Source of the DNA: Styela clava
Taxonomy: Eukaryota
Length of the DNA stretch: 64,000 nt
Assembly (NCBI RefSeq): GCF_964204865.1
Contig: NC_135256.1
Span: 14,694,001-14,758,000 of the forward strand
Reading direction: 5' to 3'
Below the pieces are notes generated by a model. It was not told the DNA's origin. It ran no database searches and saw only the letters and a list, made by a program, of their open reading frames with translations. How positions within the stretch are numbered: position 1 is the stretch's first letter; each line of letters starts with the position of its first letter. Made by a program: the position numbers and the translations under genes. Below, one piece after another: positions 1-64,000 of this stretch.

Positions 1-618
1 AGACACAAGAATGGAATAGTATACTATATATCACGATATATTCGCCGTCATTTTATTATTAAGTGTTGATGATTATCGTTAATTTAGTATTAGTATTAAT
101 GAGGAAGTTCCATTTTTCTAATAATTGTACGGCTGGTTATCTCAAATCAGTGGTTTTTTTTTTAGCGATAACCCAATGACACATCCCCGAGAATAGATTT
201 GAATAGATATATGAATAGATTTGGTATCATAAGATATGCCAATCAAAAAATGTGTAAAGACGATTTGACGGGAACGCCTGAAGTTCCTTTAGGGAACAAT
301 AGTGAAACACACTTATTTTCATAATTATATTATATCCGTATATTTTTATGATATTTAAACAATATATATACATACAATAATATTGGCAGTCGGATTTTAA
401 TGTAAACTTGCGGAAACGCTGTACTGTACTGTCGGAACCCCTGGGTTCCAAGAAACACTCGTTCAAAACAACTGCTTCAGACAATCTTCCTACAAGAGTT
501 AATACAAAAAGAAATATTATTTTTGTAGGAAACGGAATATTTTAGTTTCTGCAAAGCCCACCCGTCAAGTTTATTTCGCTCAGGGCGAGGTAGTGGAGGC
601 GCAGTTCTTACCATTTCA

Positions 619-685
619 TGGCAGCTCATGCCACGAACGAACCGTGGCAGCTCATGCCACGAACGAACCGTGGCAGCTCTTGCCA
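619..685. repeat. 26-bp tandem repeat (~2.6 units), each with an internal hairpin
   Basis: tggcagctcatgccacgaacgaaccg starting at 619, 645 and 671; tggca...tgcca inverted arms. Confidence 0.85.
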
Positions 686-784
686 TGGTATAGCGCTATT
701 TGGTCTTCAGTAATCAGTATTAATGATATATTCACAAATTAATGTACCAGATTTTAATTGATCATGTGGAATTATATCTACTTA

Positions 785-801
785 AACCCTAACCCTAACC
801 C
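785..801. repeat. Short interstitial (CCCTAA)n
   Basis: aaccctaaccctaaccc, lying between GC-rich palindromic blocks 590-690 and 880-1035; probably inside a mobile element. Confidence 0.6.
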
Positions 802-1166
802 CAAATCCATCAAAACTGTATTCATTAGAAAAACGTTCCAACTTACCCAATATTTGTCACCATAAGGGACAGTCCTATCTTTACGGCTCACCTGCCGCGG
901 TTACGGCAGCAAAATTTTACCTGCCATTGGTTTTCAATTTGCTGCCGCGGTAACGGAAGCTCGACATTGGTTTGTGGCATTGCGGCCATGGTATGGAAAT
1001 ACCGCCATGGTTTTGCGGCAGCTGCAGACGCCACAGAATACTTAAAACTGCACTTGAGGTAGTGGGTATTGAACCTGGGGCCTTCCGAATCAACAACAAC
1101 AACGTTGTGGCTCACACGAGCAAATCATTAGGTCATCATTACAATTTGAAATCCTATTCGATTTAG

Positions 1167-4100
1167 TAACATCTTGTGACTTTCCTGGAAATCCACGTCA
1201 TGGTAATACGCTTCCTACGCAATCGTCCTACGATATTAATGAATTTGTGGAGTATGTATGTCATCCTGGATACAAGAGAGTTGGAGTCCAATTCTCTATC
1301 TGCCAACCAAGTGGCAAATTTTCAAAGAGTTTCCCCGAATGTAAAAGTGAGTGCCATCGCTCTCATCCAACCGCATGATGCAAATAAATAATTAATATGC
1401 TTGATAATACATCCAGTTGCGCGCTTTGCAGTGATGCTCATTTTCATCTTACTTTTTCAATTCATTTTTCATAGCATAATGGCATCATATATTCTACGAG
1501 ACATACCAGGTCACTAACTAATTGGCATTGCTTTAGTTAATATCATTTAGAAATATAATTGTTTGAAAAATTGTCATCTAATAGAAAGCTCTTCAATCAT
1601 TCTTGCAAATATTATCCAGTCAAAGTTATTCGTTCGATTAAAACCACGTTTTCAAGCGCTGATTAAATACTATTGAAACAAAAGATAAAACGTAGTTATT
1701 ACTATTCAACATATTTCGTATAAAATCGTATTAGAACATTGGAAAACAAATCACGTTATTTGGTGAGATATTCTTGGAATAAGGCTAGACTTTTGTAATC
1801 TTTGTCCTTATTTCATTTTGAGTTAAGTTTCTCAATAATTTTTTGAAGCCTAATATTCCTTAAACTAAACTTTTCTTCCATCATCATAAGAAAGACTCCA
1901 GTGATACCCAGTATGCATGCAAGCTCGCTTTATCATCACGAACATCATTATTGTGTGTAGTACTGTAAATTGATATGTATGGCTAATTTTAGAACAATAT
2001 AATAAATATTCTAATCAGGAATAACGACATGTCAATTTCCCGGAAATCCGACAAATGGTCAAACTCGACCAGGCAAGCCCATCTATGATGTTGGCCAAAG
2101 CGTGATTTTCTTATGTCGAGATGGATTTGAAAGAGATGGTGCAGAGGCAGCCACGTGCCTGGATACAGGAAGTTTCTCCGAAAATGTACCAACTTGCAAA
2201 AGTATGTTTTTATAGATGTCGATATACGGACAGCAAATAATTAAAATATTCTCATTTTGACTTGTTATTTGTTGCATTATATGCTTTATTTAAAATGTTT
2301 TTATAATGTATCGCTGTACTGAACAATGTTTATGTGTTTTAGCACATTACCGAAATATACATGTTTGTCTTCAGAATCCTGTAACTTCCCTGGTTTACCA
2401 AATAACGGCAATACGACGCCTATAAGACTGACCTACGAAGTTGACGATGTTATTATATTTTCTTGTACTTCTGGATATGAAATTGAAGGTGCCGAATCAG
2501 CAACTTGTCAAGCCAGCGGAGAATTTTCAAAGGAAGTTCCTGAATGCAAGAGTAAGAGAACTATCATAAATACATATATTTGTTTTTCTGAATTTGAAAA
2601 AAGTTCGAAACGCGTGGTAAACATTAAGGGATTTTTTCCCACTTCAAGCCACAAAAAACTCTTTGGGAATGTCAACAACAAAATATATAGTCGTGTTCAA
2701 GGTTCTCAAAATTTTTATGCATTAAAAGTCGTTTTGTGGTGAAATTTCGCCGCAGGAAATCCCCGCATAGGAAAAATCGCAAGAGCATTTTGCTTTAAAA
2801 CAAGTACTTGTTTTAAATTGTGATAAAAATGTGATGTATTTGTGATAAAAACAGTTGGGTTCAGAGGGTTAGAGTATTCTCTAAATAACGAATCTTTTTT
2901 AAATAGGGCGATTTTTCCCATGCGGCGAAATTTCCTACGGCGAATTTTCCTAGAACCGGCATTTATACTATGTGTGGTAGTAGCATTTGCTGATGCACAA
3001 CTTATATATCTAAAATCATTGTTACAGAGATAGTAAAATGCAGCAAACCTCAACTTCCTTCTGATGGAAGTCTTATGATTGCATCAACATTTAAAGAATT
3101 ATATGAGATCGGAGAAACAATCATATTTGAATGTAAATCAGGTTACATTCTGATTGGTAGATCACGTTCAACATGCTCTGAAGCTGGAGTATTTAAGCCA
3201 GGCACGCCCGCATGTGAAGGTTAGTACATCTGTTTGAAAAAAGTCGACGAGTTATTATATTATGACCTAACAGACTTCGACTTTTCTCAGTTGTTCCTAC
3301 ATGTGATGAACCCGACTCGCTTGAAAATGGAAAGTTGCTGAGTGATAAATCCCCAGGAAGCAAGTACTCAGAGGGAGAAGTGGTTGGATTTGAATGCAAT
3401 GAAGGATATGTCCTAGAAGGCGCTAAAAGATCGATTTGCGCTAAAGTCGGTGGTAGACTTGAATTCCAACCATCGAATCGGTTTTGTCGAGGTAAATTTC
3501 GTAGTCATACATTGCATCACTGATAAAATCATTGTTCTAGCGCCTAATAGATTTCAGATATTTTTGGCACCATCTAGCATTTGAGGATCTTTGGTCGCGA
3601 TATTGACAATTCGAGTATGTCGTAAGATTGAAGATTGGTCATGGCAAAATCAAAACCAAACACGTATTATATATGAAAATGTCACGTTGTCAAAATCAAT
3701 CTTATTTTCCATATTCAGAAAGAACATGCTTTCCGCCTCGAAGTCCAGATAACGGTAGAATCATCAATCCCAAAGATGAGGACAGCGAATATACCCTTGG
3801 AGTTAAAGTTATTTTTGCATGCAACGAAAAATATACATTAGTGGGAGAACGCGTGTCAACTTGTTCACAAATAAATGGCAAACTTGATTACAGACCTCCT
3901 CCACCGACTTGTGAAAGTAAGTAAATCTTAAATTGGTATTATGGAACCGTTGCAATGCCGCAAACGTGTTTATTGTACTCAGTTAAAGATCATACAATCA
4001 TGTTTTAATCAATTATTAATCGATCATCTATTAGGTTTTATTCTGTGATCTTCTGTTTACATCTATCTATAACAAACCGGGAAGAATTTTTTTTGGCTCT

Positions 4101-7100
4101 CTTGAAGTATGCGCATCAAGATGTCGCACAACCTGAACCCTAACCTGGTACACAACCTGAGTTCAGATTGTGCGCCATCTTGGTGCGCATACTTCAGGAG
4201 GTCCCAATTAGCTAAATAATTTTGAAAGTAAATGATTCTCTATTGATAATAACTGAACTTTGAATTGGTGTTTTATACGAAACGAATATTGTAATTTCAA
4301 ATTGAGCAAAGGGCAAAGAAATGCATTTAATATATGTTCAAAGCTCGGAGAGGAGTCTTATACGACTTTAAGACAATGTGATTATACACTTATTACATCC
4401 ACTAAAATGTCATAATATACTAGCTTTCTTTCTTTCACAAGGAAAAACGTGTTCTGCACCACCTGAGTCCGTATCAAGAACATACGTACCTACAAAGTCA
4501 CTACTTGATGTCGGAGATGTTGTATCATTTTACTGCATCAACGGATTTTTGTTGTTTGGTGAACAAAACGTAACCTGCGTTGATCAGGATCAATTTTCGA
4601 GTGAATTTCCGACGTGTGAAAGTAGGTTGACCTCTATTATAAAGTAACTTTATAAAGCTCCTAGACTATACTGCATTTATAAACCGGTGCATGGTTTTGG
4701 TCGTAAAATGAGGTCGAGAATAAGTAAGATACCAATCGGATATCTATATTTGTCAAACTTAAATGCTCCTATCATATTTTTCCTTGTTTTATTTAAGGAG
4801 TACGTTGTTCAAGACCTGAACGCCCAGAATTTGGTAAAATCAAACCGTTCCGTGGTAACTATGGCATTGGTGATACCGTTACGTTCAGTTGCAGGGAAGG
4901 TTACAAAATATCTGGAAGCGAAACCGCGACCTGCACATTGGTTGCTGGGAGGAGAGCTTCGTTTTCACCGGAGTCTCCATCTTGTCAACGTAAGACCAGT
5001 TTGTTATTTGAAATACGGTACTAAATGCTTTTTGATGCTATAGAATTATTTCAACTATTCGGTAATTTTTTTTGGTTTAATTAAATCGTTATTTTTAATT
5101 ATAAATTAGTATATCCTATTTTCTTACCGAGGGAAGCATTTCACGGTAACTGACAAATGATGAGAGAGATGCTCCATCGGCATTGTGACAAAAGAGAGCT
5201 ATGCTTAAGTATATGGACACAGACACCCAATACTACCACGACAATACAGACTATAATGGTCTGTTAGCTGATCACTCGAATGCTTCAAAATAACTTCCAA
5301 ATTGAATAATATTTGTAATATTCAAAATATACGCTACTATTCAGTAATGCCATACATATTTCATTTGTATAATAGGACAAACATGCCGCAAGCCGAACAT
5401 TCCCTTGAGTGGGTCTTTGTCTCCCGATCGAGATTCATACTACGTTGGAGACAGAGTCGCCTTCTTATGTGACGATGGTTACAAATTAAAAGGAGTTTCC
5501 AGTATTGTTTGTGAAGACCAAGATGTTTTCTCTGATGAAGAACCCGAATGTGAAGGTTCGTAAAAAAATAATTCAATTTTTTATTTTGTGTAATATCAAG
5601 AAAACATTATATCGTAACAAATTTTTCATTACGTAATTGTGACGGTGGTTTATGTTGTTTGCGATTATTAACACGTTGCCCTTTTAAATTTTGTAGTTAA
5701 TTCATTTATTTTACAATATTAACTTATTTATACGCCAAAAAAATTTACTTCGAATAATTGTGGCGTGCTGTGGCGCAATTAGACAACATACTGAAGTATT
5801 AGCCAATTGTCAAAAATGTCAATAACACTATTTTAGTCATAAACACTTTCTCTCTAATTAAATTGAAATGTCCTCAAGGCAACAAACAATGTGTTTAGCA
5901 CATGTTTGAAAATTTATTATTAGCAGGTTGTCAGACAACATTTTTAATTATTGTTTTGTAATGTTCGTAATCATAAAATCCTATTCTGCAAATAATAAGT
6001 AGCAATTTGAATGACATTTCTCGGTATATCAAAATACAAATCTTTATTATTCATCATTCATCATTCGTCATTCATATTCAAAATGCTCACACAGTCTGCC
6101 GTAAATAAACCGAATTTGTCTTACAAACTGATCATCTTGCTTACGAATCAAAATAGTCAGTTTCTCTACTTGATCACTTGAAAGAGATTTTAAAGCATTT
6201 GCTATTTTGTATTCTGAAATGATGTTAAACCTGAACGGAAATTATGTGATGAAACTAAACATCTCAGTTTACCATATAGTATCAATCGGTCAGTAATTCT
6301 CTGTTCTAATAATTACCTGTTCAGCCATAACGTGCGAAAGACCAGGTGAGCCCGATAACGGCTATATTAGAGAATCCAACCGATTATTCCGGTATGAAGA
6401 GGAAGTTACATACGCTTGTGATGCTGGATATAATCTTGAAGGTAGTGAGACACGCACTTGTCAGGAAAATGGGAAGTTTTCTTCAAGAATGCCACGGTGT
6501 GCTGGTGAGCGACATTATTTCAAAATTTAAATTGATGTAGGTATATCGTTGTTGGGTTGCTACTTCAGACATAACTAGAAAAGTTTAAAAATGTCATGCA
6601 TTTCTGGTAATTGTAATGTTGTATGAAAGATTCAAACACATGATTTCATTTTTAATACTTCCATTAAAGTGACCAACCTCACCTTGGAATTAATTTACGA
6701 CAATCTGGAATTATCAAAAGCAGGTTTGCAGTTTCAAATCATGCGCCAATGAGTATTTTTCAATTTTACGAAATTACCGAACCATTCGCTGTCCCAAGGG
6801 CGTTCACGTAATCAACAGTCAGTTACGACCTCCTTTACCTCATCGATTTGCCTAGATTTGTTAACTGATAACGTATGATAATAAGTGACTAGATCCGGTC
6901 AGGAGGGCGAACTTGCAACAGAATATGATCTGCTTGCTGAAATTCAAATCTATATCTTCTCAATATTTCAGAAATTCGTTGTAAGATACCTTTGTTCTTA
7001 CGAAACGGAGAGGTATCTGCAAGCGGGAAGTCGTATATCACCTACAGAGAAACTGTTAGTTATTCTTGTGAAATTGGGTACAATCTTGTCGGGGCCGATA

Positions 7101-10100
7101 CTGCTTCGTGCGAAGAAGATGGTAGTCTAACAGAAATAATCCCCACTTGCGAAGGTAGATAGCGTTTTTCAGTGTGAATTAATTTTCTCAGCTCCCTTTC
7201 ATTTTCTTTCATGAATATATATTTATTTTTAGCCATTATTTGTGACGCCCTTCCGAGGTCGTTTGTATACTCTGTCAGTCCTCTTAGAACAAGATATTCC
7301 GTTGGAGACGTGATAACAATCGAATGCGCTGAAGGATACCGTTCGTTCGGCTCTTCTACGAGTGAATGTTTGCAAACTGGAGAATTTTCAGTTACTGACC
7401 CGAAATGCGAAGGTAAGAAATATGTTTAGTCCCAAACAACCCAATTTTATATTATACGCGAATTATCTTTGGGCAATCAATCACCATATGCAGCCGTAGC
7501 AACATTTTCCACACAGCAGATTGTAACATTTCTGGTATTGCAATGCACTCACTTGCGTAACATATGTTATTAGACTCTCACAACATAGAGACTGTCTGAT
7601 TGTTAGTCATTAATAAATATTAGAATTGTTGTGTGCTTTATTTGTACCTTTTGTCCATTTTCCTCTTTGAATCCTTGTAAGTAATTGTAGTAGAGGAAAT
7701 TCAGAAAAAAAAAACGTTCACTTTTAAAATTTCCGTAGGGATGAACGAGATAATCAAGGTTGCAAAAAAATCATTTGAAACATAAATACTATTAAACAGA
7801 TTTAACAATCTGTGATCACAAATCCAACCACAAATCACCATGACTACGGTTTTAGTTTAATCTAAAAAATCATTGGCTATCTTGCTCATGATATAAAACT
7901 TATAGCCTTATACAATAATAAACAATGGTACTTTTTCAAGACTTCCATATTTTATATAAAAAAGAATAAATTAGAATGATTTAAATTGATGAAATAATTG
8001 AAAAAAAATAAAAATAAAAATCTCCTGCTATTCTGTTTCAGCCATCACATGCTCTTTCCCTGGATCTATCTTGAACGGCAAAGTTTCTCCAGAAAAATCG
8101 CAATACAGGTTTGGTGATCGAGTGCTCTACTTCTGTAGTTCAGGATACAATCTTGTCGGTCAATCTTCATCAACGTGTGGAGGAGTGGGTGTTTTTGAAG
8201 GATCAGTTCCTTTATGTGAACGTAAGTACTTTCAATTATTCTTGTATTGAATCTTGATTGTGCAGCCTCATTGGCTAATTTCCATAAATAAATATTAAAT
8301 TAGCTATACCAAAAGAAGGAAAATAGTGCAAATAATGGAAGTATTTACGTGACCGCGATAACCCTTTGGGGAATCTGTCAAAAAAAATATACCGAAATCG
8401 TCACAGTCTCTTTTTGGATTTAAAATGGCGATGAAGCTTTGAGCTAATCATAGTAATATCATTCGAAATTATACATCGGTCCTACCCTTAAAATAGATTC
8501 CATTTTTCAGCGTTTACATGTCCGAGTCTAGGCATTCTTCGTTTTGGAACGATTCAACCGGTGAAGGAAAACTACAAAGTCGGAGACACAATTACATTTT
8601 TGTGTAGATCAGGATATGAACTCGAGGGATCTACATCCTCTAGATGTCTACTGGGAGGTTCATTTTCTGAACAACTACCTCAGTGTACAAGTAAGATATT
8701 TCAAAAACCTCAAAATGCATTAGTAAAAACACGGCAAAATGTTGATACAGATTTACGCTAGAGTTCATATTCATGCTAGTTTTATGATACACACTCCAAT
8801 TTTAGTAAACTTATGTAACTCAGGAAACATGCATTATATGCAGTATGAGATACCAGATTTGTTATTTGCTACTTAGTGTAAGATTTGAATTTTGGTATTT
8901 GTACTGGATATTTTAACATGATATGACATTTCATATTATATTTTAAATTTTATTCGTCGGACTTCAGAAACCAAGTGTTCACTTCAAGAAGTTATAGAAT
9001 TTGGAATAATTTTCCCACTGAAGAAAGAATATTCTGTGAACGAGAGAGTTACATTCAGCTGTGAATACGGTTACGAACTCAAAGGAGAATCTGTATCTGT
9101 ATGCGGTACGGATGGGGAATTTTCAGACGCAGTTCCAAGATGCATCGGTATGAATTAAAAACTCCAGGAGAAATGTTAAGCATTGAGTTGCATATTTAAA
9201 ACGCTCAACGTATGTGGAGAAATATTATAGCCAAATTTTTCTGGCAGGTTAAATCAGACATCACCGATGCTTCTGTCCTTTCAGATTAGCTAACCAATCG
9301 TAACCTCTTTAGTGTCTACTTTACTGTCCATGAAAATTTTGTCTATCATAAAATTTTCTCCATGAATTGTTTTGAAACTAAAAACCTACTTTTGTAATAA
9401 AGTGCAACGACTTATTGCCGTAATCAGATTTTTTTCATTTAATTAAATTATTCGTACGTTTTGCACGTATGACAAAATATTGGGTCAAAACGCAATAAAA
9501 AACATTCCTGTATTATAGCAATCAAATGTCGTAACCCTGGAAGTCCTAAATACGGTTCAATTTCGCCTGATCGTCCAACTTATGGCATTGGTGAAGATAT
9601 CACATTCAATTGCAAAGAAGGATATCTATTGAGAGGAGCGAGTGTTGCATCTTGTGTTGACGAAAATGTGTTTTCTGCAGCCGTTCCAACCTGCGAAGGT
9701 ATGAATTCGATTTGTCATTGAATTTCTTGAAAGTAATCACATATTTAGGGCATCCAGGTAGCTTATGATTGAGCATCAATCATGTATTTTTATATTGACG
9801 TGAATTATTCGCTATCTTATAAAAAAACTCAGATGTAAGAGTGAATATATATTATTTTGTATGATGTATTATTTATTTAACAGAAATTGGATGCAGTTTC
9901 CCGGGTAATCCCGATAACGGATTTACGAATCCCGTACAATCTACTTACCCGGTTGGATCACGAGTGGATTTTGAATGTAGATCTGGATACATGCTCGAAG
10001 GAAAAGATTCTACACGTTGCGAAAAAGGAGGAAGTTTTGCGGATTCTCTACCAACTTGTGAAGGTATACTCTTTTATGCTAAAACCTATTCACATGATTA

Positions 10101-13100
10101 TTATATGTTATTCATTTATAATTGTTATGGTGAAATAATAATGATAGTTAATTTTACAATAAAATCTTAAAAAACATCAGGCATATGGCAGAAAACAAAA
10201 TTTATTTCAGTTGTTCATTTCCTTTTTCGTTTGACATAATCTACTCAACTTCGTAGGTCATGTAAAGCGTGGGGTATGGTGGGAAAGACAGTGAGACTGT
10301 ATTAATACATTGGTTATTTCAGAAATTACATGTGAAAATCCTGGAGTCCCAAGGTTCGGAGAAATATTTCCAGATCGTTCAAGTTATACACTTGGACAAA
10401 CTGTATCTTTCAGTTGTTCAGAAGGATACAAATTGGAAGGAGAATATTCAATTGATTGCGAAGAAGATGGAAAATTTTCAGATTCCATTCCAACTTGCAA
10501 AGGTACTCGGCAATACAAATTTAATTGCAATTTCATTATACAATATATATAGGTATATATTATTAAGTGATCCTGCTGTAAAATTATTGAATTTCCACAA
10601 TGTAGTCACCATGTATGTGAAAAAATGTTGCTGTGGAACCAGTATGGATCCCGAACGTTTTCCCGTTTTGCACTCAATAAATATATATATTATTTTTATT
10701 TTCAGAAATCACATGCAAATTTCCTGGAAAACCGGACAACGGTAACACCACACCTAGAAGATCATCTTATTCTGTTAATGACGAAGTAACATTTGAATGT
10801 GAAGAAGGATATGAATTGATAGGACTTGAATCAAGTCGGTGTACAGGCAGCGGAAGATTCACTGGCTTTGTACCCACATGTAAACGTAAGTTAATATGCA
10901 TTAGCATAGGGTCATATAGAAATGATTCACCAGTATTGCAAATAATTTTTTTTTATTTGGATTGTTTTCAGTTGCCGTGTGCAACAATCCTGGTTCACCA
11001 AAATTTGGGTCGGTGTCACCAAATCGACCTAAATATGCAGTGGGAGATATCGTTTCTTTCTCTTGTGATATTGGATACCTTATTGACGGGATAACAACAA
11101 CGATTTGCCAAGACAACGGTAAATTTTCGGATGGAGTGCCGAGTTGCCAAGGTAAATTGCCTCTAATAAGCATGCGAGAGCAAATTAAACATGGAGTAAC
11201 TGTAGTCACTTTTATAAGAACGATTGGGAAAGAGTAACAATACAATCCTATCAAAACTAGTTGCTTCGTAGGTCTTATTCAAATATCTGAATGTTGAAAC
11301 AATTTTTCGTGATAAAAATTGTCAATAGAAATTATATATATATATACTACTACTATCAACTTTCTAATAACACAGAGGTCACTTGCTCATTTCCCGGTAA
11401 TCCGATGAATGGTGTGACATCGCCCACACGATTTTCGTATGATGTTGGAGCCGTAATTAAATTTGAATGCGAAGAAGGATTCACAATTTCAGGAACGGAT
11501 TCCGCACGCTGCTTAGAATCTGGCGCTTTTTCGTCTGCTCTTCCATCATGTAACGGTAAGTTTGAATTCAAATGATATATTGATGTAGTCATTGGCACTT
11601 ATATTTTCATACAGATACAAAAATTTTCATTTATTATTCAGAGATTACATGTGGGAATCCAGGAAGCCCATCTTCTGGATCTATTAAGCCAAATTCTCCT
11701 ACTTATAACGTTGATCAACGTGTCACGTTTGAATGTGACGATGGCTACGAATTGGAAGGAACTAAATCATCTGTGTGTGAGACGAGTGGTCGATTTTCGG
11801 ATTCAGTACCAACATGCGAAAGTATATAAATACGTAGTATTTTTTGTCTGAATTTTAAAACACGTAACATAACCCATGCGAGGGCCTAATACATTTCCAA
11901 ATAAACTGTACATTGTACAGCCACTCACATTGTATATCAGGCCATCGGATGCTAGGGCAGTTTAAGTAACTTGATAGAACATACGGTATTTTTTAATGTA
12001 TTCCTTAATTACAGGAATTTCCTGCAGCTTCCCAGGAAACCCAGTTGATGGATTCACATCTCCAACCCGATCATTTTATTCTATCGGAGAGGAAATTACA
12101 TTCGAATGCAAAGAAGGTTTCGCTCTTACGGGAGCACAATCTGCAAAATGTCAAGATGATAAAACTTTTTCGAAAAATCTGCCAACTTGTAGAAGTAAGG
12201 ATTGACCAGACTTCATATATAGGAAAAGTACTTACGTTGTTTCTTCTGTGAATCTTTTTGAATCAAACAAATTTTCTTTTCTAGGAAGCACTTGCAACTA
12301 CCCAGGCAGGCCAAGTTCGGGATATACTAACCCAAATCTCCCTATATATAATATTGGAGATGAAGTTTCCTATTCCTGCAGAAGAGGATTTCGTATTGTT
12401 GGTACATCGGTATCCACGTGTGGTAAAGATGGTCAATTCGACAATGCTGTACCTTCCTGCAAGCGTAAGTGGACTTCGCTTTTATATGGTTTCACTGGAG
12501 TGACTCGAATAATGTTCTGAAATTACATAAATTTTCCACCTGCACTATAGTGGTCGACGTCTATCGCTATTGGTTAACAATAAAAAAATTAATTCCAGGT
12601 GCCACATGTAGCTTTCCAGGAAATCCCGATGACGGTGATACCATTCCTACCAGAGAAACATATACTTTCAGGCAAAGAGTAACGTTTTCGTGTCGAGAAG
12701 GTTACACAATTGTAGGAGCTATATCTGCTTTTTGTCAAGTGTCTGGAAAATTTTCGGAGGAACTACCGTCATGTCAACGTAAGTGCAAATAACTATATAG
12801 AACCCTTTACAATTCCAACAGAGTGACTTTAGTCGTTTATAGCTATAGTTTTGATTGTTGGTAAAACCGCAACAGAGATTACAGAATAAAGGAATAAAGG
12901 ACAGTATTTTTTAAGTAATTACTGCCATTATATGCGTCATATTTTGCTTAAGAAGTAGAGCCTACGCAATATAATATAATTATACATAATTTCGGTTAAT
13001 TTACGCTGTAATTTCAAAGCAGTTTATGGCACTTGAAGTGTTTTTTAATTTCATCTCACCAAAATTTAACATGTTTTCTTATCATGCAGGTGTAATATGT

Positions 13101-16100
13101 AGAAATCCAGGTTCGCCTCGAGATGGAAGTATATTTCCAAGGAGACCAACTTATTCGGTTGAAGAAGATGTTGAATTTAGATGTGACGAAGGATACAAAT
13201 TATCTGGTTCTTCTATTTCTACATGCTTAGAAAATGGGGAATTTTCTCGCCCTGTTCCGTCATGTGAACGTAAGAAATTCTGTCGTTAAGTCACTTTTAT
13301 GAATACTGGTTTACGTTATACTTTGTAAGCAAACATGAAAATCCAACAGCGATAAAATTTATAATGAGGTAATGCTTGTTTCTGCACATTAATCCTATTG
13401 AATATACTGATTCTTAGACCTAGAAAACATTCTATTTGAATTTATCTATTTTTGAGCTTGTTGCCATAGCAATCGGATAAGGTCATGGCATAACCGTAAC
13501 CATTGCGACTCGTTTAAACACCTTATAACGCTATAATATGAATCAAGCACATACGCCAATTGCAAACTGCGAATTCCGCCAATTCGGTATGCTTTGATAA
13601 TTGTACAATAATATTCCAGGCATAAGCTGTGATTTTCCTGGCAACCCGGTAAACGGAGTGACGTCGCCTACTCAAGTTTCTTACGCAGTCGGAATACCGG
13701 TGACGTTCACATGTATCGAAGGATTTGAGTTAGATGGATCATCCGTATCAACGTGCGAAGAAAGCGGAAAGTTTTCCTCGGGTCTTCCGACTTGCAAGAG
13801 TACGAGTGAATATACTTTTATTTTAATTTTTTTTACAAAAAAATTGAAAGTATTATAATGTGGCTAACACAATGAACAATATATTTTAGGTGTGACGTGC
13901 TCAAATTTTGGTCTCTTCGTAAACGGAAAAGTCATTCCGGATTTAGCACAATATCCTGTTCGTCAGAAGGTTATTTTCTCTTGTGACGATGGCTACGAAC
14001 TGGTCGGTGAAACGTCCAGTGTCTGTGAAGCAGAAGGTTCATTTTCAAATGGCCTTCCTAGATGTGAACGTAAGTTAGGAATATTCACTTTAATCTTTAA
14101 GAATTCGGCTCAATTATAATCAGGCAAAGGTAGACTTTAAATATTTCTTGTAATCTAATATTATATTCGGTCGTTTTATTTGTGTTCACAAAATGAAAGT
14201 AATGTATAAATAATATTGTTCTGTTATAATGATCATGTTTTCTCAAATATATCATATAAGATTTCAAAAATTTGTTATGATTGTGACAGAAATATTCGAT
14301 TCGTTAAAATGTTTAAATTTTGTCAATCTCGAACTAGATTTTAAGTGTAAGGTGTTACTTTTATCCTTTTTTTTATTTTGTTTTTGTTTGTATTATACAT
14401 AAATCTTTTCTCATAGGCAAAGTTTGTCAAAATCCTGGATCCCCAAAATACGGTTCAATGTCACCTGACCTTCCAACATATTCGATCGGACAGAAGATTA
14501 TATTTTCATGCAACACTGGATATAGAATTGAGGGAAATTTTGTCATAACATGTGATGAAGACGGGAGTTTTCTTTACAGAGTTCCAGTTTGTGAACGTAA
14601 ATAAGCATTTTGTCATATTTTGGTTCTCTTGGTTTCTCTTGTATTTAAGACTATCCAACATACCTCAAAGCGAATGGTGGTAAAAGGTTTGAATGCTCAC
14701 ACATATACATCGTTATATTCTCACTTCTATAACTGAAGTAATGAATATTTTGTCGTATTTTGTAAATTAATATTTTTAGACGTTGATAATGGTAATATAT
14801 AAAAACTGATCATCACGTTTTATCAATAATATTTTGTTGCAAATCAACCTATTAAATTTTTATGCAAAACAGCAATTACTTGCAAATTTCCTGGCAATCC
14901 ACTGGGAGGTTCCACATCCCCAAATAAGTTCAGCTACTCCTATAAAGAACAAGTAACGTACAGTTGCAACCCCGGATATTTGTTGGTTGGCAATTCTGAA
15001 GCAACGTGTGGAGCAAGAGGATTGTTTTCCGAAAATCTTCCTACTTGTGAAAGTAAGTTGCCACCGCGTTTATTTGTGTATTTGCGTGTATGAAGTTATA
15101 TATAAAGCAGCTTTTTGTAATGCTGTTGCATCATTTAGCATAGAAGTGGTCTTTTTCCATACTTATTCAAGGGAGATAGAAGCCGACAAGTCGTTGTTAA
15201 CAATCAATATATTATACTTCAGGAAATACATGCGATAATCCAGGTCGCCCTAAATATGGAAAAATGTCACCTGATCTATCCAAGTATGCAGTCGGACAAA
15301 AAATACAATTCTCTTGTAATGATGGTTACGAAATAGACGGAGTATCAACACTGACATGTCAACAAAGTGGTTCATTTTCACCATCCGCACCAACTTGCAA
15401 AGGTATTTTTTGAAAAGTTATATATATTTAGAGCACTTCGGAAGATCATAAAACGTAACAACAATGTAATTAGTCGGTCAAATTTTAATATTTTAAGATA
15501 CCATCACTGAAATAGAAAAGGTTACATGATTAAATATTCGTGAATACTGATTAGGTTTCTATCTTGTGTATACGACGCACCTTTCGCTCTGAATAAGGCT
15601 CTACAGAAGCGTCGATTGCTAGTAAGGAGCCACTATACTAGGAATGAGCGGTTACTATAGTTTTGGAATGATCGAAATCTTTCTGGTCCGACTTTGCCCA
15701 CACAGATATCACACCTTGGGTAAGATGGTGTGCACAGGGAATGCACCCGAGATATTAACCGACGATGCCATTACAGTTAAGTCTAATCAATGGCCATCGC
15801 GCCCATGCCGTTAATAGAAACGTGCTCGAATTACAAAAAGAAATTATTGAAACTTGTAATGCTACCAATTCAGAATTTTCAACCTATTTTTATCAGTTAT
15901 TTTTCAATTTGGGATACTGAAATTTATAACTCGTATCACACCATTCTGTTTAGCTATCAGATGCAAGTATCCAGGGCAACCTAAGAATGGAGCGACTTTT
16001 CCTGTCTCTGAAACATATTCTTTTGATGAGTTGATCCGATTCAGATGTGATAATGGTTACACTTTACATGGATTCATGTCGGCAAAATGTGAACGTTCGG

Positions 16101-19100
16101 GAAGTTTTTCAGCTTCTGTACCAGAATGCAAAGGTAAGTTTTCACACTACAAAAATAGCAAAGATCAATTTGACAAAATGGACGAACTTTCAAATCGCTT
16201 TAATAGTGATTTCAAGCTTCTCCAAATTCCTATTTCTCCAGCTACCACCTGCAAATTTCCCGGCAGTCTAACTAACGGTGATACAACACCAACGAAAACA
16301 AGTTACGATATTGGAGAAGATGTGACGTACAGTTGTAGATCAGGATATATGTTGATGGGAGCCGTAACGAGGACATGTGAATTGAACGGCAGGTTTACTG
16401 GAAAAATGCCTTCATGTGAAAGTAAGCTTTTTGAATGTTTTCATGATAAATTTACGTCATCGCTTAACTTGGGAGCGTTAACAAAGTTGTAATCGATGCA
16501 ATTCAAGCAGCTTATTATACTCGGCTTCTAATTACTTATTACTTATCGATCTTGATCGGTAAGTATGTTGATAGGTATTTGTTTGTCTGGTTTGTCTGTC
16601 TGTTAGACACCTTCGTATGTTACGCTATATGTCACGAAAGCGAGATTGAAATTGAATCTGCTCCAAATTTTGCATGTGCATTCATCATATCTCGGAACAG
16701 TGCCTATTGATTTTGGATGATGTCGTATGATTAGCGAGTTAAGAATTATTTAATTAATTTATTTTTTATTTTTTTATAATTAGCGAGTTATTAAAAATTC
16801 TATTCCAGGAAAGACATGCAAGACGGTGGGTAAACTCCGCAATGGATTTGTTTCACCTAACTTACCAGAATATACTGTGAATCAAGTCATTACATTCACC
16901 TGTGATACTGGATACAAATTAGAAGGAGCAACGTCGTCTACTTGCATGGACGATGGAAAGTTTTTGGAAGCAAAACCGACGTGTAAAAGTATGTCAATTG
17001 ATCAATATGTTACCAGACATATACATCTTAGAGAGATTTCCCTTAAACTTACTCATTTGCGTTAATAGTGCCTCTCATATTGAAATAAATTGTTTTTACA
17101 GTTGTGCCTTCGTGTAAAAATCCTGGCGCTCCCGATTTTGGTACGATATCATCAACCAGGCCGATTTTCAATGTCAAGGATTCTATTTCCTACGTCTGTA
17201 ACTTTGGCTATCGATTGGATGGTACACCAGAAGCTGAGTGTCTTCCTTCGGGATTGTTTAGCGCTCCAAAACCAACTTGTGAACGTGAGTATTTGGAATT
17301 TTATTATTTTTGTCTGATCGGAGCGAATCCAGGAGAAGTTGATTGAATGGCAGTTGTAAAATAAATTATATCGCGTATCACAGTGTTGTCTCAATTTTCA
17401 CATCTTGTTTAGAAATCAATTGTGGCTTTCCGGGTTCACCAATCAATGGATTCACATCGCCCAAAAAAGCTAGATATCTCTTGGGCGATACGGTCAATTT
17501 CAGATGCGATTCTGGATATGTCAGAATCGGAATTGCTTCATCAAAATGCACGGGATCAGGAGATTTTGTAGGAAAAATTCCTACATGCAATCGTAAGTTC
17601 CTACTGCAATTCTAAGTGTTTTTAATCTCATTTTATCACCAGCTTGGAATAAAATCTTTTTTTTCTTCAAATATTACGCGTTTATCAGTGCAATTTTTGT
17701 GTGTTGTGCAATTTAGGCGTGGTTTGCAACAATCCTGGAGCACCCGAGTTTGGTAAAATGCTACCTGATGAAATTAACTATGTAGCTGGACAATCAGTCA
17801 GATTTTCATGTTTAAGTGGGTACCGAATGAACGGTCGTGACGAAAGCGAGTGTGGGAAAAATGGAGATTTTCTTAGCTCGTTCCCGACGTGCGAACGTGA
17901 GTTACCTAAAATAATGTTACATAAAGTGGAAATATTTAGTTTCGAACAGGACATGCTGAGATTCATTTTTAAATTTCACCCAATATCATGAATGATTTCT
18001 TAGTCTGATCTTGGAAATCTATTCGCAGAATTTGATCACATTACCTACGTTTATGATAAAAGTGTTTCATAACAATGGACTCGCTGCTTGAATATGCATC
18101 CAAAATTTTAAAGAATGCCTAAATAGCTTTAGATATATTAATAACATAGACGTACTTCAATGTGTTCAGCATAGTTATTGTAATAACCTTGGTAGGTAAA
18201 CACTATCCTTTGTTAATGAATTATTTTAACAGGAATCGTTTGCGCAAATCCTGGGGCTCCTTCGTTTGGTTCACTTGAGCCAGATTTATCAAGATATCTT
18301 GCTGGTACTACCGTCACATTTTCCTGCAACGCCGGTTTTGATTTAGACGGACAAACAAAGTCAAAATGTGACAACAGCGGTAGATTTACAAACCCACCTC
18401 CATTGTGCAGAAGTAAGTTGAATTGTATAAAATGAATCAGGGGCTCCATGACAATATGCAATACACGGGAAACCCTCTCATTTGCCGAGTTGTTTAAAAT
18501 CTTTCTCATGTCAAAATCTCAAGTTGAGTCAAATTGACTCAAGTTGAGTCAAATTTATATTATCTGTATAAATTTCAATGTGGAATGTGTAACTATGAAC
18601 TCAACACACCCGAATTTTTCTTTATTCAAAGGAAAGACCTGTCGACATCCAAAGCCACTAGAATACGGTTTTGTGTCTCCCGTTCTTCCAATATATACTG
18701 TCGGACAGAAAGTAAGATACGCTTGTTTGATTGGTTACGAATTGATTGGTGAAGACACGGATGAATGCGGAGAAAATGGTCAATTTAGTGGGATTGTACC
18801 TACTTGCGAATGTGAGTATTAGGCCTTGCAAATGTCCGATATTTCTACTTATTACATACTTTTTAAACATGTCTTGGTAATTTTTGTTTGCTGAACTGTA
18901 GCATTTCCCATCGGAGTTAGCATTTACGAATGGAAAGCAATCCTTATAAAAATCTCTGAATACTGGTTTGCGTTCCGAGTAATTTATTTCAAGAAGATAA
19001 AGCGAACTACGATTAAGTAAAAAAGAATTTAACAATTTTTCTAAACCCCGTCAGCATACGATCGATTGTCTGAAGCTTTATTTGGAATGAATGAGTGAAA

Positions 19101-22100
19101 ATAAAGATTGAAAGTAGCAAAATATTGACAATGAAGTCCATTAGTTCCTTTAATAGCCTTCTAAACACAATTTTTCTGAATTTTCAGTGAAGGTCGTCGC
19201 GTGCAATTATCCAGGAAATCCAACTAATGGAGCAACATTGCCTAAGAAAGATTCTTATTCGACGGGAGAACAAGTTACTTTCCAGTGTGACAAAGGATAT
19301 GTTATATTTGGCGCCGTGATGGCGAGATGTTCCACGGCGGGAAGATTTTCTGAAATACTACCGACATGCAGAAGTATTACTTCATAATATTATTATTATT
19401 ATAATTTTACTTTTAATTTTATCTGCGAGGAACATTAGAAAAGTCTATTTAAATGCAAGATTTTATACTCCTTGTTAACCACCATCTAAATTTGTAAAAT
19501 ATAGTCAAAATTATTGACTTTACAAAATTTAAAATAATTGGCTCATTTATGTATTTAATAACAGATTATGAATCTTTCCATAATAGTTTTTGATTTTGCG
19601 TTGAAGGTGTTACTTGTAACCACCCCGGTACACCAATCTTTGGTTCAATAAGTCCAGATATTCCAAGATACACGGTGAGTCAAAATGTGGTGTTCTCTTG
19701 CAATGATGGTTATAAAATCAAAGGAGTCGAGACTACGATGTGTGATTATAACGGACAATTCGAAGATCCAGTGCCGAAATGTGAAAGTATGTATTTTTAG
19801 AAATTTCTTTTAATTTTATTTTGATTCTGAAACATCTTGATAGTTCTGTCTTTCTTGAAGATAATCACCAAGTTCAATTTTATAAAATTCTGCAAAGGTC
19901 GATGAATGTAAAATTTAAATCGGGATCTAGGACGCATCTCGTTTAGTGAACATTGTGATTTTTCTTGACGCATTTTATTTAGTAAACAGTGTAATTTTTC
20001 TTGTGGTATTTCCTGAACGCATTTAGCCTACTGTCAAATTGTCTTAAAAAATGTATTTATATACACCTTCTCCAGGAACGATGTGCAGAAATCCAGGAAA
20101 ACCAGATTTCGGAACCATGACGCCGGATTACGTCACTTATTCTATTGGGCAAACAATAACTTTCAGTTGTTCCAGAGAATATAATCTAGATGGATTTGAA
20201 ACAACAAAGTGCAATAATGACGGAAGCTTTACAAATCCCGTACCTACATGTGAACGACGTATGACGACTATTTTAATATTCTATAACTTAACCAAGTGTC
20301 TTTGTTTACAAATATTTATATCATATATGTTTTGGGAGAAAAATTCTCCTATGCCACAACATATCAAATACAGTCCTATAATATGTTTGTTTTATGAATA
20401 ATTCTATGTGGTGTTTTACATACATTACATCAACATCTCTTCCGAAAAGACTATCCTATATGTAAGCATGAAATATTTTAGGCAACCGGGCGGAGTTTTC
20501 TCAATTTTAAGGCAAAATAAATATCGTGGATTTTACTTCACCATTCACCGTTAATATAATAGTAAAATGTAATATAAAATCATATCGCTATAATTTCTTT
20601 TATCATTATTTCAGGATCCACTTGCCGTAATCCTGGGTTATTTGACGGAGGAAGCATTGAACCAAACTATCCAATATATTCGGTCGGTCAAGAGATTACA
20701 TTTTCCTGCATGTCAGGTTATAGATTAGAAGGAGCTAAGTCAGCAATTTGTGAAGAAAATGGACGATTTTCAGATCCAAGACCTGTTTGCCGAAGTGAGT
20801 CTAATTTACATAAATTTAATAAATATCTTTGTTGTCCATAAAATAAAAGATACACAGGCAATCAGCGAAGTTACTTTATTGAATTTAGTTTTTTGTTAGA
20901 ATCAATTTTATCGATTGGTATCGAGTTTTCCCTATCAGGGTAACTAGGAAGAAGCCGTTGTACACGGAGACCATTCAAACGCATGACCTCTTATGTTTTG
21001 AACTTGGGTATATGCGACTTTTAATTGCACGCGTTACCAAACGTGGGGTATGTTAATTAATCTTCGAAGTACACATCTTTTTGAGCAAATTATAAAAAAA
21101 AAGTTCATAGGCAATATGCCCCAAAGGCGGAAGGTTTTTGATTTCAGTTATTTGGCCAGGCAACTATTTGTCTATTTATGTAAATTTATTTGCTGAAACT
21201 TTGAGCTGAAAACGACAGAACTTTATTTTCAGTGGAAACATGTAAAAATCCTGGACGTTTATCGAATGGAGATATGTTTCCTGATCTGCCAACTTACTCT
21301 GCTGGACAATCGATCAAATATTTTTGTAATGATGGATTCATCATACAAGGGTCTCAAACAACAACGTGTGAGAAAGGAATATTCACAAATCCTGTTCCAG
21401 TCTGTGAAAGTAAGTTTGATAAAGTAATACTTTTACAAAAATTTACCGTGCTTGCTATTTGTGTGATTTTACATAAAAATTTCGGAGTAATCGTATTGTA
21501 TCGACACACTTAAGCTTGTATTTGGATTGAGCTAACACGATGTTTTCTCAAACCATTCCGTGCCATCTTCCTTGAATACCAGATAAGTTGTATAAAATGC
21601 GTTTTAGGAAACCGAACGTTATTAAATTATTTGGATATTTTAATAAACTATGTTTAGAATTTGATATGAAAAATTTGTCTTCAAGATGAGTTTACATATA
21701 ATTTTCATCACCAGTTTTCTTTTCCGCTACTACACATTAATAAGATATATATAACGAAATTGTCCAGAATGGTATTCTCATAGCTTTGATAATAAATGTG
21801 TGCAAAAAAACTTTCTCATTTTCTAGTAAACCACTCACTTTATTATAGGAATTTTAATGCCTCATTTTTCTGTATAATTCCAGCAATACTTCTCGTTACA
21901 CATTTTTAAGAAATCGTATCATGTTTTTAATCCTGACAAAATAGTTCCAAAATCAAATTAAATTTTTGTCACTATTCAAATGATATGTTTAACTGTAATA
22001 TAATAATTTTAAAATTTACTATATTTTATGGAAGATTTAAAAAAACGTGCACGCTTTTTATGTCACGAAAAATAGCTTTGCTGAAATGTAATATGATGGA

Positions 22101-25100
22101 ATAAGATTATCTGAAATAATCGTTGTTTTATCTTAGGAATTACATGTCGATTTCCGGGCACGCCTGTCAATGGAAAGACAGTACCCAGAAAACCGTCTTA
22201 TAAACTAAATGAAAGAGTTGAATATGAATGTGACAAAGGTTACATCATGGTTGGAGATGATACATCAGTTTGTACCAGAAGTGGAGACTTCTCGGAATCT
22301 CTACCTCTATGCAAACGTAAGTCGTAAAAAAGAAAAAAAAGTGTTCTAAATGAACTCAAACTATTAGCAATTTTTGATATTATGTTTATATTTATATGAA
22401 CAAAAATAAATGCCGCATTGTAAATTTTATACACGTGATACAATACATAAAATCATTATCTCATAGATAGAGTAACTGGAATGCCTCATCTGTTTTAGTA
22501 AGAACTATACAGCTTTTTGCGTCTGCCCGATCACTTCCGTAGACTTTTCATGACAACTATATAAATTGCACTATAAATAGTTATTTGTCAGGCTCAACGA
22601 ATCTCAGTTTACCGTCTATGTAATCGACATCTTTCTACCATGAGGAACAAAATAAGATTTCTGTCAAAGTCTAAATCTTCAATTTCTAAGCGTTCTTGCA
22701 TCTTTATTATATTAAATAAACTTTTTCCGTGTTACAAAACCAATTGTCACATTGCAAATTGTTTTATTCAGAAGCCAGTTGCGATCCCCTAAAAGAACCA
22801 ATCAATGGCCGCATAACACCTCTAAAGTCGTCTTATGACTTGAACGACATAATAAATTTTGAGTGTGATGAAGGATATCAAATAATTGGGGAACCAAATT
22901 CAAGATGCTCACCGAACGGTGAATTCTCATCGCCCGCACCCATGTGTAGAAGTGAGAAAAAATTAAATATGTCATTTTATATCGTATCTGTTTAGGCATG
23001 ATGTCGACTCAATATATTTAGCTATTTATGCAATATATCATTGGTATAAATTCGCTGATGCTCATTTCATGTTCGCATTTGAAAATCAAGACCGATTCTC
23101 AAACTAAATGAACATTAGTCATGCTAAGACAATATTATCAACCTTCAACCAATGTTGCCATTCTTAATGAAATTGATTACAAATCTCGAATAAAGTTTCA
23201 AACTTAATTTACATTACATTTATATTTTGATGACGTGGCTTGTAAACCACACAAGTCAATTCATATCACAGCAGTTGGAGTTAAAAAGGAAACTGTAACT
23301 TTTTGAAAGTCATAACATAAAACCTGCTTAATCATTAGCATTTGTATAATAAAACATAAACTACTCATTAGCGTTTTTTCTTGTCATATTCAAATATTCT
23401 TAAGCTAATTACAAAATAAAGCAAACTTGATATTTCATTGAACAAACGTTAGTTTTGTTTTACTATCTTTGATTTTCTTTTATTCACAGGAGTGAAATCA
23501 TGCGGGTTCCTCGGTAACCCCATCAATGGAAAAACTCTACCTCGTAAAGCTACTTATCTTATCAATGAAAGTGTTCGATTTGAATGCGAAGATGGTTATA
23601 GAATAATAGGACCAAATTCTGCATTCTGTTTGGAGTCGGAGGAATTTTCTGAGACTTTACCTACGTGTGAACGTAAGACGTTTCATTTGATTATTCTAAA
23701 AACGTAGAATTTACAGCTTATTGTGTAATGCGAAAAAAATGATGATAAATTTGAAAAACAACCGACAGATGGAATACTGATATAAACTACAAATATGATA
23801 GGGCGCATTGATCTGCCTTGCTGCAGTCACTTGCTTATCCACTGTGCAACGGCAATATTAAATTTGTAGATCGATTTTAATTATAAATAGGTATAAAATT
23901 GTGTCAATTAGTAAAAAAATTAGTCTTGTATAACATACGCAATGTTTTTTTTTATAAATATAATTATATGAATATCGTAACATTACCATTATAGCTTACT
24001 ATTCCATTTAACAGCGTCGAGATGTCTCAATCCCGGTCAAGCTATTAATGGTAAGACAATTCCTTCTAAGCAATTTTATGACACTGACGAAGTAGTGGAA
24101 TACAGGTGTGATGAAGGTTATCAACTTATTGGCGAGAAAACGGCAAGATGTCGTAACAATGGACAATTTTCAGCTCAGCCACCTTCATGTACTAGTAAGT
24201 AATAAGAAGTACACAAAGGACAATGACAGTATCGCGTTATTATTAAAATTGAAATATTGTATTTGAAAACAAGTATTACATGTAATTTCTCCTGTTTTAC
24301 TACTTTTGCTTTGGTAAAATGTAATTGATTCCATCAAGTGCGCTCTGTCCAAGTTTCCAACAAATAATATTTACGATCGTTGCATTACAAAAATTTGTAT
24401 ATACTCCACCATAACTTTTAGCTCAACTCGAGTTATAGTCATAGTCAAGTTTATTTTTTCTGAGTAGTGTTTGTAATTTGTGTGTAGCCTGGAAAATAAT
24501 GTAGATATGAGGGCCTTGCTTGTTGTTGGGCTTGTGTGGAACTCTGGAATTGGAGATTGGCAATTTTGCTGGCATCAAATTTAGAGTGTAGTTATGTTGA
24601 TACATTCCTGTGCATCGTATTAAAATTTTGAATTTCGTGAATCGGTAACAAGAATTTAAAGAACGATAGAGTGCAAAGTTCAAGACTTTATTTTACCTGG
24701 AGTTGAGATTCGTTTGTTGACTCGCGGTCGAATGGAAATTCTTCAACTCCGCATCTATTTGTTCACTAATAGGCCCGCGGTTCTCTGTTTTCAATATCGT
24801 AGCCAGAGATCAAAAGATATGTAGCCAGATATGTTCATCGCAATAGCTAACGGGTATTTTGAAATCCAACAGATACGGTTTATGTGCTGTGGCTTTTATC
24901 GAGTCTTGTATGCTGTAAAATTGCCGAAAACCCCGTAATAAATTACATACTATATTATATTATAACGACCTTAATTTCTGAGAAAGTGGTGAAATCAAAG
25001 AAGTGTCACTCGCTTATTTTGTTTATACGTCTTTAAACTTATTGCTTCAAATTGATTGTGCTTCAAATTATATCGTGAATTTGAAAAAAAAACATTTTTC

Positions 25101-28100
25101 TTGTGTTTTGCGGCAATTAGTTTTTTGAGTCCTGGCATTAAGAAGCCAATTATTGACACAATAACACGAGCTACATTTGATGAACATTCATTTGCGCTTT
25201 AAATACTAGTTTTAACTTAACGACATTGTAATGCAACCGAAACTTTTTAAATCTTAGTTTTGTTAATTTCGTCCAAAAGTGATGACACTAAACGATATAT
25301 ACCATGTAATTAATTTTTGTATAGTTCTTGATTAGATATTCATTTTTAATAAAAAACAGGCGTGAAGTGCAGCTATCCAGGAACACCTGATGGTGGATCG
25401 ACCGTGCCACGTCGAGCAACTTATAACGGTGGTGAAATAATAGAATTTTCATGCAAGGACGAATGTTATGAACTGGTCGGAAGTAAAACAGCAATTTGTA
25501 TGCCCAATGGACTTTTCTCGCAAGAGGTACCATCATGTGAACGTGAGTTTGATAACTTTTGCTATTATGCTCTTTCACCCAAACACTGAAATATTAGATA
25601 GAAGTATTATAACGTCATATTATAATGAATATTTGGTAAAAAACCTAATAATGATGATTCATCATTTCAACGGATGATTAGAATTCCCCCTAAATTTAAC
25701 TCTAATCTAAGTTTTACACTAATCGAATCTTATCTAAATATGCATGTGGTCGAAAGAAACAATTGATATTTCTGCACATTTGAGCCGCGTGAACAAGCCA
25801 TATACATACGACTATTGATAGTTTTGTAACGATGATAACAGCAAAACTCTAACGCAGTACTTCTATTCCTTATTACAACGACAAATTCAATTTTTAGCAA
25901 AGATGTGTCTGCACTTTCCTACTATTCCAAACTTTGGAACACTAGAGCCGCTTCAGAAAAATTATACTTGTGGGCAGAAAATAGACTACAACTGCTTTGC
26001 TGGATACAGACGAACTGGTCCTACTCATACTTCATGTCTACCTGATGGGACGTTTGAAAAACACCTCGCTGAATGTGAAGGTATGACTGTGAAAGACTAA
26101 TTTGAATTGTATAATATAATTTTTTACAAGTTTGCAATTTTTCCGTTTTAAATCTGACTTATTTATCAACCAGCGTATTTGTGTCATATATCTGAAAATT
26201 GTCCCATATCTCTCACACGTTTGTTAGATTTAAAAAAAAAAACAGTGGTCAGACGGTTACCTCAAATATTTTGTTAAGATAAATTTTGGGCCAGGTTTTG
26301 TAAACAATATCTTCAACTTTCAGTTGTGAAGTGTAAACCACCGCCAACTCTTCGTAATGGTTTTACAACAACCAATTTCGGAGGAATGGTAGTTTTTGAA
26401 AATGTTGTAACGTATCGATGTAGAACTGGATATAGAATGGTTGGTGTGGATTCTATTAAATGCGGAGAAGATGGCTCATACATTGGAGCGGTGCCGGAAT
26501 GCAAAGGTACGTTCTACAAGCAAGTATTCTAGCAGTATGAAGTAGTTGTATCGAGTATGTTTTTTTCAATATAGATCCATTAACAGGACATCAGATTTAG
26601 TACCATTTAAAAAACAGTGATGCAGACATCTCAATAAATCGCAATTTGTATTAGTAACGCATTGTCTGAGGTCTCCCAATTGATATGATCAATTTGTGGT
26701 CTATTCAACAATAATTAACTTTAAATGAATGAAACTGAAAGATAAATCAAATGAATGAAACTGAAACATTGTAATCTATTTCAAAAGCAATTCTATGCCA
26801 ACAACCAAGATCACCATCCAATGGAAGAGTTATTTCTTCTGGACGTGACTGGCGTGTAGGCGAAGTAATGGATTTTCAATGTGATGAACATTATACTATT
26901 GTTGGAAAAAGTTTTGCTGTTTGCCAAGGAAATGGCGAATGGAATAATCCACCACCAACCTGTGCCGGTATGTATAAAATATATGACTTTTGCAATTCAT
27001 TTTATTTGAACACAGTATGATTTGCATTTAGGAATAGTATGAGATACGATTGACAAAGTAAGACTGTTATGTACGGAAAGCTGTAACCAGTGAACCAGTA
27101 CTGGTTCCATAAACCAGTAAACATAGTAAAGGGATTGTTGATTCATCACATCGAATTCGATACATATTTTTTTTTTCTGTAAAATTCCAACGTTTTTATG
27201 TATTGTTGAAATTTTTTGTGTGTAACTCATTCTGTGCGAGATTGTCGGCGTTTTAAATGCAAATTTTCAATCTATCTTTTCAAATTACTGTCATTCCTTG
27301 TGTCGAAAAACGATCTTCCGCGATTGTCAATTGCCACACATGAGCACATTCAAGTGCAAATATCTTTTCAAATTTCACTATTCGCTAATGCCAATTTTTT
27401 TGTTTTTTTCATGCCATATAGTTTACATGAAATTTTATTTCTAATTATATGTTGTCATTCGAAGAGTTTATAACCTTTCTCTAAAGTTTTTATATCAATC
27501 TTTTAGAGCCCATTTGCCACGAAAACTGCCATTTTCCAAGAATCAGGGGCCGTCCTTGTCAATGTGATGAAGAATGTCAAAACAGAGGAGATTGTTGTAA
27601 TGATTATAAAATGAAGTGCAGTAAGTCTGTGTAAAGTTATTTTAGAATAAATAAAATGATTGCGATACATAAATACAAAGTCAACACAAATTAATATTGC
27701 AATCAATTATTAATTGAATTCAATGATCAGCTGGGAACCACCTACAACTCATAATGGAGATATCAAATTGATGTCTGTATTTTGTTTACCACCATTTTCG
27801 TTTAAATATTTTTTTTGCCAGAAAATGACAATGAACTCCATGTTAAATTATATCTCCTTAATTTATTTTACACTCGAGTACAAAAACATTTATGTACAAC
27901 ATACCATGTGATTTACCGATGACCCCAATATATATTTTTTTATTGGTTCGTAAATAGATCAATTTTAATAAACAATGTATATATTATGAATTTATTTATT
28001 AAATATGAAACTGTATGTTATTGTTTCTGTGAATTTAATGATTTCATTACAATTTCAGCATTGGGAACGTGCAAAAACAGATGTGGTGCAGCAATGAACA

Positions 28101-28228
28101 ATCATAATAAATGTTCATGCGATGACCTTTGTGCGACTCGTTTCGGGAAGAACTGTTGTCAAGACTATAAAATGTATTGCAGTGATCCAAAAGAACATTC
28201 ATCAAACATGAAGGATGGACATTCCTGA
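1167..28228 (+). CDS. Giant multi-CCP (sushi/SCR) protein with 2 C-terminal somatomedin-B domains; 5' end lies upstream of the window; at least 52 CCP + 2 SMB, about 3,240 aa in window
   Basis: 54 GT-AG exons, all introns phase 1. CCP exons: 1167-1346, 2019-2201, 2375-2551, 3028-3219, 3291-3491, 3719-3916, 4442-4621, 4798-4989, 5376-5555, 6325-6504, 6972-7154, 7233-7412, 8042-8221, 8511-8690, 8968-9147, 9519-9698, 9884-10063, 10323-10502, 10706-10885, 10972-11151, 11376-11555, 11642-11821, 12015-12194, 12285-12464, 12599-12778, 13090-13269, 13620-13799, 13890-14069, 14417-14596, 14873-15052, 15223-15402, 15954-16133, 16242-16421, 16809-16988, 17102-17284, 17413-17592, 17717-17896, 18233-18412, 18632-18811, 19188-19373, 19607-19786, 20076-20258, 20615-20794, 21233-21409, 22137-22316, 22772-22951, 23490-23672, 24015-24194, 25360-25542, 25898-26080, 26324-26506, 26788-26967. 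SMB exons: 27507-27620, 28059-28228 (TGA). Each CCP exon reads C-x2-P...G...Y-x2-G-x2-V-x-F-x-C-x2-GY-x-L-x-G-x5-C-x3-G-x-F-x4-P-x-C with no stops. No start codon or signal peptide found in 1-1166. Confidence 0.93.
2741..2958. mobile_element. MITE with ~40-bp imperfect TIRs in intron 3 of gene 1
   Basis: gaaatttcgccgcaggaaatccccgcataggaaaaatcgc is the reverse complement of gcgatttttcccatgcggcgaaatttcctacggcgaattttc, with few mismatches. Confidence 0.7.
4095..4205. mobile_element. Palindromic MITE, same family as 36156-36265
   Basis: ctcttgaagtatgcgcatcaagatg ... catcttggtgcgcatacttcaggag with an accctaacc core. Confidence 0.75.
15575..15805 (-). mobile_element. tRNA-derived SINE remnant
   Basis: Minus strand begins gggcgcgatggcc (A-box-like; same 5' end at ~56968 reads gggcgcgatggccgagt), then a degenerate B-box gggtgcattccc followed by ...cacca. 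Confidence 0.45.
16541..16795 (+). mobile_element. Helentron/DINE-like element, 3'-truncated
   Basis: acttatcgatcttgatcggtaagtatgttgataggtatttg...ctccaaattttgcatgtg matches the 54651 copy. Confidence 0.7.
27507..27620 (+). CDS. Exon 53 of gene 1: somatomedin-B domain containing RGD
   Basis: ttttag|...|gtaagt, translates PICHENCHFPRIRGRPCQCDEECQNRGDCCNDYKMKC. 8-Cys SMB pattern C-x3-C...C-x-C-D-x2-C-x5-CC-x-DY-x3-C. Missing from the ORF track. Confidence 0.9.
28059..28228 (+). CDS. Terminal exon 54 of gene 1: second somatomedin-B domain plus short hydrophilic tail
   Basis: tttcag| LGTCKNRCGAAMNNHNKCSCDDLCATRFGKNCCQDYKMYCSDPKEHSSNMKDGHS*. No TM or GPI-like hydrophobic tail. Confidence 0.9.
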
Positions 28229-28597
28229 ACTACCTCCACAATTAATCATGGTGGCGTCAAATGAAACTCAAAGAACAATTTGTATTGATTTTATTTAATT
28301 ACTCATCTTTGAAAATTCACACCATTATCTGAAAATGGCAACAAATACAGCCACTTTCTAATTTTAAACTAGCAGACAGCTGCCAAATTCCAGATATGAT
28401 ATTAGTTGCTCTGAACCGAAAAAATGCTTTTGGTGATATTTCATACTAGCATCATTTGTTTTTGTAATCATACGTTTTCGATTGCCATAAGTATTGATTT
28501 TTTTTTATTGTTTTTATTTTAAATCCATCTGCTTTCATGAAACATATATATATATATATCTTGTTTTAAAATGTCATGTCGTTGTTTTGTAAGTTGA

Positions 28598-28603
28598 AAT
28601 AAA
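28598..28603 (+). terminator. Candidate polyadenylation signal of gene 1
   Basis: AATAAA about 370 nt after the stop, in an AT-rich 3' UTR. Confidence 0.45.
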
Positions 28604-29108
28604 ATACTAATGCCAATGTTCCAAATATTTTAGTTCTTAACGCGTTCTATTGATATCGTAGATGAGTGTGAGTTAAATGTATACCTTCCGGTATATTGAC
28701 GGTGCATTTGCGTATGTACATTGGTATTTTCATCTGACCTGAACTATGTGAAAGCCAATTCGCCAAAATTTTGCAAATGACATCGAATCTATATTAACAA
28801 ACAAAGGAAAAAGCAGGATTAATCTGATTGTGAGTAATTTTGAAACCGAAAATTTAAGCATGGCTGTGTTCTTTCAACCAGAGTCAGTCAAAAATAGGTC
28901 GAAGAGGAGCGTGCGTGTGTATATATCATAGTTGAGTACGAAATCTCCTCGTCACTTTGCATGTTTACAGTAAATATAGATTGACAAAGAACCAAATCAT
29001 AAATATGTCAACCGTATCGAAGCAGCAGCCCGTAGCATATGAACACGACAAGGTACTGTGATACTGTATTTGTCATATAAAGATGGAGTACCGATAAACA
29101 AATATAGG

Positions 29109-29287
29109 CAGTAGTGGGATTCAGCCGGTTCGCACCGGTTCTATAGAACCGTCTCAGGGAATTTTATGAGATCAGCGAACCGGTTAGCTTTACTGATTAC
29201 TGTCAATGTTCTGTTTGTAACAGAACCGGCTGAAAAATATGACTCTGTGATGGAACCGACTGACAAAAAATTTGAATCCCACCACTG
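29109..29287. mobile_element. hAT-type MITE (179 bp) between genes 1 and 2
   Basis: TIR cagtagtgggattca / tgaatcccaccactg. Degenerate 8-bp TSD aatatagg / aatataac. Internal gaaccgg repeats. Confidence 0.8.
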
Positions 29288-30358
29288 AATATAACCCTAT
29301 TCACGACGGCAAGATAACGAAAGTAAAGTATGATATTAAATAGTGTTGCCAGAAAAATACACGCTAACAAGAACGAACCCGCTGTAGGCCTACAGGAAAA
29401 GTAAGTTTCACAAATGATACCATAATGGTAAGCATATCTCAAGTTTCAAATTTGCTTCAGTTAACAGTTGCAGGTTACATATACATGCCACATGAAGTCT
29501 GAATCTTGACTCAACTCTACATTCTTTGCTGCTGAGACAGGGCCCCTTTTGACTATTCAGGTTGCGGACTGTTTTTGTCCCCAATATAATAAATTGTTAA
29601 TTTCCCTCATCATTATTGACAAGTTGTCCTCGAATTTCTATCATCATTTGTCTTTGATATTCATGTGAAACACTGTATTTGACTATGAAATTACTCCCAA
29701 CAAGAGGGAGTCCCATTTCATTGTGACAAAATGCACGGTGAAACATTCCGACGAGGCGTCAACCCAACAACTTAAAATGTAATCGCACTGGGACTGCCAG
29801 CATTTCACGGAGTTGTTGTTACGCTACCGGGTCGTGGCTCACGAAAAAGGAATGGTGAGCGTGGCAACAGTAGTATTGTCATATCCCAGCATGAATATTA
29901 AGGTAGCGGTTACTTTGATGGATGATGTGATAATCTATCCGTCTTTGAGCTCTGATGAAATCAATACGGGTGCATAATTCTGAATATAACCCTTGATAAG
30001 GTTCATATCAAATCTTAACCTTTGATAAACTATACAACTTTGAGTCATGTCGGTGTATTTCTTTTCAAAATCAGTAACAAAATGTTAAGAAATTTAAATT
30101 TAGTATTCAAAATATATATCATAAGATAATTATCAATGGCGTTATAGCAAAGTATATATATAATATATAAGTTATAAATTTTGTCTTTTCGGATCATCAC
30201 ATTTCATTGTTTTAAAACACACATTTCGCAGTACTCCACTTCTATGTAACCCTTTCCTCTTAGTGGGTCATTTTTGGCTGCCATAGCTCTTTTCGCCTCA
30301 GTGCTGTGTCGTCCTCTCGGTGAGCCTCATCACTTTTATTTTGTTTTCACTTACTCAT

Positions 30359-30390
30359 TTATTGGAAGCGTGCACTTGCTTTGAGCAATT
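30359..30390 (-). CDS. Possible alternative terminal exon of gene 2 (QLLKASARFQ*) or 3' UTR exon
   Basis: Acceptor ttcag at 30395-30391. In phase with exon 30931-30743. Minus-strand AATAAA at 30340-30335. A GTAAAT donor sits 3 nt after the stop of exon 30672-30626. Confidence 0.4.
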
Positions 30391-30625
30391 CTGAACTTGA
30401 TGTGGGTGTGGGGGAAATTTTCAACCGATGTGTGAAAATAAAAACAGCACATGATCGGAAAACGTGGTCGAAGAGTAGAATTATGATGTGTTGAACGCTA
30501 ATATGATGTGATGCTCTAACTTGAGAAGTAAAATGAATAAGTATATATTTCAAAAGAAAGGCTTCTTGTCAGATTTCTTGTTAAAAGCGAACATTTTAGT
30601 ATTCCTGATGCAATACATTTACCAT

Positions 30626-33600
30626 TTATTTGCCGTAACGTTTTCTCATCCTTAGAAGTTGATAATTGTAACCTACAAAAAGTGAGAGGTGGTTGTAGCA
30701 GGAATCGTTCATTCTTTATTTAGTTTGAATGCAATAACTTACGGTAACAAATTGGCGGTGGATTGGACCAGAGTCCAGTATATCGACATTTTGCAGCTTT
30801 GTATCCTTTCATTCTAAATCCTGTTGGACACGCAAAGTGAGTTATTTCTCCTTCGTGATAGTATTGTTTATATGGAGATGTCATCTTACATTTCACGGGC
30901 AGAACGGGAGCTTTACAATATGCTGGTTTTCCTAAAGTATATATAGATAACGTGAACAAAAACAAAGATTTAGGAGTAAAGTGAGGAAGGTTAAGTATTT
31001 AAATAATAAAAAAGTATTTAGTTGAGATTTTATATTGCATTCGGAGACATAAAATAATGCGTTAACCAAGGTGTTGAAATCACAATTAGCTTCATAGCTG
31101 TTGGACTGTTTGACTGAAATCCTAAATCTGAAGATATGTAATTTTTTTCTTGTTGCAGAATAAGAAGAACCTGCTCTGATTTGACAGTCTGGACTACGTA
31201 TTTTGAATTTAAGATAAAAAAAAAATATTTACAAAAGAGAGCAAGAGAGCAAGTTACATTTCTTATTTTAACATAATAATTCATAGCCGTTTTTACGACA
31301 TACAGGCAACTCACTATGGCAAGTTGGTGGTGCGTTGTCCCATTTCCCTTCATCGGAACAAGTTGCATATTTGTGTCCTTTCAGCTCATATCCTCTGGGG
31401 CAAACAAAGTTTATTTTGTGACCTGAGCTCCATGATTTTTGAAATCTTGGGAAATACGAACAATGCGGTGGAAATTTCGGAAGTAAGCATGTATAACCTA
31501 AAAAAATGAGTGAAAAATGAATGTGAATGAATGAATATTGCTGAAAACGCATTTCAAAAAGCTTAAATTTGTCAATCAATAAGTTAGATGTATTTGAAAT
31601 ACTTACGAATACAACGAGGTGTTGGATTGTCCCATTTTTCTCCTTCGATGCAAGTTGCATGGTCAGCTCCCACCAATGAAAAACCTTTTGGACATATGAA
31701 TTTTATTGTGTGCCCGATTTCGAAATGTTTACCAAACGGCGGTAAATATGAACCATACTTTGACATATGTGGTGTATGGCACATTTCCCCTGCAAAATAA
31801 AATATAGGAATAGTACATCAATTTTTCACTACGTTCAGAGTGGAATCCTTTTCAATCATCAGTTCAAATGAATATTAAGATTTTGAAACTTACGTCTTTT
31901 GCACACTGGTGGGCTGTTATCCCACAACCCACTGTCCTGACACGCAGCCTGAGTTTCTCCCTTCAAATCGAATCCGCTGGGACAGAAAAAAGTAATTTTG
32001 TCTCCAACGTTCCAGGATTGTTGACGAGCCGGGGCGTATCCACAAAACGGTGGTAACGTAGGTAGATAACATTGTGTTGCTGCAATGAATTTGCACGATT
32101 ATCTGATTTGAGGTACAGGTAAATAGCATTTGATTATATGTTCTGGATTGATGTTTATAACTCTTAAGACAGCGGGTTAGAGTGAGCATGAAAAGTGGTA
32201 TTAGTGGCAAATTTGGTGATTCGCGAAAAAGATTTTCCCGCAAAAATTTATTCATTTTGGAAATTCTTTTAGCAATATTTGTTGTAATCTCGATATATAA
32301 TTTTGTTGACTAATCGCAAAACCGCAGGAACAATCAGCAAGTTTTCGATAATAAAGTATTGGTCAGAGCCGCGCAGATGAAACGAGATCAAATACAGCAT
32401 AACTCCAAACCTACGTTTATAACAAGTTGGCGGTTGACTGCTCCAGATTCCACCTTCGTTGCACTTAGCGTACAAATCACCTTGCAACACGTATCCAAAC
32501 GGGCAATAAAACTTAATTTTTTGTCCAACATACCAAGAACGTTGATATCGAGGGGAGTAACTACAGTACTGCGGCATTGTTGGAACAGGACACAAGGTTG
32601 CTGAAACAAGTAGAAAACTTGATATTAGTTTTCATTGTGGTAATTAATCATAATTTACCTTAAAAAGCGCCACTGGTGACCAATATAAACGTACCTAGTA
32701 TCAAGAAATTCTACTTACGTGGTTCACAGGTAGGCGGCGAGTTGTCCCATAACCCATCTTCTAAGCATGTAGCATAACTATGACCTAGCATCTTGTATCC
32801 ATGGGGACAATGGAAATGAATTTTGTGTCCAACCATCCAGGAGGTTGCGTGAATTGGATAGTATGTACAATGTTCTGGCAGATTCGGAACAGCGCACGTT
32901 GGACCTGAAAATGGAGTACAATATTTGTGGCGATCATTCAAATAATAACAACTCTTTGTTGTTCATAAACTATACAGCGATAATAATGGGTAAGCGCTAA
33001 ATTGTGATTGAGGTACCGTGGTTTAGAGATCTATCTGGTTTGACTAGCCTAAGAGTCCTCTTATTTATAATATCCAATAGTTCAAAATCGCCAGTCTATG
33101 TGAATCTAAGATTAACTTATTGGTAACGATCCGTCTTGAGATTAAATAAGTCACAATAATTCTACTCACGTCTTTCGCAAACTGGGGGTGAGTTGTCCCA
33201 TTTTCCCTCAGCAGTACAGGTTGCAGAATTATGACCTTTTAATATATATCCGTCCGGACAAGAAAAACTAAGTCGTCCACCAACAGGTCGCCATTGTCGA
33301 CGAGTGTTCCCTAAGAATCCAGTACGCTTTGGAACATGTGGTACTCGGCACATTATTTCTGTAAACATATCAATTATAACGTTTGACAATGTTGGCGCTT
33401 TCCTACGCTAATATGTTATAGGGTGAACACCGCACATAACAAAGGGTTAGCGCGGAATGCTAGTGTGTAAAAGCGTAGGTTATCGAAATCAAATATCAAA
33501 TTATTTTCAGAACCAATTTTGCCAAAAAAGTGGTGGAATGTTTGAAGAAACCGGAATGCCACTCATTTAAAAAAAATTATGATCTTTGTATATCCAGCTC

Positions 33601-36600
33601 GAAAGAAAGTTTGTTTTATTTTTGATTAAAGTATTAGAAATTTATTTGACTGTGCCGCTTGGCTCTTATTGAACATATAAGGAATACAAGTACAGGTACG
33701 GTCTCTTTACGATATTAAGTATACTGGAAAAATGACCCGATTTATTACAATTTGAATAACTCTTGAAAATTGGAATCGTTTGAACAGTCACCCTCAGGCT
33801 ATGAAAGTATAGCTAAACATTTCTAATTCTTGTGAGTGGAATAAGTTAAATACACACATATAATATTCTTATTTAATATTACTAACTTCGTTCACAACTT
33901 GGTGGTGAATTATTCCACTGTCCATTTGCAAGGCACACTGCGGACCCATGCCCTTTCAACATGTAGTTATTTGGACATGAAAATAAGATGTTGCCTCCAA
34001 CTTTCCACGAATGCTGATACTTTGGTGAGTACATGCAATTTGTTGGCAGATTGGGAACGTGGCAAAAAACGGCTGAAACAGTGAGGTAAATACGAATATT
34101 ATAAAATGACAAATATATTTGTTGCTTATGAAACGTTTTTCAGATGCGAACCCAACATGAGCTCGACAATAAGAGTGTAAGTATGAAAACATCTCGATTA
34201 ACGTTAATGGAATTTTATTTTTCTGCACAGTTTTATTAATTTAACCATAAATTAGTAAATCCAGAAATAAAGATAGAGTTAGCTAATTCTTTAACAAAAC
34301 CAAAACTGAAACATTGCCAATTAGCGCAAGGTAGATTGCCAATGCTTGTGTATCAATTCCAAATATATTTTCGGGTATATATTATATCACACACGTATTG
34401 GCATTGCAAGTAATAAAAACATTAAAGTTATAGAAAATAGTTTTATGTCAAATATGTAAAACTTACGTCGTTCGCAAATAGGGGGTGACTGGGTCCATGT
34501 ACCGTCTTTTGCGCAAATTGAGTAGCTGTGACCAACTAATTTGTAACCAGTTGGACAATGAAAATGTATCATTCCTCCTGCATACCATGTTTTTTGATAT
34601 CTTGGCGAGTAACTGCAATACTTGGGCAGTGAAGGTAAGGAGCAAAATATTCCTAAAGAACATAACGACGTTAGATTAGAACAAAGCGCAATGGTCCAAT
34701 ATTCCCAAGCTGCGCTTTTGGTTTTTGACGATAGTAAAACCTATATTGAGAATGTGTAATATTTTATCACAAACTTGGTTTAAAAAATCGTCAAATGAAT
34801 AGCGCATTCTCTACTAGAAATGATTGGTTGTTAAAAACTGTCAAATGGGAAAGTTAAATGTATGTTAATTCAAGAATCATTGCATTATATAAATCAGTGG
34901 ACTTACTTTTTCTGCAGTCAGGAGCTTCCCGATTCCATTTACCTCCTAATAGGCATTTGGCAGATTTTACGCCAATTAGTTCATAGCCAGTCGGACAGTG
35001 AAAAGAAATTGTCTGACCAACACGCCAAGTCTTCTTGTGCACCGGTGAATATGACCAATCATGTTTCACACCGGGAGCGTAACAAACTTGTGCTGAATAT
35101 ACAAACAGATCTTATTAGTAACAAATTAAATATGATCGTACTGCAAGCTTTGCTGAATATTGAAATAAAACGTTATGGACATAATTTTTGCTCACATTGT
35201 TATAGCAAGAATGCCTAAACTGTTCTTGTTATTACATATGATTAAAAAACCATACGAAACCGGCATTAATCGCTTGGTCTAGACGCGTTTGGTTTCAGGT
35301 TATATGTATTATATTAATTTAGTTTGAATAACATTCCAAGTTGTCGCAGCTTAATTAAATTGTTTCGAAAACATTGACAAGTGTAATTTGTATGATAAAT
35401 TTTGTTTAAAATAATAATTATCTGTCTGTTTTTTTGGCCGAAAAGAATGCCAACTGCAGCTAAGAATGACTTTTGCGTACAGCAACATAATATATTTACT
35501 TGTTTGTTAACCGGTAATTTTTCAACAGCTTCCCTTTGCAATTTACTCTGAGGCTCTATGTAAATCACGACAATCATATTTTCTGTACGTTGTATGGTAT
35601 TTTATATGTATCATACCGTGGCATTTCTTGTCTTTCATGTAGTAACCAGAATTGCAAACACATCTATAACTTTGACCATCATTGATGCAGTCAGCGTTGT
35701 ACCCACATGGGTGATTTGCACAGGCGTTGATTGCTAGAATGAACAATTGTTAGTTTCAATATTAGAGCTGAGTAGGAGTATTGTATTGTGGATATGAAGG
35801 CTTTTGAGGGGGATATTATTATAACGTTTTCACTTACAAACGTATATTATACATGTAGCAATACAGTACTACGTCAGTATTTCGATGGAAGAACTAAATT
35901 ACAATGCCCAATTTATCATCTGGTCCAGTATTAATAAAAAAAAAATCCAAGGAACATTTTATGGCTCTCATCATATTATTATGACAATGGTCAAAGCATC
36001 TTCCACGAATAAGTTTATTCTACGGTTTGAGCTGAAGTCAAGTGAAAGTAAATTTATATCCATTATTTATGACACATAGAACATCGGAAATACCGATCGT
36101 AATTCGCTGTCAAAAATATAAATCTACAAATTAATTGTAAATATAAACAGAAAAAGGACCTCCTGAAGTATGCACACCAAGATGGCGCACAACCTAAACT
36201 CAGGTTGTGTACCAGGTTAGGGTTCAGGTTATGCGACATTTTGGTGCTCATACTTCAGGAGTACCCAGAAAAATATATTTGGTTTAAATAAACAGAAAAA
36301 AAAGCTTTTCGTACAAGGACGAACGTGATACTGGAATCTCGCTTACATTCTATTTGTGTTTTTGATTTATTTCTAAATTATGTTTAAACAGATTACATGT
36401 ATTTAGAGATTTTAGACTCGCGAGAAATGTTCAAAACAACTTAAAAGGAGTGGTAGAAAATCCGTGATTACGTTACTGTTTAAAAGATTCGGTTTAATTG
36501 AAAATATCAAAGTGGGACAAGCTTCTGATGGCTGAAAATATCTCAGCAATGAATCCAAAGAGTGGACATTAAAGTTTCGAATGTTGTGGGATCTCAGTGA

Positions 36601-37692
36601 TTTTAATTGGGGTTAGGATCTGAACTCTATGAGAATGTCTATGAGGTTAAACACATACCAAAGTGGCACTAAAATTTCACATTTCTGTATTAAATATATC
36701 ATTAAAACCTTTAAAGTACAACAATGATATCAAAATAATAAATATCACGGCAAAATAGTTTGTTGTGTATAGTTTAGTGTGAGTAGATACAAAAATTACA
36801 AAAAGTTTTGAATAGAGTTTAGTACATTAAATATTAAGTACAGGTACAATGTAAAAATAACAAAAATTGTTTATCAAAAGTTAACTACTACTGTTTTTAA
36901 TGAAAGAATATAGATAGATTTCTTACCGTGGCATACCGGAAGATTAGGTGGCATCCAATGACCACCGTAAACGCATTTTGCTTGTCTTGGCCCCCTTAGT
37001 TCAAATTCTGGCCTGCAAGAGAATTTCAATATTGTACCGATTGGGCATATTTCTTCTGGCATGTTGGCCGCGTAAAGTTCGTCTGGTAGGGTTGGAGACC
37101 GGCATCCTTGCTTCTTAGATACATAGTTGTCATAGTACGCTGAAACAAAACATTTTGTTATTGAAAAATGCGACAAATACGCTCTACAAGGGTATTTTGG
37201 TTTCTTTTTTCAGTAATCCTGACTCTTTGATTCATACTCAATATGAAATATGTTATTGTTTAAACTTTAAAGCATCGACGAAAGTAAAATATTATCATGG
37301 AATCATTAAATACTATACTAAATAAAAAGTGCTTTGGTAATTTGATTCACATAAATTAGGTTTTACCCAGTCAAAAATCTCGGAGTAGTGGGTGAATTTT
37401 TGTAATATGAATAACCAATTGCAAAGTTTATATCCCATATCTATATATATATCTCGATATATCTAATATTTTCACTGGCTAAATGGGGTGCTTTACCTCA
37501 TTGACAATTCATATAAATGAATAACATCAAATTAATCGAAAACTCAACTGAAATTATAATTAAGGTCGAATAAATATTTTTATTCTTACGAATTCATCCT
37601 AATTTGAAAATTTAATGCGAGAAATTCAACTCACCTGCAGTTAATCCGAATATACACAGCAGTGTGGAAATTAAAAGAGACACATTTCCCAT
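30626..37692 (-). CDS. Secreted protein: signal peptide + CCP + EGF + 10 CCP + basic tail (about 764 aa)
   Basis: Minus-strand exons, all phase 1: 37692-37635 (MGNVSLLISTLLCIFGLTA, signal peptide), 37139-36927 (CCP), 35733-35617 (EGF: CANHPCGYNADCINDGQSYRCVCNSGYYMKDKKC), CCPs 35092-34907, 34652-34467, 34072-33887, 33358-33170, 32904-32719, 32600-32415, 32079-31894, 31789-31607, 31497-31315, 30931-30743, and last coding exon 30672-30626 (RYNYQLLRMRKRYGK*). Total 2295 nt, in frame. All CCPs have the canonical W-x4/5-P-x-C. Confidence 0.9.
36156..36265. mobile_element. Palindromic MITE (~110 bp), Merlin-like termini
   Basis: Long TIR ctcctgaagtatg.gcaccaa.atg, GG...CC ends, 8-bp TSD cagaaaaa. 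Same family as 4095-4205 in the opposite orientation. Confidence 0.75.
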
Positions 37693-38030
37693 CTTGCACG
37701 GTTTTTCAGTTGTTGCCAAAGCCAGCCACACACTCAAAGCAAATTTGAAACAATGACAATATGACTACCTGATTGATATAGTTATACACAAAACCAGCTT
37801 AATTATCCGATTTTTTTTCTCTCGAAGTTGAAGGAAATTTTATATATTTTTTTATTGAGACTTTTTCTCTTTTCCACTGATATCACGATACTAATTTTTT
37901 TGTTCATCAAATTGGTATGTGATAAATCTAATGGTTAGGAGTTAATGTTTAAAGCTCATTGTCATATGTAAAACAATGATGTGATGATATCTGGTTAGGT
38001 ATACGCATAGTTGAATCATGTCAGAAATAG

Positions 38031-38271
38031 GGTACTCACGTAGTATGTGAACCAAGATAGGGGACACCGGAACGTAGTATGTGTACCAGGTAGGGTTAGG
38101 CCATGGCCATAATTTTATTCTAATTTTTCTTATTTTAGTTCTTTTACGAGTATGGGGACTAGCCAAGTGACTCCCGTAGTATCTATACCTGAAATTATGG
38201 CCTAACTTCAACCTGGCACACACACTGCATGGCGATGTCCGTCATCTTGGTTCACATACTACGGGAGTACC
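38031..38271. mobile_element. Related Merlin-like MITE (241 bp) upstream of gene 2
   Basis: TIR ggtactcacgtagtatgtgaaccaagat / atcttggttcacatactacgggagtacc. Imperfect TSD agaaatag / gaaaatag. gtagggttagg core. Confidence 0.75.
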
Positions 38272-41200
38272 GAAAATAGTCCTCAGCACACGTTCGTCAA
38301 CAGATCATTTAAATTTAAAATAAAATAAAAGAGTAACCTCATGGCAACAGTCAGGATAAATGATTTAAAAAAACAATAGATTTTTGCGAATTGAAATTTT
38401 AGTCAATGATTTTGGAAAATTGGTCATCTCACGCGATTCGAATTATCAAAAATTGACATTAGTTTTAGCGATTTCGTATATCTGGAATTACAAAATGTTT
38501 TGGACATGACGCAATTCTTGAACAATCAAAACTCCATGTCTTTAATATATATGATTTATACATGATTTGGCTCAGTTTTATGTCTGGAATATCATGGAAG
38601 TTTTTTAATCAAGTAAAAATTGAAAGACCATATTAAGTCCGTAATTGCAGGTCATTAATTAACCTAATTGAAGGTTGGACAACGTAGTTTACGTCATATT
38701 GAACGATTGTGGGTGACATATAATTTTCATCATTTGTCACGAAGTTATGGCATAATTGTGGAATAATTTTTTGTCGAAATATCTAATTAACTTCAAGTGC
38801 TGGCCACAGATAAAATCGACTATTTCTATTTTCTCATGCACGACGTAACCTTGTAGTCAGACAGTTTCATGAATAATAATCTTCCCGAACGAAACTATCC
38901 TCTGCATGGCACGGTGTCTAGAATTTTAATTGTCATATATTTTCACGATTGTGGTCAAATATTTATTTATTTTACCAAACATAACTGCTTATTATTTTCT
39001 ATTTTATAAAATTTTTATAAGCAAAGTTGCTTGTTACTTCAGTTGCCAGAAGAAAATCTTCAACCAGCCAACAGTTTAATTCTTCAATTCAAAAAAGCAT
39101 TCAACTCAACTGATCAGAGTCATTTATTATCAAGTTTTAATAATATTGTTTTATCTGACAGAGCTGTTGACGTGCTAACTTTACACAATCTATTAATACA
39201 ATCCCTTGATCCTCTCCGAACAAACCAGAAAGATATTAATTTGAAACGGTTGAGCATACATAGGAGTTGAAGTGTCAATAAATTGCATCAACGTTGACGG
39301 AAACCAAATATTTTATTTCTTTCCAAATCCGTGCGAAGCCTGTATCACGTCACTTACATGGATCAGTTCAATACTTGACTCCTACTCGGGTTAAAACAGT
39401 ATAACCCAAAATGTATGGAAATTTGATTCTATCTTGATATTGTATCTTTAGCCCATCATATTTGATCATAAAATAAACTCACAAACAAAGCGATAAAATG
39501 AAACCAAGCTGATATTGCACTTCATAAATATTTTAAACTCATGAAATTCAGTTTGCCCGTTTTTTTGAAGGTTGCTATAGATTTTTCCGAAGAAATATCG
39601 TTTATCGATAATTATAAGAAGGGAAATGATCACAAATTGACTTACACAATATGTTCTCATACGAAGGATGAAAGTTAATTTCACAAATTGATAATAGGTC
39701 AATAATGGATATAATCATTAATCAATTTGACGTAGATTTTTTGTAATTTTTAGAAAATATTTCCTATAACAATTTTCCGGTAACTCGAGGTGGAAAACGA
39801 GCGATGAAAACGATCAAATAAAACAAATTAGTTATTTCATTATTCAAACCCGACAATATAGACACGTCAAATCTACGGAATAGCAGTGTGTTTAATGATG
39901 GCTTATTTAGCCAGATATGTATCGTACAATTAATTATTTTCCCCCTCAATCTATTGATTCAATGTGTTGTCGGACAAAAAAAAAGAATGACGAAATGAAT
40001 TTATCTAATGTGAGCATATTTGTATTGCCCGAAACTTTGATCAAATGAAATTTTTTACCTCAATCAAAATAGTTTAATGTAATTGATTAAATTCAACCAC
40101 TTCTCAACTTATCTAAATTGAATTCATTTCATGAAGTTATATATATTTATTCATCTTCCAAGGATAATTTGATGACTATGTTTATTGCAGCGTATCCATC
40201 TTGTGCAAAGAACGTCAAACGCTTTCAAAAACAAAATTCACGAAAAAGATTTTCTGACTAAAGGTAGTTTCAGTGAACTCAATATTTCACGTTATTTTTG
40301 CAAACAATGATGTGTTTACCATAATAATATATCCAAATGTAATCCACTTTAAATACATTTTGTCACGAAATTGTTCTGCAAAATTACCTTGTTATCTCCA
40401 ATTACAACATTAATTATGGGTATGTTCGAAAACTTTGTTTGTGTTCATTTTGGAGGCTCATTCAAGTTTTATGCACAAAGTAAGAAAATTAGTTTTGTGC
40501 AATCAAAACTTGTACAATCCAGAAATGCAACGTAAACCTTATTGAGAGGCTGGATTTATGCGAACAGAGTCCATAGGCCAGAAATAGCGATACTTTTTCA
40601 ATGGATGGGTCAAGCATGAAGGGCATACGTATTTGAGCAATACATGCATCTTGTTGCTGCATCTTTTTCTCAAGTTTTGTAATCTTTGAAATGAGCCGGA
40701 CCGAAGCCTGTTATCGAAAAGTTTGGAATTAGAATCTTATACGGATGCGATATTTCAAATTGCACTTACCTGATCAGGCGATTTCGGTTACTCAATTTTA
40801 TGAAATTCAAGTGCGGAAACCCGGATTCGCACACATATGCATTATCGAAAAACGTTTATATTGCTACAGCAAATAATTTCATGATTTCAAAAGATATGGG
40901 ACGGAGTTACACTATGAGAAAATTCAAATTTTTGATCAGTTTCCAACTGCTTTAAAGGCATTCTATGCGAGAAAAATACACTGCAGAATATCATCTTGTT
41001 TGTTGTACCCCTCAAAACAGGCCTGCACAGCTTGAAACAATGTGAGAAGGCTGCAAAAAAATATCGTTCGCGGGCCATAAGCTGTTTTTTTTATCATGTT
41101 TTTGTTTTTAAATAAAACATTATTATATTATATCTATGATTTATTTATTTTGTGTGTAGAGAATGGGATGATATGTATTTACACCAAAAGAAATTAAAAA

Positions 41201-44000
41201 TACAAATTATCAAATTTTTCGAAATTATTGTCCACTATCCATTAGTGATTGTCAAATGACCTATACACCATTTTTTTGTTCTTAAGTTCATATATATATT
41301 TACATTTAACACGGCCGGCCCAAGCTTAAGTATTCAGAATGGGACGCTCCCAAATAAAATTTGAATCAAGGAAGAACAATAATTTGTGAAGTTTGAATAG
41401 CTATTACAAATATCTTTGAAATTACAAAACAAAAATGCATCACAACATTAGACCCATATAGCCTAACACAACCTAAGTTTGAAATAGCTTATATAATATG
41501 CACAAATAAAACTATCATTATAAATATTTGCCTTCAAATTTTGATAACCTAATCCTGCTTTCAAACAGATATATATATTAAAACAAAACAGATATAACAT
41601 GTTCAAACAAAACTATCATTATAAATATTTGCTTCCAAATTTTGATCAGTTAATCCTTTTCTCAAACAGATGCAACAAATTTGATGTTTAGCATGAACAG
41701 GAGTTTTGTTTTGAATATCAACATTTAAGTGATGAAACATTAATAAAAGAACCCAGCCAAGAAAGTGTTGTTAAATAATCCAATTAGAAGAACTGCTACA
41801 ACAATATGTTGCAACACAAACCTGGTTTATATTACACCAAACATATTTAAGATTCACATCGACTTTCTTCATACAATTAACCCGAATCAAATGAATTTTC
41901 GATGGCGTTTCGAGATTGCCACGATGAAAGATTTAAAGATATATAAGGCATGGTTTCTTATAAAATTTAAAAATAAATAGTTTTCAAGCACCAAGTAGCC
42001 TATTTCAAATATCTTGAAGATCATATTGTCTGAAGTTTAACATAAAACAGACATACTGATAGACCATGAATACATGAAGAAGGCGATTTTTCAGTAAACA
42101 ATGCTGCAAAATAATATTTAAAAACGAAAGTGTGGAGGCAGCATCAGTTGCTATTTTGCCGTAGATGCAGATTAGGTTCCTCCGAGTTGCAGAGTTGTAA
42201 GCGGCACTAATTAGAGCTATTAAAAAATATACAGAGGAAAATTTTGCTTGCTAGCGTGTGACAATCTAAATATTCGACAAAACTGGGATTTAGAGTTATG
42301 ATCTTCACTTACCCATTCCCAACATTTCTGACCGTTTAACAACATTCTCCAACCAATTCGTTCTAGACTAAATCTATTTGCGGAAAAGGAGTATATCTTT
42401 TTTGGAAAACATGGCGAAATTTCTAATATTGTTCTTTGTAATTTGTATCTGCCTTTTGCAATCCTCTTTTGGACAAGAAGGAATCTGACTTTGTTCGCAG
42501 GTAAAACGAAATATTCCAAATACTACTACCAGTACTATACCCCTGAACAAATTAATGACGCTACTAATTGCATACAATGATAATCGCTTAAATTCCTCAA
42601 AAATAATTGTAATTGCGAAACCTTCTAACGTTGTTATGTCGATTAGAAATTTTATGAATACAAACTGGAAACTTGTCTACAAAGTGCCATTACGATTGAT
42701 ATATGCAAGTGTTCATAGAACTAAAATAAAATGAATACATCATTGCAACAATTATGCTAAAACGATATGAGGTTATTTAAATATAGAATATATCAATTTA
42801 GGTGTACCAGATGCATCAATATTGTATGAACCGACAAGACTACTCAACTGGAACAAACCAAGTTGCAAAACGAGGACAAATCGGCAAAGCTGGGCCCAGG
42901 GGATCTCCTGGAATAGTGAACTACGGAGTCATTAATTCGACTATTTCAAAACAATTTGAAGGTGACTATTGACAAACTTCTTCTGTCACTTTGTCCGTTT
43001 TGTAACTTCTTAATATGTCAAATTCTAATTTGGATTCTGGATCTATCACTGAGCTTTTTACAAAATCAAATGCATAGCGGTTTATTTTATTTGTTAAAAA
43101 TCGGTAATAGTTGTAATTTCATACTTTAGCCACAAAAATATACATAACTTTTTTCCTGCTGTATCAACCGTCTAACAACACCTAGTGTTAGTTGTTGTTA
43201 CTCACTTATCAAAATTATTTCCGAATATGTCTTTTTGAATCAATGCAAATTTACCACATCTATAACTTCGCAGAGCCCTATTAGTGAGTCACATTTTTGG
43301 AAGAATATCGTGTGATATAACATGAAGCTATCTTTGTTTTATAGTTCTTGAAAATGGGCTAGAAACGAAATTTGCAGAAAATTTTCAAGCTTTGGAGAGG
43401 ACGAACTCAAATCGTGATGATATAGAACATTTACAGAGAGGTTTATTTTAAATAATTTTTGCAATATTTGATGATTTTTATGATCATAATTCGCCTACCA
43501 CGCAAATATTGAATAAGAAGTCAATATCACCATGTTTCAAACAGAATTAATGAACTGCACTCGAAGAATCAGCAATCTAGAAGAGATGTTTACGTGGAAC
43601 AGAGCTAGCAACAATTTTTTCTACAAATTATTTCACGATAAAGTAACTTATGAAACTGCTAGATCGAACTGCAAGAGAATGGGAGCGAATCTTGCATCTG
43701 CGGGAGTCCGCGATTCTACTGTTCGAAGGTAAGAAAGTCTTAAAATTTCAAATATTGGACTCGAAGGAGTTGTATTTGAGAGCGATATGTATCAAACAAT
43801 TACTAAAACATTCCTGTACAATTATAAATGAACGGAAGTGTTGAAAACATTAAACAAATTTTTTGGTCTTCCTCCAATTGCAAATGTTCGAATTATTTTA
43901 TTTTAAAGCGTATTCATGTTTATCCCACTCGACGTCACACTTCCTCGTTATCAGCCTTTTTTTAAATTTATCTATAAAAAGTCAAGGGTGGGATTTACTG

Positions 44001-44510
44001 TGTAGAGAATAGCCTGGTCTAACTGGTACTACCGTGTTTCCCCGAAAAAAAAGGACAGTGTCTTATTCCAATTTTCTTTCGAAAAATAACACTAGGGCTT
44101 ATTTTCGGGGGATGTCTTATAATTTTATCAAAAACAAAATTAGAAAGTACTGAATTAGGAGATTAAAAATAGGAAAACCGATATTTATTTACTAGAATGA
44201 TACGTTTTCCTCTTTCACACGTTTCAGATTAATCATTTAAAATGTATGGAGAGATTTCTTGCTCTCGACCAGGTAAAAAAAATTGCGTTATCGACTAGGT
44301 CTTATTTTAATGGGAGGGCTTATATTAAAATCTTTCTTGAAATTCAGACTAGGTCTTATTTTTAGGATAGGTCTTATTTTCGGGGAAACACGGTACTAGT
44401 CTTCCCTGTCTATTCTTCTACGTTTTTCGAGTGATATCCGGAACATCCTCAGCGCGCCGCGTAAAGCCCGTCCGTCTACGGCGTTTGAGCTCTTTTATTT
44501 TTGTTCTACA
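44001..44510. mobile_element. Small solo-LTR-like element interrupted by the Tc2-like MITE
   Basis: Termini TGTAGA...TCTACA with 4-bp direct repeat ACTG at 43997-44000 and 44511-44514. Only about 146 bp once the MITE is removed. Confidence 0.45.
44032..44393. mobile_element. Tc1/mariner-superfamily (Tc2/pogo-like) MITE
   Basis: TIR ccgtgtttccccgaaaa / ttttcggggaaacacgg flanked by TA on both sides; internal gtcttattt repeats; absent from the copy B intron. Confidence 0.85.
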
Positions 44511-46746
44511 ACTGATGCGGACCGATTGTGTTGTGTTTGGCTACCCATGCCGTGTATTTTACTGAGTGTAAAGAATAATATAAGATTTTATCATTATTTA
44601 TTGGACACTATTTTTACTATTGGAATGCCCTAACGGCAGAAAGTGCGCTCCATCAGTACCGACCATGGCATGATCGGTTCGTATTGCGTTAAAAATCGTC
44701 AATATCGAACGCTATTACAGTGCCGAGAAAGCGGTTTCAGAAAAGGCGTATCTGCAAGAAGTGTGGCGTCGGGTACCTTATTACCGTGCTTAAACCCCTT
44801 CGATTTTCAACGCTTAGGGAATTTGAAAGACAATTTGTATCAGAACAATCTTTGAACAATCAGTGAAATCATGCTTGCAAATGCAGTAAAACTTAAGAGA
44901 AAAATGTTTGCGAGTAGTTGATAATTTTGCGCGTCTCTCTGTGCGGATGTACGTTTGTCTTTAATGCCGCGGAGGTCACTGGAAACATGTCAAGAATAAA
45001 TACCGTTTGAGCAAAACGTCCTTGATTACTGAAACTTTTGAGTACATTCAAACCCAAACAGAAGTTCAAGTGTAAACCAATAAGTTATCTTCATTTCCGT
45101 AGACATATTGGGAAATCCATGTGTACCTTATAATGTTTGATGTAAAAGTTTGTATTTTTGGTATAATTATCTTCCAATTCTAGTCAACTGATTTCGTTGA
45201 TCAAATCTGGAGAAAGTGACGTCTGGATCGGTTTGGATGATCTTCAGCGGGAGGGTAACTTCATTTGGGCAGATGGCGTCGTCTCTACTAAAGCAAATAC
45301 TGATTGGTCTACAAACCAACCAGACAATTATAAAAATGAAGAATATTGTGGAATTTTTTCTTTTTGGATGGGGTGGAAATTGAATGATGAGAATATCTAT
45401 GTGAAAAACAAATTTAAAAGTTGCAAACGGGATATGGAAATGAAAACCTTTTCAACTTTTTTTCATACTCCCACAAAAGAGAGTGAGTGTCCACACAAGA
45501 ACAATTACATTTTTACTATATATACCTATTTATATGACTCCGTGACGTTATCGATGTATATATAACTGATAACAAAATCTTTTGATTAATATGAGTCACC
45601 ACTTGGATAGAGAAAATCTAGTGGACATTGGCTAGAAAGTTTTAATATGAACATAACTAAAATGACTGAAAAATATTTTTGCAAAATAATACACTGACGT
45701 TTTGAATATTAAAACATTTTGTTTTCTCATGATAAACTATTTCAATCATAGCGATGTTATTCAATGATCTGTCAAATGAAATATGAAAGTTACGTTTACG
45801 CCTTGTTGGCAAATTTATTCAAGATGACTGAGATGAAAAGAAATAACTCGTACGTGCTTTCAATGTTAGTGGTCTTGATGCGTTATTATAAGGTATAAAA
45901 GGAAAAGATATCTTAATTAAGTTGTGTAAAAAGCAGAAAATTGTTCTTTCAATTTTTTCAGATAGAATTAGAGTTTACTGGACTTATTGGGATTTTTTGC
46001 TTGCAGATGTGACCAGGAAATAAAGGAAACGTGTTTTACAGATAATATATTGTATGATGTAAAATATTAGACATTTTTGTTGCTTGATGCAATTGATTGA
46101 ATTCAACCACTTTCCAACTTATTCTAAATTGATTTCATTTCATGAAATTTTATTTCCCATTTCCATCTGTATCGTTGTCTTTAAAAGTCTAATTTGAGGA
46201 CTATGTTTGTTGAAGCGTATCTATCTTGTGCAACGACCACCAAACGTCTCCAAGAAATAAAATTCACGAAAAAGGTTTGCTGGACAAAGTTAATTTTAGT
46301 GAACTCAATATGTCACGTTATCTTAGACAACAATGACGTGTTTATCATAAAAATATAGCTAAATGTAATCCACTTTTAACATTTTGTCACGAGATTGTTC
46401 TGCAAAATTATCTTGTTATCTCCAATTACAACATTAATTATGGGTATGTTCGAAAAATTTAACTTTGTTTGTGTTCAATTTGGAGGCTAATTCAAGTTTT
46501 ATGCACAAAGTAAGAAAATTAGTTTTGTGCAATCAAAACGTGTGCAATCGAGAAATGCAACGTGAGCCTTGTTAAAAGGCTGTATTTTGGCTATGATAGC
46601 ATCTAGGCCAGAAATACAGATACGTTTTTAATGAATGGGTCAAACATTATAGGTGTATTATAGAAAAGTAGACTGTGGATCATACGTATTTAGGCAATAT
46701 CTGCATCTTTTCCTCAAGTCTTGCAATCCCTAAAATTGGCCAGGAC

Positions 46747-47858
46747 TAGGGTTACCATATTTTTGGCCTTCAAAGCGGGACGCCTCCAAAGACACGGCCC
46801 CTTAGCTGTGATTCTGTAACTTTATTACATATAGTGTAGCGGCCATGATTCTAAACAGTGACCGTTATTATTGTAACTAAACTGGCAACGGTAACCTAGG
46901 GCATTGAACCCTGACCATTTTGGTGTTGGCGGGTTCTCTTTCGGCGTGGGCCGGTTGGAGGTAGGACGTATAAATTTGTATCTTAATCAATCGGGGGTTT
47001 TAGTATTATTAATTAGGCGTAGTTCAAATTTACATCATATAATTCTATTTCCTGTTATTTCGTATAGTTATTATTGGTCCCTCCTGTGTAATAGCACTGT
47101 ATTTTACCGGATTACTGTTTGACAACTATTCCATCATTATTTGACTACCATTTTGACTCAACAATAAACATCTTTGGACAATCATTTCGAACTTTGAAAG
47201 GAACTCAGACAGTACCGCGTCATCAAAAATGAAGTGCCTGTACGATCTATTTATTCCAATCACCCTAACGAGCGCATCGCCATCGTATGGTGCTGAGCCG
47301 TTATACATAGGCCTACATTTAAAGCCATCCCGGCTGTCTTCATTGACCATATTGTCATCGAGAGTTCATGCGCATATTCTCTGTCTAAATATCGGGTTCA
47401 GTTCGAAAATAGAAAGGAATAGACGCTAAAGATACAAATGATCCGAATTTAGATATTTTTATGTACAGCAAAAGGAATAAAGAATTAGACTGCCGTTTTC
47501 AAGCATTGAGATTTTACTTATTCCCTAAGCACGCCTTTCTGTAGATACCACCTTCAAAAAGACTTTGATCAATGTTACATTCACGTGAATGTTCGAACAA
47601 GACCAATTAAAATAGATTTTACATGTGATACGTTCGCTAACAATGTTAGTGGGAAACAACAAACAAACAAAATAACGCATTCACCTTCAGTAATCAGCAA
47701 TTCAGCCACACAGCAACAACATTAACAAGAGCATGTTAGTGTGTTATGCTGGATGGCTGAACGCAAAAGCGGGACTTTTGCCTGACTTGTCGGGACGGTG
47801 GGACAAGACGCTAAAAAGCGGGACTGTCCCGCCTAAAGCGGGACGTATGGTAAGCCTA
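46747..47858. mobile_element. Non-autonomous hAT element (1.1 kb)
   Basis: TIR tagggttaccata / tatggtaagccta. 8-bp TSD gccaggac (46739-46746 and 47859-47866). Subterminal aaagcgggac repeats. Empty site present in the paralogous blocks (~40697, ~62737). Confidence 0.9.
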
Positions 47859-49439
47859 GCCAGGACCAAAACCCGTTATCGAATAGTTTGGGATTCGAAT
47901 CCTACAGATGCAATATTTTGTGTTGTCCTCACCCGATCAGACGATTTTGGTTACTTAATTCAATTAAATTCATGTGCGGAAACTCGGATTCGCACACATA
48001 TGTATTATCGAAAAACGTTATCATGCTACGACAAATGTTTTCATGATATAAAAGGGGTTTGGACGGAGTTGCACTCTGTGAGAATCCCATATATGGGATG
48101 AATATGAGGGGATATCGATTCAAACCAAAAGAACTGAGAAAAAAATAATTTATATTTTTTTCAATTTGAAATTATTGACCACTTTCCATTAATGATTATC
48201 AAATTAACTATACACCATTTTTTAATTCTTTAGTCCGCGCTCTCTAATAAAATTTGAATCAGGGAAGAACATTTAATTCTGAAGTTTTGAATCGCTATTT
48301 AGAAATCAATCCATTACAAAAAGACTGGTAGGTGGTAACATGCTAAAACAAAATTTTATCATAAATATTTGCTTCTAAATTTTGATCAGTTAATCCTCCT
48401 TTCAAACAGATATAGCAAATTTGATGTTTACCATGAACAAGAGTGGGAATTGTTTTGAATGGGTGTTTTCAGCAGTTAGGTGATAAAACAACGTTAACAG
48501 AACCCAGACAAAAAGGTTTTTAAATAATTTAATTCAAAGAAATGTTACAACAATATGCTGTAACACAAATCTGGTTTATATTAAACCAAACATTTTTAAG
48601 ATTCACATCGATTTTCTTCATACAAGTAACCCGCATAGAATGAATTTTCAATGGCGTTTCGAGATTGCCACGATGAGAGATTCAAAGATATATACGGCAT
48701 GGTTTCTTATAAAAGTTAAAACCAAATAGTTTTTAAGCACCAAGTATTTCAAATATCTTGAAGGTGATGTTGTCTGAAGTTTAACATAAAACAGACATAC
48801 TGATAGACCATGAATACATGAAGAAGGCGATTTTCCAGTAAACAATGCTGCAAAATAATATTTAAAAACGAAAGTGTGGAGGCAGCATCAGTTGCTATTT
48901 TGCCGTAGATGCAGATTAGGTTCGTCCGAGTTGCAGAGTTGTAAGCGGCACTAATTAGAGCTATTAAAAAATATACAGAGGAAAATTTTGCTTGCTAGCG
49001 TGTGACAATCTAAATATTTGACAAAACTGGGATTTAGAGTTATGATCTTCACTTACCCATTTTAAACATTTCTGACCGTTTAACAACATTCTCCAACCAA
49101 TTCGTTCTAGACTAAATCTATTTGCGGAAAAGGAGTATATCTTTTTTGGAAATTCATAACTTGGCCTCACTAATTTTGTAAATATCGTTGCCTTCTTAAA
49201 TGTTTTATCAACCGTGTCACTGTGTTAAATGATGAGGAAACACGCAGTTAAGGATAACAAAACGTTGTAGAACTAAATGTTCCTTTAAAGCGATGTGGTT
49301 GAATTTTATTCATTCATTTTGTGTTACTCATTAAGCTGTAGTTTTTGTTATATTTAATTATTTAAAAGATTGTTTTTGATACTCCACGTGTATCTTTGTT
49401 TCTTTTTATTGGAAGACTAAAGGTATTTCCTCTGAAAAC

Positions 49440-52418
49440 ATGGCGAAATTACTAAAATTGTTCTTTGTGATTTGTATCTGCCTTTTGCAATCCTCTTTTG
49501 GACAAGAAGGAGTCGGACTTTGTTCGCAGGTAAAACAAAATACCCAATACTACTACCAGTACTATACTCCTGACCAAATCAATGACGCTACTAATTGAAT
49601 ACAATGATAATCGCTAAATTTCCTCGAAATAATTGTAATTGCGAAATCTTCTAACGTTATTATGTCCATTAGAAATATTATGAATGAAAATTGGAAACTC
49701 ATCTACAAAGTGCAATTGAAGCCAGTATGGTTGATATATGCAAGTGTTCATAGAACTAAAATAAAATAAATACTTCATTGCAACAATTATGCTAAAACAA
49801 TATGAGGTTATATAAATATAGAATATATCAATTTAGGTGTACCAGATGCATCAATATTGTATGAACCGCCAAGACTACTCAACTGGAACTAGCCAAGTTG
49901 CAAAACGAGGACGAGTCGGCAAAGCTGGGCCCAGGGGACCTCCTGGAATTGTAAACTACGGAATCATTAATTCGACTATTTCAAATCAATTTGAAGGTGA
50001 CTATTGACAAACTTCTATGAAAAAATATTTCTCTGTCAGTTTTGTAATTTTTTAATGTGTCGAATGCTGATTTGGATTCTGGATCTATCACTAAGAATTT
50101 TGCAAAATCAAATGCATAGCGGTTTATTCTAGTTGTTAAAAATGGGTACTATTTGTAACTTCATACTTCAGCAAAAAACATACATAACTTATTCGCGATG
50201 TTCAACATCTAGTGCTACTTATTGTTACTCACTGAGCAAAATCACTTCCGATTCTTAAAGCAAAATCAGCAATCTATACCGCACAACCCTATTAGCAGGG
50301 TTACCATTTAACCAGAGCCAAAAATAAGCACGGGTGTCAAAAGGTTATTTGGGGGGGGGGGGGGGGTACTTAACAACGCAGAAACGCAGAATAAAAATGA
50401 GAGAAAAATTATGCACGAGTTTCTTCCGCACTCCCAATTTTGTTATTTGTTTTATTTATTTTAGTAGAAGTCGCTTCGAACAAGGTTGTATGCAGCCCTG
50501 AAATCGCAAAATGCCACATAAAGTTTGCCGACCACTGCTCTAATGTCTTCATACTTTGGTTACCCCCATTGCTTCTTGCAAAATTTTTGTGTTTTGTGGT
50601 AGTGTTGTGGGCACTAATTGCTGTTTTCCCCGTCGCCTCTAGGTTGATATCGCTGTCGCAATGGCAGCAGTGAGCATAGCTCTACCTTTTCGACTTTGTT
50701 TAAAGTTAGCAAATTCCTTTTCAAATTCGAAATGAACTGATGTTTACATCTACTCATTTTCTAAATTATGGTTTGTCCCTAAAAACAGTCGCCCATGCCT
50801 TGCAACTAGCAACAACTATTGTAACTGCTGTGTCACAGTTTGCCTGGAAATACCGCAATCCTTACAGTGAACATAAACGGTTCGCGCTGAGAGCGAGCTT
50901 GTGGCGAGAGCAAACTTCTAGATTTGTACGCAAAACAAGGACGAGTTATCCATGTTTCTAAGACAAAATAAGCACACAACTCAAATATAAGCAATTTTCT
51001 TAGAAATAAGCACATCGTTACTTTATAAGATGTAAGCTAGAAAATAAGCACAAATCTTAGAAATAAGTACGATATGGTAACCCTGCCTATTAGTTAGTCA
51101 TATTTTTTGGAAGAATATCGTTTGATATAACATGAAGCTATCTTTGTTCTACAGTTCTTGAAAATGGGCTAGAAACGAAATTTGCAGAAAATTTTCAAGC
51201 TTTGGAGAGGACGAACTCAAATCGTGATGATATAGAACATTTACAGAGAGGTTTATTTTAAATAATTTTCGTAATATTTGATGATTTTTATGATCATAAT
51301 TCGCCTACCACTCAAATATTTAATAAAAAGTCAATATCACCATGTTTCAAACAGAATTAATGAACTGCACTCGAAGAATCAGCAATCTAGAAGAGATGTT
51401 TACGTGGAACAAAGCTAGCAACAATTTTTTCTACAAATTATTTCACGAAGAAGTAACTTATGAAACTGCTAGATCGAACTGCAAGAGAATGGGAGCGAAT
51501 CTTGCATCTGCGGGAGTCCGCGATTCCACTGTACGAAGGTAAGAAAGTCTAATGATTTTAAATAGTAGACACGAAGGAGCAAAACTAAACATTGTACTCT
51601 AACATGAGATGAATATGCTTCAAAACTAAAAAGTTAGAAAGACCCATAATTTCATATATTGGATTCGAAGGAGTTCTATTTGAGAGCAATATTTATCAAA
51701 CAACACCCCACTTGAACCCCTCATATTTTCAACGCTTGAGGAATTTAAAAGACAGTTTTTATCAGAACAATCTTCGAACAATTCGTCAAAGCATGCTCGC
51801 GATCGCAGTAAAAGTTAGGAAAATCTTAAGAGAAGAATGTTTGCGAGTAGTTAGTTGATAATTTCGCGCGTCTGTATGCGCGAATGTACGTTTGTCTTTA
51901 ACGCCGCGAAATAACTTTTAAGCAAAACGTTGTCCTTGATTACTATAAATTTGAGTACATTCGAACTCAAACTGAAGTTTAGGTGTAAACAAATAGATTC
52001 TCTTCATTTCTGGAGAAATAATTTAGAAATCCAGGGGATCTGTATAATTCTGTATGAAAGTTTGATGTAGAAGTTTGTATGTTTTGTATAATTAGTTGAG
52101 AGGCGCTGAATATTTGGTTTTGTATTTAACGATGAACCAAACTTAAGCGCATTATCTTTTAATTTTAGTCAACTGATTTCGTTGATAAAATCTGGAGGAA
52201 GTAACGTTTGGATCGGTTTGAATGATCTTCAGCGGGAGGGTAACTTCATTTGGGCAGATGGTGTCGTCTCTACTAAAGCAAATACAGATTGGTATACAAA
52301 CCAACCCGACAATTCTAGAAATGAAGATTGTGGACATTTTTCCCCTGGGTATGGATGGAAATTGAATGATGCTCCATGTAGCGCTCTGATGAACTATCTA
52401 TGTGAAAAACAAATTTGA
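49440..52418 (+). CDS. Secreted collectin-like C-type lectin (copy B), 259 aa: signal peptide, 5 Gly-X-Y triplets, coiled neck, QPD-type CRD
   Basis: Exons 49440-49529, 49837-49996, 51155-51250, 51355-51538, 52169-52418 = 780 nt in frame. MAKLLKLFFVICICLLQSSFG signal; GRV-GKA-GPR-GPP-GIV; CRD motifs ARSNC..MGANLAS, WIGLND, W..NQPDN, EDC, WKLNDAPC, YLCEK. Confidence 0.9.
50296..51085. mobile_element. Non-autonomous hAT element (790 bp) in intron 2 of lectin B
   Basis: Perfect TIR cagggttaccat / atggtaaccctg. 8-bp TSD cctattag (50288-50295 and 51086-51093). Subterminal aaataagca repeats. Empty site cctattag at 43277-43284 in copy A. Confidence 0.93.
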
Positions 52419-54019
52419 AATTTGAAAAAATTAAGGATATGGAAAGACGTTTTACATTTTCCAACACAAGAGAGTGAGTGTTCACACACGGACAATTACA
52501 TTTTTACTAAATATTCTTGTATATATGACCCATAATGTTATCGACGTATATATATATAATTAACAACAAAATGATTTGGTTAATATATGTCAGTCGTGAT
52601 AAAAAAATCCAGTTTAGAAGATCGATATCGGTTAGCAAACTCTGTCAAACTTAAGAAAAAATGGGGATTGTTTTATTCCAGCATAATTAAAATTATTGAA
52701 AATGATTTTTGCAAAATAATATATTGCTAGTATAAATAATAAAACCTTTTGCTTCCTCATTATAAACTATTTTAATAATAGTAATGGCCTATCAAACGAA
52801 TTATAAAAGTAGCGTTTACATGTAGTTTCTGACCAATTTATTCAAGATAACTAATACGAAAAGAAATAAACCGTACGCCGTTACTTGTTTTCAATGTTGG
52901 TGGTCTGAATGCGTTATTGTGTATAAAATAAAAAAGACGTATTTCAGATATGCCGTGTAAAACGAAGCAAATATTTCTTTAAGTGTGTCCAGATAGACGT
53001 TAGTTCTAATATAGATATATTCAACTCATGTTATAAGTCAGATAGAGTGCGGGATATTGATTGGGGTAATATGGACATGAAAACGATGATTACTGACTAC
53101 TGCATATCGTCAAAGACTTTTGTTGGTATTTTTTAAAATTTTGCTCTGCATTTTAAGTTTTAGCTTATTCCAAAGCTTCAAGTATAAATGATTCCATTCA
53201 TGCCTTTGATTGAATAGGACACATATGCTCAAGGGCAATACATACGAAAATCTCAAAGTGAGTTAAAGTATACAAGAAATATACAAATTGTGATATTTCC
53301 GACAAAAAAATATGAATATTCTCATAAATTATTTAATTTATCAATCTGGCGGTAACCCACCTGATCGCTGAGAACGTGAATGGTGATGTGATATTCGTGC
53401 AATTGTTGAACATTAGAAAAACCATGGGTAACACAAAGGGTAGAGAGAGTTATTAAATATAAAAAAGATATTGATTAAATAATATGCAACCGAGAGGGAG
53501 TTTCATCTTTAATATCAGAAATATAAGAGTGATAGGTCCAATAATAACAAAAGCTTCCCAGTCACAACCGCAATAACAATAATTAGTGCAACGTTCCAAA
53601 GGTCCACTTTATGCTTCCACGAATGTTCGTCAAGTGAGGTATTACAAAATCCATCTATTGTTTACTGAAATTCCAAGCACATGACCTGGCTTGGTTGGCA
53701 TCTGTGCGACGAAGGAAGTGATCTATGGGTCCATTTCGTGTACAAACGCACACTCAGCTCAACAATCTACTACAATCACGAATGCTTGTAAGGAAAGGTA
53801 ATGGCATTTGCAAAAAGTTTTATGGGCATCATGCCTAAATAGTTCCTGTTGATATCTGCTCTACAAAAAAGTGAATTATACTACGTGCAACTAATTATAT
53901 ATGGATAATTTGAAGAAAAATTACTCATTATGGCAATGCACTTAGTCATTATTATACATCAACCACCACTCACAACGACTCAGTTCAAACCAAATAGCTG
54001 GGCTGACTGGTGTCGAATG

Positions 54020-54317
54020 AATTCTGTTATATTTCGTATATTTCGAGCAGCTAAACTAACCGGCATGGACTTTTTATGTAATATGGTATTAATATTTATT
54101 TTGATATTGCAACCGAGTCTCATTTTTGCTGGTGAGTTATTAAAAGTTTTTTGCAAATATTAAAATCAAATTCTGTTATATTTCGTATATTTCGAGCAGC
54201 TAAACTAACCGGCATGGACTTTTTATGTAATATGGTATTAATATTTATTTTGATATTGCAACCGAGTCTCATTTTTGCTGGTGAGTTATTAAAAGTTTTT
54301 TGCAAATATTAAAATCA
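54020..54317. repeat. Perfect 149-bp tandem duplication containing lectin C exon 1
   Basis: 54020-54168 is identical to 54169-54317. Each copy has the ATG, the signal peptide and the GTGAGT donor. Confidence 0.92.
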
Positions 54318-57300
54318 ATATGTATATAATCAAACCATTCATAGCCAATATTCAATAGCTTTGGATGTATACTTTTAGGATTTTTCTGATTTGAGAAAGA
54401 TATCTATATGTCAGTCTTCTCAGATGGAAAGATATCCTCCCATCTTGTTTGCGTCTCTTTTAGTTTTAGTGGGGACTAGAACAATAATGGTTGCAAAGTC
54501 GAGCGATGTGTCTAAGTAGTGTGTGTGTGGTGTTAAGAGTTTGTTGCTCCAATGATTCAAGACTTAAGAAATCTTGCAAGTTTGAAAAATTTTTGTTTGC
54601 TCAAATTGGTTTCCGAATATCTTCATAACTGTACAGTGTACTCAGTTATTACTTATCGATCTTAAAATCGGTAAGTATGTTGATAGGTATTTGTCTGTTT
54701 GTGTGTTTGTCTGTTAGACACTTTTTTATGTTACGCGATATCTCACGAAATCGGAGTTGAATCTCCTCCAAATTTTGCATGTGGATTCATCATATCTCGG
54801 ACCAAAAGCCTACTGATTTTGGATGAATTATGTCGTATAATTAAAATTTTTAATTAATTAGTGATAGGACACACGGTATCGCTGGGGAGCGGATGAATCG
54901 AAACCGCAGTTTCTATTTTGGGGGATCCCCCAACTTTTGATCGATAAGTCTTCGGTCTCTGACCGATATTCTCGTGTATATATTTTGATGAGTAGATCTT
55001 AATTCGGCCTCACATCAGTTGAAAAATAAAAATTTACCGCGTCAGATCTTAAGATGAATTACATCACCTTCCCCCATCTATGGTGAATGTACGGAGAAAA
55101 TAAATGACTGAATGAAAAATGAGCAAAATGTTTCCTTACAATGCAATAATGCGTTTTCAGATGACCCGTTTTCGAATGTCCAGTTGGTTATTGAGGATGG
55201 CAAAGGTTCCTGTAAGAAGGAAGATCATTTATCGGTAAGTATGTGAACATGCAATTCCTAACAAATTAAATCAAAATATGGCAATTTTCCTGATTGATTG
55301 CTTCGAGGTTTTATCTTTCTATTCAAACGTGTTTGCTTGTACAATAATATTCCATTTACCCGGATTTCCCAAACCGTTAAAACATGCTTGGCTGACCAAT
55401 TTACTGCAAGACCCTGAAGTTGCAAGAGTTTCATTTATGTATACCGCAATCTTTTGTTTCAATTCTCTGATCATATGCAAGTGTCTTAAACTAAACTTTG
55501 TCCGATACGATTTGTAACGTGCTGTAGAAGACTAATGCGGAGGTATGGCATTCTTGAGTGTTAATGACCATCGTTTCTTCCTGACGTGTAGGCAAATGTG
55601 CTATGACTCAGTTATGAAGTAATGTATCAGTCTAGCCTGGACAGGCTTCTAACATGAGTTGAAACTCAACTAAAAACTCGGTGTCTCGTACTTTATTAAA
55701 ATTTCTTTTTTTTATGAATTCAAAAATTTGTTTATTTTTACAGATTAAAAGTGAGCAAGGTGAGTACAACGGTTTTTGATGAAATTTCTTGCAAATCTAC
55801 CCGACTCCCAAAGCGCAGTTTGAATTTGCTAGAGTATATTGAGAAATTGTGAATGAGGCATTTATCGAAGAAAAACATATAAGCTATTCAGTCATATTTA
55901 ATCAATTTTCCCAGATTGTGTTAGGTTTACAGACTCTATTATATCGATCATCATCCAGCATCATATTATTTATATTAAGGATGGATTTTACGAACCTAGA
56001 TAAACTAAGCTATAGTATTTGGTTATTTTGATATTATTTTAAAAGATCAGTTTCTAATTCAGTTTATTGCCCAACCACATGTGTATATTCTTCAAAGTTT
56101 ATTGCATATATTTTATTTCGATGCAGAATTGAGAGAAGCATTGGAGAAAAAATTACTGAAGTTTTTGGCTGACAATCCTGGGCAAGAGATCGCTATAACA
56201 ACACAATTGATAGCGAATGGTAGTAGCCCCGTTAGACATTACATGTGTATATATAAGGGAATACCAAAATGCCTTACTAATAACCACCAATTTGTATATA
56301 CCTATTCGATACCATTAGTGATCATTACAGTGAATGAAATCAAAATTTATAGACTGGTTGATGCTGTATAGTGTTCATAGTTTCCACAGCCTAAATATTC
56401 ACTTTGTTCTAGTTCATAAGATGACACAATTGCACGGTTTCAAAAAAATTATTTTATAGTGATAAAATATAATATTATTTTTTTTACTATGACGTCCATT
56501 ACAATTTTCACTCCGAACAAGGCAATAACGAGAATATCGGTCAGAGACCGAAGACTTATCGATCGAAAGTTAGGGGATCCCCCAAAACAGCGCACTTACT
56601 CCATAGTGACAACTTGTGTCCCATCACTAATTAATTAATAACTCGCTAATTATACGACATAATTTGCCCATAATCAATAGGCTTCTGGTCCGAGATAAGA
56701 TGAATGCACATGCAAAATCTGGACCAGATTCAATCTCGCTTTCATGGGATATCGCGTGCATCTAACAGACAAACAGACATACAAATACCTATCAACATAC
56801 TTACCGATTAAAATCGATAAATAACAAGCACCCACTCATATCTAACAATATGTAAGGTTCTACCATCTATACAATGCACACTGGGTGAGGTAGTAGGCAT
56901 GTGATTTTAACCTTGCATACAAAAAAACTTAGGTCTAACGGTCGTAAATACTCGGCCATCGCGCCCACGTCATTTCTGAACGATATTTGAATGTCGTTCG
57001 TGGTGTATGTGATAGATCACGTATAGTTGAAACAATCAAAGTACGCAAACCATTTCCTTATAAAATTTTATGATCTCATCTGTTTGTCAGAAACAACATA
57101 GGAACATACCGTTCAAAAATGCCGAGAACGAAGTACGATACAATTTTTATATTTGATACTTCAATTACAATTTTTAGAAGTTTCGTGTCCACCACAATGG
57201 TTTAAAGCGAGCAATAATTACTGTTACGAATATCATACACAAGAAGCAAACTACGTAAACGCTAAATCAACTTGCGAAAAGAAAGGAGGAACTCTCGCGG

Positions 57301-64000: not shown

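What the first reader, a model, noticed from the sequence alone, without database searches (positions are those of the whole stretch)
1167..26506. 51 consecutive tryptophan-less CCP modules: a distinct Phe-type sushi array
Seen: the residue before the x4-P-x-C end is Phe in 48 modules, Tyr in 2 (CCP6, CCP51) and Leu in 1 (CCP11). By my hand translation there is no Trp codon at all in about 3,080 aa. Established: this Trp and the four Cys are the near-invariant core of CCP/SCR modules (factor H, CR1, SVEP1, selectins). Inference: TGG to TTY needs two substitutions, so it was fixed in a founder module before expansion. It has been kept although the modules are otherwise strongly diverged, which suggests a selected CCP subtype. 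Possible reasons (speculative): altered stability or mechanics, or avoiding Trp oxidation/halogenation in an extracellular matrix such as the tunic.
Basis: partly seen in the sequence, partly recalled or inferred. Interest (0 to 1): 0.85.

Follow-up and report, generated by a model that had tools for sequence, protein, structure and literature searches.

The report
Sea-squirt sushi-repeat giant lacking core tryptophan
A real, already annotated sea-squirt (Styela clava) gene encodes a secreted rod of about 60 sushi/CCP repeats, 57-58 of which in a row carry phenylalanine where this domain almost always has tryptophan; this is an uncommon but recurrent and conservative variant of a well-known domain, most simply explained by copying of one altered founder repeat.

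Summary
Window 1167-26506 (+) holds 51 single-exon CCP modules with AG/GT borders and phase 1-1. The hallmark Trp position holds Phe in 48, Tyr in 2 (modules 6 and 51) and Leu in 1 (module 11). There is no in-frame TGG, junction codons included. All 10 modules tested pass Pfam Sushi, and an AlphaFold model (pLDDT 97) superposes on solved CCPs.

The array is longer than reported: 8 more CCP exons lie upstream of the window. The gene is Styela clava RefSeq "CSMD1-like" (XP_077970683.1, 3714 aa). Its order is signal peptide, one W-type CCP, 57-58 non-W CCPs, one W-type CCP, two somatomedin-B domains.

The founder inference is supported. A Botryllus transcript is collinear with several modules and also all-Phe, and 35 Styela modules form one all-non-W clade with 6 Botryllus modules.

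"A selected, distinct subtype" is only partly supported. Phe is as conserved as other core residues. But W is two mutations away from F/Y, non-canonical Trp is not depleted gene-wide, and non-W arrays arose separately in Ciona, Clavelina, Lingula, sharks and teleosts. In ordinary long arrays W is 98.5% and F 0.4%.

Verdict: a new variant of a known kind, of modest interest.

The parts
1167..1346 (+). CCP exon 1, F-type (TTT); cassette exon
   Evidence: AG/GT borders, phase 1-1. Pfam Sushi 42.7 bits. Skipped in P0001, present in the older RefSeq isoforms P0155, P0157 and P0161.
2019..2201 (+). CCP exon 2, F-type
   Evidence: peptide identical in P0001
2375..2551 (+). CCP exon 3, F-type
3028..3219 (+). 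CCP exon 4, F-type (RefSeq acceptor 3028; a second AG at 3034)
3291..3491 (+). CCP exon 5, F-type, long Cys3-Cys4 loop
3719..3916 (+). CCP exon 6, Tyr (TAC) at the Trp position
4442..4621 (+). CCP exon 7, F-type
4798..4989 (+). CCP exon 8, F-type
5376..5555 (+). CCP exon 9, F-type
6325..6504 (+). CCP exon 10, F-type
6972..7154 (+). CCP exon 11, Leu (CTA) at the Trp position
7233..7412 (+). CCP exon 12, F-type
8042..8221 (+). CCP exon 13, F-type
8511..8690 (+). CCP exon 14, F-type
8968..9147 (+). CCP exon 15, F-type
9519..9698 (+). CCP exon 16, F-type; best match of Botryllus P0115 module 3 (62%)
9884..10063 (+). CCP exon 17, F-type
10323..10502 (+). CCP exon 18, F-type; best match of Botryllus module 4 (66%)
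10706..10885 (+). CCP exon 19, F-type; best match of Botryllus module 5 (67%)
10972..11151 (+). CCP exon 20, F-type; best match of Botryllus module 6 (50%)
11376..11555 (+). CCP exon 21, F-type
11642..11821 (+). CCP exon 22, F-type; best match of Botryllus module 8 (50%)
12015..12194 (+). CCP exon 23, F-type
12285..12464 (+). CCP exon 24, F-type
12599..12778 (+). CCP exon 25, F-type
13090..13269 (+). CCP exon 26, F-type
13620..13799 (+). CCP exon 27, F-type
13890..14069 (+). CCP exon 28, F-type
14417..14596 (+). CCP exon 29, F-type
14873..15052 (+). CCP exon 30, F-type
15223..15402 (+). CCP exon 31, F-type
15954..16133 (+). CCP exon 32, F-type
16242..16421 (+). CCP exon 33, F-type
16809..16988 (+). 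CCP exon 34, F-type
17102..17284 (+). CCP exon 35, F-type
17413..17592 (+). CCP exon 36, F-type
17717..17896 (+). CCP exon 37, F-type
18233..18412 (+). CCP exon 38, F-type
18632..18811 (+). CCP exon 39, F-type
19188..19373 (+). CCP exon 40, F-type
19607..19786 (+). CCP exon 41, F-type
20076..20258 (+). CCP exon 42, F-type
20615..20794 (+). CCP exon 43, F-type
21233..21409 (+). CCP exon 44, F-type
22137..22316 (+). CCP exon 45, F-type
22772..22951 (+). CCP exon 46, F-type
23490..23672 (+). CCP exon 47, F-type (RefSeq acceptor 23490; a second AG at 23493)
24015..24194 (+). CCP exon 48, F-type
25360..25542 (+). CCP exon 49, F-type, one extra Cys
25898..26080 (+). CCP exon 50, F-type, one extra Cys
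26324..26506 (+). CCP exon 51, Tyr (TAC) at the Trp position
26788..26967 (+). CCP exon 52, canonical W-type (TGG), plus a second Trp
   Evidence: Pfam Sushi 50.2 bits
27507..27620 (+). Somatomedin-B domain 1 exon, with RGD at 27584-27592
   Evidence: Pfam PF01033 36.3 bits; splice sites and junction codon; present in P0001
28059..28228 (+). Somatomedin-B domain 2 exon with the C-terminus and TGA stop
   Evidence: Pfam PF01033 37.4 bits

Best explanation
The region is most of one real protein-coding gene of the ascidian Styela clava (RefSeq 'CUB and sushi domain-containing protein 1-like', XP_077970683.1 = P0001, 3714 aa).

The product is a secreted, unanchored, beads-on-a-string protein. Its order is signal peptide, one ordinary W-type CCP, 57 non-W CCPs (58 with cassette exon 1167-1346), one ordinary W-type CCP, and two somatomedin-B domains, the first of which holds an RGD.

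Shown here:
- Each module is one symmetric phase 1-1 exon.
- The modules are bona fide CCPs by profile and by predicted fold.
- The core Trp is replaced by Phe, and rarely by Tyr or Leu.

Inferred: a single module acquired Phe. It was then multiplied by tandem exon duplication, partly in two-module units, before Styela and Botryllus diverged, while the terminal modules kept Trp. The same lineage also spread to neighbouring genes on the same chromosome.

Phe is kept because the site must hold a large hydrophobic or aromatic side chain that packs in the core. It stays Phe rather than Trp because TGG has no aromatic single-step neighbour. F/Y and W are therefore two mutationally separated states, and an array inherits whichever its founder had.

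The F-type modules thus work as ordinary CCP spacers and binding modules. The likely role of the protein, inferred only from its architecture and from the database name of the Botryllus relative, is a soluble extracellular adhesive or complement-related binding rod.
For: - Exon anatomy and the zero TGG count.
- Pfam Sushi 34-50 bits against a cut-off of 20.7 on all 10 modules tested.
- The profile of the 51 modules hits CR1, CR2, factor H, FXIII-B and DAF in the PDB.
- AF2 model at pLDDT 97.3; Foldseek top hits are all CCPs, TM 0.79-0.89, rmsd 1.2-2.0 A.
- Gene identity, signal peptide, W-first/W-last layout and only 5 Trp in 3714 aa. The upstream exons are seen in the genome.
- No transmembrane stretch.
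- SMB domains.
- Modules average 37% pairwise identity (maximum 56%), while F is kept in 94%, like Y21, G and P.
- Lag-2 identity exceeds lag-1, and two subtypes alternate.
- The Botryllus transcript is collinear, reaches 50-67% on matched modules and has F in 8 of 8.
- The tree without the W column has a clade of 42 all-non-W modules (35 Styela, 6 Botryllus, 1 C8 paralogue), local support 0.87. It needs 31 state changes against about 67 after shuffling.
- In the genome sample, F/L/Y-type arrays lie almost only on contig C8 and mostly start with a W-type module.
- Two assemblies differ at 30 of 3714 residues, none in a Cys, F or P core column.
- In W-type arrays the few non-W residues are mostly Y and F, both two-step changes.
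Against: - The exon chain therefore rests on RefSeq models, on exact agreement with my splice sites, and on one Botryllus transcript-derived entry.
- The 'mutational barrier plus founder' account predicts that F and W are nearly equivalent, which was not measured.
- Only 35 of 54 Styela modules fall in the single clade. The rest are unresolved on 58 columns, so more than one W-to-F event inside the gene is not excluded.
- Within the window part alone, zero non-canonical Trp in 51 modules is mildly low (p about 0.014-0.043).
- Styela F-type modules favour Ala/Ser two residues before Cys3, where W-type modules have Arg/Leu/Ile. This could be a co-adaptation.
- The function is inferred, not shown.
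Confidence: 0.72

Rival explanations
1. Adaptive Trp avoidance. Phe was selected over Trp because Trp is a liability in this protein's environment, for example oxidation or halogenation by peroxidase chemistry in haemolymph or tunic. On this view the F-type is a functionally specialised CCP subtype.
For: - F is kept in 48 of 51 modules despite 37% mean identity.
- There is no Trp anywhere in the 51 window modules, p about 0.014-0.043 given 6-8% of ordinary modules with an extra Trp.
- F/L/Y-type arrays occur in several neighbouring genes on contig C8.
- Non-W modules are relatively frequent in tunicate proteins among the hits.
Against: - The same protein keeps canonical Trp in its first and last CCP, and 2 further Trp in upstream F-type modules. 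That gives 2 in 58 against 3.5-4.8 expected, which is no depletion.
- The adjacent convergent gene and most CCP genes of the same genome are W-type.
- All-F or F-rich arrays also occur in sharks, teleosts and a brachiopod, which have no tunic.
- Non-reversion needs no selection, because W is two steps away.
- There are no localisation or chemistry data.
Confidence: 0.12
2. Mechanical or thermodynamic tuning. The smaller Phe loosens the CCP core, giving modules that unfold or flex more easily. A rod of about 60 such modules would then have elastic properties different from W-type rods.
For: - The array is very long and unbroken, as expected of a mechanical element.
- The lineage-specific small residue (Ala/Ser) two positions before Cys3 would further reduce core volume.
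Against: - The AF2 model is as confident as any CCP and superposes at 1.2-2.0 A, although AF2 says nothing about stability.
- The Ala/Ser feature is absent from the other F-type arrays.
- There are no experimental data.
Confidence: 0.1
3. Artefact or dead DNA. The array is a decaying pseudo-exon field or an assembly or annotation artefact, and Phe reflects relaxed constraint.
Against: - All 51 exons are open and have canonical splice sites in matching phase.
- All four Cys are kept in 51 of 51 modules.
- Two independent assemblies give 99.2% identical proteins, with changes only outside the Cys, F and P core columns.
- There is a collinear Botryllus transcript entry.
Confidence: 0.02

Closest known systems
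Botryllus schlosseri 'putative C3b receptor CR1_tm' (QKY88669.1 = P0115)
   Same: - It is the closest sequence relative found.
- It has 8 CCPs, all with Phe at the Trp site.
- It is collinear with Styela modules 16, 18, 19, 20 and 22 at 50-67% identity, 47% over 487 aa.
- It shows the same alternation of the two module subtypes.
   Different: - It is only 618 aa, probably a partial transcript.
- Its tail after the last CCP is low-complexity, hydrophobic and unrelated to the Styela SMB end.
- The 'C3b receptor' name is a depositor's label. I could not read any functional test; the likely source, Peronato et al. 2020, Dev Comp Immunol 103:103530, is cited in PMC7565592 but not held.
Vertebrate RCA proteins (CR1, CR2, factor H, C4BP, DAF, MCP)
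   Same: - They are long tandem CCP arrays with one module per phase 1-1 exon, grown by internal duplication.
- They are the best PDB sequence and fold matches.
- Some fish RCA-like genes also hold F-type runs: sawshark CR2-like 19 of 19, Salminus C4BP-like 9 of 11.
   Different: - Human and other solved members have the conserved Trp (PMC10518620).
- CR1 and CR2 are membrane-anchored, whereas this protein has no transmembrane stretch and ends in two SMB domains.
- No C3b/C4b binding is shown.
SVEP1 / polydom and CSMD1-3 (the names given by automatic annotation)
   Same: They are giant extracellular proteins with 30 or more CCPs, about 27-34% identical over CCP stretches.
   Different: - Pfam on record for P0001 lists only Sushi, a Sushi-like family and Somatomedin_B. 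There is no CUB, vWA, EGF, HYR or pentraxin.
- SVEP1 arrays are W at essentially every module, for example macaque 32 of 32.
Other non-W CCP arrays: Ciona XP_026694042.1 (Trefoil-EGF-31 CCP), Clavelina CAK8697585.1, Lingula LOC106158743
   Same: Runs of CCPs with Phe or Tyr at the Trp site, amplified in tandem.
   Different: - Once the W column is ignored, their modules are closest to W-type modules of other proteins, not to the Styela F-type modules. This points to separate origins.
- Their domain architectures differ.

Membership tests
Sushi / CCP / SCR domain (Pfam PF00084) | Profile score above Pfam's curated gathering score | tested here: met
   All 10 modules tested score 34-50 bits against a cut-off of 20.7, including the Tyr, Leu and long-loop ones. 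P0001 carries PF00084 on record.
Sushi / CCP / SCR domain (Pfam PF00084) | Four conserved Cys in a module of about 60 residues (C1-C3, C2-C4 disulfides) | tested here: met
   The four Cys are present in 51 of 51 modules. The disulfide pairing itself is not measured, only implied by the model.
Sushi / CCP / SCR domain (Pfam PF00084) | Near-invariant Trp between Cys3 and Cys4 | tested here: not met
   F in 48, Y in 2, L in 1, W in 0. This is a hallmark, not a formal criterion: 1.5% of modules in ordinary arrays also lack it. I therefore file these as variant CCPs.
Sushi / CCP / SCR domain (Pfam PF00084) | Small beta-sandwich CCP fold | tested here: met
   The AF2 model of module 1, with the 51 modules as its alignment, has pLDDT 97.3. 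The Foldseek PDB top matches are CCPs of C6, E-selectin, factor B, C2, factor H, beta2-GPI, CD46 and CD55, at TM 0.79-0.89. This is a prediction only.
Sushi / CCP / SCR domain (Pfam PF00084) | One module per symmetric phase 1-1 exon (typical, not universal) | tested here: met
   51 of 51 exons
Membrane complement receptor of CR1/CR2 type | Transmembrane anchor and cytoplasmic tail after the CCP array | tested here: not met
   No hydrophobic stretch in P0001. The protein ends in two SMB domains and a stop.
Membrane complement receptor of CR1/CR2 type | Binding of C3b/C4b or cofactor/decay activity | not testable with these tools
   There is only a depositor's name on the Botryllus relative.
CSMD (CUB and sushi multiple domains) | CUB domains alternating with CCPs | tested here: not met
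   No CUB family among the Pfam hits on record for P0001, and none seen between the exons in the window.
SVEP1 / polydom | vWA, EGF, HYR and pentraxin domains besides CCPs | tested here: not met
   Pfam on record for P0001 lists PF01033, PF24469 and PF00084 only.
Somatomedin-B domain (PF01033) | Profile score above the gathering score, with the eight-Cys knot | tested here: met
   36.3 and 37.4 bits against a cut-off of 23.1 for 27506-27619 and 28061-28225.

The most novel reading that the evidence does not exclude
Styelid ascidians carry a chromosomally clustered family of secreted CCP-rod genes (contig C8: this gene, its upstream neighbour, and the 16.30-16.42 Mb cluster). In these the core Trp is systematically replaced by Phe, Tyr or Leu, and Phe was favoured over Trp for a physical reason: resistance to oxidative or halogenating chemistry in blood or tunic, or softer, more extensible modules. 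That would make this a functionally distinct CCP class rather than a frozen accident.
Probability: 0.12. Interest if true: 0.55.

Novelty: new variant of a known kind. Interest (0 to 1): 0.3.

Why it matters
The Trp between Cys3 and Cys4 is taught as one of the two hallmarks of CCP modules (PMC10518620). Here nature supplies 57-58 consecutive diverged modules, with a collinear relative in another genus, that do without it. This gives three things:
- a ready-made natural experiment on how much the Trp contributes to CCP folding and stability;
- a clear case of how the genetic code (TGG has no aromatic single-step neighbour) can freeze a founder's residue across a whole repeat array;
- a warning that motif-based CCP finders requiring Trp will miss such arrays.

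It does not open a new kind of biology. The substitution is conservative, the gene is already annotated, and similar arrays exist elsewhere.

Tried and rejected
I did not try another route.
The census of the W-position residue therefore rests on 22 ten-kb loci, and only 150 of 1069 candidate CCP exons were scored.
- Long orthologues: no orthologue of 2043-6500 aa turned up. The next best hits after the Styela protein were amphioxus, coral, mollusc and vertebrate SVEP1/CR1 at 34% identity or less.
- Ciona P0013: considered as an orthologue and rejected. It has Trefoil and EGF domains, and its modules are nearest to W-type ones.
- Compensating core change: I looked for one shared by all F-type arrays and found none. 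Column 42 (Ala/Ser) is specific to Styela.
- Literature: searches for a described 'Phe-type' CCP and for the Botryllus CR1 paper found nothing readable. This library is incomplete, so absence here is weak evidence.
- Compositional bias as the cause of Trp loss: rejected, because neighbouring genes in the same 35% GC DNA keep Trp.
Exons went in by reference, and the database protein P0001, returned by the representative search, stood in for the joined product. Peptides were joined only for counting letters inside a script.

Full report
**What is in the sequence**

The window is AT-rich eukaryotic DNA of about 35% GC, with no N. A profile built from the modules and run over all six frames finds 52 CCP modules on the + strand between 1175 and 26963. 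It also finds 11 more on the - strand at 30747-37050, which belong to a different, convergent gene.

Each + strand module sits in its own exon:
- The AG acceptor lies typically 8 nt before the Cys1 codon.
- The GT donor lies 4 nt after the Cys4 codon.
- Every exon length is divisible by three, and 37 of the first 51 exons are exactly 180 nt.
- All introns are therefore phase 1. Their median length is 281 nt.

At the position that aligns with the consensus Trp:
- 48 modules have Phe (38 TTT, 10 TTC).
- Modules 6 and 51 have Tyr (TAC).
- Module 11 has Leu (CTA).
- Module 52 has Trp (TGG).

There is no in-frame TGG in the 3035 full codons or in the 50 split junction codons of the 51 exons.

All ten modules sent to Pfam, among them the Tyr, Leu and long-loop ones, match Sushi (PF00084) at 34-50 bits against a cut-off of 20.7.

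The modules are old copies. Mean pairwise identity is 37% and the maximum is 56%. Even so, the four Cys are invariant, and G, Y21, P and the Phe are kept in 90% or more.

**Fold**

I ran AlphaFold2 on module 1, with the 51 modules as its alignment. It gives pLDDT 97.3.

Foldseek against the PDB returns CCPs of C6, E-selectin, factor B/C2, factor H, beta2-glycoprotein I, CD46 and CD55, at TM 0.79-0.89 and rmsd 1.2-2.0 A.

A sequence profile of the 51 modules hits CR1, CR2, factor H, FXIII-B and DAF.

**The gene**

The window is G000:C8:14694001-14758000.

A profile search of 1.84 billion representative proteins returned P0001 as its top hit, at 3543 bits with 59 matched stretches. P0001 holds the peptides of exons 2-52 letter for letter. 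It is Styela clava XP_077970683.1, 'CUB and sushi domain-containing protein 1-like isoform X3'.

Genome DNA upstream of the window shows the rest of the gene. There are eight more CCP exons within 3.8 kb: the first is W-type and the next seven are F-type.

The product therefore reads:
1. Signal peptide.
2. One W-type CCP.
3. 57 non-W CCPs, or 58 with exon 1167-1346.
4. One W-type CCP.
5. Two somatomedin-B domains (Pfam 36-37 bits; exons 27507-27620 and 28059-28228), then the stop.

Other points about the gene:
- Current RefSeq isoforms skip exon 1167-1346, but the older isoforms P0155, P0157 and P0161 include it in exactly the predicted context.
- There is no transmembrane stretch.
- There is no CUB, vWA, EGF or pentraxin domain, so the automatic names are only CCP-array look-alikes.
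- The whole protein has five Trp: the two canonical ones at the ends, one extra in the last CCP, and two at non-canonical places in upstream F-type modules.
- Two independent assemblies give proteins that differ at 30 of 3714 residues, none at a Cys, Phe or Pro core column.

**How unusual is it?**

In 109 named long CCP-array proteins found by homology (SVEP1, CR1, and amphioxus, coral and mollusc arrays), the position is W in 98.5% of 3,897 modules, Y in 0.7% and F in 0.4%. [quoted passage not shown]

The 150 best hits of my F-biased profile are still 89% W, and most of the Phe comes from a handful of proteins:

| Protein | Organism and name | Trp-site pattern |
|---|---|---|
| P0001 | Styela clava, this gene | non-W throughout except the ends |
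| P0115 | Botryllus, 'putative C3b receptor CR1_tm' | F in 8 of 8 |
| P0013 | Ciona | F in 24 of 31 |
| P0133, P0144 | Clavelina | P0133 F in 15 of 16; P0144 F and Y, no W |
| P0096 | Lingula | F-rich |
| P0066 | sawshark, 'CR2-like' | 19 of 19, nearly identical repeats |
| P0130 | Salminus, 'C4BP-like' | F in 9 of 11 |

There are also mixed W/F arrays in Ciona, Clavelina, Prochilodus, Umbra and Chiloscyllium.

So F-type arrays are rare but recurrent, and they sit in public databases. I found no paper that describes them as a type. The library searched is incomplete.

**One subtype or many?**

Ignoring the W column, I asked which module from another protein is nearest to each non-W module:
- Botryllus modules are nearest to Styela modules, at up to 62-67%.
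- Ciona, Clavelina and Lingula non-W modules are nearest to W-type modules of other proteins.
- Fish F-type modules are nearest to each other.

The change has therefore happened several times and was then amplified locally each time. It does not define a single family.

**Founder and expansion in the styelid lineage**

- The Botryllus transcript aligns in register with P0001 residues 1331-1813 at 47% identity. Registers shifted by two modules give 40-41%.
- Its modules find Styela modules 16, 18, 19, 20 and 22 as best partners, in order, at 50-67%. That is above the 56% ceiling among Styela paralogous modules. The array and its Phe thus predate the split of the two genera.
- A FastTree of 243 modules built without the W column contains a clade of 42 modules, all non-W: 35 from the Styela gene, 6 from Botryllus and 1 from a C8 paralogue. 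Local support is 0.87. The W/non-W label needs 31 changes on the tree, against about 67 after shuffling. Resolution on 58 columns is poor, so the other 19 Styela modules are simply unplaced.
- Identity at lag 2 exceeds lag 1 in the middle of the array (0.42 against 0.39). Two subtypes alternate there, C-x-F-P-G...N-G and C-x-N-P-G...F/Y-G, which points to duplication of two-module units.
- The terminal modules kept Trp, as expected if only internal exons were copied.

**Spread in the genome**

In 220 kb sampled around the best genome matches:
- Non-W arrays lie on contig C8. They are the - strand neighbour 22-27 kb upstream of the window (W-F...F-W) and a cluster at 16.30-16.42 Mb, with patterns such as WFFLLYFFF and WFIFFYFYF.
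- Loci on C16, C2, C1 and C14 are all W. One locus on C5 has two F.

This is a biased sample, because only the best 150 of 1069 candidates were scored.

**Selection or accident?**

The Phe column is as conserved as the other core columns, so the site is under purifying selection. That is not evidence that Phe is preferred to Trp.

- All single-base neighbours of TGG are non-aromatic or stop codons (Arg, Gly, Ser, Leu, Cys, stop).
- From TTY, Trp is reached only through Leu (TTG) or Cys (TGY), whereas Tyr and Leu are one step away.
- The data fit two mutationally separated states. W-type arrays stay W, and their rare exceptions are mostly the two-step aromatic residues Y and F.
- F-type arrays drift only to Y, L and I.

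General avoidance of Trp is not seen. Ordinary modules carry a non-canonical Trp in 6-8% of cases. Zero in the 51 window modules gives p of about 0.014-0.043. But the 58 non-W modules of the whole gene hold two, against 3.5-4.8 expected. The protein also keeps Trp in both end modules.

The only lineage-specific companion change I found is Ala/Ser, instead of Arg/Leu/Ile, two residues before Cys3. Other F-type arrays lack it.

**Function**

Nothing here tests function. The architecture (signal peptide, no anchor, about 60 CCPs, two SMB domains with an RGD in the first) suggests a long soluble or matrix-bound adhesive or binding rod.

The Botryllus relative carries the depositor's name 'putative C3b receptor'. 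A review notes a putative CR1 that is over-transcribed at Botryllus generation change (PMC5465252). I could not verify that it is the same transcript.

**Limits**

- No RNA reads were available.
Exons went in by reference, and P0001 from the search served as the joined product.

**Verdict**

- The founder-then-expansion inference is supported.
- The 'distinct selected subtype' reading and the chemical rationale are not supported by anything testable here.
- The feature is a new variant of a known kind in an already annotated gene. Interest is modest, at 0.3.

Noticed in passing
window 645-1056: A dispersed repeat of about 410 bp (SINE- or MITE-like) lies in the intron just upstream of exon 1. 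At least 40 copies at 86-89% identity are spread over many contigs of the genome.
   Followed up: no
window 1167-1346: The first CCP exon of the finding is a cassette exon. It is absent from the current RefSeq isoforms (P0001, P0151, P0152) and present in older ones (P0155, P0157, P0161). The isoform lengths (3714, 3654, 3477, 3418 aa) suggest that whole 60-aa modules are skipped.
   Followed up: partly
window 3028/3034 and 23490/23493: Exon 47 has two acceptors 3 nt apart (23490 and 23493), and exon 4 has two that are 6 nt apart (3028 and 3034). RefSeq P0001 uses the upstream one in both. Isoform P0151 differs by one residue at about module 46/47.
   Followed up: partly
window about 8042-16421 (modules 13-33): Two module subtypes alternate: C-x-F-P-G..N-G and C-x-N-P-G..F/Y-G. 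Identity at lag 2 exceeds lag 1. The Botryllus relative shows the same alternation.
   Followed up: partly
window 27507-28228: The gene ends in two somatomedin-B domains. The first carries RGD (27584-27592) inside the Cys knot, where vitronectin's SMB has no RGD (the vitronectin comparison is from my own knowledge). CCP mega-array plus C-terminal SMB pair is an architecture I did not see in any other hit.
   Followed up: partly
window 30747-37050 (- strand): A convergent neighbour gene has 11 W-type CCP exons. Most also have Trp at the strand-2 aromatic position and a fifth Cys near the N-G turn. Donors lie 7 nt after Cys4 rather than 4.
   Followed up: no
L007 (G000:C8:14664001-14674000), - strand; 21.9-27.1 kb upstream of the window: A second, shorter gene with 12 CCP exons has the same layout, W-type at both ends and F-type between. 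It is probably a paralogue of the gene studied.
   Followed up: partly
L008-L013 (G000:C8:16.30-16.42 Mb): A cluster of further CCP arrays. Several start with a W-type module and go on with F, L, Y or I at the Trp site (WFFLLYFFF, WFIFFYFYF, WFFWF), while two are mostly W and end in F (W-WWWWFFF, WWWWW-F). Sampled loci on C16, C2, C1 and C14 are all W; one on C5 has two F.
   Followed up: partly
alignment column 42 of the modules (two residues before Cys3), all F-type exons of the window: Styela non-W modules have Ala or Ser here in 67%. W-type modules, in Styela or elsewhere, have mostly Arg, Leu, Ile or Val. Other F-type arrays do not share this.
   Followed up: partly
P0066 (Pristiophorus japonicus 'complement receptor type 2-like') and P0130 (Salminus brasiliensis 'C4b-binding protein alpha chain-like'): These vertebrate RCA-like proteins hold runs of nearly identical, recently amplified F-type CCPs (19 of 19 and 9 of 11). 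P0118 is mostly Tyr-type.
   Followed up: partly
P0115 residues 492-618: The tail of the Botryllus 'CR1_tm' entry after its last CCP is a low-complexity hydrophobic stretch unlike any domain. It may be a retained intron or UTR rather than a true membrane anchor.
   Followed up: no

What the first reader, a model, noticed from the sequence alone, without database searches (positions are those of the whole stretch)
30743..34652. Gene 2 CCPs carry a recurrent fifth cysteine in place of the conserved NG-turn glycine
Seen: 7 of these 9 modules have PKYC, PTNC, PEHC, PQYC, PPFC, PPHC or PVKC, where CCPs normally have PxNG; one module retains SKYG. The N-terminal CCP also has an extra Cys (EICPIG). 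Established: CCPs have 4 Cys paired I-III and II-IV. Inference: regularly spaced free thiols for inter-chain polymerisation, metal binding with nearby His, or redox protection of catechols. A buried free Cys next to the II-IV disulfide is the alternative.
Basis: partly seen in the sequence, partly recalled or inferred. Interest (0 to 1): 0.7.

Follow-up and report, generated by a model that had tools for sequence, protein, structure and literature searches.

The report
Sea-squirt sushi array with fifth cysteine
A spliced sea-squirt gene encodes a predicted secreted chain of eleven sushi (complement-control) modules, seven of which carry an extra cysteine at the same rare spot; that cysteine likely points inward against the module's second disulfide bond as packing inherited from one duplicated exon, rather than acting as an exposed cross-linking thiol.

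Summary
The nine CCP exons at 30743-34652 carry Cys at CysI+9 in 7 of 9 (7 of 10 in the whole array). The neighbouring gene has it in 0 of 47 modules, and other proteins in 5 of 1861. The gene is spliced and single-copy: signal-like N-terminus, CCP, EGF, ten CCPs, basic tail (764 aa, pI 9.1). No orthologue was found.

The site substitutes like a buried core position (2% D/E/K, against 25-37% at the other conserved glycines). It covaries with residues around the CysII-CysIV bond. Its conservation here matches other core columns. His neighbours are not conserved, and Tyr content does not track the extra Cys.

A latent thiol-disulfide exchange triad stays open (0.2). Burial is inferred from sequence statistics: the folding tool returned no coordinates. 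Lone Cys at this site is also kept in one module of three unnamed long Sushi arrays, so the site is not unique, but an array of them was found nowhere else.

The parts
37635..37692 (-). Exon 1: ATG and hydrophobic signal-like peptide (by inspection; no signal predictor run)
   Evidence: model equals P0002
36927..37139 (-). CCP0, with an extra Cys (EICPIG, residue 51) at the core aromatic column; Leu at CysI+9
   Evidence: contig piece laid on it
35617..35733 (-). EGF-like module, six Cys
34907..35092 (-). CCP1, four Cys; Trp (TGG) at CysI+9
34467..34652 (-). CCP2, five Cys (PKYC; codon 34617-34615, residue 204)
33887..34072 (-). CCP3, five Cys (PTNC; codon 34037-34035, residue 266)
33170..33358 (-). 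CCP4, four Cys; Thr (ACT) at CysI+9
32719..32904 (-). CCP5, five Cys (PEHC; codon 32869-32867, residue 391)
32415..32600 (-). CCP6, five Cys (PQYC; codon 32565-32563, residue 453); the module that was folded
31894..32079 (-). CCP7, five Cys (PPFC; codon 32044-32042, residue 515)
31607..31789 (-). CCP8, four Cys; keeps Gly (SKYG, GGT)
31315..31497 (-). CCP9, five Cys (PPHC; codon 31462-31460, residue 638)
30743..30931 (-). CCP10, five Cys (PVKC; codon 30890-30888, residue 701)
30626..30672 (-). Last coding exon: short basic tail and stop; contigs run on to about 30093 (3' UTR). A form that reads through the last intron also exists (P0001; one X2 contig)
   Evidence: joint 30670/30741

Best explanation
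Seven of the ten array modules carry a fifth cysteine at CysI+9, the start of strand beta2, where it likely faces inward across from CysII and stays a buried, unpaired thiol packed against the CysII-CysIV disulfide. It likely arose once (Gly to Cys is one base) in a founder exon whose pocket was also remodelled (Pro after CysII in all ten modules). Phase-1 exon duplication then amplified it, and it is likely kept as a core packing residue, like the Ala, Val and Ser found at this site elsewhere. The protein would then be an ordinary secreted, strongly basic CCP rod, likely binding polyanions or matrix, and not cross-linked through these cysteines while folded. Shown: the residue, gene structure, splicing, rarity, CCP fold. 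Inferred: burial, unpaired state, single origin, function.
For: Fold: AlphaFold2 of CCP6 gives a normal CCP (pLDDT 95.3, strand E13-15 right after Cys12), and Foldseek matches C2, factor B and CD46 CCPs at query TM about 0.75-0.83. Burial: among 421 non-Gly/Pro residues at this column in 1802 complete foreign modules, D/E/K make up 2.1% and hydrophobics 66%. That is like core columns 14, 22 and 24 (0.9-3.3%) and unlike the other four conserved glycines (24.5-36.8%). The commonest substitutes are A 135, V 53, S 44 of 1861. Position: coupling analysis (1788 modules, 1140 pairs) ranks 13-31 9th and 11-33 24th, which puts 12 opposite CysII (32). The best partners of 12 are 33, 36 and 57 (ranks 27, 29, 39), which flank CysII and CysIV. 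Retention needs no thiol role: Cys is 7/10, core columns are 7-10/10, and nearly all exposed columns are at most 5/10. Three of ten modules do without it (W, T, G). Pro at CysII+1 is 10/10 here and is enriched in foreign modules lacking the Gly (10 of 408 against 6 of 1373). No partner Cys exists in adjacent modules, here or beside the lone-Cys modules of P0021, P0023, P0026 and P0027.
Against: No coordinates were returned, so solvent access and S-S distances were not measured. The coupling register is not clean: 14-30 ranks 685th, 13-33 and 15-31 also rank 34th and 36th, and in 20 subsamples the 12-33 rank ranged from 18 to 355. Cys has survived in modules only 36-55% identical although Gly and Ser are one base away, and unpaired Cys is generally costly in secreted proteins (own knowledge). 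It is also conserved in one homologous module of three separate long Sushi arrays, which may point to a use. The extra Cys total eight, an even number. The four foreign lone-Cys modules have Arg or His, not Pro, after CysII. The module tree cannot order gains and losses.
Confidence: 0.6

Rival explanations
1. Latent thiol-disulfide exchange triad. The buried fifth Cys attacks the adjacent II-IV bond during folding, under shear or oxidation, or on partial unfolding. It frees CysIV (or CysII) at the module's C-terminal end, which then cross-links chains or captures partners.
For: The inferred position opposite CysII is what this needs. Cys is kept in 7 modules at 36-55% identity and in one module of three other long arrays. 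Buried Cys triads isomerise in titin Ig domains (PMC5766482, passages), and shear-triggered shuffling is described for von Willebrand factor (PMC5575259, passages).
Against: Conservation is no higher than that of ordinary core residues, and three modules lack it. Unlike titin there is no length gain: the CysI-to-CysIV path is 14 steps both before and after a 5-II isomerisation, and 10 after 5-IV. No expression site, force context or biochemical data exist.
Confidence: 0.2
2. Regularly spaced exposed thiols that polymerise chains directly.
For: Spacing is about 62 residues. An unpaired N-terminal Cys dimerises vaccinia VCP (PMC7912105, passage). CCP modules occur in tunicate matrix proteins (PMC3390340, passages).
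Against: The column is intolerant of D/E/K and couples to core residues. The known dimerising Cys residues lie outside the module core: at the N-terminus in VCP, and just N-terminal to SCR1 in PAPP-A (PMC9579167, passages).
Confidence: 0.1
3. Cys/His metal-binding sites repeated along the rod.
For: His is 4.4% against 0.6% in the neighbouring gene's protein; CCP5 has three His near the site.
Against: 4 of 7 five-Cys modules have no His at 12 nearby positions, and CCP6 and CCP7 have none at all. The commonest His (column 41) is in 4 of 7 Cys modules and 1 of 3 non-Cys modules, and does not couple to site 12 (rank 443 of 1140). P0008 has 5.0% His without the Cys.
Confidence: 0.05
4. Thiol antioxidant that protects catechols (DOPA/TOPA) in an adhesive or tunic, as recalled for mussel mfp-6.
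For: The protein is basic (net +44, pI 9.1) and has 7.0% Tyr.
Against: The thiol looks buried. Another ascidian CCP array without the fifth Cys has 12.5% Tyr. No paper or tissue data link the gene to adhesion.
Confidence: 0.05

Closest known systems
CCP / Sushi / SCR module (Pfam PF00084), e.g. complement C2, factor B, CD46, factor H
   Same: All 11 modules pass the Pfam cut-off, have the four canonical Cys and the Trp, and share the fold.
   Different: A fifth Cys replaces the consensus Gly at CysI+9 in 7 modules, and Pro follows CysII in all ten array modules. Both are rare elsewhere (5 of 1861; 30 of 1795, 14 of them in one near-identical array).
Unnamed long Sushi arrays P0021, P0023, P0026 and amphioxus CR1-like P0027
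   Same: A lone Cys at the same site (PPNC, VPHC) with no partner in neighbouring modules; conserved in one homologous module of three proteins.
   Different: One module out of about 40 in each, against 7 of 10 here; not orthologues.
Six-Cys CCPs (selectin-type, name recalled)
   Same: Extra Cys in a CCP.
   Different: Their extras come at columns 16 and 28 (44 and 54 of 1802 modules), presumably as a third disulfide; here there is one extra at column 12.
Vaccinia VCP and PAPP-A dimerising cysteines
   Same: An unpaired Cys in a CCP-containing secreted protein.
   Different: A single Cys outside the module core that is shown to dimerise; here it is repeated and likely inside the core.
Titin Ig CysB-CysF-CysG triad
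   Same: A third buried Cys beside a disulfide, repeated along a tandem array (PMC5766482).
   Different: Different fold and an intracellular protein. Isomerisation there lengthens the domain; here the I-III bond prevents any gain. Exchange is untested here.
SVEP1/polydom (the automatic database name of this protein)
   Same: Sushi and EGF modules.
   Different: 764 aa, with no vWA or pentraxin domain; the name is a similarity label only.

Membership tests
CCP/Sushi module | About 60 residues, four invariant Cys and Trp, profile match | tested here: met
   11 of 11 modules pass the PF00084 cut-off, 29-38 bits against 20.7
CCP/Sushi module | Beta-sandwich CCP fold | tested here: met
   CCP6 model pLDDT 95.3; Foldseek probability 1.0 to solved CCPs
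CCP/Sushi module | Disulfides I-III and II-IV (PMC4206863 section 10; PMC6683126) | not testable with these tools
   No coordinates returned; pairing assumed from the family. The fifth Cys could alter it.
SVEP1/polydom | vWA and pentraxin domains besides EGF and many CCPs (as in its name) | tested here: not met
   Pfam on P0002 finds Sushi and EGF-type families (plus an HRM cross-hit inside the CCPs), but no vWA or pentraxin
Regulators of complement activation (factor H/CR1/C4BP-like) | Ordered motif pattern M5-M3-M1-M2(-M4) over three CCPs (PMC6683126) | not tested
   Motif matrices were not in the passages read
Six-Cys (selectin-type) CCP | A pair of extra Cys forming a third disulfide | tested here: not met
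   One extra Cys per module, at another column
Thiol-disulfide exchange triad (titin-like) | Third Cys within a few angstroms of the disulfide | tested here: inconclusive
   Coupling and substitution pattern place it beside II-IV; no distance measured
Thiol-disulfide exchange triad (titin-like) | Isomerisation lengthens the load path | tested here: not met
   14 steps before, 14 or 10 after
Cys/His metal site | Conserved His next to the Cys | tested here: not met
   Absent in 4 of 7 modules

The most novel reading that the evidence does not exclude
A secreted CCP array with a built-in cysteine triad in seven modules. A cryptic thiol opposite CysII attacks the II-IV bond on shear, oxidation or partial unfolding and frees CysIV on the load-bearing C-terminal strand. 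The basic rod thereby becomes a multivalent, triggerable cross-linker for tunic, mucus net or wound plug. This would be the first sushi-based latent disulfide-shuffling polymer.
Probability: 0.2. Interest if true: 0.7.

Novelty: new variant of a known kind. Interest (0 to 1): 0.38.

Why it matters
CCP modules are treated as strictly four-Cys units with a near-invariant Gly beside the second disulfide. A natural array with seven Cys modules and three internal non-Cys controls (Gly, Thr, Trp) is a ready test bed for two questions: how a secreted disulfide fold tolerates an odd cysteine, and whether such a thiol can reshuffle the II-IV bond. If it is only packing, it is a lineage-specific curiosity. 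If it exchanges, it adds a redox- or shear-triggered cross-linking mechanism to one of the commonest extracellular modules.

Tried and rejected
Homodimer prediction for residues 380-565 (two copies): no answer, score 0.00, alignment not used; no evidence either way.

The full-length AlphaFold2 model folds the array modules (mean pLDDT 74.9) but has pTM 0.30, and residues 1-48 and 97-141 are under 50. It therefore says nothing on module arrangement or on the CCP0 extra Cys. Neither model came with coordinates.

Orthologue searches found only alleles or annotations of this gene: three word-index searches (1, 10 and 37 hits), a full HMMER scan of which only the best 150 of 10,679 hits were seen, ranked by summed score and so biased to long proteins, and the Atlas (best 0.88, generic Sushi clusters). 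Short five-Cys relatives could be missed.

P0111 (Val at the site in 14 of 14 modules) was considered as a control for retention and dropped because its modules are 95-100% identical. It was also left out's counts.

The module tree groups gene-2 modules (90/85, bootstrap unsettled, one gene-1 module joined on a long branch) but cannot tell whether CCP8's Gly is ancestral or a reversion.

No listed holder is on record as RNA, and four other RNA-guessed runs held next to none of the words: no evidence on expression.

Literature: ten searches found no description of five-Cys CCPs or of these accessions; subscription papers are not covered. The per-residue accessibility of the consensus SCR lies in a figure and supplements of PMC4206863 that could not be seen and may bear on the burial claim. 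PMC2806952 passages gave nothing on the site. PMC9953650 mentions an SVEP1-named gene in the anterior endostyle, but it cannot be tied to this gene.
Full report
WHAT IS THERE. The window lies on contig C8 of a 377-Mb animal genome. The neighbouring plus-strand gene corresponds to P0013 (2 of 3 tested 20-residue stretches match exactly), a RefSeq record labelled Styela clava on a contig of the same length as that of the gene-2 record; the organism is therefore taken to be that ascidian. Gene 2 runs on the minus strand from 37692 to 30626 in 14 coding exons joined by phase-1 introns: a signal-like N-terminus (by inspection), CCP0, one EGF, ten one-exon CCPs and a short basic tail. The model equals stored protein P0002 (XP_077970552.1, 764 aa). 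Contigs of four runs from one study (RNA by guess) skip the introns: 11 joints from 30670/30741 to 35092/35617 have CT..AC ends on the plus strand, and a contig piece lies on the CCP0 exon. The mature protein has pI 9.1, net charge about +44 and 58 Cys, that is 44 + 6 + 8 extra.

THE OBSERVATION. It holds exactly. At CysI+9 the nine modules in the given range have Cys in seven, Thr in CCP4 and Gly in CCP8; CCP1, just outside, has Trp. CCP0's extra Cys sits at a different column. Controls: 0 of 47 modules of gene 1 have Cys there, and 45 have Gly. Among 4270 domain hits in the 194 proteins held, 1861 modules of the 191 proteins other than this gene's three records could be scored at the site: G 1413, A 135, V 53, S 44 and C 5 (the set includes gene 1's protein). 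Three exon searches of the genome found no close paralogue (only the best 150 candidates were scored each time). A DNA pattern for the five-Cys spacing gave 17 matches, of which the only CCPs are these seven. Two other database alleles keep every fifth Cys they cover. Of 16 listed contig variants in coding sequence, 12 are synonymous and none hits these codons.

WHERE THE CYSTEINE POINTS. AlphaFold2 on CCP6 with 57 window modules gives a normal CCP (pLDDT 95.3), with Cys12 directly before strand 13-15. Foldseek matches complement C2, factor B, CD46 and factor H modules. No coordinates were delivered, so I used sequence statistics instead.

First, burial. In 1802 complete foreign modules, the 421 non-Gly/Pro residues at this column are 2.1% D/E/K and 66% hydrophobic. 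Core columns 22, 14 and 24 have 0.9-3.3% D/E/K; the four other conserved glycines have 24.5-36.8%. So this is not a surface turn glycine but an inward-facing site with little room.

Second, neighbours. Mean-field coupling on 1788 modules (P0111 dropped, invariant columns removed, 1140 pairs) recovers expected strand pairs (27-45, 30-44, 38-57, 47-53). It ranks 13-31 9th and 11-33 24th, a register that sets residue 12 opposite CysII (32). The best partners of 12 are 33, 36 and 57, that is CysII+1, the aromatic of G-Y, and the Pro two before CysIV. In 20 subsamples the top three partners were 33 (15 times), 40 (13), 36 (12) and 57 (11). Against this, 14-30 ranks only 685th, 13-33 and 15-31 also score, and subsample ranks scatter widely. 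The neighbourhood of the II-IV bond is therefore better supported than the exact register. The beta2-beta4 sheet and the I-III/II-IV pairing are as described in PMC4206863 (section 10 read) and PMC6683126 (passages).

WHY IT RECURS. The five-Cys modules are 36-55% identical, so this is not a recent amplification. But across the ten array modules Cys is 7/10, core and proline columns are 7-10/10, and exposed columns are at most 5/10 apart from Asn54. A buried residue fixed in a founder exon would show just this pattern. All ten modules also have Pro after CysII. In foreign modules that Pro occurs in 10 of 408 without the Gly against 6 of 1373 with it (modules not independent), which suggests a jointly remodelled pocket. 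The Trp and Gly codons are one base from Cys; the Thr codon is two. The tree groups the gene-2 modules with moderate support but does not order the events. A lone Cys at the same site is conserved in one homologous module of three unnamed arrays of 2300-2550 aa, and occurs in one module of an amphioxus protein, each without a partner nearby. The fifth foreign case has a second extra Cys three residues earlier. So the substitution is tolerated in other lineages, but no other array dominated by it appeared among 137 records with five or more complete modules, three of which are this gene.

MECHANISM AND RIVALS. Most likely (0.6) the fifth Cys is a buried unpaired thiol packed on the II-IV disulfide, and the protein is a basic, secreted CCP rod whose ligand is probably polyanionic (inference from charge only).

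The same geometry allows a latent exchange triad (0.2). Buried triads isomerise in titin (PMC5766482, passages), and shear-triggered shuffling is cited for von Willebrand factor (PMC5575259, passages). Here, however, the I-III bond fixes the load path at 14 steps whether or not II-IV is broken (10 if Cys5 bonds CysIV). Any function would therefore be release of a thiol, not elasticity.

Direct polymerisation by exposed thiols (0.1) conflicts with the burial signal. The documented dimerising Cys of VCP (PMC7912105, passage) and PAPP-A (PMC9579167, passages) lie outside the module core.

A metal site (0.05) lacks conserved His. Catechol protection (0.05) has no support beyond 7.0% Tyr, which is exceeded by a related four-Cys array; the mfp-6 analogy is recalled. 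CCP domains do occur in tunicate matrix proteins (PMC3390340, passages), but nothing locates this protein.

COMPARISON AND NOVELTY. The modules are true CCPs. The protein is not SVEP1 despite its automatic name, and RCA membership was not tested. No orthologue was found. Ten literature searches found no account of five-Cys CCPs or of these accessions; subscription journals and the supplements of PMC4206863 were not seen. The scan's earlier notes held nothing on this place or sequence. Verdict: a real, apparently undescribed variant of a known module, seen so far in one gene of one species, and most simply explained by core packing. Interest 0.38; the latent-exchange reading has probability 0.2 and would merit 0.7.

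Noticed in passing
window 1-28500 (+), gene 1 = P0013: Very long one-module-per-exon CCP array (3714 aa, 57 Sushi hits, two C-terminal somatomedin B domains). Most modules have Phe in place of the conserved Trp (43 of 46 aligned). It is acidic (pI 5.4, net about -63) and lies tail-to-tail with the basic gene 2 (net about +44).
   Followed up: partly
window 42800-45560, 49830-52420, 57100-57950 (+): Two or three collectin-like genes: a short Gly-X-Y stretch in the first two, a neck-like exon and C-type lectin exons (Lectin_C hits at 45167-45562 and 57696-57950). The first copy's last lectin exon diverges from the second's after the WKLND motif and may be truncated.
   Followed up: partly
window 40534-43593, 48483-51403, 62576-64000: Segmental duplications at 81-98% identity, with spacings of about 6.7-7.8 kb and 22 kb, covering the collectin-like genes and their upstream DNA.
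   Followed up: partly
window 30672-30743 (-): The last 70-nt intron is spliced in one contig and read through in another and in P0001, giving two different short C-terminal tails.
   Followed up: partly
window 37049 area (-), CCP0 residue 51: The eighth extra Cys replaces the core Tyr/Phe/Trp before the x-x-G; Cys at that column occurs in 2 of 1802 foreign modules. This part of the full-length model was low-confidence.
   Followed up: partly
window 58472-59005 (+) and 59549-61538 (-): A zf-RVT retrotransposon fragment and long stop-free frames without a Pfam hit (59549-60364 tested), likely a mobile element remnant.
   Followed up: no
window about 29100-29290, 36156-36267, 38060-38275: Short high-copy repeats in and beside gene 2 introns; thousands-fold contig depth.
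   Followed up: no
proteins P0021, P0023, P0026: Unnamed 2300-2550-aa pure Sushi arrays sharing one conserved five-Cys module (PPNC) at a homologous position.
   Followed up: partly
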